Origin: Candidatus Heimdallarchaeum aukensis
GTDB taxonomy: Archaea; Asgardarchaeota; Heimdallarchaeia; Heimdallarchaeales; Heimdallarchaeaceae
Length of the DNA: 64,000 bases
NCBI GenBank assembly: GCA_021513695.1
Contig: CP084166.1
Span: 2,784,001-2,848,000, forward strand
Direction: 5' to 3'
Shown: piece by piece, positions 1 to 64,000 of the stretch
How the letters are laid out: each line of letters opens with the position of its first letter
How positions within the stretch are numbered: the stretch's first letter is position 1
Made by a program: the position numbers and the translations under genes
The notes under the pieces: generated by a model
Told to the model about the DNA's origin: nothing
Databases searched by the model: none
What the model saw: the letters and a program-made list of their open reading frames with translations, nothing else

Positions 1-25
1 TATTCTTTATATCCAACTTTCATCG

Positions 26-589
26 TTGTATTGGGCTGGATTATTTGAAGAAATTTCTTTCAGATTCTTGATCATGGGTGTTCCCTTATTTATTATTCAT
101 GGTTTTCGTTACTTAATAGCAAAGATTTTACAATATTATAAATCAAAAAATGAGGTTCCAGTGAAAGAAAAAGAAGAAAACAAAAAAATAGAGAATCCTT
201 TTCTCTATTTAACTGGTCGTTGGAAAAAGTTAAGGATTATTGATTTTGTTTTCTTGATAGCTTCTTCTTTCTTTTTTGGTTATGTTCATTATCAATTTGG
301 AAGTTGGGCTATATGGAAAATCTTTCAGGCTGGAATTGCTGGACTTATTTTTGGATATGCTTTCTATAAATTTGGTTTGCACGCAGCTATCTTCCTTCAT
401 ACAGTCAATGATTTTGCAATAGGTATAATGCTTGTTCCAAATTTAGGGTTAATGGTTCAAGGAGGATTTGTAGTTATTGTACTTGTTTTAATGGGAATAA
501 TGTACTCATTCTATATTTTTTCATTATTTCTTAAAAAAACAAGCAATCTAAGCTTTAGAAAATTGAATAAACAAAAAGAGGTAAACTAA
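26..589 (+). CDS. CPBP family intramembrane glutamic endopeptidase (CAAX protease/Abi-like), probably 5'-partial
   Basis: Multi-pass hydrophobic protein carrying the CPBP motifs EExxxR (EEISFRF) and HxxxN (HTVNDF). The frame is open to the window edge, so the true start may lie upstream. Its stop overlaps the next start (taATGa at 587-591). Confidence 0.6.
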   Translation: MYWAGLFEEISFRFLIMGVPLFIIHGFRYLIAKILQYYKSKNEVPVKEKEENKKIENPFLYLTGRWKKLRIIDFVFLIASSFFFGYVHYQFGSWAIWKIFQAGIAGLIFGYAFYKFGLHAAIFLHTVNDFAIGIMLVPNLGLMVQGGFVVIVLVLMGIMYSFYIFSLFLKKTSNLSFRKLNKQKEVN

Positions 590-1176
590 TGACACTTGAT
601 AGCAGATTATACTTTAAAGTTGTTTTAGCTGGAGAAGCAGGGGTAGGAAAAACAAGTCTTCGAAGAAGTTATTTGGGAGTAGGATTCCAGACACAGCATT
701 TAAGTACTATAGGTGCAGACTTTGCAAGTTATTCTACAAAAATAAATGAACAAAGAGTGAATTTTCAGATTTGGGATTTAGCTGGTCAAGATATCTTCGA
801 AAGCATGCGAAATTTGTATTATAAAGGAAGTTTGGGTGCATTGATGGTTTTTGATGTAACCGATGTATCTAGTCTAGAAGCCTTAAACAATTGGATAATT
901 GAATTAGATAAAAATTCAGGTAGAGGAATTGTACCTTTTTCCATATTAGGAAATAAAATAGATCTATTAGATGAGGAAGAACTCAATAAAATAAGAAAAA
1001 CTGTAGACTTAGTCATAAAAAAATACAATAAAAAATTTGCAAGTAAGGGTTTTTCGATTAATTATTTTGAAACTTCAGCGAAAACTGGCCATAATGTCAA
1101 AATCGCTTTTAATAATCTTGGAGAATCAATTTTTAATTATCTTGAATTCAGAAGAAAGAAGAGGGAAGAAAGTTGA
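589..1176 (+). CDS. Rab/Ras-like small GTPase
   Basis: G1 GEAGVGKTS, switch I TIGADF (Rab-like), G3 DLAGQD, G4 GNKID and G5 ETSAK are present. The C-terminus is polybasic (RRKKREES) with no CaaX cysteine. Confidence 0.85.
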   Translation: MTLDSRLYFKVVLAGEAGVGKTSLRRSYLGVGFQTQHLSTIGADFASYSTKINEQRVNFQIWDLAGQDIFESMRNLYYKGSLGALMVFDVTDVSSLEALNNWIIELDKNSGRGIVPFSILGNKIDLLDEEELNKIRKTVDLVIKKYNKKFASKGFSINYFETSAKTGHNVKIAFNNLGESIFNYLEFRRKKREES

Positions 1177-3527
1177 AAAATATTGATGTTGAACTAAGAG
1201 ATTTATTGAGAACTGGAAAAAAAGAATCTATTGATATAAATAACCTAAAAAAACTAAAAAGTATAATTCTCTTCCTAAATGACGAGGATCGTGAAATAAG
1301 ACGTACTACACAAGAGATTCTCTTATCTGCTCCTATAATCCCAGTTAGCGAAATTGTTGATCTTTATCTCTCTACTGAGAGTGAATATGTTGCTGATTTT
1401 ATAGTTGAAAATTTAAATATTTTCTTAATTGATTTGGTAGACAGATTTAGTAACAAGATAGATAGTATTATTGTTTCTGAATTAATTAAAAAAATCCCTG
1501 TAAAAGATTTATTTGCTACTTTAGTCGAAATCGCTGAAATTACTCCTATTTCAGCTAAAAAAGCTGAACTCATAATCCGAACATGTTATCCTTCTTTTTC
1601 AGAAAGCATGAATTCATTAATATCCTATGATTTTATTGAAAATTTCAAAAAAGAGATAAAAAAACTTCTTTCTATAAGACTAAAAGAGAATGATAAAAAT
1701 ATTACAACTCTTGTTCTAAAGACTGCGTGTTTCTTTCCTGAACTTCCCCCTCTGATAGAAAAAGAACTAATTAATATCATTAATCATTCAGATATAGAGG
1801 AACACATAATTTATGCAACTACTGCTTTAATAAATGTAGAAAACAAAAAGAATGCGCAGATTCTAGCTAATAGACTTAAAAATGGAAAAGATTCAGAAAA
1901 AGTAAAATTAGCTATTATTGAATCCCTTGGTAATATAGGAAATCCAAAGATTGCGCCAATAATGATCGAATTATTCGATGAAGGAGGACAGATAGCTTAC
2001 TCTACATCTAAAAGTCTGGGGTCAATGGGTGTTGAAGTCTTACCTTATTTAGTTCAAGCATTAAAAGAAGATCGTTATATACCAAATATTGTAGAGTCTA
2101 TGAAACGTATTGGTAGTGCAAGCTTCGAATATCTGATGACTAGCTTGGAAAAGGAAAGAAATATACAAATTAGAAAAAACATTGCTCATTGTTTAACACT
2201 GGTGATGCATGAACAATATGGTTATGAGGGAACAATTAAACTACTAACAAACGAATTAGCAGGAAAAAATCGAGAGCTAGTAGAAGCAGTAACTCAAGCG
2301 CTAATAAATTTAGGTACTCCTTCAATTGAGTATCTCATTGATGAATTAAATGATAAAGATCGCGAATTAAGAAAAAATGCAGTAAAAATTCTTGAACATT
2401 TTGGAGAAGGAAATATTGAAATTGCTCTTGATGGGTTACTTGAAACAGATGAAGATAGAGTAGGTACATTGAGTATTATATTATATGTTTACCATCCTGA
2501 TGAAAGATTAAGAAAATTAGGATATTCTTTTGCTGTTCATAAAGGAAATCTAAGAGCTAAAAAAACAGACAAATTACTTGAAATATTGACTGATGCCCTT
2601 AATGAAATTGACCCCTATATTCGAATTCGTTCTTGTGATATACTTGTATTTTTCAAAAGTAAGGCCATTCCTCATTTAACCAAACTTCTCTCTGACCCAA
2701 ACATTCTAGTTAAAAGAAAAGCAGCAGAGGCACTACGTACAATAAAAAGCAAAAGAGCATTAATAGCATTGATGAATGCTGCTACTGATAAAGACCCAAT
2801 AGTTTCTGAAATTTCTACAAGAGCTTTGGGAGAATTAGGAGATCCAGGTGTTGTAGATATCATTCTTGGGAATTTAAAGAGAAATAGTCAAGCAATATAT
2901 GAAGCTTCAGTTTATGCTCTTTCTCAACTAGGAACACCTATATTACACAAGATAACAAAAGAATTAAGCAGTTCAAATAAAAAAGTTGTAGATGGTATAG
3001 TCGATGCAATATCGAAAATAGGGACAGTTGGACTAGAAATTCTGATAAAAAAATATTTAGAAGAGAACGGAAGAAGAGTTGCACAAATTGAACGAATAAT
3101 TGGAAAAATGGGCGAAACAGCAATACCTGCAATATTAGAAATATATGAAAAGACTAGTGATTCTCAAAATAAAGAAAAGTTATTGAGACTAAGGGCAAAG
3201 ATTAAAGATACTTCTGTAACTAAAGAAATAGTTGAAAAGCTACAAAAACCAGCTAGTAAAAAAACAGCAATTGAACTTATAAATTTGATTGGAATTGAAT
3301 GTGTGAATAAAATAGTTGATGAATTACTCAAATTAGAACAAAACAAAGTAAAAAGGATTTTCACAAAGAATATTAAAATTGAACCTAAAATATTGGTTTC
3401 GATTATTAAGGAGTTGAAATTAAGAGAACAACAGCAACTTGCACTACATCTTATTAATCAAAACCAAAGAACGTTAAAGAAATTTGTAAGCGAGAATCCA
3501 GAATTTGAAAGTTTGTTTGAAGAATAA
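1173..3527 (+). CDS. HEAT/PBS-lyase-like repeat protein (784 aa)
   Basis: Repeated ~30-aa units of the form LG(N/E)IG...A...L....D....VR..A..AL (PBS lyase HEAT-like repeats). The TTG start overlaps the GTPase stop (tTGA). Confidence 0.7.
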   Translation: MKNIDVELRDLLRTGKKESIDINNLKKLKSIILFLNDEDREIRRTTQEILLSAPIIPVSEIVDLYLSTESEYVADFIVENLNIFLIDLVDRFSNKIDSIIVSELIKKIPVKDLFATLVEIAEITPISAKKAELIIRTCYPSFSESMNSLISYDFIENFKKEIKKLLSIRLKENDKNITTLVLKTACFFPELPPLIEKELINIINHSDIEEHIIYATTALINVENKKNAQILANRLKNGKDSEKVKLAIIESLGNIGNPKIAPIMIELFDEGGQIAYSTSKSLGSMGVEVLPYLVQALKEDRYIPNIVESMKRIGSASFEYLMTSLEKERNIQIRKNIAHCLTLVMHEQYGYEGTIKLLTNELAGKNRELVEAVTQALINLGTPSIEYLIDELNDKDRELRKNAVKILEHFGEGNIEIALDGLLETDEDRVGTLSIILYVYHPDERLRKLGYSFAVHKGNLRAKKTDKLLEILTDALNEIDPYIRIRSCDILVFFKSKAIPHLTKLLSDPNILVKRKAAEALRTIKSKRALIALMNAATDKDPIVSEISTRALGELGDPGVVDIILGNLKRNSQAIYEASVYALSQLGTPILHKITKELSSSNKKVVDGIVDAISKIGTVGLEILIKKYLEENGRRVAQIERIIGKMGETAIPAILEIYEKTSDSQNKEKLLRLRAKIKDTSVTKEIVEKLQKPASKKTAIELINLIGIECVNKIVDELLKLEQNKVKRIFTKNIKIEPKILVSIIKELKLREQQQLALHLINQNQRTLKKFVSENPEFESLFEE

Positions 3528-3528
3528 G

Positions 3529-4533
3529 CTAAAAATCTTTTTTCTCAATTTCTCCTTTTTGCATTTGTGGTATTAACTCTTTTATCAGTAAAGGAAGCAA
3601 GTTAAGTTCCATGTGAAAAGGAGAAAAAATTTCGATATTTTTCTCATCAAAATTGAAATATGGTTTTTCTACAGTTTCCACAAGATAATAGTCTAATATT
3701 TTAAAATCTTGAATAGTTGAAAAGAGTATAGTAAAATTTTCAGTTAATTGTTGCAATATTTTCTCTTTTTCTGATTTTGAAGTAAGCTGGAAAAGGTTTA
3801 GATAGCCTTCTGTTTCCATATGAATGTATAATTTAGTGGTGTTATCAATTAAATTTATTCTAGGAAATTTCTCTACTAATGGCGTCTTTGCTGCTAGAAC
3901 ATTAGTTAGTTTATTTCTCTCAGGAATAATAGTATGATCTGTTAGTATCAAAAACTTGTTAACGCGTATCCTTTTACTTTTAAAAAGAAATTCTTTATTA
4001 TCCGGATTGTAACTGATTTCTTGTTTCCTATATTCTATTAGTTCTACTTTTAATTTTTTTAGTTCATTTAAAATATAAGCTGCTAAACCCCCTAAATTAT
4101 TTATAACAAGTGAGGAATCAGAAATTAAGCCCTTGTTATATCTCTCTGAATTTAATAAAGGGAGAGTTTGTTTAATCTCTTTTTGTCTTAAAATACTGCA
4201 GTTCATATTAGAATTTTGTAGTTTATTATACATCTCTTCAGTTTCACGTAGAGAACTGTTTAGAATTAATAGTGAAGCTTTTGAAATATCAAAGGATTTT
4301 GTAGTGTAAAATAAATCATTATAAAATTCTAAAGAGGTAGTCAATATTTGTTCAATCTTTTCTAGTGGGTATGAAAATAATGGATAGACAAAACTAGGGA
4401 GAAAAAGACTGTTGCGAATAAGTTCTTCGTTGTAAAAATAAGTTATCTTTAAATCTGAATTTTCTTTCATTATTTGATAGACTAAAATTAAGCTGGTGAG
4501 ATTATTTCCAATGACAACTATATCTCTTTCCAT
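3529..4533 (-). CDS. hypothetical protein (334 aa), degenerate Rossmann-like N-terminus
   Basis: Long ORF whose N-terminus (DIVVIGNNLTSL) resembles a degenerate dinucleotide-binding beta-alpha-beta motif. No other motif was recognised. Confidence 0.45.
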   Translation of the reverse strand: MERDIVVIGNNLTSLILVYQIMKENSDLKITYFYNEELIRNSLFLPSFVYPLFSYPLEKIEQILTTSLEFYNDLFYTTKSFDISKASLLILNSSLRETEEMYNKLQNSNMNCSILRQKEIKQTLPLLNSERYNKGLISDSSLVINNLGGLAAYILNELKKLKVELIEYRKQEISYNPDNKEFLFKSKRIRVNKFLILTDHTIIPERNKLTNVLAAKTPLVEKFPRINLIDNTTKLYIHMETEGYLNLFQLTSKSEKEKILQQLTENFTILFSTIQDFKILDYYLVETVEKPYFNFDEKNIEIFSPFHMELNLLPLLIKELIPQMQKGEIEKKDF

Positions 4534-4584
4534 TATTCAAATAATAACAAATGGATTTATAAATTCGATTGTGTAGAGAAACAT

Positions 4585-4863
4585 ATGTCATATGTGATAA
4601 AATTAAAAGTAATTAAACAAGAAGGACATTGTGCTTCAGGGCACAAAGTTGGGGATGAAATTGAGATTAATTACAATGACAATTCAATAAAAGGAAAAAT
4701 TTGTCTTCATGCTCTCTATTCAATTCTTCCCAAAGTTTTTGCTATGGCGTATGGATCTGAGTTTCCATGGTTAGAAAATGCTGATGTTTCCACACATGCA
4801 TGTCCAGATTACAAGAATCCAGTGGTTTTTGAGGTTAGAAGAGAAAAAATAAAAGAAAATTAA
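4585..4863 (+). CDS. small Cys-containing protein, TIGR04076-like
   Basis: 92 aa with C..GHKVGDE...ICLHAL..LP......G..FPW......ACPD..NPVVFE.RR. This matches my recollection of the TIGR04076 family consensus. Confidence 0.5.
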   Translation: MSYVIKLKVIKQEGHCASGHKVGDEIEINYNDNSIKGKICLHALYSILPKVFAMAYGSEFPWLENADVSTHACPDYKNPVVFEVRREKIKEN

Positions 4864-4896
4864 ACTTTAGATATTTCAAAAATAAAAAAAGATAAG

Positions 4897-5817
4897 CTAT
4901 CCTTTGACCAATTTTATTATTGCATCTATTATAAAATCTAATAGAAATACAAGGAATACGATTAATAAGATTTCTTTTGTAGTATATGCCCATTTAGGAT
5001 TTTGAGTAATGATTATTGCTATAGCTAAACCTAATACTAGTAGAGCCAAGATAATAGCAATAATAAGTGAGGGTAAGTATAAGTCAGCAATAATCATCGC
5101 ACCAATAGCTCCCCCTGCTAGACCTAGAAGGAAAAAAGCACCTACGATGCCAGCTACTCTTGGACCAAAAACAACAGCTATAGTTTTGTTTCCTGCTTTT
5201 TTATCTCCTTCGATGTCTGGTAAACCTTTTATTACTTCTCTACCTACATTTCCAGAAGCTGCCGCAAGACCTACAATAGTTGGAACCCAAGTAAAACCTT
5301 GTTGATAAACAAAATAACTGAATAGAGATCCATAGACAAAGAGAGCTACAACATTCAATCCAATAAGCACATTACCAAAAAATCCCATCTGTTTTACTTT
5401 GAAATTGTATAAGTTTAATGAACTTCCAAATATTAAAGCTGTAATAACACTTATTCCTGGTAAACCTTCTCTAATATCAATTAACAAAGCTAAAATTAGA
5501 GCGATCAAAGCAACAATTACCCCGTAAATAACTGCTGTTCTTACTGATATTTTCTTTGATGGTATAGGTCTATGTGGAGCATTTACTAGATCTTCTTCTC
5601 TGTCTGCAATATCATTAAAAATCATAGCTTGAGATGAAACGAGCGTACCAGATAATAGAACAAGTAGAAGGGTTATGTAATCAATTTTTGCTCCTACAGG
5701 AGTTGATAGAATGATAGCAAAAATTGCAGCTGTTCCTGCTACTATACCATTTACTAACCTAAGAATTGTTATATAAGAAAGAAAAATATCTTTTTTCGAG
5801 TGTTTTGTTAAAGACAT
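4897..5817 (-). CDS. UbiA-family prenyltransferase, likely digeranylgeranylglyceryl phosphate (DGGGP) synthase
   Basis: Polytopic membrane protein with the NDxxDxxxD motif (NDIADREED) near residue 70 and a second Asp-rich motif (DIEGDKK) near residue 200. Its length of 306 aa is typical of archaeal DGGGPS. Confidence 0.75.
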   Translation of the reverse strand: MSLTKHSKKDIFLSYITILRLVNGIVAGTAAIFAIILSTPVGAKIDYITLLLVLLSGTLVSSQAMIFNDIADREEDLVNAPHRPIPSKKISVRTAVIYGVIVALIALILALLIDIREGLPGISVITALIFGSSLNLYNFKVKQMGFFGNVLIGLNVVALFVYGSLFSYFVYQQGFTWVPTIVGLAAASGNVGREVIKGLPDIEGDKKAGNKTIAVVFGPRVAGIVGAFFLLGLAGGAIGAMIIADLYLPSLIIAIILALLVLGLAIAIIITQNPKWAYTTKEILLIVFLVFLLDFIIDAIIKLVKG

Positions 5818-7240
5818 AAGGTCTAATCATTAGCAGATGAATTTAAATCTTACCTCTTTTTTTGAGTATAAATTACTCGCTTTTTTTTCCTGTTATCTCA
5901 AATGTTTTGATTTCACTATCATTTTCAGGAAGTTTAAGCAGTTCTAAAAGTGATAAGATCATCTTGCCAAATAATTTTTCCATAAATTCATTTAAAGGAA
6001 TCTCTTTTCCATTAATCTTTACTTCTATTTCATCTAACATGAAAAAAAAAACACTGTTGAGTTTATTAATTTTATCTTAATCTCAAATGAATAATTATAA
6101 CTTTTTTAGTTAAAGAATTCACTTAACCAAGAGTTCACTATACTTTTTTGCTAAATTAAATGAAAAAAATTTAAAGAAAAGAAGCAATAAAATTATATTT
6201 AAATATTATGAGCGTAGGTAAGAATATAGGTGTAAATTTTCATGGAAGTAGGTGCGTTAATTTTTATGCTACTAATTGCACTGGCAGTGTACATAACCAT
6301 AAGGGTTTCCTCAGCGAATAAGAAGAAGAGAAAACAAATTTATCGTAAACGATATCAACCTTATCAACCTTACAGACCTTATCAGCCATCACACCTAGAT
6401 TCTTCTCAAAGAACAAGTTATCAGAGTGAAGAAACCACCCCAACAACAAGAACTTCTTCTATTTATCAACCTCAAACTCAACCCTCTTATACTCCACAAA
6501 GAACTCCAATAGCAACAAATAATGCCGATGATTATTATCGTGCAGGAATGTACGATAGAGCAAAAGAAGAATATCTTAAAACAGGGAGGATATTTGGTGC
6601 AGCTAAATCTGTAGCTTCTAAAGGAAAAGAATATGTAAAAGAAGCTTTGGAAATAATTAGACAATATGCTCCAGAAAGAGAAGAAGAAATGGTAAGAAAT
6701 CTTTCAAGATACTTTTTTGATAGTGGAGATGTAGAATTATCAGCTCAAGTATTATATGATTATAATCTTATTGAAGAAGCTAAAGCAGTATTAGCTACCA
6801 TAGGAAAGAGTATAGAAGATATAGTTGAACCTAAATCTGTTGAGATTAGCACATTCAGTAGCACTGAACCCTTTCTATCTAGTACTGAAAGTGAAACAGA
6901 ACCTATCATTTCCAGTTTTGCTAGCGATACTGAACCAATAAATGATGCAAGAGAAGAGCTGAAAGTATTGGCAAGTGAAGAAGAAGCAGAACCCATTGAG
7001 CCTTTTACAAGTCAAGTTGAAAAACAGAAAAAAATAGAACCACAACAACTAAAGATAGCTACAGTAGATTTAGATGAAAGATGTACAGTTTGTTTAGGAG
7101 AAGTAAAAGCAGGAGAAAGTTTTGTTAGATGTCCCCATTGTGGAAAACCTTCTCATTATTCTCATTTAGTAGAATGGCTAAAAGTAAAAACCCAATGTCC
7201 TAACTGTAGAAACAAATTATCATTAAATATGTTTAAAACA
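5098..7240. repeat. tandem direct duplication, copy 1 (2143 bp)
   Basis: Direct sequence comparison: 5098-7240 matches 7241-9381 apart from two 1-bp indels. The left edge lies inside the UbiA CDS. Confidence 0.9.
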
Positions 7241-7264
7241 CGCACCAATAGCTCCCCCTGCTAG
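6242..7264 (+). CDS. membrane-anchored RING-like zinc-finger protein with YQP repeats
   Basis: N-terminal TM helix, a KKKRK stretch, YQPYQPYRPYQP repeats, a low-complexity S/T/E-rich middle, and a C-terminal CxxC-x12-CPHC-x4-HxxH-x10-CPNC (RING/zinc-ribbon-like). The last 7 codons read across the duplication junction. Confidence 0.6.
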   Translation: MEVGALIFMLLIALAVYITIRVSSANKKKRKQIYRKRYQPYQPYRPYQPSHLDSSQRTSYQSEETTPTTRTSSIYQPQTQPSYTPQRTPIATNNADDYYRAGMYDRAKEEYLKTGRIFGAAKSVASKGKEYVKEALEIIRQYAPEREEEMVRNLSRYFFDSGDVELSAQVLYDYNLIEEAKAVLATIGKSIEDIVEPKSVEISTFSSTEPFLSSTESETEPIISSFASDTEPINDAREELKVLASEEEAEPIEPFTSQVEKQKKIEPQQLKIATVDLDERCTVCLGEVKAGESFVRCPHCGKPSHYSHLVEWLKVKTQCPNCRNKLSLNMFKTRTNSSPC

Positions 7265-7959
7265 ACCTAGAAGGAAAAAAGCACCTACGATGCCAGCTAC
7301 TCTTGGACCAAAAACAACAGCTATAGTTTTGTTTCCTGCTTTTTTATCTCCTTCGATGTCTGGTAAACCTTTTATTACTTCTCTACCTACATTTCCAGAA
7401 GCTGCCGCAAGACCTACAATAGTTGGAACCCAAGTAAAACCTTGTTGATAAACAAAATAACTGAATAGAGATCCATAGACAAAGAGAGCTACAACATTCA
7501 ATCCAATAAGCACATTACCAAAAAATCCCATCTGTTTTACTTTGAAATTGTATAAGTTTAATGAACTTCCAAATATTAAAGCTGTAATAACACTTATTCC
7601 TGGTAAACCTTCTCTAATATCAATTAACAAAGCTAAAATTAGAGCGATCAAAGCAACAATTACCCCGTAAATAACTGCTGTTCTTACTGATATTTTCTTT
7701 GATGGTATAGGTCTATGTGGAGCATTTACTAGATCTTCTTCTCTGTCTGCAATATCATTAAAAATCATAGCTTGAGATGAAACGAGCGTACCAGATAATA
7801 GAACAAGTAGAAGGGTTATGTATCAATTTTTGCTCCTACAGGAGTTGATAGAATGATAGCAAAAATTGCAGCTGTTCCTGCTACTATACCATTTACTAAC
7901 CTAAGAATTGTTATATAAGAAAGAAAAATATCTTTTTTCGAGTGTTTTGTTAAAGACAT
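7241..7959 (-). pseudogene. UbiA prenyltransferase fragment (duplicate copy, 3'-truncated and frameshifted)
   Basis: Duplicate of the first ~240 codons of the 4897..5817 gene. A 1-bp deletion breaks the frame, and the C-terminal 66 codons are absent. Confidence 0.8.
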
Positions 7960-9381
7960 AAGGTCTAATCATTAGCAGATGAATTTAAATCTTACCTCTT
8001 TTTTTGAGTATAAATTACTCGCTTTTTTTTCCTGTTATCTCAAATGTTTTGATTTCACTATCATTTTCAGGAAGTTTAAGCAGTTCTAAAAGTGATAAGA
8101 TCATCTTGCCAAATAATTTTTCCATAAATTCATTTAAAGGAATCTCTTTTCCATTAATCTTTACTTCTATTTCATCTAACATGAAAAAAAAAACACTGTT
8201 GAGTTTATTAATTTTATCTTAATCTCAAATGAATAATTATAACTTTTTTAGTTAAAGAATTCACTTAACCAAGAGTTCACTATACTTTTTTGCTAAATTA
8301 AATGAAAAAAATTTAAAGAAAAGAAGCAATAAAATTATATTTAAATATTATGAGCGTAGGTAAGAATATAGGTGTAAATTTTCATGGAAGTAGGTGCGTT
8401 AATTTTTATGCTACTAATTGCACTGGCAGTGTACATAACCATAAGGGTTTCCTCAGCGAATAAGAAGAAGAGAAAACAAATTTATCGTAAACGATATCAA
8501 CCTTATCAACCTTACAGACCTTATCAGCCATCACACCTAGATTCTTCTCAAAGAACAAGTTATCAGAGTGAAGAAACCACCCCAACAACAAGAACTTCTT
8601 CTATTTATCAACCTCAAACTCAACCCTCTTATACTCCACAAAGAACTCCAATAGCAACAAATAATGCCGATGATTATTATCGTGCAGGAATGTACGATAG
8701 AGCAAAAGAAGAATATCTTAAAACAGGGAGGATATTTGGTGCAGCTAAATCTGTAGCTTCTAAAGGAAAAGAATATGTAAAAGAAGCTTTGGAAATAATT
8801 AGACAATATGCTCCAGAAAGGAAGAAGAAATGGTAAGAAATCTTTCAAGATACTTTTTTGATAGTGGAGATGTAGAATTATCAGCTCAAGTATTATATGA
8901 TTATAATCTTATTGAAGAAGCTAAAGCAGTATTAGCTACCATAGGAAAGAGTATAGAAGATATAGTTGAACCTAAATCTGTTGAGATTAGCACATTCAGT
9001 AGCACTGAACCCTTTCTATCTAGTACTGAAAGTGAAACAGAACCTATCATTTCCAGTTTTGCTAGCGATACTGAACCAATAAATGATGCAAGAGAAGAGC
9101 TGAAAGTATTGGCAAGTGAAGAAGAAGCAGAACCCATTGAGCCTTTTACAAGTCAAGTTGAAAAACAGAAAAAAATAGAACCACAACAACTAAAGATAGC
9201 TACAGTAGATTTAGATGAAAGATGTACAGTTTGTTTAGGAGAAGTAAAAGCAGGAGAAAGTTTTGTTAGATGTCCCCATTGTGGAAAACCTTCTCATTAT
9301 TCTCATTTAGTAGAATGGCTAAAAGTAAAAACCCAATGTCCTAACTGTAGAAACAAATTATCATTAAATATGTTTAAAACA
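7241..9381. repeat. tandem direct duplication, copy 2 (2141 bp)
   Basis: Identical to copy 1 except that an 'a' is deleted near 7810 (copy 1 has gtaatc at ~5669) and another near 8820 (copy 1 has aaagagaag at ~6678). Confidence 0.9.
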
Positions 9382-9384
9382 TAA
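8384..9384 (+). pseudogene. RING-like zinc-finger protein, duplicate copy with frameshift
   Basis: Identical to 6242..7264 except for a 1-bp deletion at ~8820. The deletion splits it into ORFs 8384..8836 and 8830..9384. It keeps the apparent native stop (..MFKT*). Confidence 0.8.
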
Positions 9385-9391
9385 TAAAATT

Positions 9392-9880
9392 CTATTTTTT
9401 TTCCACACCCTCATTTTGATATATACCACTATATCCTTTTGCCACTTTATCTTTTATTTCGAAAAAGACTAGTTGAGCAATTCTCGCATTTTGATGGATG
9501 TTTATTGTTCTAGAAGTATAGAGAAGGCCTATTCCTCTTCCTTTGTATCCTGGATCCCATAAAGCAGAAAAAATAGTTGCTCCGATTCTCATCAATGAAG
9601 AACGAGGAAGAAGAATTGCCGCCATATCTAATGGCACACTGACTATTTCATTATATTGGACTACATATCCACCAGGTTGAAGAACCCAGCGGTTATTACT
9701 TTTTGGTAGTTCAACATAATCAGGAATAAATCTTTGTGAATTATCGAAGTCTAGTTCTCCACCATCATCAAGAATAAAGATGTTCCGTACAGTAAGATCG
9801 ATGCCTGCACTTTGAACTTGCTTTTTTATATTCACTGCGGAACTAACATTGTTTATAATAGAAGAAGGAGGAATAATCAT
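9392..9880 (-). CDS. dCTP deaminase/dUTPase-family protein (likely dUTP diphosphatase)
   Basis: Motifs PRSSLMRIG, WDPGYKGRGIGLL and NARIAQLVF are typical of the Dcd/Dut beta-barrel family. Its 162 aa fit an archaeal dUTPase. Confidence 0.7.
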   Translation of the reverse strand: MIIPPSSIINNVSSAVNIKKQVQSAGIDLTVRNIFILDDGGELDFDNSQRFIPDYVELPKSNNRWVLQPGGYVVQYNEIVSVPLDMAAILLPRSSLMRIGATIFSALWDPGYKGRGIGLLYTSRTINIHQNARIAQLVFFEIKDKVAKGYSGIYQNEGVEKK

Positions 9881-9953
9881 TTAATCTCACATTTTTCTTA
9901 TAGTTGCTAAGCTTCAAATTAGTTAATTATTGATCTTTTTTCTAAAGCCTATA

Positions 9954-10271
9954 TTAGTTGAAATAGGAACTGAGTTTCTCTTCTTTTTGGCAAACGTTGC
10001 AGTCTTCTTCTTGATAACTTAATATGTCTCTTGCAATTTTTGCGTTGTGTCTATCCTTCTGAATGCTATAGCAAAGTTTTGAAGGAGAACATGTTCCTTT
10101 TGTAAAGTAGGTCTTCTTATTTGCATTATAGAAAAGTTTTCCTCCTTTTAATGGACAGTTACAAACTTCGATATATACAGGAGAGTTATCATAATTAATG
10201 TTAGTTATCTTAGCAAGTGCTTTTTCTAACCTATTATCCAGATAATGATCTTGAACCTTTTGATAAGTCAT
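9954..10271 (-). CDS. hypothetical Cys-rich small protein (105 aa)
   Basis: ORF with eight Cys (CNCP, C, C, C, CNVC). It sits immediately downstream of the TnpB right end. No family was recognised. Confidence 0.4.
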   Translation of the reverse strand: MTYQKVQDHYLDNRLEKALAKITNINYDNSPVYIEVCNCPLKGGKLFYNANKKTYFTKGTCSPSKLCYSIQKDRHNAKIARDILSYQEEDCNVCQKEEKLSSYFN

Positions 10272-10500
10272 TGTAATTAAATTACAATGTTAAGTATAAA
10301 GATGTGTAATACTTAAGAATTATAGTTAACTAAGTTAGGATATTTTCTCAATAACATGGTCTACTTTTTCCTAAATTCCGATTTAGATTAAAAATCGGAA
10401 GAAGTAGTAAGTTTAGTCGGTGGAAAAAAAGAAAGAGAAAGAACAGCGTAAAAGCTGGTCTAACTAACTTAACTTGCTAACTTATTTTCCAACGGACGGG
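10272..10500 (-). ncRNA. candidate TnpB omega-RNA (reRNA) / IS right-end region
   Basis: Non-coding stretch immediately 3' of and overlapping the tnpB end. It contains stem-loops and is placed by analogy with known IS605 omega-RNA loci. Confidence 0.3.
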
Positions 10501-11736
10501 GTGAACCACTGCAGCCCAGACTATCCCGTAGTTAGACATAACAGAGAATAACGTGGGGAATACTTTGCGACCGATATTACCTGCAGAGTTGATATCAGCA
10601 TTAATTTTTAATCCTCTGGTACTGATGAACAGTCCACGGTGAGTTCTTTTGCCAGCATAATGGGGGTGAAAAGCTATCTCTTCATTATCTAAGAAACTGC
10701 AGACAGAGGTGTAGGACTCTTCGGTAGGAATAACTTTTATCCCTTTTTCTTCTGCTTTGTAAGTGATTTTGTCAATGAGGGATTTAAAGGGGATAAAAAC
10801 AAAGGTTTGATTATTTTTCTTTCCCATATTCACTTTCTGTTTCCATCTGGGGTTGTAACCTATAACTATCGTATCAATGTTTTTTTCTAAACAGTAGTCT
10901 ATTATCTTCCTACTTGCTTTATGGAAATAGTCAGCTATTTTACACATTCGTTCTAACTGGAGAGTAAGCATTTTTCTTCCCCAGGTGGTTAATCCTTGCT
11001 TGTCATAGATTGACTGTAATTTTGCCCTACGTTTATTAAACCACTGATTAACAGCTTTAATGGGTCTACCATTTATCAGAAAACCTTTTTCACCAGGAAT
11101 AGTGGTTAACCCGCCTACAAGGTTATTCACTCCCAGATCAAGAGCTAGAACTCTTTCTGCATGTCGTTTTTTTCGTTCTTCTATCTCTTTCTCGTAAACT
11201 ATCTCTAATTTAAATTTCGTTCCCATAGGTATAAGACGGGCAAACTTCACTTTCGTTGAAGGACACAGTCTTGTAACTATCTTTAGTCCTACACGTTTAG
11301 GGAAAGAGATAAAAAATTTTTCTTTTTCTTGCTCTTTTTCTTCTTTAATTTTCACTTGAGAGTTAGTAAAATAGATTATAGCAAGTCCATCTTTCTTCTT
11401 CTATTTTGGAGGACGGGGTTTACCATTAAACTTTTCTGGTTCTTTTTTGCATTCTTCTAAAGACCTAAAATACCCTTTCCACGCTAAACATAGAAACTTT
11501 ATCGTCTGTTGTGCCGTATGACCAGGTAGTGCTGTGTAGGTCGGGTGATACCTTAAAATATTCATCAGTTCGAACTCTCTCGTGAAATATTTACTTTTTC
11601 TTAACTGATACTTAATAATGTAATTTGCTTGATTATACAAGTTTTTTACCTGGTGTGCCAACTGCTTTAGAGTGATCGATTCTTTCACCCATATTTCCTC
11701 AGTTCGGTACACCTTTTTCCTCATTTTTTCTTTCAT
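10477..11736 (-). pseudogene. tnpB: RNA-guided endonuclease TnpB (OrfB_IS605), interrupted
   Basis: The N-terminal ORF 11401..11736 (HTAQQTIKFL...FNGKPRPPK) and the RuvC-bearing C-terminal ORF 10477..11355 (LALDLGVNN, PTEESYTS, ADINSAGNI) are separated by an in-frame stop or frameshift near 11356-11400. The zinc-finger cysteines are missing. Confidence 0.75.
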
Positions 11737-12015
11737 TTATTTTTACTTTTTTCCCTATTTAAACTCCTCATCTTCCCTCCTCTCCTCTCTTCTCCTCTCC
11801 TTTATTCTTCTTTTTTCCCCCTCTTCTACAACTTCGTAATTTCGGAAAAAGTAAACCATCAGAACTTCTTTTACGCATTTTTTAGTAATTGTTGAACTTA
11901 AGAGTTTCAAGAACTTTTGTAAAGAGAAATAATTTTGAACATTTATTGTAAAAATACTTTAAATAGTGAATTGACTTCTGTTGTACAGAGAGAATTATAT
12001 AAAGAAGTGAAGAAA

Positions 12016-13113
12016 ATGCCTGAAAAAAAGCAAACAAAGGAAACAAAAAGTGCAAAAACAAAGAAGACATTAACTAAGGAAGACTTGAAAGAACCTCAAG
12101 ATGATAATTGGATAGACGAAATTGTAAGTAAAAAAGAAAAAACTGTTGTTAAAGAAAAAATCAGTGACGCTCCAATAAGATCAATTCCTGGAATTGGTCC
12201 TGCTGTTGCAGAAAAATTGATGTCTGCTGGATATTTAACCCTTACTTCTGTAGCTCATGCTTCTCCTATGGAATTAGTAGAATTTTGCGAAATTGGAGAA
12301 CAAACTGCGAATAAAATTATTTCAGCTGCTAGAGCTCAAGTGGGTATTGGCTTTAAAAAGGCTAGTGAAATCCTAAATCTTCGAGAAAAAGTTTCAAAAA
12401 TCTCAACTGGTAGTAAAGCACTTGATTCTCTATTGATGGGGGGGATAGAAACTAAATCAATTACTGAATTGTCTGGAGAATTTAGAACAGGAAAAAGTCA
12501 AATATGCTTTCAACTTTGTGTAAATACTGCTTTAGATAAAAAGCATGGAGGACTGGAAGCAGGTGTTATTTTCATTGATACTGAAGGAACTTTTAGACCT
12601 GAAAGGATTGTTGATATGTGCGCAAGGTTTGGAAAAGATGTAGATACAGAAGAAGTGCTAAACAGGATTAATGTAGGTAGAGCTTATAATTCTGATCACC
12701 AAATGCTTCTTGTTCTTGAAAGTCCTAAAATTATAACAGAAAACAATGTAAAACTTATTGTAATTGATTCTCTTACCAGCCACTTTAGAGCCGAATATAC
12801 AGGAAAAGGAACTATATTAGAAAGACAACAGAAGTTGAATAAGTTTTTGCATCAACTTCTACGTTTAGCTGATGTATATGATCTGGCTATTGTTGTAACA
12901 AACCAAGTACAAACAAAACCTGATATTTTAATAGGTGAATCAACTACTCCCATCGGAGGAAATATTGTCGCACATTCATGTACGACCAGAATATTTCTTA
13001 GAAAGGGTAAAGGCGATAAGAGAATCGCAAGAGTAATTGATAGTCCAAGTATTCCAGAAACAGAAGCAATTTTCAGAATAACAAAATTAGGAATAGAAGA
13101 TGTAGGAGAGTAG
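12016..13113 (+). CDS. radA: DNA repair and recombination protein RadA
   Basis: HhH region IPGIGPAVAEKLMSAGY, Walker A GEFRTGKSQ, and RecA-fold motifs. The ORF is open from 11935, and the ATG at 12016 was chosen as the start. A K/E-rich ~55-aa extension precedes the HhH region. Confidence 0.85.
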   Translation: MPEKKQTKETKSAKTKKTLTKEDLKEPQDDNWIDEIVSKKEKTVVKEKISDAPIRSIPGIGPAVAEKLMSAGYLTLTSVAHASPMELVEFCEIGEQTANKIISAARAQVGIGFKKASEILNLREKVSKISTGSKALDSLLMGGIETKSITELSGEFRTGKSQICFQLCVNTALDKKHGGLEAGVIFIDTEGTFRPERIVDMCARFGKDVDTEEVLNRINVGRAYNSDHQMLLVLESPKIITENNVKLIVIDSLTSHFRAEYTGKGTILERQQKLNKFLHQLLRLADVYDLAIVVTNQVQTKPDILIGESTTPIGGNIVAHSCTTRIFLRKGKGDKRIARVIDSPSIPETEAIFRITKLGIEDVGE

Positions 13114-13243
13114 TAAAAGGGGTTTTTTGTTTACAAATCCAACTCTCTTTTTTCATTGCGACTTACAAAATCTTTAAGTATTAAAATTATAATTATTAGA
13201 CTGATATAGATTAAAATATCAATTCAAACCATGGTGAATATTT

Positions 13244-14029
13244 ATGGCAGAAGAAAATGAAGGAACATCTGTAGGAGAAGCTATAAAGATTACAGAATTA
13301 GAAAATGAAAAGAAAAAACTGGAAGAAAAAGTCCAAGCTTTGACTGAGGAGGTTAATAAGTTAAAAGAAGAGAATTCGTCTTTAGTCGAGAAAAATAATG
13401 AACTAACAGAAAAACTGAGTAGTTTAGAACAAACCTCTGGAACAGCTGAACAACAAGAACAAGAAGTGAATGAATTAAAGGAAAAGCTTTCTTCTACTCA
13501 ACAAGAAAAAGAAAATTTAAGCCAAGAGTTACAAAAACTAAAAGATGAGATGTTGCGAAAAGATGAAGAATTGAATGAAAAAAATAGAGAACTAAATAGC
13601 ATGAAAGAACAACTAGAAGAAAAGCAAAAAATGATTGATCAACTAAAAGAAGAAGTTTCTACAATTGAAAGAAGTAAATCTGAATTAGAATCACAATTGA
13701 AATCAATTAATGACGAAAAAATGGAAATAGAAGCTAAATACAACGAGCTGCTAAAAGAAACTTCTAAACTAGATGAACTAAAGACGTCGCTTCAAGATAA
13801 AGAAGAGGCATTAAGAAGATTTCAAATAATTGCAGAAACTGATCCATCTTATGCTTGGTTAACTACATTAGAGCAGTACAAAGTTATAGAACTAAAAAGA
13901 CTAGCAATGTCTGCTGGTGCTTCAACTCATGCCATACTTCAATATGTTAAAAAATTAGAAGCTGCAGGACTCGTTGAACTAGAATTTCATGGTAGAGAAG
14001 ACAGCAATCCTGTTGTAAAGTTGAAATAA
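13244..14029 (+). CDS. coiled-coil protein with a C-terminal winged-helix-like domain
   Basis: About 200 aa of heptad-rich E/K/L sequence, followed by YKVIELKRLAMSAGASTHAILQYVKKLEAAGLVELE (wHTH-like). Confidence 0.5.
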   Translation: MAEENEGTSVGEAIKITELENEKKKLEEKVQALTEEVNKLKEENSSLVEKNNELTEKLSSLEQTSGTAEQQEQEVNELKEKLSSTQQEKENLSQELQKLKDEMLRKDEELNEKNRELNSMKEQLEEKQKMIDQLKEEVSTIERSKSELESQLKSINDEKMEIEAKYNELLKETSKLDELKTSLQDKEEALRRFQIIAETDPSYAWLTTLEQYKVIELKRLAMSAGASTHAILQYVKKLEAAGLVELEFHGREDSNPVVKLK

Positions 14030-14089
14030 ATTTAATTTGCTTTTCTTTATTTTCTTTATTTTTATCTTTCTGATTTTAATGCGTTTTTG

Positions 14090-14791
14090 TTACTTGAAAA
14101 GTGACTTAAAATATAACCAAATAATCCTTTTATTTATTTTTGAAGAACCATAATCTCTATGTCCAAAATCATATTCTACTTCTTGAATTCTTATTTTCTT
14201 TGGGAATGCTTTTAGAAAATCAAATAATACTTTATACCCTTCAAGAGTAAACTTTTGTTCTTTTTTTTGGATTAAATCTTTCCATATTTCAGTTTTCGAA
14301 GCAAAGAAACCAGACATTATATCTTGACATTTATTCTTGTTTCTTAGACTTAAAACTATTTTACCAAGTATAGTTGCAGAATAAGAAATTAATTTTCTAT
14401 GAAAAGACCATTTCTCTTTTACTTTTCTTCTTTTTCCTACTACTAAATCAAACCCTTTATTCAGCTCCTCGTAAAATTCAGGAAGTTTTTTAGGTGGATG
14501 TTGAAGATCAGCATCCATTACTAAAAAGTAAGGGGTCTCTGTTTGTAAAATAGCATCTAAAACACTGGCTGTTAAACCATGTACTGGTTTTTTACTTCTA
14601 TCAAGAAATTTAACATTTAAATTTCCTTCAAATGAAATGACATTTTGCTTGGTATTATCAAAGGAACCATCATCTGTAACAATTACTTTAGCTTCTGGAA
14701 CATATTTTTCTAGTTCTTCTAGTAATATCTGTATTGCTTTCTCTTCGTTAAGAGTAGGAACAATAACTGTTAAATTGGAGAAAGAATTCAT
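14090..14791 (-). CDS. family 2 glycosyltransferase (dolichol-phosphate mannosyl/glucosyltransferase-like)
   Basis: VIVPTLNEE...TDDGSFDNT...MDADLQHPP, the DPM1-like GT-A fold motifs. Confidence 0.8.
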   Translation of the reverse strand: MNSFSNLTVIVPTLNEEKAIQILLEELEKYVPEAKVIVTDDGSFDNTKQNVISFEGNLNVKFLDRSKKPVHGLTASVLDAILQTETPYFLVMDADLQHPPKKLPEFYEELNKGFDLVVGKRRKVKEKWSFHRKLISYSATILGKIVLSLRNKNKCQDIMSGFFASKTEIWKDLIQKKEQKFTLEGYKVLFDFLKAFPKKIRIQEVEYDFGHRDYGSSKINKRIIWLYFKSLFK

Positions 14792-14955
14792 TAGAGTAAC
14801 CTTTCGTGTTCGCTATAAAAACATTAAGATAAAAATTCGTTTTTTTAAAAAAAACTTTTTAGTTAAAGTTCTTTAAAGTATAGAATAAAATGTATTTCCA
14901 TTATCAGTAAATATTTAAGGGATTTAAAATAAATTAATTTGTAGAGGATAGAAAA

Positions 14956-15642
14956 ATGAGTATTTATATAGTTGAAAAAACAGGGGAACTTTCTACATGT
15001 CATGATAAAGATCGTGCATTAAAATCAGAAAATGTATTAATTGTTGTTTCACACATGGATAAAAAAGTTTACACATGGGTGGGGTCAAGAGCTTCTCCCC
15101 AATCAAAATTCGCTTGTGCAAGAGAAACAGCACGAATGAGGATGGAATTGGGTTATCGTGCAGTGAATCTAGAAGAAGCTGATACAACAGAATCATTCTT
15201 GAGAGCTATAGATGAAGTTCTTAATGGAAGTGATAGTTCAGGAACAAGTTTTAGACCAAGGCCTGCTGCTTATTCTTCTCAAATAAAAGAAAAGAAAAAA
15301 GAGAAAATTCGAGAAAAGCAGAAAGAAGTTATTAAGAAAGAAGAACCTAAAGATATAAAAGCTGCTGTTACACCCTCTGTAAAACTCGATGCTTCTTCTC
15401 CTAAAGTTCTTGATATCAATTACGTAGTAAAGCAAACTTCAACTCTTCCACCTATCAATGGGATGATTAGAGATTATATAATAATAGGCGATAAACTATA
15501 TATTGCTCCTGATGAAGATACTTCTGAGGTAGCAATGATGGATTCTCTTCCAGATGGGGGATTTGTGGCAGAGGATTATTTACCAAGATTATATATAGAA
15601 AATGGACGAGTAATAGCTGTAGAACTATGGAGAGAGCAGTAA
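14956..15642 (+). CDS. gelsolin/cofilin-fold domain protein (Asgard gelsolin-like)
   Basis: The N-terminal ~90 aa (IYIVE...ENVLIVVS...KVYTWVGSRASPQSKFACARETARMRMELGY) match the gelsolin-repeat signature (..Y.W.G..SS..E...AA..A..L). A K/E/P-rich linker and a ~60-aa C-terminal domain follow. Confidence 0.55.
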   Translation: MSIYIVEKTGELSTCHDKDRALKSENVLIVVSHMDKKVYTWVGSRASPQSKFACARETARMRMELGYRAVNLEEADTTESFLRAIDEVLNGSDSSGTSFRPRPAAYSSQIKEKKKEKIREKQKEVIKKEEPKDIKAAVTPSVKLDASSPKVLDINYVVKQTSTLPPINGMIRDYIIIGDKLYIAPDEDTSEVAMMDSLPDGGFVAEDYLPRLYIENGRVIAVELWREQ

Positions 15643-15755
15643 ATTCTTTATTATTCAAACTTTTTCTAGAATTTTTGTTAAAAAATAATTAAGAATCAGT
15701 TTTTTTAAAGTAAGAAATATTAAAGAACTTGATCTATTAATATTAATTTGACATT

Positions 15756-16298
15756 TTACTTATTTTCTCCAAGTTTCTTCATTACTAACTTGACTATTGT
15801 GACATAAACATCATTTACTCCTGCTCCTAATTTAGCAGAAGTCTCAAGAACTTGGTAACCTTTACTTTCCCATTCTTTTTTTGCTTGTTCATAAGGTACA
15901 GCTCTTTGTTCTTCTAGATCTGTTTTATTTCCAACAATGATGATTGGTATGTCAGGTACTTTATTTTCTATCTCTGATATCCAATAAGAAATATTTTCAT
16001 ATGATTCTTTTCTAGTAATGTCATAAACCACCACAGCACCATGAGCTCCAGTGTAATACCTTTTCCTTAAGGAAGCTAGACGTTCTTGTCCCACTGTATC
16101 AAATAATACCATTTTTATTTTTGTATCCTCATCAATGTCAACTTCCTTGCTGTAGAAATCCACTCCTAATGTAGGAAGATAATTAACCGAAAATTTGTTC
16201 TTTGTATATCTCACCGCAATACTTGTTTTTCCGACACTATAGTCACCAACATTAATTATCTTAACAATAAAGGTGACATTTTTGTTTGAACCTAACAT
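15756..16298 (-). CDS. Rab-like small GTPase
   Basis: G1 GDYSVGKTS, switch I TLGVDF, G3 DTVGQE, RKRYYTGAHGAVVVYDIT (Rab-like), G4 GNKTDL and G5 ETSAK. Confidence 0.85.
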   Translation of the reverse strand: MLGSNKNVTFIVKIINVGDYSVGKTSIAVRYTKNKFSVNYLPTLGVDFYSKEVDIDEDTKIKMVLFDTVGQERLASLRKRYYTGAHGAVVVYDITRKESYENISYWISEIENKVPDIPIIIVGNKTDLEEQRAVPYEQAKKEWESKGYQVLETSAKLGAGVNDVYVTIVKLVMKKLGENK

Positions 16299-16320
16299 TT
16301 ACAGTACAACTCTATAATTA

Positions 16321-16395
16321 TTTTATACTTTATAGTTATTTTATATACTTTATAGTTATTTTATATACTTTATAGTTATTTTATATATTTATGTT
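16321..16395. repeat. 20-bp AT-rich tandem repeat (~3.5 copies; unit tatatactttatagttattt)
   Basis: Direct repeats visible at 16321-16340, 16341-16360 and 16361-16380, with a degenerate fourth copy. Confidence 0.85.
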
Positions 16396-16482
16396 TTATA
16401 TTTTTTGTATCTGACAACTTGAGAAATCTTCCGAATAAGTTATAAGTGATAAACTCTAATAACGATTAGTCAGTATACTGAT

Positions 16483-17373
16483 TTGTTATGTGAGGATAAA
16501 AGCATGTCTTCAAAAGTAATAGAATCAATAGCTTATAGCTATGTAGGAAGATTAATTGAACCCTATCTAACAGAATTTGAAGGTTTAAGGACCACACTAA
16601 AAAAAGCCGGAATAGAGCAAAGTGTTAGGATGTATTTAAGCATTAGACTATTCTGGTCCATAGTTTTATCAATAGTTTCACTTTTTGTTCTAATTGCAGT
16701 AAAAATACTAGTACCAAGTTTTTCAGTCATACTGGTTGTCATATTACCTGTGCTAATTTTGTTGACAATGTTTGTAATAACATGGGTATACCCAAGTTAT
16801 CTGATAGGTGAAAGAAAAAGAAAACTAGAAGCAGCTTTACCCACTGCAGCAAGCTATATGACTGCCATGGCTTCTGCAGGAGTTACACCAGATAAAATTT
16901 TCCTTGCTTTATCTAAAGAAGAAAGCATTGGTGAAGCTATTGTTAAAGATGCTAAAAAAATCTCTCGTGATATTCAAGTTTTTGGTTATGATATTGTTCA
17001 TGCTTTAAGCGAAGCATCATCACGTTCTCCTTCTCCTAAGTATTCAAGTTATTTAGAGGGGATTGTTGCGACTTTTACCTCTGGAGGAGAACTTCAGCGA
17101 TTTTTAGAAGTTTCTACTGAAAACTTGATGAGAGATAAAGTTCAAACTGAAAAGAATTTTATTGAAGCGTTAGGTTTAACTGCAGAGTTGTACATGGTTG
17201 TAGGAGTTGTAACTCCTATTTTCTTTATCGTTATAATTGCAATGATGGCCATGTTGGGTGGTAGTGCAAATACTGGGGCTAATGCTCTTCTAGCAATTAC
17301 AGTTTACATAGTCATACCTGTTGGAATGCTGGTAATTATTCTTTTAGTGGACATGCAACAACCGGAGGATTAA
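16483..17373 (+). CDS. type II secretion system F-domain membrane protein (TadB/EpdJ-like)
   Basis: TM helices flank a cytoplasmic GspF-like domain (PTAASYMTAMASAGVTP...). It is paired with a second T2SF gene. Confidence 0.65.
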   Translation: MLCEDKSMSSKVIESIAYSYVGRLIEPYLTEFEGLRTTLKKAGIEQSVRMYLSIRLFWSIVLSIVSLFVLIAVKILVPSFSVILVVILPVLILLTMFVITWVYPSYLIGERKRKLEAALPTAASYMTAMASAGVTPDKIFLALSKEESIGEAIVKDAKKISRDIQVFGYDIVHALSEASSRSPSPKYSSYLEGIVATFTSGGELQRFLEVSTENLMRDKVQTEKNFIEALGLTAELYMVVGVVTPIFFIVIIAMMAMLGGSANTGANALLAITVYIVIPVGMLVIILLVDMQQPED

Positions 17374-17383
17374 GGTGAGTTAA

Positions 17384-18286
17384 ATGGCAATTAAAGATGA
17401 AGTTGAGATAAAAACGAAAGAGTTTCAGATTAGTGTTGATATAATCTATTGGGTTATAGCAGTTTTTGCGGGATTGGTTATAGTTGTATTAGGTGTTTTA
17501 GATTATATTTCTTCTACTGATTTGATAACCATATTAGATATAAATGACTTTATTATATTAGCCATAATTATATCAATGGGTATTCCAACCTTTTTAATAG
17601 TTTACAGAGAAGAACGTAGACAAGCTCGTATTGATGAGAATTTACCATATCTCCTCCGTGAAATCTCAAATGCACAACGAACAGGTATGAGTCTCCCTCG
17701 AGCAATAAAAGAAGCAGCGAAGAGACACTATGGTCCTTTAACTCCCGAATTACGTAAAATGTCAAGTAAAATTTCTTGGGGTATTCCTTTTAGTAAAGCT
17801 ATGTCTGATTTTCAAAGTGCAATAAATACACAGATGGCTCAGAGAGCTACCATTCTAATTTTAGAGGCTGAACGTTCTGGAGGAAATCTAGAGGATATTT
17901 TTGAATCAACAGAGAAACATGTTCAACAGTTACTTGATCTCAAAAAAGAACGAGAAGGAGCAATGCGACCCTACTTGATGATTTGTTATGCTGCATACAT
18001 CATTTTTGTCTTAGTGGTCTTCATATTATTCCAAACATTCTTTTATCCTTTTGGTACATTGGATGTTTCTAGTGAGATGTTTAGTTTTAGTATAGATTTA
18101 GATACACTTTCTGTTCTGTTCCTTCATATGCTAGCTGTCCAAGGCTTCTTCACTGGTCTTGTTGCTGGAAAAATGGCAAAAACAAAAGTTAAAGCAGGAT
18201 TAATGCATTCTGTGATACTAATGTTTATTGGTTGGTTTGCATTTAAAGTTCTCATTCAAAATCAACTTATCACACTAAATTTGTAA
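17384..18286 (+). CDS. type II secretion system F-domain membrane protein (TadC/EpdK-like)
   Basis: GspF-like domain (LLREISNAQRTGMSLPRAIKEA). It has its own RBS (aaggtgag) 11 nt after the previous stop. Confidence 0.65.
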   Translation: MAIKDEVEIKTKEFQISVDIIYWVIAVFAGLVIVVLGVLDYISSTDLITILDINDFIILAIIISMGIPTFLIVYREERRQARIDENLPYLLREISNAQRTGMSLPRAIKEAAKRHYGPLTPELRKMSSKISWGIPFSKAMSDFQSAINTQMAQRATILILEAERSGGNLEDIFESTEKHVQQLLDLKKEREGAMRPYLMICYAAYIIFVLVVFILFQTFFYPFGTLDVSSEMFSFSIDLDTLSVLFLHMLAVQGFFTGLVAGKMAKTKVKAGLMHSVILMFIGWFAFKVLIQNQLITLNL

Positions 18287-18295
18287 GGTGATTGT

Positions 18296-18727
18296 ATGGT
18301 AAAAATCGAAACTGAAATAAAAAATATCAAAGCAGATATTGAGGAACTAAAACGAACTTTAAACCAAATGAACTTTAATTTGGTTAGAATAATGGGCACA
18401 ATAGAAAAAGGAATTGCCAGTGTTTCTACTACAGAAGATGGAGAAAAAGTGGTAACTTCTGGAGTTTCTGTTGATTTGGGACCAATTGAAGATAAAATAG
18501 AAAAACTGGAAAAAGAAATGGTTACCAAAAAAGAGCTGAGTAAGCTCGAAGCACGAGTCTCTGAAATAGTTTCTGAAAAAATTAAAAGAGCTGAAGAAAC
18601 ACAAGATAGAGCTCAAAATCTGCTTGAAAAAGGAATGGAATTGGTGGAATTACAGTCAACTCTGGCAGAAATAAAAACACTATTGGAAGAAAGAATTCTC
18701 GGAGATTTGGAAGAAGAAACAGAGTAA
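18296..18727 (+). CDS. coiled-coil protein (pilus-locus accessory)
   Basis: 143 aa, entirely heptad-like E/K/L-rich sequence. Confidence 0.45.
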   Translation: MVKIETEIKNIKADIEELKRTLNQMNFNLVRIMGTIEKGIASVSTTEDGEKVVTSGVSVDLGPIEDKIEKLEKEMVTKKELSKLEARVSEIVSEKIKRAEETQDRAQNLLEKGMELVELQSTLAEIKTLLEERILGDLEEETE

Positions 18728-18736
18728 ATCAAATAG

Positions 18737-19888
18737 GTGATTAATCCCGTGATTCTAAAAAAACTAAGAAGAATGAGAAAAGGACAAGTTAGGGGGATAG
18801 ATTTTGCTTTAGGCATGCTTATTTTTATTATTGCTTTTAGTCAAGTAATAATAGTTCTTACTCATCTTCTTGTACCTTCAATAATGCAAATGGAGAATTA
18901 TTCAGAATACCAAGAGTTGGATAAATTATATGGGTTAATATATTATTCAAAAGGAAATCCTTCTAATTGGGCAACAATAGGAACTTCTTCGTTAACAGAT
19001 TTTTCTTTAGGATTAAGTGGTGATGATGGACAATTATCTTTTTCTAAAATAAATAGGTTAACATCAGATATTGCTGATTATTGGAAAATTGATTATCAAT
19101 TTGTAAAAACATCTTATGGACTTTTGAAAGATTTCGCTATCTCTGTAGATTCAGTTATAAAGATCCAACTAGATAGTTTTTCTGCAGGTTTTGGCTCTCT
19201 CACTGTAAAAGGAAAAGTTTTGGAGGATACAGTATCGATTGAAAATGTTGCAATCACTACTTTTGCTTTGGATAAAGAAAATAACTTGTTTATTAATACT
19301 ACAACAACAAAGAAAAATACAAATGAAGCTACTTTTATCTCAACCCTTTCAGTATCTACTTCAAATTATTATACTATTGTAATTTTTGCTAATATTGATG
19401 AAATTTATGAAACATATTATGTGTTTAGAATCTACAAACCTAATGATAGTTTTGAATATGAGAAAGTAGATTTTAACTTTCGACCATTAGTTTTAGAGAA
19501 CAAAGAAAAACATTCATCAGCAATCGATGTTCGCTTTTCTAGTCCAGCTATAACAGAAGAAGCAGTAGCTACTGTTCTATTTTCAAAAAGAGATGTAGGA
19601 AAAAGTTTCTATAATCAGACCTTATCTCAAGAATCTTCTTTAGAAGAAGGAAATTTTTATTTAGGAACAAACATTCCTATCCCCACTCAAGGATTGGCAG
19701 TAGTTGTTGTACAAGAAAATGATGGGTTAAATTACAGAGCAGGGTACATGGGTATCCCCATGTTTTTGACAGAGACTGCTTCAAGCATTTTTGGAAATGA
19801 AGAAATTCTTTCAGGTGAATACATTTATTCATTTGATCTGCTTTATGTCAGAAACAGATTAGTTAAATGTCAAATTTGGGTGAATTAG
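18737..19888 (+). CDS. pilin-like protein with class III (type IV prepilin-like) signal peptide
   Basis: The N-terminus KKLRRMRKGQVRG-IDFALGMLIFIIAF consists of a basic region plus a hydrophobic helix. Confidence 0.5.
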   Translation: MINPVILKKLRRMRKGQVRGIDFALGMLIFIIAFSQVIIVLTHLLVPSIMQMENYSEYQELDKLYGLIYYSKGNPSNWATIGTSSLTDFSLGLSGDDGQLSFSKINRLTSDIADYWKIDYQFVKTSYGLLKDFAISVDSVIKIQLDSFSAGFGSLTVKGKVLEDTVSIENVAITTFALDKENNLFINTTTTKKNTNEATFISTLSVSTSNYYTIVIFANIDEIYETYYVFRIYKPNDSFEYEKVDFNFRPLVLENKEKHSSAIDVRFSSPAITEEAVATVLFSKRDVGKSFYNQTLSQESSLEEGNFYLGTNIPIPTQGLAVVVVQENDGLNYRAGYMGIPMFLTETASSIFGNEEILSGEYIYSFDLLYVRNRLVKCQIWVN

Positions 19889-20356
19889 ATGAGAAAATTG
19901 TTAAAATCAAAAAAAGCACAACTGTTTGTTATTGAAGCTTTCATTGCTGTTTCTGTAATGTTAATAATGGTCATCGCAATTTACGAGGTACAATTGGCTA
20001 CTGTCCCTCCAAAAGAGCAAGGATATACTGAACTAACCTATAACATACTAGAGTCTCTAGATCAGAGTGGAATACTTGAAGAGTATGTAATTGCTCTTAA
20101 GTCTGAAAATCCTGATACAATAGGAAATGTTCAAGAAAAAATAAGTTTGGCAGTTTACTCATCAATTCCCGAAAATGCTGATTTTTATTTCTACTGCAAG
20201 AATTTGACAACAAATGAAATAGTTACTTCGAGTATAATTAATATTCTAGATACCGATCAAGTAAATGTTTTCACTTCAGAATATTTAATTACAGAAGTTA
20301 ATGGAGAGTTTGATCCATATAGTTTCTATTTAGCTGTTTGGATAGTAGGTGTCTAA
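19889..20356 (+). CDS. pilin-like protein with class III signal peptide
   Basis: N-terminus RKLLKSKKAQ-LFVIEAFIAVSVMLIMVIAI. Confidence 0.5.
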   Translation: MRKLLKSKKAQLFVIEAFIAVSVMLIMVIAIYEVQLATVPPKEQGYTELTYNILESLDQSGILEEYVIALKSENPDTIGNVQEKISLAVYSSIPENADFYFYCKNLTTNEIVTSSIINILDTDQVNVFTSEYLITEVNGEFDPYSFYLAVWIVGV

Positions 20357-21038
20357 TATGAATAAAAGAAAATTCTTTCAAAATAAAAAAGGAGAAGTAT
20401 TTATTTTACTTGCTCTAGTTATTCTACTCTATCTAATGTTATTGTCTACAACAATTTATAATGTTACCCAGATTCCTTATGTGGATCCTGCTCCCGAACA
20501 AGACCAAACAAACAATTATATCGAAAATGCTATTTCTGCACTATATGATCTCGTAGATGTTGCTTTAAATGAATATTCACATGGAATTGAAGAAACAACT
20601 GTTCGAGCTAACTTTGTTGAAAATGTAAAAACAATCGAAAATTATCTCGATGAACACAATCTTTTATCTACTTTTACAGTGAATGAAACAAGTTTTAGTA
20701 TTACAAACTCTTCAAAGAGTGAGAATCCTGTTTACATATCGTTTGAATGTTCCATTTCTATCTCGATTATTTCTATTAACCAGAGATTTGAAGCAAATTT
20801 AGAAATTAAAGTGAGTTATTACTTGGAAATATCTGAAATATTAGGTACTGAAAACTACATTTATTGCTACTCAATAAAACAAGGAATAGAGTTTCCATTA
20901 AGTGATTGTCAGGTAACTATCTCTCCAACCACAACAGTAACAAATATCGGGGATGGTAGTTACATGGCTGATTTACAAACAGGACAGTTAATAAAAGTGG
21001 TCTTTAACAATAACATTCTTTTGTGGAAGGAGATTTAA
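20349..21038 (+). CDS. pilin-like protein with class III signal peptide
   Basis: N-terminus KRKFFQNKKGE-VFILLALVILLYLMLL. Confidence 0.45.
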   Translation: MSNMNKRKFFQNKKGEVFILLALVILLYLMLLSTTIYNVTQIPYVDPAPEQDQTNNYIENAISALYDLVDVALNEYSHGIEETTVRANFVENVKTIENYLDEHNLLSTFTVNETSFSITNSSKSENPVYISFECSISISIISINQRFEANLEIKVSYYLEISEILGTENYIYCYSIKQGIEFPLSDCQVTISPTTTVTNIGDGSYMADLQTGQLIKVVFNNNILLWKEI

Positions 21039-21077
21039 AAATAGAAAAATGATTAAAAAAGCTTCTATTTATTTTAA

Positions 21078-21707
21078 CTATTGAATGTCAATAGACACTC
21101 CTTCATCCTTTTCTTCTTCCTTACGTTGAATAACAACTTCTAATACACCATTGTTGTATTTTGCTTTAGCAGTCTCAATTTTTACTGGAACAGGTAATTC
21201 TATTTTCTTTTCGTATTTTCTATCTTTTGAATGTGCCTTTATACTTAACCTTGATTCAGAACCTGTGAGTTTTATGTCTCCTTTACTAATTCCTGGGACT
21301 TCAGCGATCACTCTAACTTTATCTTTCTCTTTAAAAATATCAATAAGTGGTTCTCTAACATCATATGTTTCTACATGCCCTGTTCCTCTAGGCTTTACAT
21401 TTCCAAATTGTCTAAAACTAGGTTTTCCATCAGGGTCAAAGCCAATCTGAAAACCATAAACAAATTGATTTCTTAACAAATCTTCTAAACTTGTATCAGC
21501 ATCTAGATTCTCTCTTAAGTTTTTCATTAACTCTTTGATCATATTATCTATCATTCTTCCAAAACTTGAACCCTTCATAAATGGCATAAACTGTTCCATA
21601 AACTCATCTATGTCAAATCCATCGAACGAAAAGTCATCAATTTTAAAAGGAAATGGAAAGTCATCATCATCTGGTTTTTTACCTTTTTTCTTTTTATCAT
21701 TTGGCAT
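21078..21707 (-). CDS. Hsp20/alpha-crystallin family small heat shock protein
   Basis: Alpha-crystallin domain (VREPLIDIFKEKDKVRVIAEVPGISKGDIKL...ELPVPV...AKYNNGVLEVVI) with an acidic, F-rich N-terminus. Confidence 0.8.
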   Translation of the reverse strand: MPNDKKKKGKKPDDDDFPFPFKIDDFSFDGFDIDEFMEQFMPFMKGSSFGRMIDNMIKELMKNLRENLDADTSLEDLLRNQFVYGFQIGFDPDGKPSFRQFGNVKPRGTGHVETYDVREPLIDIFKEKDKVRVIAEVPGISKGDIKLTGSESRLSIKAHSKDRKYEKKIELPVPVKIETAKAKYNNGVLEVVIQRKEEEKDEGVSIDIQ

Positions 21708-21796
21708 TCTATCACCAATCAGACTTATATTTATTCACAAATATAAACTTAACAATATAAACAAAATAAGAGAAAGGAAAATGGAGAATTAATTTA

Positions 21797-23326
21797 TCAT
21801 CTCAAAGCCTTCTTCGCTTTTTCCAATGTTCTATCAGGGTCAGAATTATACTCTTGAATAATAGAAGCAACATCTTCAAAGTAACGGATTCTCTTTTTTA
21901 CCATCCAGCGTAGAACTGTTTTTCTCCTTTCAAGTTCATCATGGATATCTTGCTCTGTTATTCCAGTATTTTCCATTATTTTTTCTAAGACATAACTTCT
22001 ACCAAAGTAAATAAATGAATCTTCTCTTGGATTCCACTGAAATACTTTGTTTGTGAGAATTTCTTCAGTAACTGGATCTAACCCTATTAATTCTGTAATA
22101 GTTAGTGTTCTTCTTGCAAATTTTCCTTGATGGCGTACTTTTCTAACTACATGGATAATATCTAAACTCTTCATCATGCTTCTTGGAATATTCATTGGTT
22201 TACTCTCAAGCCTGTGGATAACACCTTCAACTGAGTCACCATGAATGGTACCTAGCCCTCTATGCCCAGTACTCATAGCTTGGAACATTGCATAAGCTTC
22301 CTCACCTCTAATTTCTCCTACAATAATATAGTCTGGTCTTTGTCTCATAGCTGCTCGAAGTAACTCGTACATAGAAATTTGTCCTCGTCTATATCCTGTT
22401 TCTGTTGCTTCTCCAAAACCAGAGCGAACAACGCTTGGAATCCAGTTCTCATGTGCTAAATTTAGTTCTGCTGTATCTTCAATTGTAACGATTTTCATAT
22501 CGGGTTTAATCATCATACTTAGGGTATTAAGTAAAGTAGTCTTTCCTGCAGCCGTACCTCCTGCCACGAGAATAGATACATTGTGCTCCATTATGAACCA
22601 ATAATAAGCTGCAATCTCGATGTCAATAGTATTATAAAGAATTAAATCTGTAATTGTGAAGGGATCAGCCTTAAATTTACGAATAGTAAAGGTTGAACCT
22701 CTTTGAGTTACTTCTCTTCCATAAGTTAGTTGCACTCTGCTACCATCTTCTAAACTTGCATCCAATAAAGGATTAGCAATACTTACATGTCTTCCTGCTC
22801 TCTGAGCTAATTTAATAATAAAGCTGTTCAATTCGTCCTCTGTATCAAAAGATACATTAGTTGCAATAGATTCATATTTTCTGTGCCAAACATAAATAGG
22901 AATACCTACACCATCACATGATATATCTTCAATATTAGGGTCAAGCATAAGTGGTTGTATCTTCCCAAAGCCAATGAGATCTCTTGTCAAATAATACATT
23001 ATTTTCTCGAACTGATTTTCATTAAGTTTTATACGATATCGTTTAATGACATCAACTATTTTCTTTTTTAGATATTCTTCTGCTTTAGTAAAATCTTTGA
23101 GAACACTAAAATCAACATCTAATTCTTCAATGAGAATCTCTAAAATCTTGTTGTAAATAGCTTTTTCCTTGCTGTCTAGTGGGATTTCCACAACCATATA
23201 TTGGGTTCTTTGTGTAACAGGATTCGTTTGAATTAATACATAACTAAAGGGAGGACTAACAGGATAGGTTTCTTCTAAAAGAGGAACTGAACTGTCCATT
23301 GACATTGTACCGAAATTTTCATCCAT
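21797..23326 (-). CDS. type IV pilus/archaellum assembly ATPase (FlaI/ArlI/TadA-like secretion NTPase)
   Basis: Walker A VAGGTAAGKTTLLNTL and Walker B/His box (IIVGEIRGEEA). Its 509 aa carry an N-terminal domain as in FlaI. Confidence 0.8.
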   Translation of the reverse strand: MDENFGTMSMDSSVPLLEETYPVSPPFSYVLIQTNPVTQRTQYMVVEIPLDSKEKAIYNKILEILIEELDVDFSVLKDFTKAEEYLKKKIVDVIKRYRIKLNENQFEKIMYYLTRDLIGFGKIQPLMLDPNIEDISCDGVGIPIYVWHRKYESIATNVSFDTEDELNSFIIKLAQRAGRHVSIANPLLDASLEDGSRVQLTYGREVTQRGSTFTIRKFKADPFTITDLILYNTIDIEIAAYYWFIMEHNVSILVAGGTAAGKTTLLNTLSMMIKPDMKIVTIEDTAELNLAHENWIPSVVRSGFGEATETGYRRGQISMYELLRAAMRQRPDYIIVGEIRGEEAYAMFQAMSTGHRGLGTIHGDSVEGVIHRLESKPMNIPRSMMKSLDIIHVVRKVRHQGKFARRTLTITELIGLDPVTEEILTNKVFQWNPREDSFIYFGRSYVLEKIMENTGITEQDIHDELERRKTVLRWMVKKRIRYFEDVASIIQEYNSDPDRTLEKAKKALR

Positions 23327-23585
23327 TTTATCTCTATATCGTTAAAGCATTCATTACTTATAATTTTTTTGAATTTATCTAAAGAAAAAGGCAAAACGTG
23401 AAAAAAGCTTGTAAAAGAATTTACAAAGACTAATGACAATTTGACGAGAATAAAAAGTGAAAAACAGAAATTTATTTGATTTGCAAAACTTTTTCATGTT
23501 AAAAAGATAAAAAGAATTAAAGTTAATTGGTAATTGTTAGTTAATTTATAGTAACTGTTAATCTGTTAATTGCTATGATTCTTTA

Positions 23586-24182
23586 TTAGATGTATCTAGG
23601 AGATAACATTCCTATAATAATAAGGAACATTTTCTTGAAAAAGTTTAGAGGTTTAATAGAATCAAATATCTCTTTCAATGATCTTGATGTATCTCCAGTA
23701 AAAACTCTAAAAGCACATGCTTTATCATATTTACAATTCACACAATTTTTCCTGAACTTTTCTCCTTCTTCTAAAAGCCCATTTTCAGCAATTATGTTTT
23801 GAAATTCATTAAATGCCGATATGTCTCCATTGAATAAATCTATTTTTTCTCCGAAATTGTCATCAAAGAGTTCAGCCATCAATCTTAATCTGTTAGTATA
23901 TTCGTCGACATTAACTGGGGGTTTCAAAGCAAATATTGCATTGATTCTTTCAGTTTGATAGCTGAGAACTATTGATTTTTCCATTTCGAATAAATGAAAT
24001 TCATAGGATTGAGCTCCATCATAAATAATTTTTGCACTAAATAAAGCAGATTTTAATAAGGATTCATCGTCTATAGTCGCTTCTTTAGATAAATCAACAC
24101 AATGAACACCTATATGACACATTAAAGATCTTGCAAAGAGTGGTATTCCTGCTTGATTTGAAATAATTAAATTTTGTATCAT
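23586..24182 (-). CDS. hypothetical protein, possibly Roadblock/LC7-like N-domain plus a Cys cluster
   Basis: LIISNQAGIPLFARS resembles a roadblock core. A C-terminal CVNCKYDKAC cluster is present. The call is weak. Confidence 0.3.
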   Translation of the reverse strand: MIQNLIISNQAGIPLFARSLMCHIGVHCVDLSKEATIDDESLLKSALFSAKIIYDGAQSYEFHLFEMEKSIVLSYQTERINAIFALKPPVNVDEYTNRLRLMAELFDDNFGEKIDLFNGDISAFNEFQNIIAENGLLEEGEKFRKNCVNCKYDKACAFRVFTGDTSRSLKEIFDSIKPLNFFKKMFLIIIGMLSPRYI

Positions 24183-24296
24183 TGTTAATTATAATAAAAA
24201 ATGAACATTTAAATACTTTTCATAGAACTAATTTTGTCTTTTTGTATTCCTAAACGATGAAAAATGTAAGAATTGAATAATCAAATTTATGAAAAA

Positions 24297-24773
24297 TCAA
24301 ACTCCACTTGAAAAAGTAATTCTTTTGTTTGTTCCATCATAAAGATAAGCTATAATCGGATTCTTTTGAGAGCTCACTATTTCTCCAGAAAATGTTACTT
24401 CAGATTTTTCAAGATATAGTGTTACCGTTGCTGAAACATCCTCATTTTCTACTAAATATGCGTACATGAGGTACTCTGTTGCACTATCTGGTAGTAAATA
24501 AGTTATTACATACTCTTCTTCTTGAATTTTATCAGGTAAAGATAATGATAGTTGTATTGTAAAATCTGTTGCTCCTTGTTGAATTTTTTTGTCTCCAAAC
24601 TGTTTCAAGTCTAGAATTGAGTTAGCGACTTTTTGCAGTATTTGTTCTAAACTTGATTCTATTGCTCTATTTTCCAAAGAATTGTTTAAGCTGACCATAG
24701 TTGCTGATATTCCTGCAATAGCTAATGAACCAATCATAATAATGGATAAATACATAACATACTCGCTTGGCAA
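24297..24773 (-). CDS. N-terminally anchored pilus/archaellum accessory protein (FlaF/FlaG-like architecture)
   Basis: Single N-terminal TM segment (YLSIIMIGSLAIAGISATM) followed by a ~130-aa soluble domain. The call rests on position within the pilus locus. Confidence 0.35.
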   Translation of the reverse strand: MPSEYVMYLSIIMIGSLAIAGISATMVSLNNSLENRAIESSLEQILQKVANSILDLKQFGDKKIQQGATDFTIQLSLSLPDKIQEEEYVITYLLPDSATEYLMYAYLVENEDVSATVTLYLEKSEVTFSGEIVSSQKNPIIAYLYDGTNKRITFSSGV

Positions 24774-24782
24774 ACCTTTTTC

Positions 24783-25640
24783 TCACCCTATAATATTTAT
24801 ATTGATGTTTATCTTAATAATGTTAACGTAAAGATAATGAAAACTGTAATTTTCATTTACTGGAACATATACAGGCTGTTCTTCTTCCAAGGTATGGTGT
24901 TCTCCATAAACATTAGCTTTTCCTATTAAATCCGAATTAAAAGCAATTGGTTCCAGAGATGTTTTCTCTGTTCCACTAAATTCAATTTCTAAGGATATAG
25001 ATTTTGTTGTATTTTCGACTCCAAACTCGCTGTTAGTGCTAATTGAGACATGAATAATATCAATAGTAAAAATTTCTGTTGTCCCTTCTGTCTTATAATC
25101 AATATCGATGCTGTATCTATAGTATAAAGACATATACAAATAAGCAGGATCAAATATTGTTCTGGTCTCATTTATCACTGTAATGTCATTATATAATTTG
25201 GTACTACCATTAATAAATAAATAATCTTGGTCTTCAGGGCCTTTAAGATATCTGTGTTCTCCTTCTTCGAAATCTTCAACATTTGTACTTTTATGTACTA
25301 ATCTAGTCAAGTTTTCTGCTAGAATTGATTTGCTAAAAGAACTTGCTGTATCATATAAGGTGAAATAAACTACTTTACTATTATCGAAGTATAAAGAACC
25401 ATCTTCTTGGTAATAATCAAAAGAAATAGCCTGAGGTGGAGGATTTACAAGTAAGTTCTGAATGTTTGAGTCTAGTGCACTAAAATATAAACGAACAGAA
25501 TTATTGTAACTATTATCTTTAAACTGTATAATGCTAGGAAACATATAAACTAAAGATATGCCTATAGCTGCTAATATAAGCGTAAACATAAGTATTGTTG
25601 CTACTATTGGAGATACTCCCTTCTTTCTATTCAGTTTCAT
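24783..25640 (-). CDS. pilin/archaellin-like protein with class III signal peptide
   Basis: N-terminus KLNRKKG-VSPIVATILMFTLILAAIGISL, a typical archaeal prepilin signal. Confidence 0.55.
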   Translation of the reverse strand: MKLNRKKGVSPIVATILMFTLILAAIGISLVYMFPSIIQFKDNSYNNSVRLYFSALDSNIQNLLVNPPPQAISFDYYQEDGSLYFDNSKVVYFTLYDTASSFSKSILAENLTRLVHKSTNVEDFEEGEHRYLKGPEDQDYLFINGSTKLYNDITVINETRTIFDPAYLYMSLYYRYSIDIDYKTEGTTEIFTIDIIHVSISTNSEFGVENTTKSISLEIEFSGTEKTSLEPIAFNSDLIGKANVYGEHHTLEEEQPVYVPVNENYSFHYLYVNIIKINININIIG

Positions 25641-26097
25641 TCTCTTGTTTTAATTTGACTATAACAAATATAACCTTATTGGTTTTTCTTTGCTCTATGA
25701 AATAAGCTAATAATAATTTACATACTTAGACTTAATGATAACTTATTATTTGTTAATAGTTATCAAATTTTTTTCAACTCTCTTTTTCTTTTATCATTTT
25801 ACTCACTTTTCATTGCATTACTTTTTAAAACAATTTTACTTTTTAGTTTCTCTTTATTTTATCTAGTAAGTCGTATATAGTTTATGTAATGGCATTTTGT
25901 CGGAAGTACTGGGGCTTGAAATTACTGTTTGCAAAATAAGTTTTTTACACTATGATGTAAAAAAAAATTAAGTGAAAAAAAGTTAGGTGCTTATAAAAGG
26001 TAAAAGAGTTTTAAATGGAAAGAGAATCTTTAAGAAAAATTTTCTTGTTTAAGTACTAAAGTCTCTAAAAGTTATTAGAAGAAAATAGGGGATAATA

Positions 26098-29000
26098 TTG
26101 GCAGATCTAAAACTATCAGAAAATGCATTAACAGTACTACAAAAAAGGTACTTACTAAAAAATGAGAAAAACGAAGCAATTGAAACTCCAGAACAGATGT
26201 TTGAAAGAGTGGCAAAAAGTATAGCTTCAAGTGAAGAAGAAAAAAAAGAATTTTATGAATTGATGACTTCTTTAAGATTTCTACCTAACAGCCCTACTCT
26301 TATGAACGCAGGAACGAAGCTAGGTCAACTATCAGCTTGTTTCACTGGAGAGCAAGTAATAATCACAGCTGAAGGAAATAAGCAAATAAAAGATATTCAA
26401 ATTGGAGATTTAGTCCTGACAGCTTCAGGTAATTTTAGAAAGGTTACCCAAACTATGCAAAGAAAAGTTGACAAAAGATACATTATTGATGTTTTGAAAC
26501 TACCTAACTCTACTCTTTCTGTAACAGAAGATCACCCTATTCTTACCTACAAAAATGGAAAAATTAAATGGAGTTTAGTAAAAGAATTAAGTAAAAACGA
26601 TTTTGTAGCTTTATCATACCCAAAGGAAATTGAAGATATTTCTTCAATTAATGTTATAGATTACTTATCTGATAGAGATTATAAAGTAAAGGATGGTATG
26701 ATATTAAATAAAAATACAAAAGTTGGAATAGAATCAGATGAAATAAGTGATCAAGAAATTCCAATAAGAAATAAAATAGAAGTAGATGGAGAGTTTCTTA
26801 GATTTTTAGGTTATTATGCTAGTGTGGGAGAACTAGATAAAAAAATAGTAAGATTTGCTTTTTCAGATAAAGAGATGGATTATGTTGAAGAAGTAATATC
26901 AATTGCAAAAAGTAAATTTGAATTAGATGCAAGAATAGAAAACTCTGATGGAAATATAGTGATTGTGCAATTTTATTCATCCATACTATCTGAATTCGTT
27001 AAGAAAGTCATAGGAGAAGGAAACAACAAAAGAGTTCCCATATGGATATTGAAATTACCTCCAGAAAAACAAGAAAACTTTGTTTTAGGGTGTTTTAGAG
27101 GAGATAACTCTTTATTTTCTAGTAGTTATATGCTTGATGCTCGTTTATCTGCGTGTAATGATAATTTAGTATATTCAATATGGATCATGTTAATGAGAAT
27201 GGGGATAGTTCCCAATCTTGATAAATCCCCTATTCCAAAAGGTGAAACCACCTATTCTTATTCTTGTTATATTGGAGAAACAGAAAAGAGCGATTCCTTT
27301 GTAGAGATTCATGGAAAAGACGGTAAAGGAATTTCTCAATTATCTTTACAAAAATTAAATCATATAATTGTCAATGATACTGTTTTTCTCCCTATACGAA
27401 GTATCGAATGTATCGAAGAACCTGTGACTGTTTATAATCTAGAAGTAGAGGAGGAACATACATATGTTGCAAATTTTGTTTCAGTTCACAATTGTTTTGT
27501 ACTTCCAATAGATGATTCTCTTCCCTCCATTTTTGATGCAGTGAAAAAAGCGGCATTAATACACCAAAGTGGAGGAGGATGCGTTGCTGAAGGAACAGTA
27601 ATACCTACAGAAGAATTCGGTTTTATACCCATTGAAAAGATACCTGGATTTGAAAACATTCCTTCTGACGAACAAGGACATGATTGTGAACCTTTCACTG
27701 TTTATTCATTTGATGAGGACAAAGAATCTTTCACAAAAGGAACAGTAACAAAACTTTGGAAATTCAAGAAAAATAAATATTTGAGCATTAAATTCGGAAC
27801 AGAAGGAGTAATAGAAGTCACACACTGGCATCCTTTCATAGTTTATGTCCCTTCTGAAGAGAAAAAGAAAGGAGGATATTATACAGAAAAAAGAGCAGAT
27901 GAATTGAAAGTTGGAGATCTGTTGGTTAGTCCCTCTACCCATAAGATAACTGAAACTTCTAGTATTTCCGATGTACACAAGGTTAAAGTAGAAGAAATAA
28001 AAGAAATAGAAGAAGAAAAAGTATTTTATGACTTTACAGTACTTAAATATAATAACTATCTAGCAGGTTCTAAACAATTTACAGTTATCCATAATACAGG
28101 TTTTAGCTTTAGTAATATTAGACCAAAAAATGATGTAGTCAAAACTACTGGGGGGGTAGCTTGTTTTCCTGAAGATGTAAGGATTTATACTAACAAGGGA
28201 TTATTAACAATCAAAGATATAATCCAATCTGATCAACCAATTAAAGCTTTGACTCATGATGGATTCCACGAAATAATAAATAAATACGATAACGGAGATG
28301 CTGAAGTTTACAGACTTATTACATCTAATGGATATTCAGTTAAGGCAACCTCTACTCATAAATTTTTAACAATAGAAAATAATGAGTTGGTACTAAAGCC
28401 TCTTAATAAACTTCAAGAAGGAGATTATGTTCTTCTTTTTTCTACTTTTGAATCTGTTGATGAAAAAGAACCATTTAAGCTATCTCCTATTACTGACGAT
28501 GGTCAAACTTTTGATGAAATTTATCTTGATGAAGATCTTGCCTATTTCATAGGATTAACTTATGCAGATGGACATATTATTGATGATGGAAGACATTATA
28601 GCGTAAGAATCACTTTAAACAAGAACCAAATACGTATAATCGAAAAAATAAAGAAAATAGTTCAAACTAAGTTTGACTATGATTTGAAAGTCTATGAGCG
28701 TAAAAATGTAAATAAAGTTGAACTTGTTCTACACGGAAAAAGATTTGTAAAATTGTTAAAAGAAAATAATTTACTTAAAGAAAAATGTGAAAATATTCGT
28801 ATTCCAGAATTATTATTTCAAAGCCCAAGAAATGTCCTAAGCTCATTTATTGCAGGATACTTCGATGGTGATGGTCATGTAAGTAAAAGCGGGCGAATTA
28901 GCATTAAAACAATATCCAAACAAATGAGTGAAGATTTTTCATTATTGATAACGCGGTTAGGTGTACTATCTACAACTCATATTAGTCCCCCTATTTATGG

Positions 29001-32000
29001 AATAAGAAGAAATAAAAAAAGTTACAGAGTTTCAATCCCAACAGCTCTCTTCAAGAAAAGATTTGTAGAACAGCTTTCAAAATACTCAATAAAACTAGAA
29101 AATTATACATTGAAAGAAGGATCTACAAATAAACTTTTTTCTTATCCGTTTAACATCTTAACTCATGTTGGGAATCCTTCCAAGAGGGCAGATATTGCTA
29201 AAACAGTAATACCTTATAACAGAAAGAATACCTATCGTAAAGCTATTCTACGGATTCTTCAAAATTCTAATAAATATGGACTTACACCCGAAGAAATTGC
29301 TTTCTTAAAGAAACTAGAAAATCTTTACCCTGTAAAGATAAAGTCTATTAAAAAAGAAGGAATTGAACGTGTTTATAATCTCGAAGTTAAGAATATCCAT
29401 CGACTTGTGGCTAATGGTTTTTATGTTTCAAATTCAGGCCCCATAAGCTTTATGGAAGTCTTTAATGCTGCAACAAATACTATCAAACAAGGGGGATGTA
29501 TTGCTGCTGAGAGTTTAGTAAGAACTACAAATGGTGTTCTTCCTGCTGGTGATTTACTTAATTGTCCTCCTCTTGGCGAAAACAACACTCAAGAATTAAT
29601 CTATGATGGAGAGTCGTATAACAATGCTTTTCTGTCTCTGGATAACGGTTTTGCGGATGTATTAATTCTTGAAACTGAGCTGGGTTTGACTTTAAAAGCT
29701 ACATATAATCATTTAATTGCTACAGTAGATGAAGACGGGAATATAGTATGGACTGAGGTTGAGAAGATTAAGAAGGGCGATTGGGTTGTAATTGTATTAG
29801 GGGGTCACGTTGGACAAAAAATCTTCCTCCCAAAAATAGAAAATCAACATCATAATGCTAATCCCATTAAAATCCCTGAACAATTTAATGCTGAGCTTGC
29901 CGAAATCTTAGGTTTGTATATGGCTGATGGATGTATTAGTACTGGTGGTCGAATCATCTTTAGTGTCGATAATAAGGATTTAGATCTCATTAAAAGAATC
30001 GAATCTTTAATGAAAAAAGTATTTAATTTAAAACTTGGAAGAATAGAGGATAAACAAACTTACTCGGATGTTATTTTCTATTCTCGTGATCTATGCGACT
30101 ATTTCAGTAAAATGAATTGGAAAAAAGAGTCATCATCAGAAGCTTTTATCCCTCAAGAGATTTTTATTTCTGAACCAGAAATAGCAAAAGCATTCGTCCG
30201 AGGGTTGTTTGAAGGTGATGGTAATGTTCGTTCTGAAGGATATCCAAGGCTTTATTCAACATCTAAAACATTAATTGAACAGACACAACAACTTCTTTTA
30301 GGCCTTAACATTGTTTCTTCTGTAATAAAGGAAGAAGATAGAAGTAATAGTTTAGGTGATTTACCTCTATATGAATTATCAATAATTCCAGAAAGAAGTA
30401 TTATAAAATTCAAAGAAGAAATTGGTTTTATATCAAACAGAAAAAAACAGTTGCTGGAATCTAGGTTTACGGGCAAAAAGTTCGAACAATCAGATATTAT
30501 TCCTAATCAAGGCAAAAAACTGAAAGAGCTATATAGTTATGTTGGTGCAGGGACCAGTAAAGGGAGAAATAAAAAAGGAGCAAACAGAGAATTTTATAGA
30601 GCAATATACCATTATATAAGCGAGAATCCATCTTCTAAAAGAAATTTGACAAGAAAAAGGTTAAATTATTTGATGAAAAATTTCGAACAAGTTAAGAATT
30701 CCAAGCATTTCCAACAGATGTCTGATCCAAAATACTATTTTACAAAGGTTATAGATGTTAAAGAAAATCGAACTTATACAATGGACTTCGAGGTGCCAGA
30801 ATCAAGCAAATTCGTAGCAAATGGTTTCTTAGTACATAATCGTCGTCGTGGGGCTAACATGGGTATCCTTCGTGTTGACCATCCTGATATCATGTCTTGG
30901 ATTACTTGTAAAGAAGACCAGACCAAATTTACTAATTTTAACATTTCTGTTGCAGTTACCTCTGAGTTTATGCAAGCAGTGGAAGAAAACAGAGACTATG
31001 ATCTTATCAATCCTCGCACAAAGAAAGTTGTAGGTAAACTCAATGCTGCTGAAGTTTTTAACAAAATTGTTGAGATGGCTTGGAAAAATGGCGAGCCGGG
31101 TATAGTTTTTATTGACCGTATGAACGAATTCAATCCTACCCCTGAAGTAGGAGATATTGAAAGCACTAATCCTTGTGTAGTGGGTGATTCATTAATATCT
31201 ACAGAATTTGGATTAATGAAAATGCGTGATTTAGTCTCCAAGTTTCCTGAAGGCTCAGTAAAAATAACTACTGATAACCGTGTTCCTCAACAAATATTAA
31301 CATCTGGAAACCAAGTGCAGTTGTTGGATACAAAAACTCAAGGGGTATCATTGAATACTATTACACGTGCTTTCTCTACTGGAATAAAAGATGTATACAA
31401 ACTAACTACAGTGTCAGGTTACGAGTTGAAAGCTACTGGAGACCATAAAGTACTAACCAATGAAGGCTGGGTACAAGTAAAAGACTTAGATGTTAAAAAA
31501 CATAGAGTAAAGATACAATCAGGAGAAGGAGTTTTTAACAGTGTAAAAGAGTTACCCATCAAAGTCGAAAATGAAATAACTGGTGAGAACGGAAGAAAAT
31601 ATAGTTTTAATTTACCAAAAACATGGTCGAAAGAGTTAGGTCATGTACTAGGTTGGCTAGTAGGAGATGGCTGGATAAGGACAGGAGATAAGAATAGAAG
31701 AGTAGGATTTACTTTTTCAAAGAAAGATGAAGAAGTGTTAAAGTATCTCAAGGATGTATTAAATAAATGGTACAACAAACAAATTAATGAAATAAAAAGA
31801 GAAACAAATGTTTATCATTTAAGTTACCATTCAAAATATTTTGTTGATTTCTTCATAAATTTGGGAGTTAAACCAGAAAAATCAGCAAAAAAGGTTGTAC
31901 CTGAGTCAATGTTTCTAGCTACTAAAGAAGCAGTAATTGCTTTCCTACAAGCACTTTTCTCTGCAGATGGAACAATACGTTACTCAAAGAAATCTTCAAG

Positions 32001-33783
32001 CGAATGGATAGCCCTTTCATCAAAAAGTAAAGAATTGCTAAAAGGAGTACAACTGTTACTGTTAAACTTGGGTATCAAATCAAGAATATTTGATCGAACA
32101 AGAAAAAGAAGAGAAAGAACATTCAAGTACATAGATAAAAATGGTTCACTAAAGTATTACAACAGTGATGGAATTCTCTATGAACTGGGAATATTCGGCA
32201 AAAATATTGATATATTCAAGGAAAAAATAAATTTCTTACAGAGGGAGAAAAAAGAAAAACTAGCTAACCTTAAACCAAGAAAAAGAAGAGAAGTCATCTT
32301 TGAAGAGAAGATAAAGAGTATAAAATATGTTGGAAAGGACGAAGTATATGATTTAACTGAACCAAGAACATTAAGCTTCATTGCTAATGGAATAGTAAGT
32401 TTAGATTGCGGAGAGCAGCCCCTTCTCTCTTATGAGTCTTGTAATCTAGGATCAATTAATCTTGTAAGGCATGTTAAAGATGGAGAGATAGATTGGTCTT
32501 TACTTGAATCAACTATCCGTACAGCTGTTCGCTTTTTAGATAATGTTATCGATCGCAATGTTTACATTATTCCTGAAATAGAAGAGATGACCAAAGCCAA
32601 TAGAAAGATAGGCCTTGGGGTAATGGGTTTTGCTGATCTACTTGTTGAGCTCGGTATAAAATATGATACAGAAGAAGCATTGGAAATAGCTGAAAAAGTT
32701 ATGTCTTTCATTCAAAAAGTTGGTCGAGATGAATCTGTTAAATTAGGTGAAGAAAGAGGTAGCTTTCCTAACTTTGATAGAAGTATTTACAGAGGAAAGT
32801 ACAAAGCCATGAGAAATGCAACAATCACAACAATCGCTCCTACAGGAACTATTTCTCTTATTGCTGGGTGTTCAAGCGGTATTGAACCTTATTATGCAAT
32901 AGCTTTTGTGCGAAATATACTAGGTGGAAAGAAACTTTTTGAAATTAATCCCATCTTCGAAAGAATAGCTAAAGAGAAAGGATTCTACTCTGAAGAGCTC
33001 GTAGAAAAAATTTCTTCTGTTCATTCAATACAGAAATTGGATGAAATACCTGAAGAAATAAGAAAGTTGTTTGTAACAAGCCAAGATATTTCTCCAGAGT
33101 GGCACGTAAGAATCCAAGCAGCTTTCCAAAAATACACTGATAACGCTACTAGCAAAACAATTAATTTTTCGAGAGATGCTACAAAAGAAGATATCGCCAA
33201 AGCTTACAAACTCGCCCATAAACTAGGTTGTAAAGGTGTTACTGTTTATCGTGATGGTTCAAGAAAGTATCAAGTATTATCAACAAAGACAAAAAAGAAA
33301 AAGAAAGAAAAGCCAGTAGTTACTTCAGCAAAAGTTGTACCTAGAGCAAGACCAGAAATAACAACAGGTAGAACCCATAAAGTTAGAAGTGGTTGTGGTA
33401 ATCTTTACGTTACTGTTAATCAAGATGAAAATGGAGATATTTTTGAGGTATTTGTTCAAGTAGGTAAATCTGGAGGGTGTATCACCTCTCAAAGCGAGGC
33501 GATTGGAAGATTAATTTCTCTTTCACTTCGTTCGCAGGTTTCAGTTGAATCCATTGTGAGACAACTGTCAGGGATACGCTGTCCTAACCCTAGTTTCTAT
33601 AAAGGAAAAAGTATTCTCTCTTGTGCTGATGGTATAGCTTTAGTGCTTGAACAATATATACAAGGAAATCCTAACGTACGTGAATCTAATGGTTCTATCG
33701 TTTGTCCTGACTGTGGAGGAGTTTTAGCTTTTTCAGAGGGTTGCTATACTTGCACAAGCTGTGGTTATAGTAAATGTAGTTAA
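26098..33783 (+). CDS. nrdJ: adenosylcobalamin-dependent (class II) ribonucleotide reductase precursor carrying five inteins
   Basis: Extein segments: N-terminus LSENALTVLQKRYL..PEQMF, LSA|CFVLPIDDS, HQSGGG|TGFSFSNIRPK, TTGGVA|SGPISFMEVF, RRRGANMGIL, TNP|CGEQPLLSYESCNLG, and a C-terminal Cys4 zinc ribbon. Exteins total ~721 aa. The start codon is TTG. Confidence 0.85.
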   Translation: MADLKLSENALTVLQKRYLLKNEKNEAIETPEQMFERVAKSIASSEEEKKEFYELMTSLRFLPNSPTLMNAGTKLGQLSACFTGEQVIITAEGNKQIKDIQIGDLVLTASGNFRKVTQTMQRKVDKRYIIDVLKLPNSTLSVTEDHPILTYKNGKIKWSLVKELSKNDFVALSYPKEIEDISSINVIDYLSDRDYKVKDGMILNKNTKVGIESDEISDQEIPIRNKIEVDGEFLRFLGYYASVGELDKKIVRFAFSDKEMDYVEEVISIAKSKFELDARIENSDGNIVIVQFYSSILSEFVKKVIGEGNNKRVPIWILKLPPEKQENFVLGCFRGDNSLFSSSYMLDARLSACNDNLVYSIWIMLMRMGIVPNLDKSPIPKGETTYSYSCYIGETEKSDSFVEIHGKDGKGISQLSLQKLNHIIVNDTVFLPIRSIECIEEPVTVYNLEVEEEHTYVANFVSVHNCFVLPIDDSLPSIFDAVKKAALIHQSGGGCVAEGTVIPTEEFGFIPIEKIPGFENIPSDEQGHDCEPFTVYSFDEDKESFTKGTVTKLWKFKKNKYLSIKFGTEGVIEVTHWHPFIVYVPSEEKKKGGYYTEKRADELKVGDLLVSPSTHKITETSSISDVHKVKVEEIKEIEEEKVFYDFTVLKYNNYLAGSKQFTVIHNTGFSFSNIRPKNDVVKTTGGVACFPEDVRIYTNKGLLTIKDIIQSDQPIKALTHDGFHEIINKYDNGDAEVYRLITSNGYSVKATSTHKFLTIENNELVLKPLNKLQEGDYVLLFSTFESVDEKEPFKLSPITDDGQTFDEIYLDEDLAYFIGLTYADGHIIDDGRHYSVRITLNKNQIRIIEKIKKIVQTKFDYDLKVYERKNVNKVELVLHGKRFVKLLKENNLLKEKCENIRIPELLFQSPRNVLSSFIAGYFDGDGHVSKSGRISIKTISKQMSEDFSLLITRLGVLSTTHISPPIYGIRRNKKSYRVSIPTALFKKRFVEQLSKYSIKLENYTLKEGSTNKLFSYPFNILTHVGNPSKRADIAKTVIPYNRKNTYRKAILRILQNSNKYGLTPEEIAFLKKLENLYPVKIKSIKKEGIERVYNLEVKNIHRLVANGFYVSNSGPISFMEVFNAATNTIKQGGCIAAESLVRTTNGVLPAGDLLNCPPLGENNTQELIYDGESYNNAFLSLDNGFADVLILETELGLTLKATYNHLIATVDEDGNIVWTEVEKIKKGDWVVIVLGGHVGQKIFLPKIENQHHNANPIKIPEQFNAELAEILGLYMADGCISTGGRIIFSVDNKDLDLIKRIESLMKKVFNLKLGRIEDKQTYSDVIFYSRDLCDYFSKMNWKKESSSEAFIPQEIFISEPEIAKAFVRGLFEGDGNVRSEGYPRLYSTSKTLIEQTQQLLLGLNIVSSVIKEEDRSNSLGDLPLYELSIIPERSIIKFKEEIGFISNRKKQLLESRFTGKKFEQSDIIPNQGKKLKELYSYVGAGTSKGRNKKGANREFYRAIYHYISENPSSKRNLTRKRLNYLMKNFEQVKNSKHFQQMSDPKYYFTKVIDVKENRTYTMDFEVPESSKFVANGFLVHNRRRGANMGILRVDHPDIMSWITCKEDQTKFTNFNISVAVTSEFMQAVEENRDYDLINPRTKKVVGKLNAAEVFNKIVEMAWKNGEPGIVFIDRMNEFNPTPEVGDIESTNPCVVGDSLISTEFGLMKMRDLVSKFPEGSVKITTDNRVPQQILTSGNQVQLLDTKTQGVSLNTITRAFSTGIKDVYKLTTVSGYELKATGDHKVLTNEGWVQVKDLDVKKHRVKIQSGEGVFNSVKELPIKVENEITGENGRKYSFNLPKTWSKELGHVLGWLVGDGWIRTGDKNRRVGFTFSKKDEEVLKYLKDVLNKWYNKQINEIKRETNVYHLSYHSKYFVDFFINLGVKPEKSAKKVVPESMFLATKEAVIAFLQALFSADGTIRYSKKSSSEWIALSSKSKELLKGVQLLLLNLGIKSRIFDRTRKRRERTFKYIDKNGSLKYYNSDGILYELGIFGKNIDIFKEKINFLQREKKEKLANLKPRKRREVIFEEKIKSIKYVGKDEVYDLTEPRTLSFIANGIVSLDCGEQPLLSYESCNLGSINLVRHVKDGEIDWSLLESTIRTAVRFLDNVIDRNVYIIPEIEEMTKANRKIGLGVMGFADLLVELGIKYDTEEALEIAEKVMSFIQKVGRDESVKLGEERGSFPNFDRSIYRGKYKAMRNATITTIAPTGTISLIAGCSSGIEPYYAIAFVRNILGGKKLFEINPIFERIAKEKGFYSEELVEKISSVHSIQKLDEIPEEIRKLFVTSQDISPEWHVRIQAAFQKYTDNATSKTINFSRDATKEDIAKAYKLAHKLGCKGVTVYRDGSRKYQVLSTKTKKKKKEKPVVTSAKVVPRARPEITTGRTHKVRSGCGNLYVTVNQDENGDIFEVFVQVGKSGGCITSQSEAIGRLISLSLRSQVSVESIVRQLSGIRCPNPSFYKGKSILSCADGIALVLEQYIQGNPNVRESNGSIVCPDCGGVLAFSEGCYTCTSCGYSKCS
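26338..27492 (+). mobile_element. intein 1 (385 aa) with degenerate LAGLIDADG-like motifs
   Basis: Begins CFTGEQ and ends VSVHN, followed by the +1 Cys of extein CFVLP. It is inserted just before the conserved LSxCF cysteine. Confidence 0.75.
27580..28095 (+). mobile_element. intein 2 (172 aa mini-intein)
   Basis: Begins CVAEGT, has block B VTHWHPF, and ends TVIHN with +1 Thr of TGFSFS. No endonuclease domain is present. Confidence 0.75.
28162..29433 (+). mobile_element. intein 3 (424 aa) with LAGLIDADG homing endonuclease
   Basis: Begins CFPEDV. LAGLIDADG motifs are LAYFIGLTYADGH and IAGYFDGDGH. It ends GFYVSN (no penultimate His) with +1 Ser. Confidence 0.75.
29497..30840 (+). mobile_element. 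intein 4 (448 aa) with LAGLIDADG homing endonuclease
   Basis: Begins CIAAESLV. Motifs are LGLYMADGC and VRGLFEGDGN. It ends FLVHN with +1 Arg of RRRGANMG (an unusual +1 residue; the boundary is inferred by extein alignment). Confidence 0.65.
31174..32406 (+). mobile_element. intein 5 (411 aa) with LAGLIDADG homing endonuclease, inserted at the thiyl-radical Cys (TNP|C)
   Basis: Begins CVVGDS. Motifs are LGWLVGDGW and LQALFSADGT. It ends ..IVSLD and is followed by CGEQPL, so the terminal residue is apparently Asp rather than Asn. Confidence 0.65.
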
Positions 33784-33835
33784 GCTAATAAAGATTCAAA
33801 ATTTTTTTCTATATTTTCCTATTTTTCCAAAGATT
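33784..33835 (+). terminator. T-rich putative terminator after nrdJ
   Basis: aaaatttttttctatattttcctatttttcc oligo-T tracts directly after the stop. Confidence 0.25.
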
Positions 33836-33848
33836 TTTAATTATAATA

Positions 33849-34928
33849 GTGAAAGAACGTTTAATGTTGATTTGGTTTGATGCAGTAACAGCAAAAGAGC
33901 CATTGTTGTTTGACGCAATAGCTAAAGAATTGGAAAAAGAAGGACATGAAGTATTTTTCACTTGTAGAGAATATGATTATGTTTCTTCACTTTTTGAACT
34001 GTTAGGACGAAAAGTAGAAGTGTTTGGTAAGCACGGAGGAAAAACACTATATGGAAAGCTCATTGCAGGAAATGAGAGAATAAAGTTACTTGCTGAATAT
34101 ATTAATAATTTAGATAAAAAACCAGATTATCATATATGTTTTGGCTGTCCAGAGTCAACAAGAGTAGCGTTCGGGTTAGGTATCCCTGTAATTAATATTA
34201 ATGATTCTCCACATGCTTGGGCAGTAGCTAAATTAACTGTGCCTTTATCGAAATATTTAGTGTATAGTGGTTGTATAAAAGAAGAAGAGTGGTTAAAGTT
34301 AGGTGCAGTAAAAGAACAATTGTGCCCATATAACGGGATAGATGAAGTTGCTTGGTTAAAATCGTTTGAACCTAATGAAGAAGTTCTTTCACTGTTGGGT
34401 CTATCTAAAGAAGATCACTTTATTGTTGCAAGACCAGAAGAAAGCAGTGCAGCTTATATGTTAGACGATAACATTACTTCTTCAACTTATTTAGATGTTA
34501 TTCTGGATGAGTTATTAAAAACATATAAAGGAAAGGTAGTAGTTTTTCCAAGATATCAAAAACAAAAAGAATTGTTACAAGAACGCTATGAAGAAAAAAT
34601 CATTGTACCACCGAAAGCTGTAGATACTCTCTCACTTTATTATTATGCTGATTTATGTATAACAGGTGGGGCAACAATGGCACGGGAATCTGCAGCTATA
34701 GGAACTCCAGCGATATCTTATTTTCCTAGAGAACTCGATGTGCTGAAATACATATCAGAAACAGGAATCCCTCTTTATAATGAATACACAATCTCTGATG
34801 CAATAAAAAGGGCAAAAGAGTTATTATCATCTAAAAATATTAAGGATAAATTGAGACAAAAGACTAAGAGCATATTATCTCAAATGGAGTCTCCTATAGA
34901 TAAAGTGATAGAATTGATTAAGAATTAA
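33849..34928 (+). CDS. DUF354-family protein (glycosyltransferase/epimerase-like fold)
   Basis: The N-terminus (M)LIWFDAVTAKEPLLFDAIAKELEKEGHEVFFTCREYD matches the characteristic DUF354 start (IW.D..N.PHV.FF.PII.ELE..GHEV). Confidence 0.55.
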   Translation: MKERLMLIWFDAVTAKEPLLFDAIAKELEKEGHEVFFTCREYDYVSSLFELLGRKVEVFGKHGGKTLYGKLIAGNERIKLLAEYINNLDKKPDYHICFGCPESTRVAFGLGIPVININDSPHAWAVAKLTVPLSKYLVYSGCIKEEEWLKLGAVKEQLCPYNGIDEVAWLKSFEPNEEVLSLLGLSKEDHFIVARPEESSAAYMLDDNITSSTYLDVILDELLKTYKGKVVVFPRYQKQKELLQERYEEKIIVPPKAVDTLSLYYYADLCITGGATMARESAAIGTPAISYFPRELDVLKYISETGIPLYNEYTISDAIKRAKELLSSKNIKDKLRQKTKSILSQMESPIDKVIELIKN

Positions 34929-35014
34929 AGAAACAAAGTAAAAGTCTTATTTCTTTCTTTAAAAAAATAAATCCGTTGCAAAAAATTTAATTTATCTTTG
35001 TTTATTTACAAAAC

Positions 35015-36175
35015 ATGAAGTTTTTTTCTGAAAAACTAAGCAATATAAAACCAAGTGGAATAAGAGAACTTTTCGCTAAAGCACAAGGAATAGAAGGCGC
35101 AATTTCTTTAGGAATAGGCGCACCAGATATAGAAACCCCAAAGAAATTGAAAGAAGCTTTAATTGATGCCGTATTAAATAATTTCAACAATTATGATCAA
35201 ACACCTGGTAATGCCCAGTTGAGAGAGGAAATAGTTCAGCAATATAAGCAAGAGTATAACATGGACTATGATACAAACAACGGGGTAATTGTAACTTCTG
35301 GGGGAGTTGAACTAATCTATATAGCTTTACAAGCTTTTTTGAAAAAAGGAGAAGAAGTAATAATTCAAGATCCATGTTTCCTTACATATCCTCGCCAAAT
35401 AATCCTTGCAGGAGGAAAACCTGTCTGGGTTAAATCCACACCTGATTTTAAAATGGATTTGGAATCAGTTAAAGAGAATATTAATGAAAAAACCAAGATT
35501 ATCACGATTAACTTTCCTAATAATCCAACTGGTGCAATGATGGAAAAACATGAGTTAAAAGCAATAGTGGATTTAGCTGTCGATAATGATTTAATTATCC
35601 TCAGTGATGAAGTCTATGAATATTATGTGTTTGATAATAAAAAACACGTGCATGTCGCTTCTATAGGTGATGCTTATCATAATACAATTACAATTAATTC
35701 TTTTTCAAAATCCTTCTGCGTACCAGGGTGGAGAATGGGTTATGGTGTCTCAACACCTGAACTGATGGGCCCAATATTAGGTTACCACTCTTTTGTTGTT
35801 GCTAATGCCACGACTCCTACTCAAGTAGCTTTAGCCAATTATATAAACACAGATGATGCAAGAAACTTTAGAGAAAAAATCAGAGAGACTTTTCAGAAAA
35901 GAAGAGATAAAATTGTAAAGGGTCTAAATTCTATTTCAGGAATTAAAGCTTATAATTCTGCTGGGTCCTTCTATACTTATTTTGATGTTTCTGGGCTAAA
36001 TATGACTGGAGAAGAATTTTCTAATTTCGCATTTGAAAAAGCAAAAGTGGTTTTTGTACCCGGGACAGAGTTTGGACAAGAAGAAAGCCAAAAAACCTTC
36101 CTAAGGGCAAGTTTTGGTTCTGTAAATGAAGAAAAAATAGAGCAAGTAATTGAGAGACTAACGAAACTTTTATGA
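35015..36175 (+). CDS. class I/II PLP-dependent aminotransferase (aspartate aminotransferase-like)
   Basis: NFPNNPTGA and the PLP-lysine motif SFSKSFCVPGWRMGY. It is 386 aa. Confidence 0.8.
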   Translation: MKFFSEKLSNIKPSGIRELFAKAQGIEGAISLGIGAPDIETPKKLKEALIDAVLNNFNNYDQTPGNAQLREEIVQQYKQEYNMDYDTNNGVIVTSGGVELIYIALQAFLKKGEEVIIQDPCFLTYPRQIILAGGKPVWVKSTPDFKMDLESVKENINEKTKIITINFPNNPTGAMMEKHELKAIVDLAVDNDLIILSDEVYEYYVFDNKKHVHVASIGDAYHNTITINSFSKSFCVPGWRMGYGVSTPELMGPILGYHSFVVANATTPTQVALANYINTDDARNFREKIRETFQKRRDKIVKGLNSISGIKAYNSAGSFYTYFDVSGLNMTGEEFSNFAFEKAKVVFVPGTEFGQEESQKTFLRASFGSVNEEKIEQVIERLTKLL

Positions 36176-36194
36176 CCTTAAACGAGAAAGGAGT

Positions 36195-36389
36195 ATGAAA
36201 AAGATGAGTGAAAAAAAGCAAGAACTAGAGTTCTATTGTAAATTTTGTGATAAAGTGACAACTCAAGTATTCGTTAGAGAAGATAGAAAGAAAACCTTTA
36301 CTTTAATGTTTTATTGCCCCAGCTGTGGAAGCTACCACACATTCGAGTTTTTTGGGTCACAGTTTGAACAACCCACAGATTTAGAGTAA
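36195..36389 (+). CDS. small zinc-ribbon protein
   Basis: CKFCDK...CPSCG, two CxxC pairs in 64 aa. Confidence 0.45.
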   Translation: MKKMSEKKQELEFYCKFCDKVTTQVFVREDRKKTFTLMFYCPSCGSYHTFEFFGSQFEQPTDLE

Positions 36390-36484
36390 TATTCTTTTTT
36401 TTATTATTATTAAGAAAACCATTGTAGCTATCGATATCGCTAGGTTTATATTCTAGAAAAGACATACATTCTATTAGAACCTTA

Positions 36485-39400
36485 ATGGGGTTTGAACTTA
36501 TGAAAAAAAGGATATTTTTAGCGATAGCAATAATTATTGCTCTATTTCCGATTTATCATTCTGGAGTTAATACTCAAGCAACAACTCAACCGGTTGTTAA
36601 TAATAATCAAATAACTCCTGAAGAAATCGGAGTAGGAAGTAAACTAACCTATCAAATAACACAATTTGAATTAGGTTCTGGTTTTGATCAATTATTACAA
36701 GACATAACACAAGATCCAGAAGCACCTGATATCGAGTTTGGTTATGACGGCAGTTTAGTAGGAAGTGAAATATGGTTTTATATCAGTCTTGAAGACCAAC
36801 TGCAATTCTTCCAATACAATTACTCTGACTGGGAGTGGACTAAAGAAAACATTACTCAAAAGAATGTAATGCAAGTTTTAGCTGGAATAAAATTAAGTGA
36901 AGACTTTTCAGCTTTTGCAAACCTATCCCAACTTAATTATCCAGAAGATGCAGTAAGACAAGATGAAGCTTATTATTATGATTCTTGGCCAATGTCTCAC
37001 TTTGAAACACCAATAACAAGTGACGATTTCTGGAATCCATTCAACGAAGGTTTTATAGACGGATTTAATTGGGGATTTTCAGATGAGATAAATGAATATG
37101 ATTGGGCATGGTTCAATTGGCCTAGTCCCGATGAGTATTATGACATGTATTGGTTTGCTCGAGACTTTGGACAAATGTGGGGATATGACACTGGAAGAGA
37201 AGCAGCTATGAATGCAAGAAATGAAAACCCTGGTGATCCTTGGGGAACAGCTTGGAATGATGCTAACTCTGCTAGTGGAGCTTTTAAAGTAGGTTTCTTA
37301 GAAGGCAGAGATGATGGATATAATGAAGGAAAAGATGATTATGTAAATAATAATAGAATCCCAGATAAAACCTTTAGTAATCCTTACGACGCAACTAATG
37401 ATATAACTGATATAGGTAAAAGGCGTGGATATGACGCTGCTTGGCCAGTATATTATGATGCAGGATACTTATATGAAGGAGCACAAGAATATTTCAATGA
37501 CAGACTCTACTGGGAACTATATTGTGATACTTGGGATACCTATCCTGGTGGTTACCTAGACGGATTTAGAGATGGATATTATACTGGTGTTTGGGATGGA
37601 CAATATGACCATGACTATGGAAGCTATGGAGATAACTTCTATCCTCCAGAGGGATATTGGGATCCTCGTGATGAATATCAATGGGGATATAATGATGGTT
37701 TAGCAGAAGGGTATCAATATGGATACGATGACGGTTACAACCAAGTAAATGATTATGAACAATATATCTGGGGTATGGAATCTTATATCTGGAATGCACA
37801 TGAAGATGGTTTTCAAGTTGGAGCTCAAGATTATATAAATAATATTGGTTATGATAATTCAACATTTACATTGCCATTTTCTAGTCCAGCTGATATGTAT
37901 GAAGAGGGAGCTAATTTCATTTATGAAATGATGTATCCTAAAGCTTATGATGATGGATGGAAATATGCTTTTCTTGTAGATAGAGATGGAGACGATTTGA
38001 ATTGGTTAATGCATGAAGGACCATTCTATTACATGTATTTACCTGATGTGATTTTAACTTTACAATCTGGTTCAGTTCTACCTGTACCTACAGATATGAC
38101 AATGTTCAAAGAATTGAACATTAGCATGATGGATTACGAAATCGATTATGATTATGGTGAAAACACAGATCTCTTTACAGAACACTTTACACCTTTCAGT
38201 ATATATGCTCCTGAAAGTGATTGGGCAGAGCTAGATACTTGGGATTGGGCTTTTGACCCAGAAAGTGACATGCCAGGAGTTGCAACAACTATAGATGGAA
38301 ACATATTTGAAATGGTATTCTATTGGGAAGAAGAAAGTGGAGATATTACTTTCGAGCTTACAATTCGTTATGATATGACTACTGGAGTTTTGCAATATTC
38401 TGGTTTTAGTGTAGATTTCACAACAGAAGCAGATATGTACATTAATGTTGCAATGGAGTATGAATCAGATACACAAATCAATCTACCAACACCTGATCCA
38501 ACTTCATGGTCTTACTTAATAGATACATTTAGCTTTACTTATGAATTACCTGATGACGCTCCACCTGAAGTTATAGATGGACTAAATAATTTCAAGAATG
38601 GGGGAGAAGATGCTGTTGGAAACGCATTCATGGACGTCGATTGGATTCAACATCTTGGTCTATGGAATGAATATAACGTTACATTCAAAGATCCTAACAA
38701 CCCAACTGATGCATCAGATCCAGTTACTATAATGCAACCAACTTTATCTCCTGGAATACAAATATTGCCTGATTGGGACCTTTGGGGCGGAATTATGCAA
38801 ACTGGAGATTCTTATTTGGCTATGTCTGAATGGATAGGTAATGCTGTAGATATGTTAAGCGATGCTAACCCAACTTTTGATGCATTTAGAAATGAACTGT
38901 ACTATGAAGTGAGTTCATACCATGATTCAACCAATAATATAATGTATCTCTATGCAGGTATATCTGGAGGATATGAATTACGTGTTGAAATGCTAAATGG
39001 AGATTGGGAATGGGAAGAAACAACAGTCTCATTATACTTCAAACTTGTTTTATGGACAGCCTATGATTATACCACTGGTATTTTCTTAGGAGCTGGTGTA
39101 GAAGGAACAATAGATGAAACATTCACTTCAAATATTCCAACCTCACCTCAGTTCACACTCTATGCAGATATTGATATCAGAATCAGAGCAGATTTAATAT
39201 CAAGTATAACAAGTATAACTGACATTCTAACCTTTGCTGAAATGCCAGAAAAAGACACCGAAGCACCAATCATTTCAGATGTAACTTACAGTCCAGATAA
39301 ACCAACAGAAGAAGATGTTATTACTATTAGTGCTAATGTAACAGATGATAATGGAGTTTGTTCAGTAATCTTACACTACAAGAATGACACATCTGAATGG

Positions 39401-39676
39401 CAAGAAGTAGAAATGGTAGATGATGGAACAGGAATCTACAGCGCTGAAATAGGTCCATTTGCTGCTGATACTGTTGTAGAGTTTTATATTACTGCAACAG
39501 ATATGACAGCTGCACAAAATGAAGCAACAGCAAATAATGGCGGAACAAACTATACAATTGAAATCAAAGGAAAAGGTGTTCTTGGAATTGGATTCAATTT
39601 TGTAGATGTTCTCATTATGGGTCTAGGATTGATCAGCATAGCTTCTCTCCTTACATTAGTAAAGAGAAAGAAATAA
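36485..39676 (+). CDS. large acidic, aromatic-rich secreted/cell-surface protein with a C-terminal TM anchor
   Basis: N-terminal signal-anchor (FLAIAIIIALFPIY). About 1000 aa rich in D/E/W/Y/G with repeated (D/E)GY..G(Y/W)(D/N) elements. An Ig/Fn3-like module lies near the C-terminus. A terminal hydrophobic helix is followed by KRKK. Confidence 0.6.
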   Translation: MGFELMKKRIFLAIAIIIALFPIYHSGVNTQATTQPVVNNNQITPEEIGVGSKLTYQITQFELGSGFDQLLQDITQDPEAPDIEFGYDGSLVGSEIWFYISLEDQLQFFQYNYSDWEWTKENITQKNVMQVLAGIKLSEDFSAFANLSQLNYPEDAVRQDEAYYYDSWPMSHFETPITSDDFWNPFNEGFIDGFNWGFSDEINEYDWAWFNWPSPDEYYDMYWFARDFGQMWGYDTGREAAMNARNENPGDPWGTAWNDANSASGAFKVGFLEGRDDGYNEGKDDYVNNNRIPDKTFSNPYDATNDITDIGKRRGYDAAWPVYYDAGYLYEGAQEYFNDRLYWELYCDTWDTYPGGYLDGFRDGYYTGVWDGQYDHDYGSYGDNFYPPEGYWDPRDEYQWGYNDGLAEGYQYGYDDGYNQVNDYEQYIWGMESYIWNAHEDGFQVGAQDYINNIGYDNSTFTLPFSSPADMYEEGANFIYEMMYPKAYDDGWKYAFLVDRDGDDLNWLMHEGPFYYMYLPDVILTLQSGSVLPVPTDMTMFKELNISMMDYEIDYDYGENTDLFTEHFTPFSIYAPESDWAELDTWDWAFDPESDMPGVATTIDGNIFEMVFYWEEESGDITFELTIRYDMTTGVLQYSGFSVDFTTEADMYINVAMEYESDTQINLPTPDPTSWSYLIDTFSFTYELPDDAPPEVIDGLNNFKNGGEDAVGNAFMDVDWIQHLGLWNEYNVTFKDPNNPTDASDPVTIMQPTLSPGIQILPDWDLWGGIMQTGDSYLAMSEWIGNAVDMLSDANPTFDAFRNELYYEVSSYHDSTNNIMYLYAGISGGYELRVEMLNGDWEWEETTVSLYFKLVLWTAYDYTTGIFLGAGVEGTIDETFTSNIPTSPQFTLYADIDIRIRADLISSITSITDILTFAEMPEKDTEAPIISDVTYSPDKPTEEDVITISANVTDDNGVCSVILHYKNDTSEWQEVEMVDDGTGIYSAEIGPFAADTVVEFYITATDMTAAQNEATANNGGTNYTIEIKGKGVLGIGFNFVDVLIMGLGLISIASLLTLVKRKK

Positions 39677-39730
39677 ACAATTTTTCTTTTTATTTTTCTT
39701 TTTTTATTCTTGTTTTTGTTCTCAATTACA
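39677..39730 (+). terminator. T-rich putative archaeal terminator
   Basis: Multiple oligo-T tracts (tttttctttttatttttctttttttattcttgtttttgtt) immediately after the stop. Confidence 0.3.
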
Positions 39731-39792
39731 TTAAGCTATAATTTCTAATAAAAATTGTAAAAAAATAAATATGAAAAATAGAATTAAGTGTC

Positions 39793-41250
39793 CTAAATAA
39801 ATGGATTCTTTACAAGTTTCAATGCCATTAGAGTTTTTAGTATTTTCATTCCAATTCTAATTTTGAAATCCATTTTTTTAGCGGCTACACTTAGTTTAGA
39901 AACACGAAAATAAGGAACCTCGTTGTTTAGTCCTTTTTTGCGTTCTTTGGAAATTAAATCAATGTTTTGAATAAGATCTGGTATTGTTCCTGAAATAGTT
40001 ATATCTTGAACAGGGAATGCTATCTCTCCATTTTTTATGTACCATCCAGAACCAGTAACAGAAAATCTTCCTGAGGAAAAGTCACTCATGTGTATTCCCA
40101 TGAAATTTTGTAACATAAAACCTTCTTTTGTTTCCTGTATCATCTCTTCTTTTGATGAATCACCTGGTTCGATTATGGTAGCATAACTGCCAATAGATGG
40201 AGATCTTTTCACAGGATTTCCACCAAAGAATCCTCCTCGTGTTGCTTTACCATTACTTTCCATGTTTAACTTGTTGGCATAATACGAATCTAAGTAGTAG
40301 GTTTGTAGTATTCCGTTCTTAATTAGAGTTGTTTTTTGAGTGGGTATTCCTTCAGCATCGTAGTTTGTACTTGTTATCATATCTGGATGAAGAGGGTCGT
40401 CAATTAAAGTGAAATTGTCAGCAGCTATCTTTTCTCCTATTTTATCAGAAAAGACCGTTTCTCCTCTTGAAGCCTTGTCACCTTTCAATAAATCTGTAAG
40501 TATCATAAACAATCCACCGAAAAGACCATATGATCCTTCTGGAGGAATAATAATAGGATATTCTCCTGATAAAGACAAAGTTTTAGGTTTTGCTACAGCT
40601 AGTGTTTTTTCAATGGCTGTTTTTGTTATTTCTTGTGGATCAATTTTTCCCCACTCTCTAGCACCTTCAAAATGAAAGTCATAGATTGGAAAACCATGGA
40701 TAGATAGAAATCCAATTCCAAGGCCATATCCTGCCTCTTGCTTGTAAATGTCTATTCCAGAAGTGTTTTTTAGAAAAGTTTCACCTGATCCTATATTTCC
40801 CATCGCAGCCAAGAAATACAGATTCTTGGGAAGATCGGTGGGAAGAAGCTGTTCAAAAGGTTTTACAGATTCGTCTATATTCATCTCTATGAATTTTTTA
40901 TCCAATTTAAGGGTATACTCTGCTTTTTTACTTTCTGGAAAAGGAACAATATCTGGGTCAGGTTTCTTGGTTTTGGCATTTTGAATAGCTGCTTTTACTG
41001 TTTGTTGAATGTCTTCACTTCGGAAGGAAGATGTATAAGCAAATCCATATGCATTATTTGCTATAACTCTAAAAGCTATTCCATGTAAAATTCCTAAATT
41101 ATGTTTAGGTTTATTTTTCTCTAATTCAAGATTAAATGTTCTTTCTAGAACTCCAAAACCTTCCGCGTGTTCTGCACCATTCTTTTTTGCATATTCTAAA
41201 CCAATATCTAGAGATTTTTGTATTTTTTCTTTTAAATCGTTACTTACCAT
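39793..41250 (-). CDS. PmbA/TldE-family metallopeptidase partner
   Basis: TldD/PmbA-fold length and motifs (GILHGIAFRVI...GYG.G). It is paired with the adjacent TldD-like gene. Confidence 0.7.
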   Translation of the reverse strand: MVSNDLKEKIQKSLDIGLEYAKKNGAEHAEGFGVLERTFNLELEKNKPKHNLGILHGIAFRVIANNAYGFAYTSSFRSEDIQQTVKAAIQNAKTKKPDPDIVPFPESKKAEYTLKLDKKFIEMNIDESVKPFEQLLPTDLPKNLYFLAAMGNIGSGETFLKNTSGIDIYKQEAGYGLGIGFLSIHGFPIYDFHFEGAREWGKIDPQEITKTAIEKTLAVAKPKTLSLSGEYPIIIPPEGSYGLFGGLFMILTDLLKGDKASRGETVFSDKIGEKIAADNFTLIDDPLHPDMITSTNYDAEGIPTQKTTLIKNGILQTYYLDSYYANKLNMESNGKATRGGFFGGNPVKRSPSIGSYATIIEPGDSSKEEMIQETKEGFMLQNFMGIHMSDFSSGRFSVTGSGWYIKNGEIAFPVQDITISGTIPDLIQNIDLISKERKKGLNNEVPYFRVSKLSVAAKKMDFKIRIGMKILKTLMALKLVKNPFI

Positions 41251-41259
41251 TTAATTCAC

Positions 41260-42702
41260 CTATCCTACAACAATGTTTTTTACTGCGAGCCAACCTCCAG
41301 AGACACCAACAGGTGCAGATTGACCATCTTTTCCACAAAAGCCTATACTATCTAATGGGTTCTCAAATTCTGGAGAAACGCCAATTATTTTGTTTAAAGT
41401 CTCTAAAGTATTCCCAGCTAAAGTGGTAGGACGATATCTTTTTCCTATTTCACCCTTTTCGATTTTATACAATTCTGCGACTCCAAAATTGAAAGTACCT
41501 TTTATAGGATCTACTTGTCCTCCTCCACCTTGCATAAGGAGAAAACCTTCTTTAGTTAATTCTAGTAACTCTTCAGGTTTCATTGGGTCTTTTGCTGGAG
41601 CAATATAAGTATTAGTCATTCTTACAATTTGAGGAACATTGTAAACCTCTGCTCTTGCATTGCCTGTAGGTTTGAGATCAAAATGCGCAGCTGTAGCTCT
41701 GTCAGTAAGGTATGTTTCAAGAATTCCGTTTCTTATGATGTAAGTTTTCTGACCAGGTACTCCCTCATCATCATATTTAATATAACCAAAGGTGTTGATA
41801 CCGTTAGACTTAATCATTGAACCATCATCTATAAGATTTACAACAGGATTAGCTATCCTTTTTCCTAGTTTGTTTCGAAAAACTCCAGCTACCTGAACAA
41901 AATCTCCTTCTGCTGAATGTCCTGCAGCTTCGTGGGCGAATAAGTGGTTAATTGTACCATCTAAAACTACAGGATATCTCCCAGATTTAACTTTAGGGGC
42001 TTTTAACCCCTCTATTGCTCTCTCCTTTGCTTGTTTTCCTGTTTCTTCTGGAGAACGAATATCAAATAATTCAAGTCCGCCTATATGTCCAATTCTACTT
42101 CTACCTTCAATTGTTTCTGTTCCTTCTCTAGCAACGCTTGTGCAGCCCATCATTACATAAGGAACTTGATATTCAATTCTCAATCCTTCAGTAGTAACAA
42201 GAATTTGGTCTCTCATGATTTCACGATACATGGTTTTACGAGATTTTATTCTCTCGTCTTCTTGAGCTTTATCTGCTTCAAGAGTCAATTTTATTTTTTC
42301 ATCAAAACCAAAGTCTTTAATCTTCTTTTTTTGTTCTCCGATAAATTTATCTTTAACGATCTTGATTTCAGCAAGTTTAATGTCTTCCTTCTTTTGTTTA
42401 ATGTTTAACTTGTTGGCTTGTAAAGCCATGGACACTACTTCTTCATACTTCTCAAAAGGACCATATGCAAAACCCCAAGCATTTTGGTTAAGAACTCTTA
42501 CTCCAATTCCTGATTCTATTCCAGTACTTGAAGTTTCAATTCTACCGTTGACAGCTTTTATTTCTGTCATAAGAGAACTTTCTGCTCGAATGTCTGCATA
42601 GGTTACTCCTTTTTCCTCTAAAATTTTTAAAACTTTAGAAATTGTTTCTTCTCGCATTGTAATCAGATGTAACTCAGAATATTCATTAATAAACATATTC
42701 AA
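41260..42702 (-). CDS. TldD-family metalloprotease
   Basis: HExxxH-type motif LFAHEAAGHSAEGD, plus GVRVL...GFAY and a C-terminal GxC motif. Confidence 0.75.
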   Translation of the reverse strand: MNMFINEYSELHLITMREETISKVLKILEEKGVTYADIRAESSLMTEIKAVNGRIETSSTGIESGIGVRVLNQNAWGFAYGPFEKYEEVVSMALQANKLNIKQKKEDIKLAEIKIVKDKFIGEQKKKIKDFGFDEKIKLTLEADKAQEDERIKSRKTMYREIMRDQILVTTEGLRIEYQVPYVMMGCTSVAREGTETIEGRSRIGHIGGLELFDIRSPEETGKQAKERAIEGLKAPKVKSGRYPVVLDGTINHLFAHEAAGHSAEGDFVQVAGVFRNKLGKRIANPVVNLIDDGSMIKSNGINTFGYIKYDDEGVPGQKTYIIRNGILETYLTDRATAAHFDLKPTGNARAEVYNVPQIVRMTNTYIAPAKDPMKPEELLELTKEGFLLMQGGGGQVDPIKGTFNFGVAELYKIEKGEIGKRYRPTTLAGNTLETLNKIIGVSPEFENPLDSIGFCGKDGQSAPVGVSGGWLAVKNIVVG

Positions 42703-42762
42703 ACATTTTTGATATCATTGGAAAGATTAATCTACTAGGTATTTTATTTAATCACGAATAAA

Positions 42763-43479
42763 ATGAGCCAAAATCAACATATTGATATTGTAAAAAATTA
42801 CAACAACGTGTTATCTAATATCGAAAAAAGCGCAAAGAAAGCAGGCCGAGACCCTTCTGAGATTACATTAGTTGGAGTCACAAAGAGAATAGAGATTGAA
42901 AGAATTATTCCAGTTTTAAAAGAAGGATTAAAAATAATTGGAGAGATAGTTGGAAAAGAACTAAAACAGAAAATTGATGTGTTAAAACAAAATAATGCTA
43001 CTATTCATGTTATTGGAAAATTACAATCAAATAAAGTTAAGTTCGCTGTAGAAAAATGTGATCTTGTTCAATCCGTTCATAATGAAAAAATACTTTCCTT
43101 AATTAATAAAAGAGCTAAAATGAATAAGAAAGTTTTTCCAATATTTTTACAGATCGATTTTAGTAATCTTGAAGTTAGGAAAGGGTTAAACCTCGAAGAA
43201 ACAAAAAAAATTATTCGTTTAATTAATACTAAATACAATAATGTAGAAATACAAGGTTTTATGACTATTGCTCCTTTGCAGTACATGGAAAATAAAAAGA
43301 TACTAGCGAAATTCTTCCAAAAAACAAGAGAATATGTTGATAACGAATTAGCTCCAATGATAGAATATGATAACTTACAACTCTCAATGGGTATGACAGA
43401 TGCATACCAACTCGCAATTGAAAATGGCTCAACAATGGTTAGAGTTGGAACAGCGATATTTGGGCCTCGGAATAAGTAA
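42763..43479 (+). CDS. YggS/PLPHP-family pyridoxal-phosphate homeostasis protein
   Basis: LVGVTKR (PLP Lys), HVIGKLQSNKVK, FLQIDFS and EIQGFMTIAP match the YggS consensus. Confidence 0.75.
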   Translation: MSQNQHIDIVKNYNNVLSNIEKSAKKAGRDPSEITLVGVTKRIEIERIIPVLKEGLKIIGEIVGKELKQKIDVLKQNNATIHVIGKLQSNKVKFAVEKCDLVQSVHNEKILSLINKRAKMNKKVFPIFLQIDFSNLEVRKGLNLEETKKIIRLINTKYNNVEIQGFMTIAPLQYMENKKILAKFFQKTREYVDNELAPMIEYDNLQLSMGMTDAYQLAIENGSTMVRVGTAIFGPRNK

Positions 43480-43559
43480 TTGCTGATTTATGTTTAAGAG
43501 TATTATTTTTATAACAGTAATTCATTATCTTTTAATAGTAGTTAAAGTAGGTTTAATCA

Positions 43560-44774
43560 ATGGCAATCTGGAGATTAATAAAAAATTCCATAAGATTCGC
43601 TTTCAGAGCAAAAAAAAGATGGGTAACTTTTGTTATTATATTTGCTCTCTTGTCAGCTTTTGTAACACTTTTTGTAAGTACTTTCAATGGTTATACAACA
43701 GAAAAATTAATGTCTCAGAAAGGGTTTTATATTAAAGCTGCAGGAACAAGTGAAAACACAGGTACAGTAACTGAGCAACAAGGAATTAACTTCCGCAATG
43801 ACATAATTGCTCTTCCTCAAGTAGAAAAAGTAACTCTATTTCGTTATTTTGATTTAGGGGATTCAATACGTATTTTCAGTGTTGAACCTGATTCACGATG
43901 GATGTTTTTAGAAGCAAAACCTTCAAAGATTGTGGATGGTAAATATATTACAAAAAATAATGAAGCTTTAGTTTCTCTTGACGCGTCAATTACTGCAGAT
44001 ATTGGAAATTTATCAGCATCATTGACTGCAACATTACATAGAGGAGAGGTGTTAAGTTTCAAAAAGGATAACAATGAACTTGATATAGCTATTGTTGGAG
44101 AAATAGAAGATACAATAAACGCTCCAGGAAAATTTAAGTTATTTGTATCGGATACAACTTTTGATCAAATCCAAGAGTATTATAGTGACAATTCTCCAGT
44201 ATTTTGCTATAGTATCGCTATTTTAGTTAAAGGGGACTTGTTTAAACCATTCAATCATGATATAAAGAATAATATTGAAGCTCTTTCTCCCCAAACAAGT
44301 ATAATATGGATTAATCCTGATGACCCTGTAGAAACAAGTCAATATGGTGTGTGGGGAGAACCCATTGTTCCAGATGCTAGAGCATCAGAAAAGCAAAGGT
44401 TAACTGACTTTTTATATTTCTTTGTAGGCATTCTAGGGGGTATGGTTCTTGTTCTTCTGTATAATGCCTTAATTGTATGGTTTAGAAAAAGAGAGATAGC
44501 TGTTTTACGTGCAATGGGCTATAAGAAAAGAGAAATAAGAATAAACTTGCTAGGTGAAAGCTTAACGATAAGTTTGTTAGGTTTCATAATTGGTCTTTCA
44601 GCTATGTTAATTTATTTCTGGACACAAGGATTCACTTTTACAAATCAAGTAATCACACCACTGACATTATTGATGTCATTTGGTATTGTAGTAGGGTTGT
44701 CAATTCCAGGATTATTAATTGCAAGTGTATCTTTTACAAGAGTTAATCCGATTCTATTGTTTAAAGCAAGGTGA
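43560..44774 (+). CDS. ABC transporter permease, FtsX/MacB-like
   Basis: N-terminal TM, a large periplasmic-type domain, and a C-terminal 3-TM FtsX-like bundle. It overlaps the ATPase gene (ATGA-type coupling). Confidence 0.65.
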   Translation: MAIWRLIKNSIRFAFRAKKRWVTFVIIFALLSAFVTLFVSTFNGYTTEKLMSQKGFYIKAAGTSENTGTVTEQQGINFRNDIIALPQVEKVTLFRYFDLGDSIRIFSVEPDSRWMFLEAKPSKIVDGKYITKNNEALVSLDASITADIGNLSASLTATLHRGEVLSFKKDNNELDIAIVGEIEDTINAPGKFKLFVSDTTFDQIQEYYSDNSPVFCYSIAILVKGDLFKPFNHDIKNNIEALSPQTSIIWINPDDPVETSQYGVWGEPIVPDARASEKQRLTDFLYFFVGILGGMVLVLLYNALIVWFRKREIAVLRAMGYKKREIRINLLGESLTISLLGFIIGLSAMLIYFWTQGFTFTNQVITPLTLLMSFGIVVGLSIPGLLIASVSFTRVNPILLFKAR

Positions 44775-45526
44775 AAAAAGTGAGTAGTAATGCAATATTA
44801 AGGTGTGAAAAGGTAACAAAAATTTACCGCAGAGGGCGTTCAGAATCAGTTCATGCTTTGAAAGATATAGATCTCGAAATTCGTCCTGGAGAAATAATAA
44901 TGATCGCTGGTCCTTCTGGTTCAGGAAAAACAACATTACTGAATGTTCTTTCTGGTCTAGATAAACCAACAAAAGGAAAAATATTGTTTAACGTTGCTAA
45001 GGCAAGTGAAAAATTCAAGGTAAAGGGACTAGATGAAGAAACAATCAAAAAACAAAAGTTTATAGATATTACCCAATGGGATGAAAAACAATTAACAGAG
45101 TACAGAAGATATAATGTTGGGTTCATTTTTCAAGCTTGGGAATTGATACCTACATTAAAAGCTATAGAAAATGTTGAATCAAGCCTCTATCCTTTAGATA
45201 TTCCTATAGGAGAAATCAGAGATAGAGCAAAGAAACTGTTTCGAAAAGTGCAACTATTTGACAAAGAAAATGCTTTTCCAGATCAACTTAGTGGAGGAGA
45301 GCAACAAAGAGTAGCGATATGTAGAGCATTAATTAAAGAGCCAAAAATAGTATTTGCAGATGAACCTACTGGAAACCTAGATAGTGAGACTGGAGAGCAA
45401 ATCTTAAGACAAATGAAGTTAATTAGTAGAGAAGGAGCTGCAGTAGTACTCTCTACTCACAATCTAGAATTAAGAAAGTTTGCTGATAGAGTTATTCGAC
45501 TACATGATGGTCAAATAACTTATTAA
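44771..45526 (+). CDS. ABC transporter ATP-binding protein (MacB/LolD-like)
   Basis: Walker [10 protein letters not shown], signature [15 protein letters not shown], Walker [13 protein letters not shown] and H-loop STHN. A ~35-aa insertion lies between Walker A and the Q-loop. Confidence 0.85.
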
Positions 45527-45533
45527 ATTATAA

Positions 45534-47171
45534 ATGGAAGTGAAAAAGATGAGTAATATATTTTTAAAACTAATCAGCAGTGATTTTGCTGGAGAGGAAA
45601 GAGAAAAAGTAGAATATTCTGCAATAGTTGGATTTGCTTTAGACCACTTCAATAAGGGAGAACAGTTAGAAGGTATCTACATGTGTTACCTCCCCTTTTT
45701 TGGAATAAGGGTAAATGAATCAAACTTTGCAATTATTAATGCATTGGATAAAGGAAAGAATCAGCTATCAGTAAATAAAATTCCTGATTCTTCCGACATA
45801 AAGAAAATATTAAGTTCAGATATTTCGATACAAGAAAAATATAAGCAAATTGAATCTAAGCTTCTAAGAAAGAATGTAGAAACAATAGAAGTAAATGGAA
45901 TTCTGAATAGAGATGGAATACAAGGATTAGCTAAACTTTTACCACAACATACAGGAACAGCTGATAATAATTACAAGAAATTAAGTCCTATAATCTCTAG
46001 AGAGGAAGTAACTAACCAGATTCGTAAACTTCAAAATTATATTTTATCCGATATTGAAGTGGAAGAAAGAATAAATGCATTCTTAGAAGATCTTGAGATA
46101 GCAATAACTAAAGAAATCGAGAAGTTAAAGAAAGAGAGAGTAAACACAGAGAAAAAGTATGATGAAAAAATAGCTAAAAAGAAAGCAGAAATTCAACAAA
46201 AACTCAAAGAGATGGAGGTAGAAGAAAAAGCAGAACATGCTAAAATAGATAAAGAAGTAGCAAAAAATCAAGCTAATGTAATAAAAAGTTTACAATCTGA
46301 CACTAGATGGAAGCAATATGAGAATGATATCAAAACTCTAGCATCAAATTATACCAAATTTTTAGCAAAAATTAATGCTGCTAAAGATGAAACTGACTTA
46401 GAACAACTAGTGAGAGAGATAGATAATCTTCAACAAGATGTTCAATCAATAGGTGTAGGTTTAAATTCTGCTTTATCTGAAGTGAAAAACAGACATCTTG
46501 AATACGGAGATTATGAGCAACAAGGAGCAGTAGATAAGAGAAATATTTCAGAAAGACTAGAATCTTTAAGAGAAGAAGAAAGAACAGCATATAATTCAAT
46601 TGAAAATGAAAAAGAAACAGCTTTACAAGATATCGATAGAGAGATTAATGATGCCAAATCCATACTTAAAGACCTAAAAAACAAAAAGAAAGATCTTAAA
46701 AAACAAATTATGCAAAATTATGAAATGCGGGGAACTGATTTTACCTTAAACGCAGATGTATTAGGAGTAGAATCTTCAGTTAATAGTATGAATATATATG
46801 TTCCCCTAGCTATTGCTCGATATAAATACAAGAATAAACTAGGGCACATAGTTATTCCTCCATTTGAAATAGCAAACAATATGAGTAAACCAAAGAAATT
46901 AGCTCTCGTAGGAATAAATGGTAATATAGGGTTTGATTGTATAGGTATTTCCTTACTTTCAAAGGTAAAAAGAAACTTAGAATACTTACTAGATGAAAAC
47001 CAAAATTTGCAAAATGAAATAATAGGAAACAACAATGAAGTAATAGAGACTGGAGACCTGAATAAAATTAATGATGGTGTAGAACTTTTAGAACAGAAAA
47101 AGAAATGGAAAGACAAACATTCTGATAAAATTATACTTCAATATAGAAAAGTTAGAAGCTCAAGGGCCTAA
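45534..47171 (+). CDS. hypothetical coiled-coil protein (545 aa)
   Basis: Long K/E-rich heptad regions with a globular C-terminal segment. It starts 8 nt after the ABC ATPase stop. Confidence 0.45.
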   Translation: MEVKKMSNIFLKLISSDFAGEEREKVEYSAIVGFALDHFNKGEQLEGIYMCYLPFFGIRVNESNFAIINALDKGKNQLSVNKIPDSSDIKKILSSDISIQEKYKQIESKLLRKNVETIEVNGILNRDGIQGLAKLLPQHTGTADNNYKKLSPIISREEVTNQIRKLQNYILSDIEVEERINAFLEDLEIAITKEIEKLKKERVNTEKKYDEKIAKKKAEIQQKLKEMEVEEKAEHAKIDKEVAKNQANVIKSLQSDTRWKQYENDIKTLASNYTKFLAKINAAKDETDLEQLVREIDNLQQDVQSIGVGLNSALSEVKNRHLEYGDYEQQGAVDKRNISERLESLREEERTAYNSIENEKETALQDIDREINDAKSILKDLKNKKKDLKKQIMQNYEMRGTDFTLNADVLGVESSVNSMNIYVPLAIARYKYKNKLGHIVIPPFEIANNMSKPKKLALVGINGNIGFDCIGISLLSKVKRNLEYLLDENQNLQNEIIGNNNEVIETGDLNKINDGVELLEQKKKWKDKHSDKIILQYRKVRSSRA

Positions 47172-47334
47172 TTTTTTTACTTTTTACATTACAATGAAAA
47201 GTTCTTTTTAATTCTTTTTTTAAAAATAGATTATAATTTAATCCAGAATACTCTTATATCTTAATTTTCTATTTTTTCCCATAAGCTCCAAAACAAAGGT
47301 TCAAAAACCTAGTAAGAAGCGTTAATCCTAGAGG

Positions 47335-48255
47335 ATGAAATTTACAAAATTTATTTTTAGTACTCTTAATCTCTCTAGAGAATATTTAGAATCAATTTTT
47401 TCATTAGCAAGCAAAATAGAACAAAACCCTGAAAATTACTTAAACAAGTGCAATGGTAAAATATTGGCAATTCTTTTTTTTGAGCCTAGTACAAGAACAA
47501 TGTTATCTTTTGAAAGTGCAATGTTAAGATTAGGAGGGTCAATATTAGGTTTTGCAAGTGGTAAAACAAGTAGTTCAGCAAAAGGAGAAACAATAGCTGA
47601 TACGCTAAGGATGATTAACGGCTATGCTGATATTGCAGTTATAAGACATTACTTGGAAGGAGTTGGAGAAATAGCTAAAAAATATTCGTCAATACCTGTT
47701 ATCTCAGGAGGAACAGGAACACAAGCTCATCCTACACAAGCAATGTTAGATCTTTATACTATAAAAAAAGCATTTGGTAAAATTGATGGACTTAAAATCG
47801 CTTTAATGGGTGACCTAAAATATGGAAGAACAATTCCTTCTCTTCTATATGGTTTAGCAAAATATGATGATGTTACTCTGTATTTGATATCTCCTAAAGA
47901 GTTAAAGATACGAAGTCATGTAAGACAAAGGTTGAATGGCTTTAATCTAAAATTTTATGAAATAGATGATATCTCTCAAATAATTGATGAATTAGATGTG
48001 TTATATGTTACCAGAATCCAAAAAGAAAGATTTCCAGATCAGCTGGACTATGAAAGGCTAAAGAGTTCATACAAAATATCTCCTGAAACGCTAAACAATG
48101 TAAAGGACTCTTTTATTTTGCTACACCCTCTTCCTCGAGTTGATGAGATAACTCCTGAAGTGGATAGCTTACCTTGTGCAAAATATTTTGAACAGGCAAA
48201 AAATGGAGTATTTGTAAGAATGGCATTAATCCTTAATTTGCTCGGAGTTGAATGA
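47335..48255 (+). CDS. pyrB: aspartate carbamoyltransferase catalytic subunit
   Basis: FFEPSTRT, HPTQAML and HPLP motifs. Confidence 0.9.
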   Translation: MKFTKFIFSTLNLSREYLESIFSLASKIEQNPENYLNKCNGKILAILFFEPSTRTMLSFESAMLRLGGSILGFASGKTSSSAKGETIADTLRMINGYADIAVIRHYLEGVGEIAKKYSSIPVISGGTGTQAHPTQAMLDLYTIKKAFGKIDGLKIALMGDLKYGRTIPSLLYGLAKYDDVTLYLISPKELKIRSHVRQRLNGFNLKFYEIDDISQIIDELDVLYVTRIQKERFPDQLDYERLKSSYKISPETLNNVKDSFILLHPLPRVDEITPEVDSLPCAKYFEQAKNGVFVRMALILNLLGVE

Positions 48256-48730
48256 AATGGAAACAGTAGAAGAAAAAAAACTAATTGTAACAAAAATAAA
48301 AGAAGGAACAGTTATAGATCGAATTCCTCCAGGAAAAGCTCTAAAAGTTTTACATGTTCTTGGTATTAATGATAATTATCCTTATACAGTTGCTTTGGCG
48401 ATGAGGGTTAAATCAAAAAAGATGCAATTAAAAGATATAGTAAAAATTAAGGGTAAAATGTTAACTTCCGAAGAAAGCCAAAAATTGTCTCTCATAGCAC
48501 CAAACGCAGTTGTAAACATCATTAATGATTACAAAGTAGAAAAGAAGATAGTACTTGAAATTCCCGAGCAAGTTAGTGAAATAATAAAATGTTTAAACCC
48601 AAACTGCGTTACCAATAATAGAGAACCTGTTTTTCCTAGTTTTTCTGTTATATCTAAAGAACCCTTAATTCTTCAATGTAAATATTGTGACCGATTACTT
48701 GAGGGACAGAACCTTTCTGAACAACTATAG
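48248..48730 (+). CDS. pyrI: aspartate carbamoyltransferase regulatory subunit
   Basis: GTVIDRIP and the C-terminal zinc domain CLNPNC...CKYC. It overlaps pyrB by 8 nt. Confidence 0.85.
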   Translation: MNEMETVEEKKLIVTKIKEGTVIDRIPPGKALKVLHVLGINDNYPYTVALAMRVKSKKMQLKDIVKIKGKMLTSEESQKLSLIAPNAVVNIINDYKVEKKIVLEIPEQVSEIIKCLNPNCVTNNREPVFPSFSVISKEPLILQCKYCDRLLEGQNLSEQL

Positions 48731-48823
48731 TAAAAGAAAAGAAAAAGAAGATCTAAAACAATATAGAGCAGAAAAAAAGAAAAAATTTTTCTCTTTTTTA
48801 TTACACTACACCTTAAACTTGTC

Positions 48824-51800
48824 TTATTTCTCTTCAGCGGAAATAGATGGATAGTCAGATAATCTAAATATTGCTTCCTTCATAGTTTCTATTAGATCAA
48901 TTACTTTTTTGTCTCCTTGTTCAAGTAAATAGTTTGTTGCTGCTTTAATTCCATCAATTAAAGGTTCTGTCATCTCATCAAACTTATACCTTGCTACGAA
49001 ACGAATTATATCGCTTATAACTACTAACCTATCTAAATGTTTTGTCATCTTTTTAAAGTATTCAGGTTCAATGTAACACTTGACTATCCAGTCTTTTCCT
49101 CCTGATATGACTGAGATATTGTCAAATCTATAAAGTGCAGTTACTTCACTCTTAGTTGAAAAAATTTCTTTAGGAATGGTTCCAAGGTCAATATAGAAGC
49201 CTTTTCTATCTGTTGACAGTTCTAAATCTCGATTTACAAACGAATCATGAATTAAACGGATATAATTGTTGATCAGTTTAATTAGAGTGTTTCCTAGAGA
49301 GCGCATATTAATATATAGATTTGTTTCAAACTCCTTTCTGGTTTTACTTTTTGTCCAGGCTCTTTTAACAGTAAGCATAGCGCTTTTAGCATCTTGTATC
49401 ATTTGATTATAAGAATCATCTATAACATAGTCTGGAATTCTACGATAAAGTAAAATGGAGAGAGCAATCTCTAAGAAGTTTTTAGGTAGCTCTTCTAATT
49501 CTCTTTCTCTTACTTCTTTAATTATTGCATCGATTTTTGTTTTACATTCTTCAACACTAGGGGTGAATTGATTGGGTTGGAGTTTTTTATAATGAAAAGC
49601 GTCATCAATCCAGTTTTCGTAATTCTTCCTAATGTAATCCAAGTGAGTATCAATTGTTCCTATTTTAGATTTTACCCAGTGTTGAATATCTGAAAATATT
49701 TTCTTATTTACAGGTTCCCAAGATTTAATCAACTTTCCTCTTATCTTTTTAAGTTCTTTTTCTGCAGAAGTGTAAAGCTTTTTAGCTTTTTCGTTATAAT
49801 GAATATCATTACTTCTTAATTGTGCAAAGGAAGAAAGCAGATCCTGCAATACTTTTTGAACTCTGCTTGAATTTTTATTCCAAATATCATAACAATTGAT
49901 ATGATAATTTTTACTTGCAAAATTTTCAGGTACATTCTTAAACTCTGGAAAAGATGGAAAAGATTCTTTTATCTCTGGTAGTAAATTGGCATTTCTTAAT
50001 TTTGATACTCTCTCTTTTTGGAATAAAGTAATAAGATTATCTAATTTAGCCACTATATCAGATTCAAATTTGAATATCTTCTCTGGATAGCTACTCATCA
50101 TTTTTCTGATGATTGAATTCTTATAACTTGAATTGAGAATCTTGTGATCAATTAAACAAGCAGTAAGTATCTCTGGGTTGGATTCAGCTTGAGAAAGAGA
50201 GAAAACGCTATTATCATATCTAACTGTTAAACCTGGTTTTAGCAACAATTCATAAACAGAAATAGCTCTCTTATCAAATTTTAATTGTATTTTACCAAAA
50301 AAACTTTTTTTGTAAACTACAGGTACAGACTTGATATATGCTTTTAGAAATCCCGTGTTTATAGCTCCACCTATTAAATCTCTTGCTGTTAGACTTAGTT
50401 GTTTACCTATTTCAAGTTCTCTCTTACGAATATCTTGAATATAGTTGGATATAATTGTTGAAAAAATGTATAATGGGATAATCTTCTTGAAAGAATTGAT
50501 GATATATAAATAGATATTACCAAGAGAAAAATTGAAGAACTGATCCTGAACAATTTTGACCAAAGTTGAGATAATTGCTCTCTCTAATGCTTTAGCAAAA
50601 ATAACAGATTCTTCAATATTTGATATTTGTAACCTTTCTCCCACACCAGCATTTTCTATAATTGAGGTAAGCTCTTTCAGGAGATTTTTGCCTACATTTG
50701 TAAGCTTTTGAATTTTGCCTATAATAAATTCTTTCTTAAGATTAAGCGTTGAACCTCCTTTCTTTGACTTCTTTACAGTTTTGATATTTTCTTCAGTAAT
50801 AATAGCAAAAGTAAAATCATTTATGACACTCCATACACTTGGAGGAAGTTCTCTCTCTTTGAATGAACCTATTAATTGACTAAAGAAAAGTCTCGCTCCT
50901 TGAAGAATCAAAGGTTCAGCATCTTCTGTTAATGCATCACAAATTATGTCTCCTTGATTGATAGGGCTTATCTTCTCTTTAATCGTTTTTTGTAATTTTT
51001 GGTATATTTTAACATCTCTAAAATCTATCAAACCCATTAATGGTTTCTTTTTTGCTATGCTTAGAATAATTTCTTTACTTAACTCATCAGCAATAAAAGT
51101 TTCTGCAGAATGGATAGCAGAAATTGAAAGTTTGGAGTAAATTGAATTTATTTTCTTGTCCAATTTTTTACCTAAATACTCATCAATTAGATCCTCTGCT
51201 TTTGGAGAATGCTTTTTTAGATAATTCTCTATTCTAGAAGAGATTTCATCTACTGCATATCTAGGATTTTTATATTGTAAGATTGCAAAAGGATTCTCAA
51301 GAGAAATAATATTTAATATGTCTTGAGAAAGCATTTGAATAATAAGTTGACGTTTAAATGAATTAATCGTTCCTTTATCCCATGACTGTTCTTCTTCTTT
51401 TAACCATGCTTCTAAGTTTTTCATTTGAAGAAGAGTAGGGTAAATATCAGGTTGTGTAGCTGCTTTTTCTATGTGGTCATTAATCAAGTTGATGAAAACT
51501 GAGCTATTTTCTTTTATGCTGATTTTTTGCCTTGCAATTGTGCAAGCATTAAGAAATGATTTGGATACATAGTCTGGGGAAACAGTTCTTCCCGATTCTA
51601 CATTATCATAAAAATTAGGTGTAAGTGTGATAAATTTACCAAATGATAATGCTAACTCCTGTACTAAACTTTCATCCTCAATAGAAATTGTATTAGCTGT
51701 TTCTGATCGAACAATATATTGAACAACGATATTTGTTTCTTCGCTAGGCATGGTAAAACTACCAAAGCGAACAAATTCGTTCTGACCAGTCATAAATTGT

Positions 51801-51970
51801 GAATCACTGACATTAACTTCTGTAGTCATTAGACTTTGCAAAGATAATAATATTCCTTGCATCATGCTTGAATCTTTAGGCAAATGACCTACTGAAGCAA
51901 AGCTTATTCCCGCATCACTACCAACAGAAATCCATAAATCATAGGGATACTCTTTACTCATATTTCTCAC
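48824..51970 (-). CDS. large hypothetical protein (1048 aa), no recognised catalytic motif
   Basis: Uninterrupted 3.1-kb ORF, predicted soluble. The N-terminal ~110 aa are faintly longin/roadblock-like. The rest is helical-repeat-like. Confidence 0.5.
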   Translation of the reverse strand: MRNMSKEYPYDLWISVGSDAGISFASVGHLPKDSSMMQGILLSLQSLMTTEVNVSDSQFMTGQNEFVRFGSFTMPSEETNIVVQYIVRSETANTISIEDESLVQELALSFGKFITLTPNFYDNVESGRTVSPDYVSKSFLNACTIARQKISIKENSSVFINLINDHIEKAATQPDIYPTLLQMKNLEAWLKEEEQSWDKGTINSFKRQLIIQMLSQDILNIISLENPFAILQYKNPRYAVDEISSRIENYLKKHSPKAEDLIDEYLGKKLDKKINSIYSKLSISAIHSAETFIADELSKEIILSIAKKKPLMGLIDFRDVKIYQKLQKTIKEKISPINQGDIICDALTEDAEPLILQGARLFFSQLIGSFKERELPPSVWSVINDFTFAIITEENIKTVKKSKKGGSTLNLKKEFIIGKIQKLTNVGKNLLKELTSIIENAGVGERLQISNIEESVIFAKALERAIISTLVKIVQDQFFNFSLGNIYLYIINSFKKIIPLYIFSTIISNYIQDIRKRELEIGKQLSLTARDLIGGAINTGFLKAYIKSVPVVYKKSFFGKIQLKFDKRAISVYELLLKPGLTVRYDNSVFSLSQAESNPEILTACLIDHKILNSSYKNSIIRKMMSSYPEKIFKFESDIVAKLDNLITLFQKERVSKLRNANLLPEIKESFPSFPEFKNVPENFASKNYHINCYDIWNKNSSRVQKVLQDLLSSFAQLRSNDIHYNEKAKKLYTSAEKELKKIRGKLIKSWEPVNKKIFSDIQHWVKSKIGTIDTHLDYIRKNYENWIDDAFHYKKLQPNQFTPSVEECKTKIDAIIKEVRERELEELPKNFLEIALSILLYRRIPDYVIDDSYNQMIQDAKSAMLTVKRAWTKSKTRKEFETNLYINMRSLGNTLIKLINNYIRLIHDSFVNRDLELSTDRKGFYIDLGTIPKEIFSTKSEVTALYRFDNISVISGGKDWIVKCYIEPEYFKKMTKHLDRLVVISDIIRFVARYKFDEMTEPLIDGIKAATNYLLEQGDKKVIDLIETMKEAIFRLSDYPSISAEEK

Positions 51971-52222
51971 ATAACCTTAATGTTCCCCAGACACTAGATC
52001 TAATATATAAAGCGTGTCTTATATTCTTTTCGAGTGAAATTACTCCGAGAACTAGTTTGTTTACATCATTTTTAAATGATTTTTTAGATTCTGAATATAT
52101 TCAGAAAAGATACAGTAAGGTTCAAGTAATTCTCAACAAAGTTTAAAGGAAGAAAAACCAAGAAATAGAAAAAATATGTTATACTTATTTTTCGAGAACG
52201 ATTTATATTCTTTTTTTGATTA

Positions 52223-53056
52223 TTATAACGATTTAAGAGCTCTATACCAATATTTTTTACCTTTTTCTTTCTTTTCTAGATCCATGTCATGTAATATTTT
52301 TACAGCTAAATTAGCTGCTTGAATAGCTTCTTTTTCTCCTTTTGTTGCAAATTCATTAGTTACTCTATTAGCGTAAACCGCACAAATTGCTCCCGTACGC
52401 AATCCATAAATTTGTCCCAAAGTAAATATGTGAGAAGCTTCCATCTCGAAGTTAAGAACACCCATTTTCTGTAAATCGGGGACAATTAAATCTGTTTTAC
52501 TTAATTTGTAATCGTTGACTCCAGGACGTCCTTGACCTAGATAAAAACTAGATGAAGAAGCTGTTATTCCTAAATGGTATCTGAACCCTAATGTTTCACA
52601 AGCTTCGATGAGAGCGAGAACTACTTCATAATGAGCCATTGCTGGATATTCTGGAAGAACATAAAAACCACTTGAACCTTCCATTTTCACTGCTCCACTG
52701 CTAATAATAAGATCCCCTAACTCTATTCCTGGTTGGATAGCTCCTGAAGAGCCCACACGGATGAAAGTATCACACCCTATATTTACCAACTCTGTCATAG
52801 CAATTTCGCAAGCAGGAGTACCAATACCTGTAGAAGTAACGCTTATTGGAACACCATGTACTTTTCCTGTATAAGAGTAATATTGCCTATGCGCTGCAAC
52901 TTGATGCATCTCTTCCCAAGTAGAAGCTATTCTCTTAGCTCTCTCTGGATCTCCTGGAAGTAAAACAGGACCTTTTAAATCTCCTGGTTTACATTCAATA
53001 TGGTATTGCATTCCTTGTTCAAAAATAGGTTTATCAGCAGACACTTTTTTAGACAT
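52223..53056 (-). CDS. udp: uridine phosphorylase (PNP/UDP family 1 nucleoside phosphorylase)
   Basis: Block-by-block match to Udp: LPGDPERAKRIA, STGIGTPACEIAMTEL, FIRVGSSGAIQP, GITASSSSFYLGQGR and GVLNFEMEAS. Confidence 0.8.
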   Translation of the reverse strand: MSKKVSADKPIFEQGMQYHIECKPGDLKGPVLLPGDPERAKRIASTWEEMHQVAAHRQYYSYTGKVHGVPISVTSTGIGTPACEIAMTELVNIGCDTFIRVGSSGAIQPGIELGDLIISSGAVKMEGSSGFYVLPEYPAMAHYEVVLALIEACETLGFRYHLGITASSSSFYLGQGRPGVNDYKLSKTDLIVPDLQKMGVLNFEMEASHIFTLGQIYGLRTGAICAVYANRVTNEFATKGEKEAIQAANLAVKILHDMDLEKKEKGKKYWYRALKSL

Positions 53057-53060
53057 TCTT

Positions 53061-54326
53061 TCACTTCCTAATACTTTTTAAAATTTCTAAAGCCTTATCA
53101 TATGTTATCTCTTTTAATTCTATAAGTTTACTGGCTACTTTCTTGATTTCCTTTCCTTGAGCTCCTACAGTTACAGCAAGATTACGAGCATGAAGAGACA
53201 TATGACCTGCTTGTATTCCCTCACTTGCAAGTGCTCGAATAGCTGCTAAATTCTGTGCTAACCCTACAGATCCTGCAACAATAGCTAATTCTTCAGCAGT
53301 TGAGACATTAAGAATCTTGAGTAGAGTCTTATAAGTGGGATGAACCCGAATCGCTCCTCCTACAACTCCAACAGAAAGAGGTAATTCTAAATAACCTACG
53401 AGATCTCCATTCTCATCCTTTTCAAATTTAGATAATGAAGAATATTTTCCGTCTTTTGAAGCATATGCATGAGCTCCTGCCTCAATTGCTCGAGTGTCGT
53501 TACCAGTGGCAAGCATAACTGCAGTGATACCATTCATAATTCCTTTATTATGTGTAACTGCCCTAAAAACATCATGTTTAGCAAAGTCATAGGCAAATAA
53601 GATATTTTCAACTGCTTTATCTCCCCCTAGGAGCTCTTTGTCAAATGTAGCTTTGACTTTAACCATACGCTTAATTGCGTAATTAGAAAGAATTCTAAGT
53701 AATACTTTACAATCAACAATACTTTCAATAAAAGGTTGTAATTTTTCTAACATAGTGTTAACAGCGTTTGCACCCATAGCATCTTTAGTATCTACAATTA
53801 GATGCAAAATGAAATATTCTCTTAGATCTCCTTTAACTCTTCTCACTTCTATATCCTTGGCTCCTCCACCCAGCTTTACTAGAAATTCATTCGTAGAATT
53901 GGCTATCTTTAAAATTTTTTCTTTATTTGAATAAATTTTTTGTTTTACTGTTTCAAAAGAATCAGAAGATAAAAGCTGTATTTGTCCAATAACTATTGAA
54001 CCCGTATACTCTGCAGTAAATCCTCCTTTTTTTCTAGCTATCTTTGCCGCATGACTAGCTGCAGCAACAACAGAGGACTCTTCAATAACCATAGGGATAA
54101 GATAGTCCTTACCATTAATCTTGAAATTTGTTGCAATACCAACAGGAAAAGGTATTTTTCCAATAGTGTTTTCAATCATAACTTCAAAGACAGAATCACT
54201 AATTTCTTGATCTTGTAAGGATTTAAAGTCATGCTCATTTAGATTAACCATAGAAGAAATAATTTTCCTTCTTTCTTCTTGAGAATAAGAATAAAATTTC
54301 GGTATTCTTGAATTAAGGGTCATCAA
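53061..54326 (-). CDS. hmgA: hydroxymethylglutaryl-CoA reductase (NADPH), class I
   Basis: ENTIGKIPFPVGIA, EESSVVAA, DAMGANAVNT and GVVGG motifs. Confidence 0.9.
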   Translation of the reverse strand: MMTLNSRIPKFYSYSQEERRKIISSMVNLNEHDFKSLQDQEISDSVFEVMIENTIGKIPFPVGIATNFKINGKDYLIPMVIEESSVVAAASHAAKIARKKGGFTAEYTGSIVIGQIQLLSSDSFETVKQKIYSNKEKILKIANSTNEFLVKLGGGAKDIEVRRVKGDLREYFILHLIVDTKDAMGANAVNTMLEKLQPFIESIVDCKVLLRILSNYAIKRMVKVKATFDKELLGGDKAVENILFAYDFAKHDVFRAVTHNKGIMNGITAVMLATGNDTRAIEAGAHAYASKDGKYSSLSKFEKDENGDLVGYLELPLSVGVVGGAIRVHPTYKTLLKILNVSTAEELAIVAGSVGLAQNLAAIRALASEGIQAGHMSLHARNLAVTVGAQGKEIKKVASKLIELKEITYDKALEILKSIRK

Positions 54327-54406
54327 GAATAGAAACTAAGCAGAAATTAAAAAACTTTTCAAAATAAGATTTAACAAGACAAAAGTTTGAAGAATGGTAA
54401 AAGAAA

Positions 54407-54625
54407 TTATAATTCTTCTAAAACTTGGATTGTTTTGTCTTGGAATTTTCGCATGATGCGAGTAACATAACCTGCAATTCTATTTCTCATGTGTTTTGTC
54501 ATAGGACTGCAAACTTGTTCAACAACATGCTTGTTATTCTGAAAATCTAAATTTAATTGATCATGAAAGTCTCTAACTATTTGTTTAGCGAGTTTTTTGA
54601 TTTGACTTGTTCTTACATTACCCAT
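54407..54625 (-). CDS. rps17e: 30S ribosomal protein S17e
   Basis: MGNVRTSQIKKLAKQIV...LDFQNNK...RNRIAGYVTRIMRK matches the S17e consensus. Confidence 0.85.
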   Translation of the reverse strand: MGNVRTSQIKKLAKQIVRDFHDQLNLDFQNNKHVVEQVCSPMTKHMRNRIAGYVTRIMRKFQDKTIQVLEEL

Positions 54626-54775
54626 TTAATTCACCTAGGATTGGAATCTATCGTTAGCTTTTCTTGAATTCAATGGAATTGGTAGGAATTTAAAACTTTT
54701 GTTCATTTAGAATTATTAGGTTCAGTGAAAAAGATATTTAACATAATAATTCCGACAGAAAAAGTAAAAATTGGT

Positions 54776-55543
54776 TTAGAAATAAAATTGCTCATCTACA
54801 TGTACAATTATTCCATTTTTTGTAATAGTGAACGGTCTTTCCATCATCTCATGCTTTTGTCCACGCATTTTTCTAATATTAAGACTTCTTACACCTAGTG
54901 TGTTGACAAATTTGTAATTAAGGACAATTACTCCTTGACTCATGAATTCTTCTACACCAAAACGGGAAACTTCGGTTCCTGCCATCTCGCTGGTTAATAT
55001 AGTTGTACAATCCAAGGAACTCATAACTGCAGAAAGCTTAAGTATTTCTCTTCGAATTTGTTGTTCACTAGCCATCGAAAGAGCTAGAGCAGTAATGCTA
55101 TCGATAACTACTCTTTCTGCTCCAATTGCATCTATAGTTGTAATTAATTGATTAATGAGTTCATCTACATCCACAGGAGTTTGATATTTCTCGTTTGAAC
55201 TCACTCCTGCTCTAGGACTAAAACCATCAATTATAACTAATAAATCCTGTTCTTCAAGTTCTCGAAGATTCCAACCAAAATTAAGACACTGCTGTCTTAC
55301 GTGCTCTGGGTGTTCATCAAATGAAACAAAAATACCTGTTTCTCCCGCCGAGACAATACCGTGATAGAGAAATTGGTGACCAAAAGTAGACTTTCCTCCA
55401 CCAGCAGGCCCTGCTAATAATATTGTTCTCCCTTTGGGAAGACCGCCACCCAAAATTTTGTCTAGTCCTGGAATACCTGTTTCTACTAATTCCATCATTA
55501 CCACAAAAAAATAATAAATAGGAAATAATAAGTTTTTGCACAC
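54776..55543 (-). CDS. KaiC-like/RecA-superfamily ATPase (single KaiC domain)
   Basis: GIPGLDKILGGGLPKGRTILLAGPAGGGKSTF. The likely true start is the MMELVE Met (~55495). Confidence 0.8.
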   Translation of the reverse strand: MCKNLLFPIYYFFVVMMELVETGIPGLDKILGGGLPKGRTILLAGPAGGGKSTFGHQFLYHGIVSAGETGIFVSFDEHPEHVRQQCLNFGWNLRELEEQDLLVIIDGFSPRAGVSSNEKYQTPVDVDELINQLITTIDAIGAERVVIDSITALALSMASEQQIRREILKLSAVMSSLDCTTILTSEMAGTEVSRFGVEEFMSQGVIVLNYKFVNTLGVRSLNIRKMRGQKHEMMERPFTITKNGIIVHVDEQFYF

Positions 55544-55582
55544 TGCAAAGTCTTTTCAGAATCAAATTAAATATTCTTAAAT

Positions 55583-57427
55583 TCAGTCTATAATGCCATC
55601 CTCTACTTCATCAACGTTGATTATTTCTTCTCTCTTAGGTAAATGCCAACCTCCTCCTGGAGTTTTAATAACTACCGTTGGTTCACTAGTTTGATCAATA
55701 AAAATTAACAGTTCTACGTTGAATTTCTTCTTTACATATGAAGAAGCTTCCACCACAGTATATTTTCCATCCACTAAATAAATAATTGAGCCTAGTACTG
55801 CTTTTTCCACACAAGAGCTCTTTTCATCTACAATTCCTACCCTCGCGGTTAAGTCCCAGTTCATGGTCCTAATTAAAGGAACAAATCCAATATTCTTGAT
55901 TTTTATTGTTTCTGAAGAAAGAACGTAATAGGGTGATCTCATTTCTTTTGGATATTCTTTAAGAAGTTTTGGCGATGAACTTACAAACTTTTTTAGCGCA
56001 GATTTGGAGCTCCTTAGTTTAAGAACAGGTTTATAGGAATCTTTGATTTTTGGAGATTTTTTAATAAGCTTATTATAATAATCCTCAATGGTTGTTTTCA
56101 ATTCTGGTATTCCAGAGAAAAATAGCCAAGTAAGAAATTCTAAACTTAAAATGCATAATCCATAGTTCTCAGAATTAAGAGCAAGATGAAAAGATTGTTC
56201 AAACATTAATCGTGATTGAAAAGTTTTCCCTTGTTGCATGAACTTAAAACCAATTTGATTAATGAACTCTATGTCTTCATAACTTCTTGGTATAGCTTCT
56301 TCTTCAATTTCTCCATTGCTCAAAACTACAGAAAGTAGAATAAGTGTGTGTACTAAATTAGCTAAATCTGGTCTGTTTCTCCTAACACATAAATCTTCAA
56401 AGGCTGGAGTAAAATAAGAAGGAAGACGGTGAATTTGTTCTGTTAACAAGAGTAAAATTATTCTTAGAAAATGGATTTCCATATCTAAATCAGTAACAAC
56501 AGCAGTGCTCTGGAAGAAGATCATTAAAAGTTCATCCATGTAGACTCTTCCGAGTTCAAGTTCTTTATTTTCAATAAGACAGATACATGCAAGATAAAGA
56601 AGACGACTTAAAAGAACCAAAGAGGAATTGTAAATTGGATGATCTTCTATATCAGAGGAAGCTAAACGCCAATCTACTATAGCATCTATTATCTCTCTTA
56701 CTCGAGAAATCAGTTCTGGTTGTAGTTCTTCGTACTTTTCTTCTCTGAAATCTGTTTCAAAAATACTGAGATCCTCCCACACTTCAGAAATTAATTCTTT
56801 TAGTTGCAAAGCTTGTATAGAAAACTCTTCTTTACTGATGTCTCCTTCTTTGATTTCACTTATCTTTTCTTCATATTCAGCTTTAATTACAGAAATTGCT
56901 GAATCAAAAATTTTAGAGATGCGTTTAACAGGGTCATAACGGTTTGTACTGCTTACAGAATAACGAATCTCGGCACTAAAAAGTTTTCTTTCTAATTCTT
57001 GAAGAAATTTAAGAGAAGAAGAATCATCACACTTCTCAATAAGATAACGAACAAAAGCACTATCAATATAGGATTGAATGTTTACTAATTCTGCAGTTTC
57101 AATAAGTTTAATGTCGCTACTAACTATCTTTGCTTTGAGTTTGTAAGCTACATAAATTACACTCAAATCAGGTTTTTGAGGAACACTAGGTGTGAGTGAA
57201 TAAAGTCTTGTTAGAAATTGGTTAAAATCTTCTGTATCTACCTTTTTAACTGTAATATGTGGTTCAAGTTCTCGAAAAAGAAAGTGTCTCATCTCACCTT
57301 TTATATAAGAAGTGATGACAATCTTTATCTTAAGTTTCTTTACTATTTGAGCAAACTTTGAGTACTTTTGGGGTTCAGATTGAAAACCTGAAATAAAGAA
57401 GTTAGTGTCAACTACAAATGTTTCCAT
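55583..57427 (-). CDS. PIN-domain protein with a large C-terminal extension (614 aa)
   Basis: The N-terminus VVDTNFFI...SYIKGE...IYVAYKLKAKIVSSD shows a PIN-like acidic triad arrangement. No motif was recognised in the C-terminal 450 aa. Confidence 0.5.
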   Translation of the reverse strand: METFVVDTNFFISGFQSEPQKYSKFAQIVKKLKIKIVITSYIKGEMRHFLFRELEPHITVKKVDTEDFNQFLTRLYSLTPSVPQKPDLSVIYVAYKLKAKIVSSDIKLIETAELVNIQSYIDSAFVRYLIEKCDDSSSLKFLQELERKLFSAEIRYSVSSTNRYDPVKRISKIFDSAISVIKAEYEEKISEIKEGDISKEEFSIQALQLKELISEVWEDLSIFETDFREEKYEELQPELISRVREIIDAIVDWRLASSDIEDHPIYNSSLVLLSRLLYLACICLIENKELELGRVYMDELLMIFFQSTAVVTDLDMEIHFLRIILLLLTEQIHRLPSYFTPAFEDLCVRRNRPDLANLVHTLILLSVVLSNGEIEEEAIPRSYEDIEFINQIGFKFMQQGKTFQSRLMFEQSFHLALNSENYGLCILSLEFLTWLFFSGIPELKTTIEDYYNKLIKKSPKIKDSYKPVLKLRSSKSALKKFVSSSPKLLKEYPKEMRSPYYVLSSETIKIKNIGFVPLIRTMNWDLTARVGIVDEKSSCVEKAVLGSIIYLVDGKYTVVEASSYVKKKFNVELLIFIDQTSEPTVVIKTPGGGWHLPKREEIINVDEVEDGIID

Positions 57428-57523
57428 TAATACTACTATAAATCATTAGCACATAAAACATTTTTGCAAATATTAGAAAAGTAAAGACTAAAAAAATTAA
57501 TATCAAATGGACAATCTACAAAT

Positions 57524-58432
57524 TTATACTATATTGTAATAAAGCTCTGTTAACCCTTCTTCTAAACGTATTTTTGGATTAAAATTAAGTTCTTTTTGAG
57601 CTTTAGAGATTGAACAATAGCTGTGCTTTATATCTCCAGTTCTTGGCTCGGTGTAATTTATTGGCAGGTCCTTCTTTGCAATTTTGAGAAGTAAATTTGC
57701 AAGTTCTAGTATCGAAGTTTGCTTTCCTGTACCTATATTATAACTTTCTCCGTTGGATTTGTCGTTTTTTAAGACTAGTTCTATAGCAGAAACAACGTCT
57801 TGGACATGTATAAAATCTCGTGTTTGTATTCCATCGCCTTCAATAATTGGTGAAGAATTAAGGTGAATTCGATGTATAAATTTACTAATAACTCCAGAAT
57901 AAGGATCATCTATTTTTTGTAGTTTGCTGTAAAGGTTAAATAGGACAAGAGATGTAGTAGGAAGATTATATAAAGAATGATATAGCATCGTGTAACGTTC
58001 TCCAACAAGTTTAGATAAACCGTAGGGAGAAAGAGGTTCACGTGGATGTTCTTCAGTAATTGGAAGAAATTTTGGTACTCCAAAAGTAGCTGCAGAACTT
58101 AAATAAACGAACTTTTTGATATCTCGTTTTCTGGCAAATTCAAGCAAATTTAGTGTTCCTTCAATATTTGTCTTAGCATCAAATAAAGGCTCTTTCGTGG
58201 ACTTTTTAACTGAAATTTGAGCAGCTGTGTGAATAATGAAATCAACTTCAGGAAGAGAAGAATAAATAGAAGCATCTAATATGTCTCCTTTAATAAATAA
58301 ACAGTCATTAGGAGGTGCAATTTTAGCGTTAGATAAATTATCTAGAAGAACAAACTCATAATCATTTTTTAGATATTTGTAGATATGCGCACCAACCTGA
58401 CCTAGACCTCCAGTCACGAGAATTTTATCCAT
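57524..58432 (-). CDS. NAD-dependent epimerase/dehydratase (UDP-glucose 4-epimerase-like SDR)
   Basis: ILVTGGLGQVGAHI Rossmann motif and a catalytic YGLSK (YxxxK). Confidence 0.8.
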   Translation of the reverse strand: MDKILVTGGLGQVGAHIYKYLKNDYEFVLLDNLSNAKIAPPNDCLFIKGDILDASIYSSLPEVDFIIHTAAQISVKKSTKEPLFDAKTNIEGTLNLLEFARKRDIKKFVYLSSAATFGVPKFLPITEEHPREPLSPYGLSKLVGERYTMLYHSLYNLPTTSLVLFNLYSKLQKIDDPYSGVISKFIHRIHLNSSPIIEGDGIQTRDFIHVQDVVSAIELVLKNDKSNGESYNIGTGKQTSILELANLLLKIAKKDLPINYTEPRTGDIKHSYCSISKAQKELNFNPKIRLEEGLTELYYNIV

Positions 58433-58515
58433 AAATATGGATATTAGAACGTGTAATTAAATTTTTTTATAATGATTCATTTCTTCTTTCTTGAGTAACC
58501 TTTATAATCTTAAAT

Positions 58516-59211
58516 TTGTTGACTAAGCTTATGTCAAAACTTGGTCAATCTATGGTATTAACAAAAATTTTTCAAATCACAGGAGGAATCATTTTAATCT
58601 TGATATCAATTGCTGGTATGATCGATACTGAAAAAACTTTACAAATTATGCGTTGGGTTCTATCTTCTATTCTGATTATATTTTCAATTTCAATAATACT
58701 ATATACTTTCTTGGCAATAGAGAAAACTGAAAAAACAAAGCGCATTCTCTTTATAGTAACTAGTGTTATTGTTCTTGTTCTAGGTATACTTCCTATGATC
58801 TTTGGTTCTGTAGCTAGTCAAATGATAACAATAATTTTAATGGTTATAATGTTTGTAACTGGATGTTTACGTATTTCAATAGGCTTCAAATCATCTACGC
58901 TTCCCAGATGGAAAACTAACATTTACATATTGGTAGGCTCTGTTGCTGCAACACTTTCGTCTGTAGTACTAATCTTTTATTCAAGATCAGTCACTTCTTC
59001 TGTTGTCTTCTTTTTTGCATTTCTCCTTACTTTAACAGGAGGGACTCTTATTCTAGATGGTATAACTAAACCCAAAGAAGGTCATTATAAAATTAGAGAA
59101 GAGAAAGAAGAGCAAAAAGGTGAAGAAAAATTAGAAACTAAAACCGAAGAAAAATTAGAAGAGCCCACTGAAACTGAAACAGAAGATATCAAAGAAACAA
59201 ATGACGAGTAA
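58516..59211 (+). CDS. multi-pass membrane protein with an acidic K/E-rich C-terminal tail
   Basis: Six predicted TM helices, then EEKEEQKGEEKLETKTEEKLEEPTETETED. Confidence 0.5.
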   Translation: MLTKLMSKLGQSMVLTKIFQITGGIILILISIAGMIDTEKTLQIMRWVLSSILIIFSISIILYTFLAIEKTEKTKRILFIVTSVIVLVLGILPMIFGSVASQMITIILMVIMFVTGCLRISIGFKSSTLPRWKTNIYILVGSVAATLSSVVLIFYSRSVTSSVVFFFAFLLTLTGGTLILDGITKPKEGHYKIREEKEEQKGEEKLETKTEEKLEEPTETETEDIKETNDE

Positions 59212-59372
59212 TTTTTACTCTTTTTTCTCCTTTTTTACTTTTTTTGTTATTATAAGAACATGCCAATAGGAAACTCGTTAAACTTATTTACTCCAATTAA
59301 AGCATGGGTTGGGCATTATAGCAAAAATATTAAAAAGGTATGACAAATTGGATTGATGTAGAGAAATAATGG

Positions 59373-60200
59373 GTGGATAAAAAGGTGAAAAAACATTACG
59401 TCCTTGCTTTAGTTTTTATAATTAGTTTGTCATTTAGTTTAACCCCAAAACTAAACATTAGTGCTCAAATAGAAGAGGAAGAAATAGACTGGGACTATTC
59501 AGGGTTGATTAAGTTCCAAGCAGATAGAATAAAATTTGATGAGGATTCTCCAATTAAGTTGAGATACTACTATCATCTTTTCTATAATGAAGAAACAGAG
59601 ACAGTAGAGTCATTAGTTGTTCTTTATGGACTAAGGCCCATTATAAGTGCTCCTTATTATTCAAAATTTTTCAGTGAAGGTGCAACCTATACCCGCTTTA
59701 GCTACTGGTTAAACGATTCCTATGACATTGACTGGATAGATATAACTTATGAATCAGTAACCGATGAGACTTCAGAAAATTATGCTCCTGAATATTTAAC
59801 AGTTTACAATGCTATTGCAAATAATTCCTTATTCAAGACACGATCAGATGTTTGGGAAAGAACAGGAGTTATTAAATTTCCAATTCATTTTGCTAACTTA
59901 TCTAGTGTTATAGGAGAAACAATCGGGTTGTGGGAAATCATCCAAAGAGATGGTACAATTATCCGTGGACAATTTACAACTTATGGCAAAACTAATCCTA
60001 TTTTTGAAGATCCAAAATCAAGCTATACATGGCCTGATTATAATGTGACAGTTGCACAAGACATAGAAAGATCTTCTTTGCCGAGAGAACATTCAGTTAG
60101 AGTTCCTTACTCTCTCACTTCAACAGTATTAGCAAGTTTTGCATTAACTTTATTCCTAAATGTTCTAAAAAGAAGTAAAAAAAAGGAGATGAAAAATTAA
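59373..60200 (+). CDS. secreted/surface protein with N-terminal signal and C-terminal TM anchor (paralog A)
   Basis: Signal peptide, then the EEEEIDWDYSGLIKF motif shared with the next gene, then a C-terminal helix plus KRSKKKEMKN. Confidence 0.5.
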   Translation: MDKKVKKHYVLALVFIISLSFSLTPKLNISAQIEEEEIDWDYSGLIKFQADRIKFDEDSPIKLRYYYHLFYNEETETVESLVVLYGLRPIISAPYYSKFFSEGATYTRFSYWLNDSYDIDWIDITYESVTDETSENYAPEYLTVYNAIANNSLFKTRSDVWERTGVIKFPIHFANLSSVIGETIGLWEIIQRDGTIIRGQFTTYGKTNPIFEDPKSSYTWPDYNVTVAQDIERSSLPREHSVRVPYSLTSTVLASFALTLFLNVLKRSKKKEMKN

Positions 60201-61550
60201 ATGAAATATAAACAAGTTTTTTTTGTATTTACAACTCTAATCTTATTCTCTTCATTAATTGCTAACATCAATCTCATTACTTATGCACAAGATGACGAAT
60301 CAGAGTGGGATTTTTCCGGAGTAATTAGGGTAGATAGTGAATTAAGAAGACCTCCAATTTTTCAAGCTGAAGAACTAGATCAAACTAAACCAACAATTTT
60401 TCCTTTAAATGATGTAAGCTTAGAACTTAATACAACTGAAAACAGTCTTCAATGGTTTGTATCTGATTTGTATCCAGGAGATTTCCCTGATAACTATTCA
60501 ATTTATATGAATGATAGTCTTATTCAAAATGGGAAATGGGAATCAAATCAATATATAACTGTAAATTTGGACGATTTAGAAAATGGGAATTATCGTTATT
60601 CTATAATTATTCAAGATATTAAAGGGAACAAAGCTCAAGATGAAGTTTATGTAAGTGTAGTAAATGAAACTGCTCCATACATAAGACAAGTAGCAGATAT
60701 AGAGTTCTTTGAGGGGAGTAGCATTGGACCAATTGTTTGGCAAGTAACTGATAAAAATCTATCAAGTTATGTAATTCAACGAAATGGAGGAACAGTAGAC
60801 TCGAATACTTGGTCAGAAAATACTAGTGAAAGTGATTGGAACCCAGAGAGCCCAACTATTTCTTACGCTATATCTGCATTAGAGATAGGAGAACATAATA
60901 TTACTCTAATTGTTGAAGATATTTATGGACAGCAAAGTGTTGACACAGTTATTGTAACAGTAAAGGATCCGTCAACTAGAATAAATTATGAAAATTATGA
61001 ACCTCCTAACATAGAAATAGCAGTACTAGGTTTGGACACAAATGATGATGATTCAATGGATACTTACTATGGATTTTATGGAATAATCGAAGATCCAGGT
61101 GTGGAAGGGTACTTTACTAAAATCCTTGAACCATACCTTGGTGCAACTTGGAGAATGAGAATTCCTCAAGATTCCCCAGCTACTTGGGAAGTAATATACT
61201 ATCCTAATCCTATATATGATAAAATAAGGCCTTATTTAGCTTATGAAGCACCAGTATATTTTGTTAACTTAACAGTTGCCACTGGCGTAAATTTAGAATA
61301 TGAAATAGATCTCGGAAGAAACACAACATATGGAAACTTAACAACATATGGTGCTGACAATCCATTGTTCCCAGAAGTACCAGAGTACTCAGGATATAAT
61401 TTTGCCATTCCATACTACACAGGAACAAAAGAAAATGAAGTTACAGTAGAAACTGATTTCTTTAGCAGCCTATCATCAATGATAAGTATTGTATCTCTTT
61501 CATTTTCAGTTTTAGTCCTTTATAATAAAACGAAAAGAAAAATGAAATAA
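60201..61550 (+). CDS. secreted/surface protein with N-terminal signal and C-terminal TM anchor (paralog B)
   Basis: Signal peptide, then the DDESEWDFSGVIRV motif, then a C-terminal helix plus KTKRKMK. Its start abuts the previous stop (taaATG). Confidence 0.5.
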   Translation: MKYKQVFFVFTTLILFSSLIANINLITYAQDDESEWDFSGVIRVDSELRRPPIFQAEELDQTKPTIFPLNDVSLELNTTENSLQWFVSDLYPGDFPDNYSIYMNDSLIQNGKWESNQYITVNLDDLENGNYRYSIIIQDIKGNKAQDEVYVSVVNETAPYIRQVADIEFFEGSSIGPIVWQVTDKNLSSYVIQRNGGTVDSNTWSENTSESDWNPESPTISYAISALEIGEHNITLIVEDIYGQQSVDTVIVTVKDPSTRINYENYEPPNIEIAVLGLDTNDDDSMDTYYGFYGIIEDPGVEGYFTKILEPYLGATWRMRIPQDSPATWEVIYYPNPIYDKIRPYLAYEAPVYFVNLTVATGVNLEYEIDLGRNTTYGNLTTYGADNPLFPEVPEYSGYNFAIPYYTGTKENEVTVETDFFSSLSSMISIVSLSFSVLVLYNKTKRKMK

Positions 61551-61620
61551 CAAAAATTCTTTTTCTTTTTATTTTTATTTCAAAGCATTTTTAAGTTCTA
61601 TTAGTTTACAACTAATTAAA

Positions 61621-62286
61621 ATGACTTTATATTCCTCCACAATAGATAGTTTGATTGTTTACATTATTGAAGGAATTGTATTATCATTGTTCGTCTGTAC
61701 TTTTTTTATTAAAAAAAGAAAAATTAGAAAAATAGTAAATGGTGCCGGAGGGCTATTGTTATTCATTCTATTTGTTTTTGGAATATTGTATGATCTTAAA
61801 GATTTTTTAGTCTTATTTTCACTTTCTACTATCATAGTATTTCTTCTAAAAATGATGATTGAAGATAAAAGGGTGAAATACATATGGATTACACTAGCTT
61901 CCTTTGTTTTAATTGCTTTCAGTGTAAAAACACATCTTGAAATAATGTTTTTGTTAAGTTTATGTTTAAGTGTTATCCTGTTTTTATCATTTACTGCAGT
62001 TTCATACTATGAAACAAGTAAAAGAAAAAAAATGGAGAAAGAAGAATTTGAAATTTTTTCTTTAATTTTGGGGGCAGTTTTTTCTCTAACTCTTTGCGCT
62101 CCTCTTGTTTTTTTGATTGTGACTTTTGATTATTCTCAGCTAAATATCGACCTAATGAAGCAAAACAATAATCTAGGAATAGAAGGAAGTCTGGCTATAC
62201 TCTTTGGGATATTCTTGGTGGTTTTTGTTTTCTTATTTATCTATGATTTTGTAGAAGGTAGGAGAGAAAAAGAATGGTATCAGTAG
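61621..62286 (+). CDS. multi-pass membrane protein
   Basis: Six hydrophobic helices. The ORF overlaps the next one. Confidence 0.45.
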   Translation: MTLYSSTIDSLIVYIIEGIVLSLFVCTFFIKKRKIRKIVNGAGGLLLFILFVFGILYDLKDFLVLFSLSTIIVFLLKMMIEDKRVKYIWITLASFVLIAFSVKTHLEIMFLLSLCLSVILFLSFTAVSYYETSKRKKMEKEEFEIFSLILGAVFSLTLCAPLVFLIVTFDYSQLNIDLMKQNNNLGIEGSLAILFGIFLVVFVFLFIYDFVEGRREKEWYQ

Positions 62287-62540
62287 AAACTTATCTTGTT
62301 TTATGTTTAGTAATAATATTCATAGGACTAATTGCTTTTAAATATCATCTGACAAATATCAAATTTATTTACGGAATAACAGTAATTTATATTGGAGCGA
62401 TTTGCTTATCTTTTCTTTTTAATAGTGCCCAAGATGAAATTATCTTTGTCTATACTGGAATATTTTCAATCTTAACTATAATTTTGTTAGCAATAAAATC
62501 ACCTGTATTTGAAGCAAAAATAAAGGAGAATGAACAATGA
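62274..62540 (+). CDS. small membrane protein (3 TM)
   Basis: Hydrophobic 88-aa ORF, start/stop-coupled to its neighbours. Confidence 0.4.
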   Translation: MVSVETYLVLCLVIIFIGLIAFKYHLTNIKFIYGITVIYIGAICLSFLFNSAQDEIIFVYTGIFSILTIILLAIKSPVFEAKIKENEQ

Positions 62541-62995
62541 GTGAAAAAGAAGTTGAAGACATAAAAGAAGTTGAAGACATAAAAGAAGTTGAAGACATAA
62601 AAGAAGTTGAGGAAAGAGAAAAACTTCCAAAAAAAGAAAAAGAAGTTAAAAAAGAGAGAAAAAGTAAATCTTTTCTTCCTAAGATTAAAGAAGTAATCAT
62701 TAAGTCCTCAAATTACTTTTTTGTAGCAATATTATATCTAAAAGTTATCAAACCTGCATTTTATGGCTTAAAAATAGGTGTAAATTTTCTTTTAGAATTA
62801 GGAAAAAATTTCTTTGTAATAGTTTCAAAGTTTTTTTACAAGTTGTATATGGTTATTAAAAAGAACATGGAAGAATTATCATTTTTTGTTCATAGATTTG
62901 AGCGTGCACCGCTTAATCTTCAAATATGGGTTACAAGTGTATTTGTTTTTCTATTAGTTTCAATTTGGATAGCTTTCGGGGGTAGAGTGGGATGA
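62537..62995 (+). CDS. EVEDIK-repeat protein with a C-terminal TM helix
   Basis: Three exact 18-nt repeats (gaagttgaagacataaaa) encode EVEDIK x3 plus a degenerate fourth. The C-terminal part is hydrophobic. Confidence 0.45.
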   Translation: MSEKEVEDIKEVEDIKEVEDIKEVEEREKLPKKEKEVKKERKSKSFLPKIKEVIIKSSNYFFVAILYLKVIKPAFYGLKIGVNFLLELGKNFFVIVSKFFYKLYMVIKKNMEELSFFVHRFERAPLNLQIWVTSVFVFLLVSIWIAFGGRVG

Positions 62996-64000
62996 TTTTC
63001 TGGGTAATAACAGGAATATATCTTTTTGGAATTGCAGCTATTTTTATATTGGAAAGATCATCACAATTTATAACAAAACTGTTTCCACTACTAAAAGGAA
63101 AAACGAGGATAGTTTTTAACTATATCAGTGTTTTAATTACAATTTGTGCTTATATTGTATATTTGTATACTGTCCATCCATTTAGTCAGAGTACAAAGAT
63201 ATTAGAAAAATTTGCTTTTTCACCATTTTCAAGCATATTTTTGGCATTATCTACTCTATTAATATCAGTCACAGGATTTTTCCTCTTGTCAGATGTAGAT
63301 GAATTTAGCAATAGGAGTAAAGTGGGTTATAGTTCTCTACTCTTTACACAATATTCTGCATTTATTATGTTTTCATCCGTCTCTTGGGTTTTTATTTATC
63401 TAGGATTGCTAGGTATAATTGTGGGCATAACATTTATTTTGCGAAACATATATCTAAAAAAAGAAATTGAAGTAACAAAAGAACTTCATTCTATGTTTGT
63501 TTTTGATATATTTAGCTTGGTTTTTCTTTTTTTGGGGATTTTATTCTACAATTTAGTTTTTAACTCTTTTATAATTCAAATTAAACCAAGAAATGATTTT
63601 TGGGCACTAGAATTATTAAGTTTCATATTCATATTTTGTTCAAGTCTAATTCTCCTTGAGATTCCACCCTTTCATTTCAGAAGCTTTTCTGAAGTTAATA
63701 AGAAATTTAAGACCCCAAAAATAGTAAATTTGTTAAAAAAACTTGTAGGTGTTTTTATGATTCTAAATTTATCACGCCCAATAAGCGTAAATTCTAACTA
63801 TAAGCAATTTTACTTCATAATTTTCTTGACAATTGGTGGAATAGTTTCTTTATGGGGCGTAGTAGGAGCAATAAATAAATTAAATATTAATGAATTACTT
63901 GTGTATATTGACTTTTATTATATTGGTACACTGCTGTTATTTTTGTCAAATAACTTTTCATCAGATGCAACAATTTCTACAAGCATTGAAGGGTATGCCT
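62992..64000 (+). CDS. multi-pass membrane protein, 3'-partial (not in supplied ORF track)
   Basis: The ATG at 62992 overlaps the previous stop (ATGA). Frame 1 is open and hydrophobic through the window end (>335 codons, many predicted TM helices). Confidence 0.5.
   Translation, partial: MIFWVITGIYLFGIAAIFILERSSQFITKLFPLLKGKTRIVFNYISVLITICAYIVYLYTVHPFSQSTKILEKFAFSPFSSIFLALSTLLISVTGFFLLSDVDEFSNRSKVGYSSLLFTQYSAFIMFSSVSWVFIYLGLLGIIVGITFILRNIYLKKEIEVTKELHSMFVFDIFSLVFLFLGILFYNLVFNSFIIQIKPRNDFWALELLSFIFIFCSSLILLEIPPFHFRSFSEVNKKFKTPKIVNLLKKLVGVFMILNLSRPISVNSNYKQFYFIIFLTIGGIVSLWGVVGAINKLNINELLVYIDFYYIGTLLLFLSNNFSSDATISTSIEGYA

Follow-up and report, generated by a model that had tools for sequence, protein, structure and literature searches.

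The genome of Candidatus Heimdallarchaeum aukensis PM71 has been described as a circular, closed genome of 3.08 Mb, characterized by low GC, Asgard eukaryote-signature proteins and a transposase-rich content (Wu et al., 2022, Nat Microbiol 7:200; PMC8813620). The main text of that description makes no mention of inteins, HMG-CoA reductase (HMGR) class or a 2.1-kb duplication. Candidatus Heimdallarchaeum endolithica PR6 belongs to the same genus and is a different species, with 88% ANI and 90% AAI between the two genomes (PMC8813620). The Lokiarchaeota/Promethearchaeota (Lokiarchaeum, Prometheoarchaeum) are likewise Asgard archaea; their GC is low, and they encode small GTPases as well as gelsolin-domain and RING proteins. 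They constitute a different phylum. The combination of eukaryote-signature proteins, gelsolin and small GTPases among them, is described as common to all Asgard phyla and is not Loki-specific (PMC8813620).

The stretch of DNA analysed here (64,000 nucleotides, referred to as the window) is almost certainly a chromosomal segment of the closed genome of H. aukensis PM71, as judged from its sequence. Five of the ten proteins looked up, namely both small GTPases and the HEAT, RING and PyrB proteins, were exactly identical to H. aukensis entries (UJG40604-UJG40647), which sit on a contig of 3,081,793 bp, and the exact match of S17e is common to the genus Candidatus Heimdallarchaeum. The same protein clusters also contain, by exact-sequence look-up, the assembly-specific split RING fragments UJG40613 and UJG40614, and no difference from PM71 was found; in its low GC, its Asgard eukaryote-signature proteins and its wealth of transposases the window agrees with the published description. 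Exact NCBI sequences were not found for four of the ten proteins (HMGR, DUF354, KaiC-like and RadA). The exact RadA sequence was present in a Logan assembly only, and for HMGR, DUF354 and KaiC the Logan gene calls differ merely in the called start codon. The NCBI taxonomy of H. aukensis runs Heimdallarchaeota, Heimdallarchaeia, Heimdallarchaeaceae. This archaeon is an Asgard of the class Heimdallarchaeia and of the family Heimdallarchaeaceae, once called the 'AAG'/AB_125 clade, and was enriched from sediment of the Auka vents (Pescadero Basin). As an identification, this leads to an already known, published genome. The coordinates of the features are collected in Table 1.

Table 1. Features of the window, with the evidence for each assignment (a slash marks an intein-extein border; bit scores are given against model cut-offs)
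Feature	Position	Strand	Evidence or remarks
Rce1-like/CPBP intramembrane protease-domain membrane protein, C-terminal part	26-589	+	Pfam PF02517 E 1.8e-8
Rab-like small GTPase 1, 195 aa	589-1176	+	Pfam Ras E 9e-40; exact match UJG40604
HEAT-repeat protein, 784 aa	1173-3527	+	Pfam HEAT_2 E 1.7e-33, five stretches; exact match UJG40605
UbiA-family prenyltransferase	4897-5817	-	Pfam UbiA E 7e-30
Tandem duplication, 2,143 bp	5098-9381		copy 1 5098-7240, copy 2 7241-9381
Membrane-anchored protein, C-terminal RING-H2-like zinc finger	6242-7264	+	zf-RING_2; UJG40610
Archaeal dUTPase (dCTP deaminase-like fold)	9392-9880	-	NF002598 161 bits vs 130; Pfam DCD
TnpB, IS200/IS605-type (RNA-guided nuclease family)	10477-11736	-	Pfam OrfB_IS605 and Cas12f1-like_TNB; NF040570 116 bits vs 100
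RadA recombinase	11935-13113	+	Pfam Rad51 E 9e-91; NF003301 444 bits vs 259
Gelsolin-domain protein (predicted fold), 228 aa	14956-15642	+	AF2 model; Foldseek vs PDB
Rab-like small GTPase 2, 180 aa	15756-16298	-	Pfam Ras E 4e-51; UJG40624
Archaeal type IV pilus/archaellum-like assembly cluster	16483-25640		Pfam T2SSF twice, T2SSE, DUF7266
NrdJ, class II (B12-dependent) RNR	26098-33783	+	NF006417 1028 bits vs 961; TIGR02504 618 vs 400; TSCPD domain
NrdJ intein 1	26338-27492 (aa 81-465)	+	junctions C...HN/C
NrdJ intein 2	27580-28095 (aa 495-666)	+	172-aa mini-intein; junctions C...HN/T; SGGG site
NrdJ intein 3	28162-29433 (aa 689-1112)	+	junctions C...SN/S; LAGLIDADG domain
NrdJ intein 4	29497-30840 (aa 1134-1581)	+	junctions KQGG/C...VHN/RRRGA
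NrdJ intein 5	31174-32406 (aa 1693-2103)	+	junctions C...SLD/C; terminal Asp replaces Asn
DUF354 protein	33849-34928	+	Pfam PF04007 E 4.5e-57
PyrB, aspartate carbamoyltransferase catalytic chain	47335-48255	+	Pfam; exact match UJG40647
PyrI, aspartate carbamoyltransferase regulatory chain	48248-48730	+	Pfam; overlaps PyrB by 8 nt
Class II HMG-CoA reductase	53061-54326	-	TIGR00532 462 bits vs 260
Ribosomal protein S17e, 72 aa	54410-54625	-	Pfam PF00833 E 4e-20
Single-domain KaiC-like ATPase	54776-55543	-	Pfam PF06745 E 8e-75

The class II RNR reported by the first-pass annotation is borne out by two models above cut-off and by a C-terminal TSCPD domain. The NrdJ precursor, the one unexpected feature of the window, comprises 2561 aa, in which five inteins are interposed in an extein of 721 aa; it was aligned to T. 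maritima NrdJ and to the intein-free Heimdall homologue P0287, and the gene is 100% identical in the Logan short-read contig L084. In textbooks, a Cys, Ser or Thr at the +1 position is treated as obligatory for splicing. Intein 4 has no such residue at +1, which is Arg1582, or in the next 17 residues, and its junction is identical in the independent short-read contig. Its LAGLIDADG motifs are preserved, as are blocks A, B, F and G. Of the other features of a canonical (class 1) intein it has the N-terminal C1134, the block B TYNH (TxxH) and the C-terminal VHN1581, all with a conservation of at least 80% across the clade to which it belongs. This is a single clade of 25 sampled inteins; at +1 its members have Lys, Arg, Val or Ile, with the remaining splicing motifs preserved, and among its named sources are Heimdallarchaeaceae, Hodarchaeales, Thorarchaeota and other archaeal MAGs. 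The nearest neighbours of intein 4 in the grouping are canonical +1-Thr inteins of the same insertion site, and no published report of such a clade of inteins devoid of the +1 nucleophile was found.

The closest described counterparts are type A bacterial intein-like (BIL) domains, which, like intein 4, begin with Cys, end in His-Asn and lack a +1 nucleophile, and which can ligate their flanks by Asn cyclisation, after which the freed alpha-amine attacks the thioester (PMC4031507). Intein 4 differs from them in that it interrupts a conserved loop of an essential enzyme, bears a LAGLIDADG endonuclease and groups beside canonical +1-Thr inteins of its site. BILs are located in variable bacterial surface proteins and are not known to carry homing endonucleases. 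The sequence features taken together allow the tentative proposal that intein 4 represents a natural lineage of full-length, endonuclease-bearing inteins which have lost the +1 nucleophile and may yet still be removed from NrdJ. By analogy, the likeliest route of removal would resemble that of type A BIL domains: the Cys1 thioester would form, cyclisation of Asn would release the C-extein, and the alpha-amine of the C-extein would then attack the thioester, resulting in nucleophile-independent, scarless splicing. As alternatives, the intein may undergo cleavage without ligation, which would give a two-piece RNR, or NrdJ may be a dead gene. What the NrdJ gene brings to light is a whole clade of otherwise canonical inteins devoid of the +1 nucleophile regarded as obligatory; should they splice, intein-based protein ligation would be freed of its main sequence constraint.

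The eukaryote-signature proteins listed by the first-pass annotation, that is two Rab-type small GTPases, a long HEAT-repeat protein, a RING-like zinc-finger protein and a gelsolin-fold protein, were all recovered. All 60 best PDB matches of GTPase 1 are Rab/Ypt/Sec4 proteins, and all 60 of GTPase 2 are Rab14/35/1/Sec4/Ypt; RabF-like motifs are present in the latter. Both are closer to Rab than to Ras, Rho, Arf or Ran. A C-terminal Cys prenylation motif (CC/CXC/CAAX) is absent in both GTPases, whose C-termini read ...RRKKREES and ...KKLGENK. The GTPase 1 gene overlaps the HEAT gene by 4 nt, and its start is overlapped by 1 nt by the stop of the CPBP gene, whose product is cut by the window start and reaches 592 aa in full on the Logan contig L001. 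The zf-RING_2 assignment of the RING protein is marginal (27.5 bits vs cut-off 27.3); in the PDB it is matched best by RNF165/Arkadia, which are RING-H2 E3 ligases (E 4e-6), and its sequence shows the ligand pattern C-x2-C...C-x-H...H-x2-H...C-x2-C. The protein is a putative RING-H2 E3 ligase, with E2 binding and ubiquitin transfer as predicted functions. In the deposited assembly its last residues enter the junction of the duplication, and the short-read contig L001 gives a protein of 333 aa.

In the gelsolin-domain protein, a disordered linker rich in Lys and Glu joins an N-terminal domain of the gelsolin/ProGel type to a small beta domain at the C-terminus. The Pfam Gelsolin repeat remained under its gathering score (13.9 bits vs cut-off 21, E 0.051), and the assignment comes from an AF2 model of the N-domain (pLDDT ~90), which superposes on Thorarchaeota ProGel 7c2f_B with a TM of 0.85, an rmsd of 1.5 A, an E of 4e-6 and a Foldseek probability of 1.00. 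The model also matches gelsolin (G3), villin and Heimdall 2DGel (7whf), and all 32 PDB matches at E <=1e-3 are of the gelsolin family (gelsolin, adseverin, villin, fragmin, Asgard gelsolins). The modelled structure supports a gelsolin fold, and actin binding or severing is a putative activity. Compared with the Asgard gelsolins (Thorarchaeota ProGel 7c2f; Heimdall/Loki 2DGel 7whf/7whg), the N-domain superposes on ProGel and 2DGel domains, while sequence identity is only ~20% and the single gelsolin domain is followed by a disordered linker and, at the C-terminus, an unrelated beta domain. Among its 66 homologues, every named one is Heimdall. By homology, the eukaryote-signature proteins may function in membrane/trafficking regulation, actin regulation and ubiquitin-like ligation.

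The HMGR had been annotated as class I, which is incorrect: the class II model is exceeded by a wide margin (Table 1), the class I model TIGR00533 gives 79 bits vs a cut-off of 442, and among solved structures the closest is that of the class II enzyme of Pseudomonas mevalonii (1qax, E 4e-114, residues 2-419), whereas human class I is matched at E 2e-4. The match to the 1qax type is full-length, although the host in this case is an archaeon. The closest relatives are proteins of other Asgard and archaeal MAGs (56-92% identity), the named ones being Heimdall first, led by H. endolithica with 92%. The protein annotated as DGGGPS-like UbiA is a UbiA-family prenyltransferase resembling the M. jannaschii DGGGPS (6m31, E 2e-18), its closest solved relative, but the NCBIfam DGGGPS equivalog models were all far below cut-off, so that 'DGGGPS-like' stands for a resemblance only (NF009521 100/296, NF009522 97/353 and, as the best, NF009523 138/269 bits).

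The remaining archaeal genes of the earlier annotation (S17e, PyrBI, KaiC-like and DUF354) were all found by Pfam profile searches, and RadA by NF003301; the NCBIfam matches of the KaiC-like ATPase are below equivalog cut-offs. The pilus cluster contains a split ArlJ/UpsF-like platform protein (16483-18286), a FlaI/PilB-like ATPase (21797-23326), HSP20 (21078-21707), a DUF7266 protein and pilin-like proteins with class III signal peptides; its NCBIfam FlaI/ArlJ/UpsF matches are below cut-off. The TnpB gene is broken by one in-frame TAG (11401-11403).

The integrity of the assembly was assessed with independent Logan short-read contigs (SRR15988954), which reproduce 43.6 kb of the window. Identity is 100% over 1-7240 and 25015-58255, and 99.94% over 7241-10391, where the only differences are two 1-nt deletions in copy 2 of the duplication. 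The two copies are identical save these frameshifting deletions, as a result of which the second copy of UbiA is truncated (7223-7768) and that of RING falls into two ORFs (8384-8836 and 8830-9384). The Logan contig SRR15988954_169 lacks the duplication and shows 100% identity in all else; the duplication is probably a scaffolding artefact of the deposited closed genome. If so, it creates three spurious or truncated ORFs, which matters to users of this reference genome. Because of this local assembly problem, and of the 'Pacearchaeota' labels on some protein-cluster members, a chimeric or contaminated assembly may be considered, in which DPANN or eukaryotic DNA, for example, was joined to archaeal DNA and the eukaryote-like genes are foreign to the markers. 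It is highly improbable: the eukaryote-signature genes and archaeal markers occur together on independent short-read contigs that match at 100%, the composition is uniform (tetranucleotide correlation of 0.993 between the window halves), the GTPases are without eukaryotic prenylation tails, and the GTPase-HEAT adjacency recurs, with consecutive accessions, in H. endolithica and other Heimdallarchaeaceae MAGs. In H. endolithica PR6 these adjoining orthologues fall in the same 90% clusters as the window proteins, without being identical to them.

The window as a segment of the H. aukensis genome is consistent also with the placement of RadA, which carries an N-terminal extension of ~77 aa. The nine best GTDB-species matches listed are all Heimdallarchaeota MAGs, AB_125 included (65-72% identity); after those nine, identity is <=57% among the matches listed, with 47-54% for the Promethearchaeota MAGs, which were taken as the Lokiarchaeota lineage. 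An NJ tree (single gene, without support values) groups RadA with the nine AB_125-clade Heimdall MAGs and apart from Promethearchaeota. The GC of the window is 0.317 (31.7%; range 0.29-0.34), close to the ~30% of the first-pass annotation. Among the nine AB_125-clade loci, tetranucleotide correlation with the window was 0.966-0.99 in eight and 0.943 in the ninth, the AB_125 contig of merely 7.7 kb; Promethearchaeota loci gave 0.94-0.974. In the compositional comparison proposed at first, GC and tetranucleotide usage hardly tell low-GC Asgard lineages apart. The frequent start/stop codon overlaps noted at first were also found (nine of the 38 same-strand adjacent gene pairs overlap by 1-13 nt and two more abut, at a coding density of 92%); such overlap is normal in compact prokaryotic operons and carries no lineage signal. 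An origin from a Lokiarchaeota (Promethearchaeota/Lokiarchaeia) genome, which the GC, the eukaryote-signature set and the high tetranucleotide correlation with Promethearchaeota loci might suggest, can be dismissed for all practical purposes, since the proteins exactly identical to H. aukensis already refute it, RadA clusters with AB_125-clade Heimdall, and no Loki-labelled protein occurs among the top named HMGR or gelsolin matches.

Summarizing, the analysis shows the gene inventory, the protein identity to the H. aukensis genome and the nearest relatives of RadA, HMGR and the gelsolin protein. The first-pass annotation was right about the Asgard superphylum and requires two corrections, since the window belongs to Heimdallarchaeia instead of Loki and its HMGR to class II; nor is the gene combination the Lokiarchaeota hallmark for which it was taken. 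The co-occurrence of archaeal housekeeping genes with Rab-like GTPases and gelsolin-domain, RING-H2-like and HEAT proteins is rather the normal content of the H. aukensis lineage and of Asgard archaea generally, and does not mark Lokiarchaeota.

The source of the window was established by an exact protein look-up and by comparison with the Logan contigs, which are short-read assemblies of run SRR15988954. Both GTPases, the HEAT protein, the RING protein and PyrB were identical to proteins of Candidatus Heimdallarchaeum aukensis (UJG40604-UJG40647; 3,081,793-bp contig), and the exact match of S17e fell within the genus Candidatus Heimdallarchaeum. HMGR, DUF354 and KaiC had no exact match in the look-up; their only difference from the Logan gene calls is the start codon that was chosen. 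The Logan contigs were 100% identical to the window over 1-7240 and 25015-58255, and 99.94% identical over 7241-10391, where the differences are two 1-nt deletions confined to copy 2 of a tandem duplication. On this basis, the window is part of an already published genome, that of H. aukensis strain PM71 (Heimdallarchaeia, family Heimdallarchaeaceae). Its chromosome is closed, has 3.08 Mb and comes from Auka vent sediment that was enriched under alkane feeding (Wu et al., 2022, PMC8813620). The same placement was obtained with RadA. Among the matches listed in GTDB species genomes, the best nine were all Heimdallarchaeota MAGs, including AB_125 (65-72% identity), all other lineages reached at most 57%, and the Promethearchaeota MAGs, treated here as the Lokiarchaeota lineage, 47-54%; the H. 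aukensis genome itself was not among the listed matches. A neighbour-joining tree joined the query with the same nine MAGs. Tetranucleotide usage was also closest to these Heimdall MAGs, although low-GC Asgard lineages are only weakly separated by GC and tetranucleotide composition. The RadA comparison, the short-read assemblies and composition are three independent checks which agree on the source. The interpretation in the first-pass annotation was therefore half right: the Asgard origin holds, while the description as Lokiarchaeota-like is wrong. Moreover, the gene combination that it had regarded as a Lokiarchaeota hallmark is not one, because gelsolin, small GTPases and related eukaryote-signature proteins are stated to be universal across the Asgard phyla (PMC8813620).

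Two side observations concern RadA, S17e and one of the GTPases. RadA carries a Lys-rich N-terminal extension of about 77 aa before the HhH domain, and part of it is seemingly conserved in the AB_125 clade, since tblastn matches to RadA in MAGs of that clade start at residues 24-58. Identical or near-identical copies of S17e and of the GTPase at 15756-16298 have been deposited as 'Candidatus Pacearchaeota archaeon' (e.g., RLG11977), which suggests that Heimdall contigs were mis-binned into a DPANN MAG.

The window contains about 57 genes, is 92% coding and has a GC content of 31.7% (0.29-0.34 across 4-kb bins); whole-window tRNA and Rfam scans were both negative. The gene inventory proposed earlier was largely confirmed, with one item wrong. 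Pfam and NCBIfam profiles recovered the archaeal housekeeping genes RadA, S17e, UbiA, PyrB/PyrI, a KaiC-like ATPase (single-domain), a B12-dependent class II ribonucleotide reductase and DUF354, and an ORF with a dCTP-deaminase fold was assigned as an archaeal dUTPase (NCBIfam). The wrong item is HMGR, which had been called class I but is the class II ('degradative', bacterial-type) form. The class I model TIGR00533 gave 79 bits against a cut-off of 442, whereas the class II model TIGR00532 gave 462 bits, well over its cut-off of 260. Among solved structures, the class II enzyme from Pseudomonas mevalonii is the best match. In the databases, HMGR is closest to class II enzymes encoded in MAGs of Heimdall, Thor, Bathyarchaeota, Thermoplasmatota and Korarchaeota, and Fusobacterium stands at 56%. 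The 'DGGGPS-like' label of the UbiA prenyltransferase stood in part: DGGGPS from M. jannaschii is its best solved relative, but every DGGGPS family model stayed under its cut-off, and the label denotes resemblance only. Gene overlap is frequent, as had been noticed (9 of 38 same-strand neighbour pairs), and overlapping neighbours are ordinary in compact operons. The window is a housekeeping region for recombination, nucleotide metabolism and the mevalonate/lipid pathway, with a pilus-like cluster and interspersed Asgard eukaryote-signature genes, and no special explanation is needed for its gene content.

Coordinates of the features discussed (window positions; strand where reported)
Feature	Position	Strand	Remark
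Three-gene unit	26-3527		genes overlapping; also 7639-12355 of Logan contig L001 (SRR15988954_169)
Rab-like GTPase	589-1176	+	
334-aa ORF	3529-4533		no credible family match
Tandem duplication	5098-7240, 7241-9381		2,143 bp
TnpB, IS200/IS605-type	10477-11736	-	
RadA	11935-13113	+	N-terminal extension 11935-12165
Gelsolin-fold protein	14956-15642		228-aa ORF; AlphaFold model and structure superposition
Rab-like GTPase	15756-16298	-	
Type IV pilus-like assembly cluster	16483-25640		
198-aa ORF	23586-24182		no credible family match
NrdJ precursor	26098-33783	+	
Intein 4 of NrdJ	29497-30840		aa 1134-1581; internal motif 30600-30650
1063-aa ORF	36485-39676		no credible family match
545-aa ORF	45534-47171		no credible family match
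1048-aa ORF	48824-51970		no credible family match
HMGR	53061-54326	-	class II
S17e	54410-54625	-	
Small membrane-protein genes	58516-64000		overlapping run; includes the KEVEDI-repeat protein
KEVEDI repeat	62537-62640		perfect x3 tandem peptide repeat opening a small membrane protein

The eukaryote-like genes listed earlier, namely two Ras-superfamily GTPases, a HEAT protein (784 aa), a RING-type protein and a gelsolin-fold protein, were likewise recovered, the last through its AlphaFold model and the others by profiles. For each GTPase, all 60 of the 60 best PDB relatives were Rab/Ypt/Sec4, and sequence inspection found prenylation cysteines at the C-terminus of neither protein. The RING domain lies just over the Pfam threshold (27.5 vs 27.3 bits), and the best solved relatives of this protein are eukaryotic RING-H2 E3 ligases. 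Pfam Gelsolin was below threshold for the gelsolin-fold ORF (E 0.051). Its model, built from 31 homologues, is confident in the N-terminal domain, which superposes on Thorarchaeota ProGel (TM 0.85, rmsd 1.5 Å) and also on gelsolin, villin and Asgard 2DGel domains. As judged from homology, the Rab-like proteins would act as GTPase switches, the gelsolin-domain protein may take part in actin regulation, and the RING protein may function in ubiquitin-type ligation. One of the GTPase genes overlaps both of its neighbours, the gene for a CPBP/Rce1-like membrane protease of 592 aa upstream and the HEAT gene downstream, and the three form one unit; the GTPase-HEAT adjacency is also present in H. endolithica and other Heimdallarchaeaceae. 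The lack of a CAAX tail makes it unlikely that this GTPase is an Rce1 substrate in the eukaryote-like manner.

For the unannotated ORFs of 334, 545, 1048, 1063, 105 and 198 aa, Pfam searches under relaxed settings returned noise only; the best hit, an ENTH match in the 1048-aa protein (E 0.027), was not accepted. The 545-aa protein is a long coiled coil. Inside the pilus-like cluster lies the 198-aa ORF, which was suspected to be longin- or roadblock-like; its single-sequence AF2 model reached a pLDDT of 38, too low to be of use. The TnpB gene is broken by one in-frame TAG (between ...KPRPPK and KKKDG...). L001 stops just upstream of it, at window position 10391, as would fit an element present in repeated copies.

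The two copies of the tandem duplication meet at 7240/7241 (...TTTAAAACA/CGCACCAATAG), and the two 1-nt deletions in copy 2, their sole differences, truncate the second UbiA copy and split the second RING copy. The resulting RING fragments (UJG40613, UJG40614) fall in the protein clusters of the exact look-up and are peculiar to the H. aukensis assembly. L001, a short-read contig from the same sample, contains only one copy where the window has two and shows no other difference, and the three duplication-specific ORFs (340-, 150- and 184-aa products) have no record in any Logan assembly. To build the deposited genome, SPAdes contigs were scaffolded by means of nanopore reads of MDA-amplified DNA (PMC8813620). 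The duplication probably arose in this nanopore/MDA scaffolding and would then be an artefact of the deposited closed genome; a real duplication is the less probable reading, though one of some weight.

The NrdJ precursor has 2561 aa and carries five inteins, the highest load among about 56 long homologues in a crude count. Its six extein pieces total 721 aa, the exact length of an intein-free Heimdallarchaeaceae homologue, to which five of them align at 68-100% identity; for the sixth (22 aa), reading the printed sequences side by side gives about 80% identity. Alignment to that homologue showed that this 22-aa segment (aa 667-688) divides one apparent intein into two, giving the total of five. 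The junctions of four inteins (HN/C, HN/T, SN/S and LD/C) are canonical or known variants; intein 3 ends in Ser-Asn and intein 5 in Asp (SLD/C). Intein 4 differs in its junctions, KQGG/C...VHN/RRRGA, with Arg as the +1 C-extein residue and no Cys, Ser or Thr in the 17 residues after the junction. A nanopore error is excluded as the source of this Arg, as the short-read contig carries the same sequence. A mis-set junction is excluded as well: spliced KQGG+RRRGA has the same sequence and length as the Heimdall allele that lacks the intein, and the placement is therefore unambiguous.

When the homologous inteins of this site were surveyed, the +1 residue was Thr or Ser at 48 of 84 C-junctions and a non-nucleophile at the other 36 (Lys 24, Arg 9, the rest Val, Ile or Gly). 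Of the 61 complete inteins, 25 lack a +1 nucleophile (K/R/V/I), and these form a single clade adjoining a +1-Thr clade at the same site. Its named members come from Heimdallarchaeaceae, Hodarchaeales, Thorarchaeota and other archaeal MAGs, and Cys1, block B TxxH, both LAGLIDADG motifs, block F and the terminal His-Asn are kept in the clade at a level of at least 80%. At the corresponding position, alleles without the intein carry T, R, V, K, S or C. Intein 4 and its relatives also contain an internal GR..(R/K)(R/K)GAN motif about 100 aa before the C-terminus, which mimics the C-extein start xRRGAN; in a metagenomic protein (P0241), the stretch between this motif and the C-extein copy seems to have been deleted, with blocks F and G gone.

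In canonical splicing the +1 nucleophile is Cys, Ser or Thr, and type A bacterial intein-like (BIL) domains can ligate without one, by Asn cyclisation followed by thioester aminolysis (2014 review, PMC4031507). For intein 4, BIL-like splicing is one candidate reading; cleavage without ligation, which would yield a two-piece reductase, is another, and an inactive gene a third. The NrdJ gene is argued to be functional, because intein and extein are both conserved. A literature search of incomplete coverage for inteins without a +1 nucleophile returned only BIL domains, and one for Asgard inteins returned nothing relevant; within that partial coverage no intein without the nucleophile was described in RNR or in Asgard archaea, which is no proof of novelty. 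The nucleophile-less intein lineage is the sole element of the window that might be new.

Follow-up and report, generated by a model that had tools for sequence, protein, structure and literature searches.

A 2.14-kb tandem repeat in the deposited genome of Candidatus Heimdallarchaeum aukensis PM71 that is probably a false duplication

The deposited genome of Ca. Heimdallarchaeum aukensis PM71 contains two adjacent, head-to-tail copies of a 2.14-kb unit within the 64-kb stretch of DNA analyzed here (referred to as the window). The repeat is truly present in the deposited sequence. We conclude that its second copy (positions 7241 to 9381) is probably a false, or at least nonconsensus, duplication made during construction of the PM71 genome. 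An assembly error is the most likely explanation because the unit occurs only once, with its genes intact, in all of the independent assemblies of this strain and species. On this reading, the predominant genome in the sample has a single UbiA gene, a single 55-amino-acid (aa) open reading frame (ORF), and a single RING-finger gene, followed directly by a dUTPase-like gene.

PM71 is one of very few circularized Asgard (Heimdallarchaeia) genomes and serves as a reference for studies of eukaryogenesis. If the duplicate is false, PM71 would exceed its true length by 2,141 bp, and too many RING/E3 and UbiA paralogues or pseudogenes would be counted in this lineage. The finding is of practical value as an erratum to an Asgard genome used for reference and carries no new biological implication.

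Structure and gene content of the repeat

Global alignment of copy 1 with copy 2 (99.9% accuracy) yielded no mismatches and two 1-bp gaps, which separate perfect blocks of 581, 999, and 561 bp. This bears out the original prediction of a near-perfect repeat (5098 to 7240 and 7241 to 9381) without substitutions. A perfect repeat of 2.1 kb cannot have arisen by chance. It could not be extended by even one base on either side, and no other repeat of ≥60 bp was present in the window. The flanks of the repeat read AATCAT/CGCACC on the left and AAAACA/TAATAA on the right, and neither microhomology nor repeats were found at the endpoints (0 nt of shared sequence). The features of the region are as follows.

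4897 to 5817, minus strand: UbiA-family prenyltransferase gene, intact, 306 aa (UJG40608.1); the left repeat boundary (5098) lies inside it
5098 to 7240: copy 1 of the unit, 2,143 bp; same sequence as the single copy in independent assemblies
5873 to 6040, minus strand: small conserved ORF within the unit, 55 aa; duplicate at 8015 to 8182
6242 to 7264, plus strand: RING-finger gene as deposited, 340 aa (UJG40610.1), consisting of 333 native residues plus RTNSSPC across the junction
7235 to 7246: junction AAAACA/CGCACC, unit end joined to unit start; blunt, 0 nt of microhomology
7241 to 9381: copy 2 of the unit, 2,141 bp; carries both 1-bp deletions; block missing from all independent assemblies
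7223 to 7959, minus strand: duplicated 5' part of the UbiA gene, split by deletion 1
7223 to 7819, minus strand: UbiA fragment, 198 aa (UJG42165.1); terminal residues CFKHI are junction derived
7816 to 7959, minus strand: UbiA fragment, 47 aa (UJG40611.1)
7821/7822: deletion 1 in copy 2, one A lost from AA (5679/5680 in copy 1); frameshift in the duplicated UbiA fragment
8384 to 9384, plus strand: duplicated RING gene, native stop codon kept, split by deletion 2
8384 to 8836, plus strand: RING fragment, 150 aa (UJG40613.1)
8820/8821: deletion 2 in copy 2, the A at 6679 of copy 1 lost (GAG to GG); frameshift in the duplicated RING gene
8830 to 9384, plus strand: RING fragment, 184 aa (UJG40614.1)
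9392 to 9880, minus strand: dUTPase/dCTP-deaminase-like gene in the right flank, 162 aa; directly after the single RING gene in every other assembly
10392 to 11656, minus strand: TnpB/IS605-OrfB-like gene stretch outside the repeat (context only), with Pfam OrfB_IS605 and Cas12f1-like_TNB matches

Two losses of a single A in copy 2 had been predicted at about 7810 and about 8820; the second position was correct, and the first needed moving to 7821/7822. No long homopolymer was present at either site. The two deletions are 999 to 1,000 bp apart, a spacing with a chance probability of approximately 0.001. Their effects were also as predicted: the duplicated UbiA fragment is broken into pieces of 198 and 47 aa and the duplicated RING gene into pieces of 150 and 184 aa, while copy 1 keeps an intact UbiA gene and a RING frame that reads seven extra codons across the junction.

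The UbiA protein is a member of its Pfam family (PF01040; 104.6 bits versus a cutoff of 34.2). All of its NCBIfam scores were below the respective cutoffs, with the best matches being to prenyltransferase and GGGP geranylgeranyltransferase models, and the protein was not assigned to the specific GGGP geranylgeranyltransferase equivalog. The RING protein scored barely above the zf-RING_2 cutoff (27.5 versus 27.3 bits), and its eight zinc ligands (C281, C284, C297, C300, H305, H308, C319, and C322) were invariant in all 10 aligned RING sequences. On the basis of this domain match and these ligands, it is predicted to be E3-ligase-like. The nine aligned homologues stop 0 to 2 residues past an MF-x-x motif, where the 333-aa form ends, and none of the nine carries the RTNSSPC tail. 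The 55-aa ORF had no match in a Pfam search but was also predicted in contigs from Logan, from JGI, and from H. endolithica.

A single-copy locus in independent assemblies

In an independent short-read (Logan) assembly of the same strain, contig SRR15988954_169 (52,991 bp) was 100% identical to positions 1 to 7240 of the window and then ran straight into positions 9382 to 10391. It therefore contains one copy of the unit, with the undeleted (i.e., copy 1) sequence, in which the RING gene encodes 333 aa and ends at the native stop codon. The equivalent of position 7240 was joined directly to that of 9382 in the Logan contigs L001 and L003. Run SRR15988954 is likely to be the Illumina data set from the sample that was assembled, given the 100% identity and the single sample listed in the PM71 paper. 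Elsewhere, contigs of this run showed no differences from the window over 46,266 further bases. We therefore rejected general indel noise as an explanation; were errors spread uniformly, the probability that both differences would land in copy 2 would be approximately 0.002.

Contigs of a second run (SRR15988958) crossed both native boundaries in a single-copy arrangement, and the contig otherwise matched the window except for one homopolymer-length indel. A contig start at position 5198, exactly 100 bp inside the unit, was considered as a possible graph branch and rejected: it reflects an 11-nt gap beside a T6 tract in a sequencing run that is error-prone, and we regard the distance as coincidental.

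These contigs bear directly on whether the strain carries a fixed and very recent duplication, with the redundant copy decaying by frameshifts and all of the short-read assemblies having collapsed it. A perfect repeat of 2.1 kb is indeed beyond the resolution of short-read assemblers. However, at k = 31, the deposited sequence produces graph branches at 5098/7241 and 7211/9352, while the deduplicated sequence produces none. At normal coverage, such a junction should consequently interrupt a k = 31 contig at each of the two boundaries, yet SRR15988954_169 is continuous. Because of this continuity and of branch handling in Logan as we understand it (i.e., unitigs followed by Minia simplification), no junction reads would be expected, an expectation that we infer from contigs rather than from reads.

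Conspecific populations pointed the same way. We examined three of five reported JGI environmental contigs (metagenomes 3300033148, 3300033150, and 3300033141). All three were single-copy and 98.4 to 98.5% identical to the window over positions 1 to 7240, and the A was present at both deletion sites in the two contigs checked. The sister species H. endolithica (CP084167) was syntenic and also single-copy. Natural variation at the locus comprised 121 to 122 substitutions and 3 to 4 indels, with all of the indels being intergenic. In contrast to this substitution-dominated spectrum, the two copies differ by no substitutions and two coding indels, which argues against decay of a fixed duplicate, as does the single-copy state of the three contigs and the sister species.

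The ORFs of the window translate exactly into GenBank proteins of PM71, encoded on a contig of 3,081,793 bp, among them the 340-aa junction protein and the 47-, 198-, 150-, and 184-aa fragments. Outside the GenBank entry for this genome and the UniProt/nr copies of that entry, no source was found for any of these five products. An exact look-up of the 340-aa protein among encoding contigs returned no record, leaving the GenBank protein of the deposited genome as its only occurrence, and an ATG-started junction ORF of 181 aa was not found in the protein collection. A junction 30-mer had no match in metagenome contigs, but a native-boundary control present in JGI contig L012 was also unmatched, so that neither result carries weight. 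A 30-mer taken from the end of the unit was likewise unmatched in a set of genome contigs from which the species is missing or in which it is masked. A false duplicate would make five GenBank/UniProt entries artefactual, namely, UJG40610.1 (false C-terminal tail), UJG40611.1, UJG42165.1, UJG40613.1, and UJG40614.1. Protein look-up in independent assemblies of the same reads is a cheap check that can expose false duplications in "closed" metagenome-derived genomes.

Possible origins of the second copy

The published PM71 pipeline consisted of metaSPAdes assembly, two rounds of LRScaf with Nanopore reads amplified by MDA, and Pilon polishing at 346×. One DNA sample is described in the PM71 paper, and both of its Nanopore runs were MDA amplified. 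According to the LRScaf paper, contigs are merged where the estimated gap is negative, and gaps are filled with Ns rather than with reads. The duplicate probably arose within this hybrid pipeline, most plausibly as a blunt software join, or a loop traversal, of overlapping sequence blocks, and the two single-base deletions would then be technical seams or errors. Polishing may have failed to remove them because correct short reads align preferentially to copy 1, which they match perfectly.

The pipeline is error-prone in principle, but no specific step accounts for a blunt join within an unbroken Illumina contig or for a spacing of 1,000 bp between deletions, and none of the published steps is documented as working in 1-kb units. 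The contig built from Illumina reads alone passes through the locus without a break, so that a scaffolder would have met no evident contig ends at 7240/7241. An origin of the repeat in the circularization join or in a Sanger patch was rejected: none of the five PCR/Sanger primers with which the PM71 authors closed the circle and patched a 1-kb unresolved stretch had a match in the window (≤3 errors).

Of the two readings offered in the original prediction, an assembly artefact agrees with the single-copy independent assemblies, while a recent duplication with decay is not supported as the consensus state. The accompanying idea of a long-read indel artefact was only partly apt. Given that copy 2 is 99.9% accurate, far above raw Nanopore reads, and that the rest of the window is without indel errors, general long-read noise does not explain the two deletions. 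Raw Nanopore gap filling as the main origin of copy 2 was rejected on the basis of this accuracy and of the TnpB-bearing stretch, which was clean in comparison with an environmental contig.

Tandem duplications are frequent and unstable in prokaryotic populations. Genuine tandem duplication or amplification in prokaryotes proceeds by RecA-dependent exchange between repeats or by illegitimate joins at microhomology. The repeat shares with such events a head-to-tail arrangement, a size of a few kilobases, and a junction fusing unrelated sequence into a novel reading frame. It differs from them in lacking endpoint repeats or microhomology, in being absent from independent assemblies of the strain and species, and in its unnatural spectrum of differences. 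A duplication in a minority of the enrichment cells, through whose low-coverage junction edge the assembler looped into the consensus, would account for a duplicate within an otherwise unbroken Illumina contig, an outcome that scaffolding by itself could not give. Simplification by Logan/Minia would also prune a junction of low relative coverage, in keeping with the lack of a break in the contig. We nevertheless consider this origin quite unlikely: the junction is without microhomology, the only differences are two nonhomopolymer 1-bp deletions approximately 1,000 bp apart, and the frameshift and junction products occur in no assembly outside GenBank. The deletions would still need a technical cause, since loop traversal of one graph edge gives identical copies. 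Were the duplication real in part of the enrichment, which we regard as unlikely, it would be a just-born 2.1-kb duplication of a membrane-lipid prenyltransferase fragment and a Heimdallarchaeial RING protein, with two frameshifts having already silenced the redundant copy and with a new seven-residue tail on the RING protein that survives.

Single-base deletions are typical residual errors of Nanopore sequencing. A further artefactual route would be scaffolding or gap filling with a Nanopore read that contained a direct MDA chimera, with copy 2 being the polished read. Direct MDA chimeras (PMC9984789) join same-strand sites less than 10 kb apart, as here, and the long-read libraries of the sample were prepared by MDA. 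However, their junction overlaps are usually 5 to 8 nt (peak, approximately 7 nt), compared with 0 nt in the repeat, and copy 2 is at short-read accuracy: a raw read would contain on the order of 100 or more errors in 2.1 kb, and these would escape polishing, given that short reads would be mapped to copy 1 as the perfect match, yet only two differences remain. In addition, filling a gap with a read is at odds with the N filling in the LRScaf paper. This route is highly unlikely. The atypical blunt junction is an observation that also counts against an MDA-read route within the hybrid pipeline.

A fixed duplication is barely credible: although both inactivating changes fall in the dispensable copy, with copy 1 and the left flank keeping UbiA intact, it is the RING copy retaining the native stop codon that is broken, and the survivor bears the foreign tail.

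False duplications are known mainly from vertebrate assemblies, where haplotype differences or overlaps of contig ends are the usual causes. The probable false duplication in PM71 differs in that it concerns a haploid archaeon from an enrichment metagenome and lies inside one Illumina-only contig. As in false duplications of genome assemblies (Ko et al., 2022, Genome Biol 23:205, PMC9516828), adjacent near-identical copies would be present in the assembly and not in the organism, and they would likewise be accompanied by false gene gains, split gene models, and few, technical-looking differences between copies.

To the right of the repeat, the Logan short-read contigs of the strain stop at position 10391 and resume at 11657, on either side of the TnpB-bearing stretch.

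Repeat structure and gene content

Alignment of copy 1 (5098–7240; 2,143 bp) with copy 2 (7241–9381; 2,141 bp) yielded three perfect blocks (581, 999, and 561 bp) separated by two one-base gaps, with no mismatches, which bears out the original prediction of a near-perfect tandem duplication with two 1-bp deletions in copy 2 and no substitutions. The unit could not be extended by a single base on either side; the junction (AAAACA/CGCACC) is thus blunt, with no nucleotides shared at the endpoints. At deletion 1 (7821/7822), copy 2 has a single A where copy 1 has AA (5679/5680), and at deletion 2 (8820/8821), it lacks the A found at 6679 in copy 1 (GAG to GG). Neither site has a long homopolymer, and there was no other repeat of at least 60 bp within the 64-kb window. 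The unit and its surroundings contain the following genes.

4897–5817, minus strand: UbiA-family prenyltransferase, 306 aa (Pfam PF01040, 104.6 bits); the left repeat boundary lies inside this gene
Within the unit: conserved 55-aa ORF
6242–7240 (native), plus strand: RING protein gene; membrane-anchored product with a C-terminal RING finger (zf-RING_2, just above the cutoff)
10477–11736, minus strand: TnpB/IS605-OrfB-like gene, one 420-codon frame with a single in-frame TAG at 11401–11403

The nearest NCBIfam models for the UbiA protein were archaeal prenyltransferase and GGGP geranylgeranyltransferase, all below the cutoffs. The eight Cys/His residues of the RING finger were invariant in all 10 aligned sequences. 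Because the right repeat boundary falls immediately 5′ of the RING gene stop codon, copy 1 gains seven codons across the junction, as had been read from the sequence; the added residues are RTNSSPC, and the total is 340 aa. All nine aligned RING homologues stop where the 333-aa form stops. Deletion 2 cuts the RING copy that retains the native stop (150 and 184 aa), and deletion 1 cuts the duplicated 5′ part of UbiA (47 and 198 aa); the predicted disruption of both duplicated genes was therefore confirmed. Exact look-up retrieved identical GenBank records of "Candidatus Heimdallarchaeum aukensis", on a 3,081,793-bp contig, for UbiA (UJG40608.1), the 340-aa RING protein (UJG40610.1), and the fragments (UJG40611.1, UJG42165.1, UJG40613.1, and UJG40614.1), indicating that the duplication belongs to the deposited reference genome.

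Copy number in independent assemblies

A 52,991-bp Logan contig (short-read assembly) from run SRR15988954, of the same strain, was 100% identical to window positions 1–7240 and then continued directly with 9382–10391. It thus contains one unit, which matches copy 1 at each deletion site and encodes a 333-aa RING protein ending at the native stop. Further contigs of this run matched 11657–16353, 16358–28286, and 26485–49676 at 100%. Overall, there were no differences in 46,266 bases outside copy 2 and two in the 2,141 bases of copy 2; the probability of such a placement under a uniform error rate is approximately 0.002.

In a k=31 graph, the deposited sequence has an in-branch (5098/7241) and an out-branch (7211/9352), while the de-duplicated sequence has none. 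Only if junction k-mers were missing or scarce could a contig run through these branches. Given the unbroken contig and our understanding of Logan/Minia simplification, we infer that the junction is absent from SRR15988954 or present at low relative coverage; the single copy is unlikely to reflect collapse of the repeat by short-read assemblers.

Contigs from a second run, SRR15988958, crossed both native boundaries. They differed from the window by single gaps private to the run (loci L004, L006, L011, and L018; window positions approximately 5881 and 20136), and the two inspected (L004 and L006) were homopolymer-length indels (T8 to T7 and A6 to A7). Several gene calls of this run are split. 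On the basis of these homopolymer indels and split calls, the run looks error-prone and may belong to the MDA/Nanopore libraries.

The comparison with conspecific populations took in three of five reported JGI contigs, from metagenomes 3300033148, 3300033150, and 3300033141. The three were 98.4 to 98.5% identical to the window over 1–7240 and 97.8 to 98.2% identical from 7241 onward, and all had a single-copy gene order; both contigs checked at the deletion sites carried the undeleted state. The locus is also syntenic, with one copy, in the sister species H. endolithica (CP084167). Of the two explanations originally put forward, an assembly artefact is supported by these single-copy assemblies, while a recent duplication with decay is not supported as the consensus state.

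Origin of the second copy

Copy 2 probably lies outside the consensus genome, and an artefact of assembly is the most likely explanation for the repeat in this Asgard reference genome. Compared with its 98%-identical relatives, the window shows 121 to 122 substitutions and 3 to 4 indels at this locus, every indel being intergenic. Between copies 1 and 2 there are no substitutions and two indels; both are coding, both are A deletions, and both are in copy 2. Judged from sequence, these differences look technical. They are 999 to 1,000 bp apart (chance probability, approximately 0.001), a spacing that suggests seams of stitched sequence from a process in 1-kb steps; no step working in 1-kb units is documented in the published pipeline. 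Reads from the true sequence would plausibly fit the perfect copy 1 better, leaving the error sites of copy 2 without evidence and allowing them to survive polishing.

If the assembler had traversed a loop through a low-coverage junction edge, arising either from a real but rare variant or from a chimeric fragment, the position of the repeat would be explained, but not the two deletions. We therefore commit only to copy 2 being outside the consensus genome. It is unlikely that a duplication truly present in a minority of cells was promoted into the consensus; traversal of a rare-variant edge would fit the repeat position in this case too, but the two deletions would not be accounted for. A real, fixed duplication with a decaying redundant copy is highly improbable, as the k=31 branches expected of it are at odds with the unbroken Logan contig.

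The genome was obtained from one DNA sample by metaSPAdes 3.14.1 assembly of Illumina PE150 reads, two iterations of LRScaf 1.1.10 scaffolding with Nanopore reads from MDA-amplified DNA, closure of the circle by trimming and joining the ends, a Sanger patch over one 1-kb stretch, and Pilon 1.24 polishing at 346× (Wu et al. 2022, PMC8813620). The Illumina reads of this sample (FW4588, BioProject PRJNA721962) are probably those of run SRR15988954. LRScaf merges contigs when the gap estimate is negative and inserts Ns when it is positive; since the Illumina-only contig is continuous at the locus, the scaffolder would have had no obvious ends to join. A search of the window for the PMC8813620 primers gave no match, which rules out the locus as the circularization join or the Sanger patch. 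Copy 2 is far too accurate for raw Nanopore fill, and the neighboring TnpB-bearing stretch, where the short-read contig breaks, is likewise clean. MDA chimeras include direct ones joining sites less than 10 kb apart, usually with a 5- to 8-nt overlap (PMC9984789); the blunt junction speaks against such an origin.

In practical terms, five protein records and 2,141 bp of genome length would need correction.

The RING protein family and other features of the window

The RING protein family is Heimdallarchaeial; of the approximately 59 members detected (P0001 to P0059), almost all come from MAGs of the Heimdallarchaeia type. Among named relatives, that of "Candidatus Heimdallarchaeum endolithica" is the closest (87% identity). 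The members share a hydrophobic segment at the N terminus, a linker rich in Pro, Gln, and Tyr, and a central block of high conservation (ADxYYRAGMYDRAKEEYLKTGRIFGAAKS...YAPEREEEMVRNLSRYFFDSG); there was no Pfam match for the central domain. The zinc-ligand order (C-x2-C-x12-C-x2-C-x4-H-x2-H-x10-C-x2-C) matches neither of the canonical orders, C3HC4 and C3H2C3.

The in-frame TAG splits the TnpB-like frame into 111-aa and 292-aa ORFs. An identical split was called in a 98%-identical environmental JGI contig (L012), and thus the TAG is not private to the deposited assembly; the gene could be a pseudogene or a case of stop-codon readthrough or recoding. Two SRR15988954 contigs abut at 16353–16358 with a 4-base gap, where the window has no repeat; near the equivalent position, H. 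endolithica has a DDE transposase between syntenic genes. Further genes of the window are as follows.

589–1176, plus strand, and 15756–16298, minus strand: two Ras/Arf/Roc-type small GTPase genes
1173–3527: HEAT-repeat protein, 784 aa
26098–33783, plus strand: ribonucleotide reductase large subunit ORF, 2,561 aa, with at least three intein plus LAGLIDADG homing-endonuclease insertions by Pfam matches

The two small GTPase genes and the HEAT-repeat gene belong to the eukaryote-like signature genes typical of Asgard archaea, and they lie in synteny with H. endolithica.

Follow-up and report, generated by a model that had tools for sequence, protein, structure and literature searches.

A tnpB-only insertion element with an in-frame stop codon beside radA in Candidatus Heimdallarchaeum aukensis

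In the intergenic region between radA and K9W45_12375 of Ca. Heimdallarchaeum aukensis we find a tnpB-only insertion element of 1,502 bp (10356..11857, minus strand) within the 64,000-nt stretch of DNA that was analysed (the window). The locus is an ordinary decaying copy of an insertion sequence, dead or dying. We consider it probable that it is a non-autonomous element with IS607-type relatives and that an in-frame TAG in tnpB is what has disabled it.

The interrupted tnpB gene

Two minus-strand open reading frames (ORFs), at 11401-11736 and 10477-11355, had been taken from the sequence as the parts of a solo tnpB without tnpA. Both the coordinates and the assignment hold: no tnpA lies inside the 1,502-bp element, and TnpB profiles align to the joined product straight through the break. 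For NF040570 the score is 155 bits (3e-45, residues 22-391), which exceeds the curated cut-off of 100 that we use as the rule for TnpB membership; PF01385 and PF07282 give 66 and 37 bits, respectively. The closest homologs are Heimdallarchaeaceae TnpBs, with identities up to 91%.

The two ORFs lie in one and the same frame with a single TAG between them (codon 112, 11401..11403, minus strand), which rules out the programmed frameshift that had been put forward as a possibility. Alignment to intact TnpBs, proposed as the way to place a frameshift, shows instead that the TAG replaces the near-invariant Tyr in PRPPK-Y-KKK: all intact relatives in the alignment have Tyr at this position, and the codon is TAT in the intact copies L004 and L003. 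The unbroken frame corresponds to a product of 419 aa, of which codons 1-111 form the N-terminal fragment (11404..11736, minus strand) and codons 113-419, with the stop, the RuvC-bearing fragment (10477..11400, minus strand). As read from the codons, the change from TAT to TAG truncates the predicted protein after 111 residues. The N-terminal fragment also holds a W96C change (TGC at 11449-11451) at an otherwise conserved Trp. GenBank likewise splits the gene and holds the 292-aa ORF as UJG40617.1.

It is scarcely credible that faulty sequencing or assembly of this genome produced the stop codon. A local assembly error could be imagined from the two single-base indels in a nearby tandem duplication, but the TAG, W96C and D158C are all present in L021, an independent metagenome assembly with 98.5% DNA identity, and the deposited annotation splits the gene as well. 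Given its presence in L021, the TAG has been inherited.

A functional gene would require that the TAG is read through or recoded (e.g. as pyrrolysine), or that the fragments of 111 aa and 292 aa act together as a split TnpB. Both fragments are otherwise open in two lineages and the catalytic residues D200, E340 and D381 are retained. Moreover, the substitutions that separate the window from L021 and date from the time after the TAG arose (6 synonymous, 7 non-synonymous) yield an omega of 0.30 (p = 0.036 against neutrality), a hint that some constraint persists or that intact copies have converted the gene. However, thirteen substitutions carry little weight, and such conversion could also lower omega. 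In the non-coding right end the same two copies differ by 5 substitutions over 117 positions and a 4-nt indel, a rate at least as high as that of synonymous sites.

Several observations speak against function. Of 51 long ORFs in the window, 12 (24%) end in TAG, which is therefore an ordinary stop here; the 12 include radA and the dCTP-deaminase-like gene, whose product lengths match those of their homologs. A tRNA search of the window finds no gene of any kind. In addition to the Tyr shared by the intact relatives, the conserved Trp is lost (the sibling P0132 retains both residues), and the other two copies of the cluster in this genome are also damaged, though differently: UJG41652.1 begins at the same internal GTG and has its RuvC-I Asp changed to Val, while UJG42125.1 is cut within RuvC-I. 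We regard a gene that still functions as highly improbable. Equally little probability is given to low-level read-through or a split nuclease as the meaning of a TAG that has persisted in two or more diverged lineages, at an omega of about 0.3; if true, this would point to a throttled RNA-guided nuclease, or to a guide RNA retained to serve the host at the radA promoter region.

A decaying copy thus remains our reading, and it draws on the in-frame TAG, the lost Trp, the damaged sister copies and the fast change of the right end. The missing zinc finger, which had been counted towards decay, drops out of this argument. The C4 cysteines are indeed absent between RuvC-II and RuvC-III (a single Cys346 is left), but the reduction is common to all 19 aligned relatives, and absence of the zinc finger is reported for several (some large) TnpB branches (PMC10691335). 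By sequence the catalytic D-E-D set is present. In the alignment of relatives, RuvC-I D200 (11137-11139) lies in LDLGVNN (a DLG motif) and RuvC-III D381 (10594-10596) in NADxN. The canonical RuvC-II Glu site reads Gly across the clade (Gly293, 10858-10860, motif IVIGYN), and a near-invariant Glu340 (10717-10719) takes the alternative RuvC-II position, six positions ahead of the first zinc-finger Cys position (all on the minus strand). Judged from the alignment, the absent zinc finger and the Gly at RuvC-II are best read as traits of the clade, of the known E-alt TnpB type, and not as decay. The named zinc-finger-less clade RIIIr-4 was rejected as a match: the RuvC-III Asp has become His there and is kept here.

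Extent and ends of the element

The boundaries were obtained by comparing the filled site with empty sites of related genomes. Four empty sites (L019, L023, L024 and L026) read CTTTGAT/GTTATTGAG, where the slash marks the junction, and the occupied site in the window reads TTCTGAT/GGTTTAC...GTAGACCAT/GTTATTGAG. At the L004 site a VOC-like gene is restored in frame without the element. The four empty sites and this in-frame gene together establish the boundaries and the absence of a target duplication; the empty allele itself is directly observed for one insertion site only, and each boundary is ambiguous by the common ATG/AT core. Similarity to copies at other insertion places ends at 11861 and 10353. 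Further copies can be searched for with the element-end sequences, ATGGTYTACTTTTTCC and the right-end sequence.

The span of 10272-11880 proposed from the sequence is accordingly replaced by about 10356-11857. Its 205-bp gap after the gene is the right end in part: some 121 nt (10356-10476) belong to the element, and the other 84 nt (10272-10355) are native intergenic DNA, which the empty sites contain as well. Concerning the surroundings, radA was correctly named as a neighbour; on the other side a hypothetical gene of 105 aa (9954-10271) is the nearest gene and the dCTP-deaminase/dUTPase-like gene, given as the neighbour before, follows one gene beyond. The raised local GC was confirmed: the element has 36.2% and the window 31.7% on average, which places the element among the top 1.4% of 1.5-kb windows. 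Nearby lies a 2.1-kb tandem duplication (5098-9381), the copies of which differ by two single-base indels only.

Both termini are inverted repeats. The left arm ATGGTTTACTTTTTCCGAAATTACGA (11834..11859, minus strand; it contains one TTCCGAAAT motif) pairs with the right arm TCGGAATTTAGGAAAAAGTAGACCAT (10356..10381, minus strand): 23 of 26 positions are identical between the left arm and the reverse complement of the right one, exactly at the termini and over non-palindromic sequence. The ungapped score is 17 (shuffles: mean 9.8, maximum 13). Across 69 loci the excess is modest, with 9 inverted matches of at least 26 bits against 5 on the same strand, and in the autonomous IS607-like relatives the inverted repeats are short and inconsistent. 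The right end further has a palindrome, TTCCGATTT-TTAATCT-AAATCGGAA (10376..10400, minus strand), made of two inverted TTCCGATTT motifs. Its hairpin CCGATTT..AAATCGG, already pointed out after the gene, is found at 10378-10398 and is unique in the window; it is significant as a single-stranded DNA fold (z = -3.1), and among copies the stem is retained and the loop variable. The left-end hairpin is not significant (z = -0.4). TTCCGAWWT occurs five times in the whole 64 kb, three of them in the two element ends.

At the left, the element is flanked by CTGAT (TTGAT in the empty site; 11858..11862, minus strand), a candidate TAM or target motif in which AT is the candidate crossover core. The left junction has GATG in all four independent insertion sites and TGATG in three of them. 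When the site is occupied ATG stands at both junctions, and once when it is empty; the L004 site follows the same pattern, and at the L108 site only AT is common to the junctions. At both sites with full junctions the right-flanking bases are alike (G, then TT). The host flank at the right, GTTATTGAGAAAATATCCTA (10336..10355, minus strand), adjoins TTGAT in the empty sites; from the way TnpB works (PMC10711439), we infer that this is what an omega-RNA guide would carry. Within the element, TTTAAATA (11756..11763, minus strand), about 24 nt upstream of the ATG, is a likely archaeal TATA box, and GGTTTAAATA-like boxes are found equally far from the ATG in L004, L003, L110, L112 and L108; we infer that it is a promoter element.

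Transposon family and candidate omega-RNA

Evidence from relatives suggests that the element is of the IS607 type and not of the IS605 type. Among 150 neighbour ORFs of clade loci, 12 match Resolvase and NF033518 ('IS607 family transposase'). An IS607-type serine recombinase lies directly upstream of tnpB in 14 related loci and tnpA remnants are present in 4 more (L029 and L030 among them), making it the only transposase linked to relatives. Clustering 179 neighbour ORFs with BLAST produces no group larger than two besides this recombinase. The loci with a linked serine recombinase have a TnpB that is only 35-46% identical to that of the window; neither the window nor any Heimdall-clade locus showed such a recombinase. 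When the serine recombinase of L028 is used as query, the homologs returned are close metagenomic relatives only and are uninformative on Heimdallarchaeia. The element agrees with published IS607 features: crossover at a dinucleotide, no target duplication, and ends that have inverted repeats of imperfect match with repeated motifs close by (PMC6188088, PMC10711439). The IS607 label is weakened by the fact that PMC6188088 describes these elements as without terminal inverted repeats in the strict sense, which are seen here.

The sequence-only reading had labelled the element IS605/IS1341-like. In that case it would belong to the IS200/IS605 family (IS1341 group), insert 3' of TTGAT and travel in single-stranded form, with a Y1 HUH TnpA provided in trans. 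We consider this possible though unlikely. The left flank is TTGAT-like at three of four sites and GATG at all four, target duplication is absent, the right end has a strong subterminal hairpin, and the same palindrome lies near both ends of L108; moreover, tnpB-only elements of IS605 type are frequent in archaea (PMC3119063). The TTGAT/TGATG left flank with a right end finishing in CAT is compatible with target-site insertion of the IS200/IS605 kind as well. Part of this evidence does not discriminate: insertion 3' of a fixed motif of 4-5 nt without duplication fits IS200/IS605 but is predicted likewise by the IS607 model, and the identical palindromes close to both L108 ends fit either family. 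What makes the label doubtful is that the serine recombinase is the only recurrent neighbour family over about 75 clade loci, with no Y1 transposase listed among the recurrent families of the 150 neighbour ORFs, and that true terminal inverted repeats are present, whereas an IS605-type element has, by definition, none (PMC3119063, PMC7290912). The insignificant left-end hairpin and the identical right-flanking bases at the two full-junction sites likewise count against it.

Inverted-repeat ends with ATG on both sides when occupied and once when empty might also be taken for a DDE cut-and-paste element with a 3-bp ATG target duplication, and DDE-linked TnpBs do have inverted terminal repeats (PMC10691335). 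Since the same ATG recurs at two independent insertions and AT alone at L108, the pattern looks like a fixed recombination core and not like an arbitrary target duplication; in addition, no recurrent DDE transposase was found beside clade members. We hold a DDE element to be very unlikely.

The TnpB of the element belongs to a clade without a zinc finger, with a rearranged RuvC-II (E-alt) and an NADxN RuvC-III, whose autonomous relatives carry an IS607-type serine recombinase. For the preferred IS607-type reading we propose the following course. Such a recombinase, supplied in trans, would cross over at the AT core common to both ends and the target, and the element would move as double-stranded DNA without target duplication. 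A guide RNA, transcribed from the ORF's 3' end and the 121-nt tail, would continue into the adjoining flank (GUUAUUGAG...) and lead TnpB to cleave the vacated site (TGATG plus flank), after which the element would be copied back. In the window copy this cutting step would have been lost.

The candidate omega-RNA scaffold comprises the non-coding right end (121 nt, 10356..10476, minus strand) and the 3' end of the ORF. This right end is conserved among all close copies. The right end was thus recognized correctly; an omega-RNA is plausible by position, and statistical tests lend it no support. Rfam scans return nothing relevant, whether run at the gathering threshold or with E <= 10. The covariance model R1, made from six close copies for the kind of search proposed with the original label, recovers L107 only (E = 0.21); its automatic alignment took in antisense hits and was left out of the pair counts. 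The 285-nt 3' region of the window folded alone is not significant (z = -1.4), nor is the proposed ORF-end stem (10485-10497 with 10416-10428 in the window) at seven loci compared with shuffles (best z = -1.5). A family-wide duplex test, which paired the final 48 nt of the ORF with the 250 nt that follow at 83 loci, shows no signal (mean z of -0.1). RNAalifold on five close copies predicts 66 pairs with 0 compensatory changes, because these copies are too similar, and no significant covariation is present in the right-end alignments. By eye, the stems of the window and L107 show an apparent A-U to G-C double change, which we did not count as support. A paper on circular omega-RNAs (PMC12558985) has no content on element ends.

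Comparison with known systems

With the IS607 family (e.g. IS607, IS1535 and ISXfa1) the element shares the absence of a target duplication, a short core common to junctions and target, and tnpB at the right end with a non-coding tail, while in relatives TnpA lies directly upstream. A further likeness is that short repeated motifs and an inverted repeat of imperfect match lie near the ends (PMC6188088, PMC10711439). In contrast, the window copy has no tnpA, its core is AT(G) and not GG, its inverted repeat lies right at the termini and is of unusual length (23/26), and the Heimdall sub-clade has shown no serine recombinase so far. Resemblance to the IS1341 group of IS200/IS605 lies in a solo tnpB of about 1.5 kb, no duplication, a right-end hairpin and a TTGAT-like left flank (the same as the ISDra2 TAM); the terminal inverted repeats, the weak left hairpin and the lack of a linked Y1 TnpA in any clade member examined set it apart.

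On the protein side the closest likeness is to E-alt TnpBs (the RIIr groups of Altae-Tran et al. 2023; the 'E-alt + D-Phi-G' clade of Yoon et al. 2023): the Gly of IVIGYN, an alternative Glu six before the first zinc-finger Cys, a D-L-G RuvC-I and an NADxN RuvC-III (PMC10691335, PMC10711439). This likeness is one of motifs; the C4 zinc finger of the window copy is down to one Cys. Fanzor and pro-Fanzor proteins likewise have the alternative RuvC-II glutamate, and IS607-type partners occur in relatives; the window copy lacks their fingerprint, with DLG in RuvC-I alongside E-alt instead of the diagnostic DPG (PMC10711439) and no zinc finger. A zinc-finger-less E-alt TnpB family is thereby documented in the archaeal lineage closest to eukaryotes, and its solo elements have clear inverted-repeat ends with an AT core between them. 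Should these genomes prove to contain a matching serine recombinase, the intact L004 copy of H. endolithica, with defined ends, a TGATG-type flank and a candidate flank-derived guide, would be a candidate Asgard TnpB test system.

As a broken gene the locus is a routine case: archaea very commonly have broken tnpB genes, and GenBank already annotates the fragment as TnpB-related. The locus also shows how labels given from the sequence alone (IS605/IS1341, a zinc finger lost by decay, a frameshift) shift once relatives and empty sites are taken into account. In the haloarchaeon Haloquadratum walsbyi, about 80% of tnpB genes are broken by in-frame stops, frameshifts or deletions (PMC3119063). 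The decay seen here is of the same kind, in another archaeal phylum and another TnpB clade.

Reading frame and decay of tnpB

The feature is real but ordinary: a decaying copy of a TnpB insertion element, which is already annotated as TnpB-related. Both minus-strand ORFs lie exactly where the sequence-only reading placed them (11401-11736, 111 aa, and 10477-11355, 292 aa). The 292-aa fragment is the deposited UJG40617.1 and the adjoining 105-aa ORF is UJG40616.1 (K9W45_12375), both in the 3.08-Mb complete genome of Candidatus Heimdallarchaeum aukensis. Straight-through translation puts the two ORFs in one frame with a single TAG between them (11401-11403), and the 15 codons from this TAG to the GTG chosen as start by the ORF finder are open and part of the same TnpB protein. 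The joined product (419 residues) matches the curated TnpB model NF040570 across the stop (residues 22-391, 155 bits at a cut-off of 100 bits) and also Pfam OrfB_IS605 and Cas12f1-like_TNB; the best homologs are uninterrupted TnpBs of Heimdallarchaeaceae (identity up to 91%). Given the shared frame and the profile match across the single TAG, the break is a nonsense codon, and the programmed frameshift proposed earlier is excluded.

Alignment of 20 sequences shows that the TAG replaces a nearly invariant Tyr (motif PRPPK-Y-KKK). Intact copies carry TAT at this codon, so the lesion amounts to one T-to-G change. Sixteen codons upstream, another nearly invariant position has changed from Trp96 to Cys (TGG to TGC). 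Of 51 long ORFs in the window, 12 end in TAG, which is therefore an ordinary stop in H. aukensis; no tRNA genes were found in the window. Sequencing error as the source of the TAG was rejected: contig L021, which comes from a separate metagenome assembly and has the element at the same site (98.5% DNA identity), shares TAG, W96C and D158C with the window copy, and the stop is thus inherited.

Decay, suspected from the start, is borne out by the TAG, by W96C and by damage in the two further copies in the H. aukensis genome that belong to the same 90% cluster: UJG41652.1 starts at the same internal GTG and reads LALVLGVNN where LALDLGVNN is expected, and UJG42125.1 starts inside RuvC-I. P0132, a near sibling from another assembly, retains both Tyr and Trp. 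Since the shared TAG, the window and L021 have come to differ by 6 synonymous and 7 non-synonymous coding changes (substitution ratio omega 0.30, a borderline departure from neutrality with p = 0.036 on 13 changes); omega is 0.10 for the adjacent host genes. The non-coding right ends differ at 5 of 117 aligned positions and by a 4-nt indel, and the 84-nt host flank shows no differences. The low omega of tnpB could result from gene conversion by intact copies. Disruption of tnpB is usual in some archaea and affects about 80% of these genes in Haloquadratum (PMC3119063).

Boundaries and ends of the element

Homology between the window and copies inserted elsewhere (L001, L002 and the intact H. 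endolithica copy L004 at one site, L003 at another) is confined to about 11861-10353. Four assemblies, the complete H. endolithica genome among them, have the uninserted junction between radA and the 105-aa gene. Comparison of this empty site (...CTTTGAT/GTTATTGAGAAAATATGC...) with the occupied window site (...TTCTGAT/GGTTTAC...GTAGACCAT/GTTATTGAG...) therefore gives an element of 1,502 bp (10356-11857, minus strand), with each junction ambiguous by 3 nt (ATG) and no target duplication. By the same comparison, the element takes up only 121 nt of the 205-nt gap that follows the gene, all of which had been credited to it; the remainder lies outside. In L004 the element interrupts a VOC/glyoxalase-like gene, and its removal restores the frame (...VVE-TSNEV...). 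radA and K9W45_12375 are divergent genes, and the window element separates them, lying 84 nt upstream of the K9W45_12375 ATG; a conserved TATA-like box precedes the tnpB ATG by 24 nt. As first noticed, GC is indeed locally raised: the element has 36.2% and the window 31.7%, which places the element among the highest 1.4% of 1.5-kb windows.

When the last 26 nt (ATGGTCTACTTTTTCCTAAATTCCGA) are reverse-complemented, they agree with the first 26 nt (ATGGTTTACTTTTTCCGAAATTACGA) at 23 of 26 positions, with a score exceeding that of every shuffle, and this terminal inverted repeat lies exactly at the termini fixed independently by the empty sites. GATG is found at the left junction in all four independent insertion sites and right ends terminate in ...CAT, so that AT is common to both junctions in every lineage. 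Three of the five occurrences of TTCCGAWWT in the 64-kb window fall in the element's two ends. A strong palindrome or hairpin is present at the right end (z about -3) and not at the left (z = -0.4).

Near the ORFs of distant TnpB relatives, a perfect 24-nt inverted repeat is seen in L033 (571-594 and 1863-1886) and a 24/26 repeat in L007 (2873-2898 and 4219-4244); inverted-repeat ends thus extend beyond the window's lineage. A purine-rich, GGAGA-like tract (minus-strand 11770-11830) separates the left end from the tnpB promoter; its length differs among copies (about 29 nt shorter in the window than in L001 and L003), and a pyrimidine-rich tract occupies the mirror position in the right end (10416-10445). 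The short-read (Logan) contigs L017 and L018 stop inside the right-end hairpin (their position 1 being window 10391), which is the expected effect on assembly of a repeat in several genomic copies.

Elsewhere in the window, 5098-7240 and 7241-9381 form a head-to-tail tandem duplication of 2,143 bp (0 mismatches, 2 single-base indels) covering part of a UbiA-like gene together with a RING-finger gene; L017, L019 and L021 have a single copy, and the duplication is either very recent or an assembly artefact. Of the two RING-finger copies, 6242-7264 (340 aa) is intact and 8384-8836 plus 8830-9384 is frameshifted. The C-terminal RING finger of 6242-7264 and 8830-9384 (zf-RING_2, E = 1.6e-6) occurs here in an Asgard genome, and the position of the gene beside a dCTP-deaminase-like gene is conserved in all related assemblies. 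Further features are a very long plus-strand ORF (26098-33783, 2,561 aa), three and a half intergenic tandem copies of a 20-nt AT-rich unit (16321-16390, TTATATACTTTATAGTTATT) and an 18-nt tandem repeat within a small ORF (62545-62634, AAAAGAAGTTGAAGACAT) encoding a repeated KEVEDI-like peptide.

Transposase family and candidate right-end RNA

The element was initially labelled IS605/IS1341-like, and this label probably shifts to IS607. In a scan of 150 of the 179 ORFs beside TnpBs of the clade (about 75 loci), the sole recurrent mobile-element partner was a serine recombinase, with Pfam Resolvase in 12 of the 150 and the NCBIfam 'IS607 family transposase' in 12 (best E = 5e-56). When all 179 ORFs are clustered by BLAST, this gene lies immediately upstream of tnpB, in the same orientation, at 14 loci, among them the closest relatives outside Heimdall; every other neighbour group has at most two members. 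Immediately upstream of tnpB, L029 (1125-1214) and L030 (188-271) retain no more of an IS607-type tnpA than its final ~30 codons, and the solo TnpBs of the clade thus arise via tnpA deletion.

PMC6188088 and PMC10711439 describe IS607 crossover at a dinucleotide matching in both ends and the target, without duplication, as well as a fixed right-flanking base, imperfect inverted repeats and short repeated motifs near the ends. The element fits this biology in its candidate crossover core, right-flanking base, lack of duplication, inverted repeats and end motifs. On these sequence grounds, together with the serine-recombinase neighbours, we moderately favour an IS607-type element that has no tnpA. 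That it is of IS605 type seems rather unlikely: such elements lack terminal inverted repeats by definition (PMC3119063, PMC7290912) and the only recurrent partner is of IS607 type, even though the TTGAT-like flank also suits IS605 targeting, identical palindromes lie near both ends of the related element L108, and the serine recombinase is not seen in the Heimdall sub-clade. L108 (1500-1640; TnpB with 59% aa identity) has its right end ~55 nt upstream of a tRNA-like gene, possibly intron-containing as read by eye.

Under the IS607-type reading, a serine recombinase acting in trans would mobilise the element as double-stranded DNA, a right-end RNA would be transcribed, running on into the flank, and TnpB would cut the vacated TGATG-plus-flank site, restoring the element. 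The nuclease of the window copy is truncated after 111 residues, so passive persistence is all that remains.

From the way TnpB systems work, a guide RNA from the element would be expected, the GTTATTGAG... flank serving as guide. The 121-nt tail is conserved among close copies, with a constant hairpin stem and a variable loop. The last codons, GTCCGTTGGAAAA (10485-10497), could plausibly pair with TTTTTCCACCGAC (10416-10428); the equivalent strands of L107 (64% aa identity) are GTCGTTTGAAAG and CTTTCTAACGAC, after which come an identical TAAAC and a hairpin whose sequence is unrelated. Formal tests gave the suggested omega-RNA no structural support: the tail has no Rfam match, close copies hold no compensatory pairs, the covariance-model search called for earlier retrieved L107 only (E = 0.21), and the ORF-end stem does not outperform shuffles (z about -1.4).

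RuvC and zinc finger compared with known systems

The zinc-finger cysteines are absent, as the sequence-only reading stated, but this is no sign of decay: CxxC...CxxC is missing in all 19 aligned relatives, which read YTSxCSFLDxE...RGLF...NADxN. Altae-Tran et al. 2023 report loss of the finger from several large branches of TnpB (PMC10691335). D200, E340 and D381 are all present in the window copy, and the Asp in RuvC-III (NADIN) rules out the RIIIr-4 clade, which has His. Alignment to the MEDL motif of a solved Cas12f sets the canonical RuvC-II Glu position at a Gly (IVIGYN) that is nearly invariant across the clade; Glu340, further along the protein, is nearly invariant instead. This combination matches the published rearrangement in which Glu to Gly is compensated by an alternative Glu (PMC10691335), and the position of Glu340 matches that of 'E-alt', which precedes the first zinc-finger Cys by six residues (PMC10711439). 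Unlike Fanzors, which are marked by DPG, the window TnpB has DLG in RuvC-I.

Follow-up and report, generated by a model that had tools for sequence, protein, structure and literature searches.

Which surface machine is encoded at positions 16483-25640 of the 64-kb stretch of Candidatus Heimdallarchaeum aukensis DNA analysed here (the window): an archaellum, an Epd- or Tad-like adhesive pilus, or another type IV filament? A sequence-only reading had favoured a pilus over an archaellum and had likened it to Epd and Tad systems. We find that a type IV pilus gene cluster, real and intact, lies here rather than an archaellum. We consider it likely that its product is a type IV pilus (type IV filament) machine of Clade 2 kind without a role in motility, here in an Asgard archaeon. 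Clade 2 as defined by Makarova et al. (2016) is the 'Halo pilus' group or system 2 of later papers. The preference for a pilus is thereby upheld, but not the Epd/Tad affinity, as the nearest match of the ATPase is AfGspE, a Clade 2 protein, and the pilin set corresponds to that of haloarchaeal DUF7287/7288/7261/7266/7289 operons. The pilus family to which the locus belongs has already been described in other archaea. The novelty is modest and lies in the full pilin set within an Asgard locus and in an Asgard-wide seven-gene module, whose pilins were reported as undetected in a 2026 census.

Gene order and inversion of the locus

Eleven open reading frames were found at 16483-25640 in an ORF check of the window, and synteny of this set extends to more than 15 other genomes. 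Colinear operons are present in the Heimdall, Borr, Odin and Hod lineages and in Bathyarchaeia. Because other Asgard lineages have these genes on a single strand, we take the locus to have been split by an inversion. The ancestral single operon would read (P285-P158)-ATPase-TadC1-TadC2-CC-P383-P155-P229, and in Heimdallarchaeaceae an inversion appears to have broken it into two convergent units with an Hsp20 gene at the junction. Odin and Hod carry an orthologous seven-gene core that is without the P285-type pilin.

Upstream of TadC1, in the divergent intergenic region that it shares with a Ras-family GTPase gene, a tandem repeat of 20 bp in 4.3 copies with TTTATA motifs occupies 16309-16392, assigned to no strand (Tandem Repeats Finder score 133, 92% matches). 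We presume that the + strand operon has its promoter there; in H. endolithica the 20-bp repeat unit occurs about once.

The Hsp20 gene and a 198-aa orphan gene are probably passengers embedded in the pilus locus. Hsp20, a small heat-shock protein (21078-21707, - strand; Pfam HSP20 E 2e-10), had been recognised correctly in the sequence-only reading. It occurs at the pilus locus in Heimdallarchaeaceae only, is missing from the colinear loci L014-L018 and L022, and is probably not a pilus component. P198 (23586-24182, - strand), a lineage-specific ORF between the ATPase and pilin genes, is shared by the window and H. endolithica (L001) alone among all loci compared, and searches of Pfam, NCBIfam and the PDB returned nothing for it even at E 10. 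It does not belong to the conserved pilus system. Two small proteins had been read as N-terminally anchored; this holds for the 158-aa P158, which has an N-terminal TM segment, but not for P198, whose hydropathy profile contains none.

CC143 (18296-18727, + strand) is a soluble, charged helical protein of 143 aa (27 E, 16 K, 16 L) with no TM segment and with only weak coiled-coil-type Pfam matches. The Heimdall, Borr, Odin and Hod loci all keep it in this place, with a shared NLLEKGLxLVEL motif; among the loci compared it was found only in Asgard ones. Bathyarchaeia have a small pilin in its place.

The split platform and the ATPase

The FlaJ/PilC-type membrane platform is encoded by two separate T2SF-domain proteins instead of a single FlaJ, as had been claimed, each with one T2SSF domain. 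TadC1, the N half (16504-17373, + strand), matches the domain at E 7e-10; its mechanical ORF opens at a TTG at 16483, and the real start is probably the ATG at 16504 (MSSKV...). TadC2, the C half (17384-18286, + strand), lies 10 nt downstream and matches at E 9e-20. They align with complementary halves of ArlJ, UpsF and haloarchaeal TadC: TadC1 spans positions 9-244 and TadC2 positions 266-541 of the 555-position ArlJ model, and they cover residues 22-324 and 422-677, respectively, of the 679-aa single-gene haloarchaeal TadC. TadC1 identity is 73-78% within Heimdallarchaeaceae and 31-48% in other Asgard lineages and Bathyarchaeia.

The - strand ATPase seen in the sequence-only reading is a PilB-type secretion/assembly ATPase of 509 aa (21797-23326; Pfam T2SSE E 1.6e-39) in which the Walker A (GGTAAGKTT), Asp box, Walker B and His box are all visible. 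Its best PDB match is AfGspE (2OAP; 439 bits, E 1.5e-130, about 43% identity), aligned over the full length with the C-terminal helical region included; S. acidocaldarius FlaI reached 299 bits and the Tad ATPase CpaF 168 bits. AfGspE has been placed in Clade 2, arCOG01817 (Makarova et al. 2016). On the NCBI FlaI model, cut-off 550, the window ATPase scored 430.4 bits and AfGspE 430.5, while Asgard, Bathyarchaeia and haloarchaeal homologues gave 395-451 bits; for calibration, a fragment of S. acidocaldarius FlaI gave 643. Judged by its sequence, the ATPase is not FlaI.

In a neighbour-joining tree with few references, without bootstrap and without Clade 1 (EpdL) or Clade 4 (AapE, UpsE), the Asgard and Bathyarchaeia ATPases were sister to AfGspE and haloarchaeal PilB, with FlaI outside. 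They form their own clade, at 54-70% identity to the window ATPase, and, unlike AfGspE and FlaI, have 5-8 extra residues inserted behind the GFG motif. Firm clustering with archaellum FlaI together with a nearby FlaH gene had been named as the pattern that would speak against a pilus; the tree does not have it, and no FlaH was found in the scanned ORFs of the window.

Pilin-like proteins and their haloarchaeal counterparts

Among all window ORFs, only four full-length ones combine a class III signal peptide motif with a hydrophobic stretch behind it, and all four belong to the locus; the three other hits were a 69-aa ORF or fragments, internal or C-terminal. Three of the four, P383, P155 and P229, lie on the + strand, as the sequence-only reading had it, and share a [KR][GA]/Q motif (the slash marks the predicted cleavage position) that is conserved with its hydrophobic stretch in orthologues (KKG/E in the window P229).

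P383 (18737-19888, + strand) is a large DUF7287-like protein, labelled in GenBank as a hypothetical protein (K9W45_12435). The sequence K[GA]/Q[IV]RG[IV]DFA is invariant across its orthologues. In the AF2 model, residues 4-67 are helical and residues 133-340 form beta domains, with pLDDT of about 85-95, and the Foldseek matches are tandem FN3/Ig domains; the predicted architecture of P383 is a long helix at the N-terminus and two beta-sandwich domains of Ig/FN3 type. We propose P383 as a minor pilin or tip adhesin. Its size had been called unusual, but Ig-like pilins of 250-550 aa (arCOG02911) are known from Clade 2 loci (Makarova et al. 2016). P155 (19889-20356, + strand), small and DUF7288-like, carries KKA/QLFVIE and then a TM segment, both kept in orthologues. 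P229 (20349-21038, + strand), DUF7261-like, overlaps the P155 gene by 8 nt and has KKG/EVFILL before its TM segment, where orthologues read RKG/QVFLLL. Both are likewise proposed to be minor pilins.

On the - strand, P285 (24783-25640) has the canonical archaeal prepilin N-terminus RKKG/VSPIVATILM, in keeping with the description of a strongly pilin-like protein in the sequence-only reading. Its match to the TIGR02537 N-terminal domain is weak (18.3 bits, cut-off 20); hhalign pairs it with haloarchaeal DUF7289 (P 2e-6) and with Pilin_N (3.5e-6). N-glycosylation sequons within the locus are densest in P285 (6 sites), and its AF2 model, a helix and a beta domain, is of low confidence (pLDDT 59). 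P285 is a candidate for the major subunit. P158 (24297-24773, - strand) is DUF7266-like and leaderless; its sequence begins at the invariant M-PSEY[IV][IM]Y, and a TM helix follows. Ten other loci use ATG for this start, the window and H. endolithica use TTG, and stop codons that stand upstream confirm it. The membrane orientation of leaderless P158 is uncertain.

Haloarchaea have an operon with the order PilB-TadC-DUF7287-DUF7288-DUF7261-DUF7266-DUF7289 (L019; our example is the Halobaculum halophilum plasmid NZ_CP058531.1), and the best match of each Asgard pilin-like family is its positional counterpart there. The window P383 itself matches DUF7287 only weakly, but 6 of 49 distant members of its family do match it (best E 6.5e-6). 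The Borrarchaeum orthologue of P155 reaches 34 bits against DUF7288 (cut-off 27), which is also the best hhalign partner of P155 among seven haloarchaeal proteins. DUF7261 is weakly matched by orthologues at the P229 position (E 7e-4 in Odin, 0.04 in Borr), and P158 scores 27.1 bits against DUF7266 (cut-off 27.6), again its best hhalign partner. Most single pilin-to-DUF matches are below Pfam cut-offs and the correspondence rests jointly on its consistency with gene order, by which the five pilin-like proteins appear to map one-to-one onto the DUF7287-7288-7261-7266-7289 operon.

Alternative machines and known systems

The archaellum (FlaI/ArlI, FlaJ/ArlJ, FlaH/ArlH and archaellins) has a homologous ATPase and platform and class III signal peptides on its subunits. 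The FlaI model is the best NCBIfam match of the window ATPase, many of whose homologues were auto-annotated by JGI as 'flagellar protein FlaI'. However, a rotary swimming organelle with this ATPase acting as FlaI is barely credible: the score misses the equivalog cut-off and is that of non-archaellar AfGspE, and the platform is split in two genes. No FlaF/G, FlaC/D/E or archaellin domains occur in the scanned ORFs of the window, and FlaH is missing there, the sole KaiC-like protein being 29 kb off at 55 bits against an ArlH cut-off of 215. The orthologous loci of six lineages lack these genes as well. To the extent that sequence can decide, we reject an archaellum. An Epd/Tad-type pilus (Makarova Clade 1), a thin adhesive fibre of short Flp-like pilins with the same platform fission as EpdJ/K and TadB/C, is very unlikely. 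Like Methanococcus maripaludis Epd (EpdJ/K/L) and bacterial Tad (TadA/B/C), the locus has two contiguous one-domain platform genes beside an ATPase, and it shares with them a presumed adhesive role without swimming. Three signal peptides carry Q at +1, which is typical of EppA substrates, and the TadC2 profile scores higher against bacterial TadB (30 bits) than against TadC (15 bits). The contiguous pair is a hallmark of the Epd-like and Tad clade (Denise et al.), but Clade 2 also has split platforms, and TadC1 maps significantly to neither TadB nor TadC. The ATPase is far closer to AfGspE than to CpaF/TadA. No short Flp/Epd-type pilin lies within the window and no TadZ/FlaH-like second ATPase adjoins the locus. 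The pilin set differs as well, matching a haloarchaeal set that is accompanied by a PilB with PilB3_N and PilB3_C, PilB3 being Clade 2. No EppA-type peptidase was seen; the prepilin peptidase encoded directly upstream of the Borrarchaeum orthologous locus (272 aa, A24 and Arc_PepC_II matches) appears PibD/FlaK-like rather than EppA-like.

It is unlikely, too, that the locus builds a short pseudopilus or bindosome-like structure, its five pilin-like proteins pushing or anchoring surface proteins as T2SS pseudopilins do. Five such proteins and no small major pilin in the locus resemble GspG-K in our own comparison, the P285-type pilin is missing from the Odin and Hod core, and a 2026 preprint argues that SPIII substrate-binding proteins give many archaeal TFF machines their function. 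Yet none of the proteins found with a class III signal peptide in the window is a substrate-binding protein, and the BasE and BasF models gave 232 and 30 against cut-offs of 1000 and 1300. P285 begins like a canonical pilin and its gene heads the ancestral operon, and related haloarchaeal machines make true pili. Against our preferred Clade 2 pilus, the 2026 preprint describes system 2 platforms as single genes; many Clade 2 loci with two tadC-like genes have been recorded (Makarova et al. 2016).

For this Clade 2 pilus we infer how prepilins would be processed, how the filament would be assembled and which subunit would be the major one, with adhesion as its putative function. A hexameric PilB-type ATPase would dock on the platform of half-size TadC1 and TadC2. 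A PibD-type prepilin peptidase encoded elsewhere in the genome would cut P285, P383, P155 and P229 after [KR][GA]; no Peptidase_A24 was found in the scanned ORFs of the 64-kb window, the Pfam scan taking in all but a few ORFs between 44.7 and 52 kb. ATP hydrolysis would pull subunits from the membrane and polymerise them via their hydrophobic N-terminal helices. The shaft would be P285, or a small PilA-type pilin encoded elsewhere, none being found within the window. P383, P155, P229 and leaderless P158 would probably come together as minor pilins in a complex that primes the filament or sits at its tip, with the two Ig-like domains of P383 displayed as an adhesin, and CC143 may be an accessory cytoplasmic protein.

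The best solved homologue of the ATPase is AfGspE (AF0659), a structurally characterised Clade 2 secretion ATPase with the same scores on the NCBIfam FlaI and BasE models, although it falls outside the Asgard/Bathyarchaeia clade and is without the post-GFG insertion. Aap-like systems have been reported in Heimdallarchaeota and Bathyarchaeota (2026 preprint) and may be loci of the kind described here. The H. halophilum ATPase of the haloarchaeal operon combines a PilB3_N with a PilB3_C domain and is similar to the HVO_1160/PilB4-type, which Makarova et al. (2016) assign to Clade 2. That ATPase has 989 aa with extra N- and C-terminal domains, whereas the Heimdallarchaeum one has the 509-aa 'standard' form, and the platform is one 679-aa gene rather than two. 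At 186 aa, the haloarchaeal DUF7287 protein is about half as long as P383, in which the two Ig-like domains are added; CC143 is an addition; P158 has lost its leader peptide; and the DUF7289 and DUF7266 homologues stand upstream of the ATPase in the Asgard arrangement. Shared by both are a PilB-family ATPase, C-terminally similar to PilB3_C in Asgard, a platform with two T2SSF domains, and DUF7287, DUF7288 and DUF7261 counterparts in the same relative order.

Gene content and ancestral order of the locus

The stretch has a G+C content of about 31% and carries several Asgard hallmarks, namely two Ras-family GTPases, RING-finger proteins and a weak gelsolin-like match. All ORFs described in the sequence-only reading were found where it had placed them. 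The + strand unit is dense: neighbouring genes are 9-10 nt apart, except for one pair that abuts and one that overlaps by 8 nt. The unit opens with two T2SSF-domain proteins, TadC1 (16504-17373; 296 aa, probably 289) and TadC2 (17384-18286; 300 aa), followed by CC143, a charged protein of 143 aa that lacks a TM segment (18296-18727), and by the pilin-like proteins P383, P155 and P229, named for their lengths of 383, 155 and 229 aa (18737-19888, 19889-20356 and 20349-21038). The convergent - strand encodes, in gene order, a 285-aa pilin-like protein (P285; 24783-25640), a 158-aa TM-anchored protein (P158; 24297-24773), a 198-aa ORF (P198; 23586-24182), a 509-aa T2SSE ATPase (21797-23326) and an Hsp20 (21078-21707). 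Every ORF of the window was scanned for class III signal peptides, defined as [KR][GA] followed by 20 hydrophobic residues, and only P285, P383, P155 and P229 matched among the full-length ORFs. Since the ORFs were confirmed and the full-length matches of the scan were confined to these four, we regard the features of the locus as real rather than products of chance. A scan for bacterial-type promoters and terminators gave counts equal to the shuffled expectation, and is therefore uninformative for an archaeon.

Within the Heimdallarchaeaceae, relatives at 85% ATPase identity keep the entire arrangement, Hsp20 included. Heimdall MAGs at a greater distance, as well as Borr-, Odin- and Hod-archaea, have the genes on a single strand in the order ATPase-TadC1-TadC2-CC-P383-P155-P229, from which we infer that the layout in the window arose when the block from TadC to P229 was inverted, Hsp20 being located at the junction. 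Upstream of the ATPase, the distant Heimdall MAGs have genes resembling P285 and P158, whereas the Borrarchaeum operon instead ends with P285-like (DUF7289-like) genes; P285 is best read, from gene order, as the first gene of the ancestral operon. With the Bathyarchaeia locus, the overlap is limited to the ATPase and both platform genes; a small pilin comes after TadC2, in the position that CC143 holds in the Asgard loci examined. In the Odinarchaeota contig (L018, 802-2137), a cyclase-like gene with a weak Guanylate_cyc match and a PycTM gene sit just upstream of the pilus operon, a pair that we take to resemble the Pycsar anti-phage system.

P198 separates the pilin genes from the ATPase. 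It is confined to H. aukensis and H. endolithica, which marks it as an insertion. It had been described as N-anchored, a description that does not hold, as no TM segment is present. It contains five cysteines, including those of CVNCKYDKAC, and has no match in Pfam, NCBIfam or the PDB, even at an E-value of 10. Its N-terminus (MIQNLIISNQAGIPLFARSL) gives us the impression of a longin, roadblock or sigma-adaptin start. Roadblock/LC7 proteins have been found in many type IV pilus loci (Makarova et al.).

Immediately beside TadC1 lie a Ras-family small GTPase (15756-16298, - strand; E 3.6e-51) and a protein with a weak gelsolin match (14956-15642, + strand). The Heimdallarchaeaceae loci L002-L011 have the same neighbours, locally rearranged, and more distant lineages do not. 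A regulatory link, of the sort by which MglA-type proteins control polarity, is conceivable. The divergent intergenic region between the GTPase gene and TadC1, a presumed promoter, holds 4.3 copies of a 20-bp unit (ACTTTATAGTTATTTTATAT) at 16309-16392, with TTTATA (TATA-box-like) motifs; H. endolithica, a close relative, has about one copy, so that the repeat counts as a strain-specific expansion. Farther out, a gene for an IS605 OrfB/TnpB-type transposase, with OrfB_IS605 and Cas12f1-like TNB domains, lies at 10477-11355 (- strand), and a 2561-aa ORF at 26098-33783 (+ strand), read from its translation only, resembles a ribonucleotide reductase interrupted by several inteins. A 1063-aa protein at 36485-39676 (+ strand) begins with a hydrophobic, signal-like segment and ends in a TM anchor; it has no Pfam match and is a possible S-layer or surface protein.

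The ATPase and the archaellum question

The ATPase matches T2SSE with an E-value of 1.6e-39, and Walker A, Asp box, Walker B and His box were all seen in alignments. It is 98% identical to the ATPase of Ca. H. endolithica PR6. The closest solved relative is the Archaeoglobus fulgidus GspE (AfGspE; PDB 2OAP) at 439 bits, compared with 299 bits for Sulfolobus acidocaldarius FlaI and 168 bits for CpaF of the Tad system. AfGspE belongs to Clade 2 of the archaeal pili, arCOG01817 (Makarova et al.). In a small neighbor-joining tree with few references, built without support values and without EpdL or Clade 4 ATPases, the Asgard and Bathyarchaeia ATPases form a clade whose sister group unites AfGspE and haloarchaeal PilB; FlaI branches outside both, and CpaF serves as the outgroup. 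The PilB3_C domain is weak in the window ATPase (18.8 bits, against a cut-off of 27) and is a precomputed match in many orthologues. A 5-8-residue insertion behind the GFG motif (residues ~306-313; consensus G-x-E-x-x-G-[KR]-[KR]-R-G) is specific to the Asgard ATPase clade; it is shorter in Bathyarchaeia and absent from AfGspE, FlaI and CpaF. In one homologue (P0023; 695 aa, 63% identical), the T2SSE ATPase is fused with an extra JAB/MPN domain (PF01398).

An archaellum would call for an ATPase of the FlaI type. Against the NCBI equivalog model for FlaI (NF058587, cut-off 550 bits), the window ATPase scores 430.4 and AfGspE 430.5, and the Asgard, Bathyarchaeia and haloarchaeal homologues range from 395 to 451, while a fragment of S. 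acidocaldarius FlaI reaches 643. Neither the locus nor the other scanned ORFs of the window gave a Pfam or NCBIfam match to FlaH/ArlH, FlaF/FlaG or archaellin. Two proteins gave KaiC-type matches. RadA (11935-13113) is Rad51/RadA, and the KaiC-like protein at 54776-55543, the sole stand-alone one in the scanned ORFs, was rejected as a candidate FlaH, since it scores 55 bits against an ArlH cut-off of 215 and lies 29 kb from the locus. The latter, a single-domain KaiC-family ATPase of 255 aa that is not ArlH, adjoins a protein of 614 aa that starts with a PIN domain (54776-57427, - strand). Because the ATPase falls below the FlaI cut-off, FlaH, FlaF/G and archaellin are missing from the scanned ORFs and the KaiC-like protein fails as ArlH, we reject the archaellum reading at the level of sequence. 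The proposal of a non-archaellar pilus with a split platform is borne out.

Platform, pilin-like proteins and a putative filament

The platform takes up two neighbouring genes with a single T2SSF domain apiece. When compared with the ArlJ and UpsF models, TadC1 covers the N-terminal half and TadC2 the C-terminal half, and the halves of the 679-aa haloarchaeal single-gene TadC are matched likewise. By these alignments, TadC1 and TadC2 are a single platform divided over two genes rather than a pair of complete paralogues. The split was found in every orthologous locus examined, in Heimdall, Borr, Odin, Hod and Bathyarchaeia; an apparent fused TadC of 607 aa in one Heimdallarchaeaceae locus (L004) is artefactual and stems from a stretch of N (masked bases) in the contig. 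A mapping of TadC1 and TadC2 onto bacterial TadB and TadC, which would bear on whether the fission is the same as in Tad, gave weak scores only. The split platform has been considered a hallmark of the Epd-like and Tad clade (Denise et al.). Its constancy in the Asgard/Bathyarchaeia clade nearest Clade 2 suggests either an independent fission or a wider distribution. The loci show that platform-gene splitting reaches beyond the Epd/Tad lineage.

Four of the pilin-like proteins have class III signal peptides, with a charged leader, [KR][GA] at -2/-1 and a hydrophobic helix, and these are kept in orthologues. In orthologue alignments, the cleavage-type motif, in which a slash marks the predicted cut, is [KR][GA]/[VIAL]SP[VI] for P285, [KR][GA]/Q[IV]RG[IV]DFA for P383, K[GA]/Q[LI][FH] for P155 and [KR]G/[QE][VI]F for P229. 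P158 and its orthologues (L001-L015) have no leader and open in every case with an invariant M-PSEY[IV][IM]Y. The gene starts with an ATG preceded by stop codons in ten other loci, and with TTG in the window and in H. endolithica (L001). The opening M-PSEY brings to mind either a pilin's N-terminus after processing or the 'EY' motif of Flp.

An AF2 model of P383 (mean pLDDT 67, ~85-95 in the globular part) places two beta-sandwich domains, which match FN3/Ig domains in tandem, behind a long N-terminal helix. The P285 model was of too poor quality for use; P285 has the highest sequon density of the locus. Public records retrieved for homologues of both proteins carry the name 'hypothetical protein'; P383 itself shares 100% identity with a protein of Ca. 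Heimdallarchaeum aukensis that is so named. A profile search with the P383 family returned just 75 clusters among 1.84 billion representatives, the named ones from Heimdall-, Hod-, Odin- and Kari-archaea plus one from Hydrothermarchaeales. No A24 prepilin peptidase (PibD/FlaK/EppA) was found in the 64-kb window, and the Borrarchaeum enzyme gave no match there as a tblastn query. In Borrarchaeum itself, an A24 prepilin peptidase of 272 aa, with A24 and Arc_PepC_II matches, is encoded directly upstream of the ATPase in the orthologous operon.

From established knowledge of type IV filaments, we propose a model where a peptidase would cut off the leaders and the ATPase hexamer would act via the TadC1/TadC2 platform to drive subunit polymerisation. 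P383, P155, P229 and P158 would prime or cap the filament, and the shaft would consist of P285 or of an unlinked PilA-type pilin. Adhesion would be the default function, by analogy with the pili of Haloferax, Halobacterium and Methanococcus. The machine is of a known type and leaves thinking on how such machines work unchanged.

No known relatives of eukaryotes are closer than the Asgard archaea, which live in physical association with partner microbes, and this makes their surface organelles of real interest. A 2026 preprint with a census of archaeal type IV filaments described Asgard loci as core machinery only, with pilins undetected beside it. Our comparison shows that the locus of Heimdallarchaeum, like its orthologues in other Asgard lineages, has a complete conserved pilin set, homologous to that of haloarchaeal pilus operons. 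The seven-gene module ATPase-TadC1-TadC2-CC-P383-P155-P229 is kept in Heimdall-, Hod-, Odin-, Borr- and Kari-archaea, and it offers named candidate subunits for the filaments seen on cultured Asgard cells. Cultured Hodarchaeales, an order that encodes the same module, bear unexplained helical filaments on their protrusions, 15-25 nm thick and with a round (knob) tip, at the interface with partner methanogens. It is tempting to speculate, as a decided long shot, that the module builds these filaments as an attachment organelle for Asgard syntrophy, with large Ig-domain subunits giving rise to their thickness and tip.

Comparison with Clade 2, Epd and Tad pili

The haloarchaeal likeness is clearest in an operon on a Halobaculum plasmid (L019), which reads Pilin_N, a hypothetical gene, PilB (PilB3_N/C), a 679-aa TadC, DUF7287, DUF7288, DUF7261, DUF7266 and DUF7289. 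P383-family members match DUF7287 (6 of 49 distant members, best E 6.5e-6), the Borrarchaeum orthologue of P155 matches DUF7288 at 34 bits, over the cut-off of 27, and orthologues at the P229 position match DUF7261 with E-values of 7e-4 and 0.04. P158 scores 27.1 bits against DUF7266, for which the cut-off is 27.6, and P285-family members match DUF7289. When hhalign was run against seven haloarchaeal proteins, the expected partner was the best for each Asgard family. Taken together, these comparisons indicate that the Asgard pilin-like set is the counterpart, one-to-one and collinear, of the DUF7287/7288/7261/7266/7289 set. It is the ensemble that carries this claim, since most single DUF matches are below threshold. 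One difference concerns DUF7266: the haloarchaeal protein is extended at its N-terminus by a charged segment, whereas P158 starts without a leader. In Natrinema, pilB2-pilC2 adjoins the pilA6-10 cluster, PilA1-4 being the main pilins, and deletion of pilA6-10 lowers plaquing of a pilus-dependent virus ~100-fold. By analogy, this result would fit a minor-pilin role for such sets, with membership of pilA6-10 in the DUF728x families assumed.

The locus had been likened to Epd (Clade 1) and Tad pili, with which it shares a platform made of two one-domain genes. Clade 2 loci have such a platform too, so it is not exclusive to Epd/Tad. In other respects the systems differ. The window ATPase does not group with CpaF, which represents the Epd/Tad ATPases in this comparison, and is nearer AfGspE. 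An Epd or Tad pilus would be expected to have a short major pilin that lacks a globular domain (Flp/EpdE type) and a 9-TM peptidase of the EppA type. The window has no short class III protein, and the 272-aa A24/Arc_PepC_II peptidase of Borrarchaeum is probably not of the EppA type. We therefore do not retain the Epd/Tad label, given the ATPase scores and the lack of a short class III protein in the window. The large pilins had also been thought unusual; both they and a split platform are already known for Clade 2, where many loci have two tadC-like genes, an Ig-like pilin of 250-550 aa (arCOG02911) is typical and ATPase/TadC modules combine with differing pilin sets (Makarova et al.). It is with Clade 2, or system 2, the 'Halo pilus' group of AfGspE, PilB3 and PilB4 (arCOG01817), that the window ATPase groups when placed among few references.
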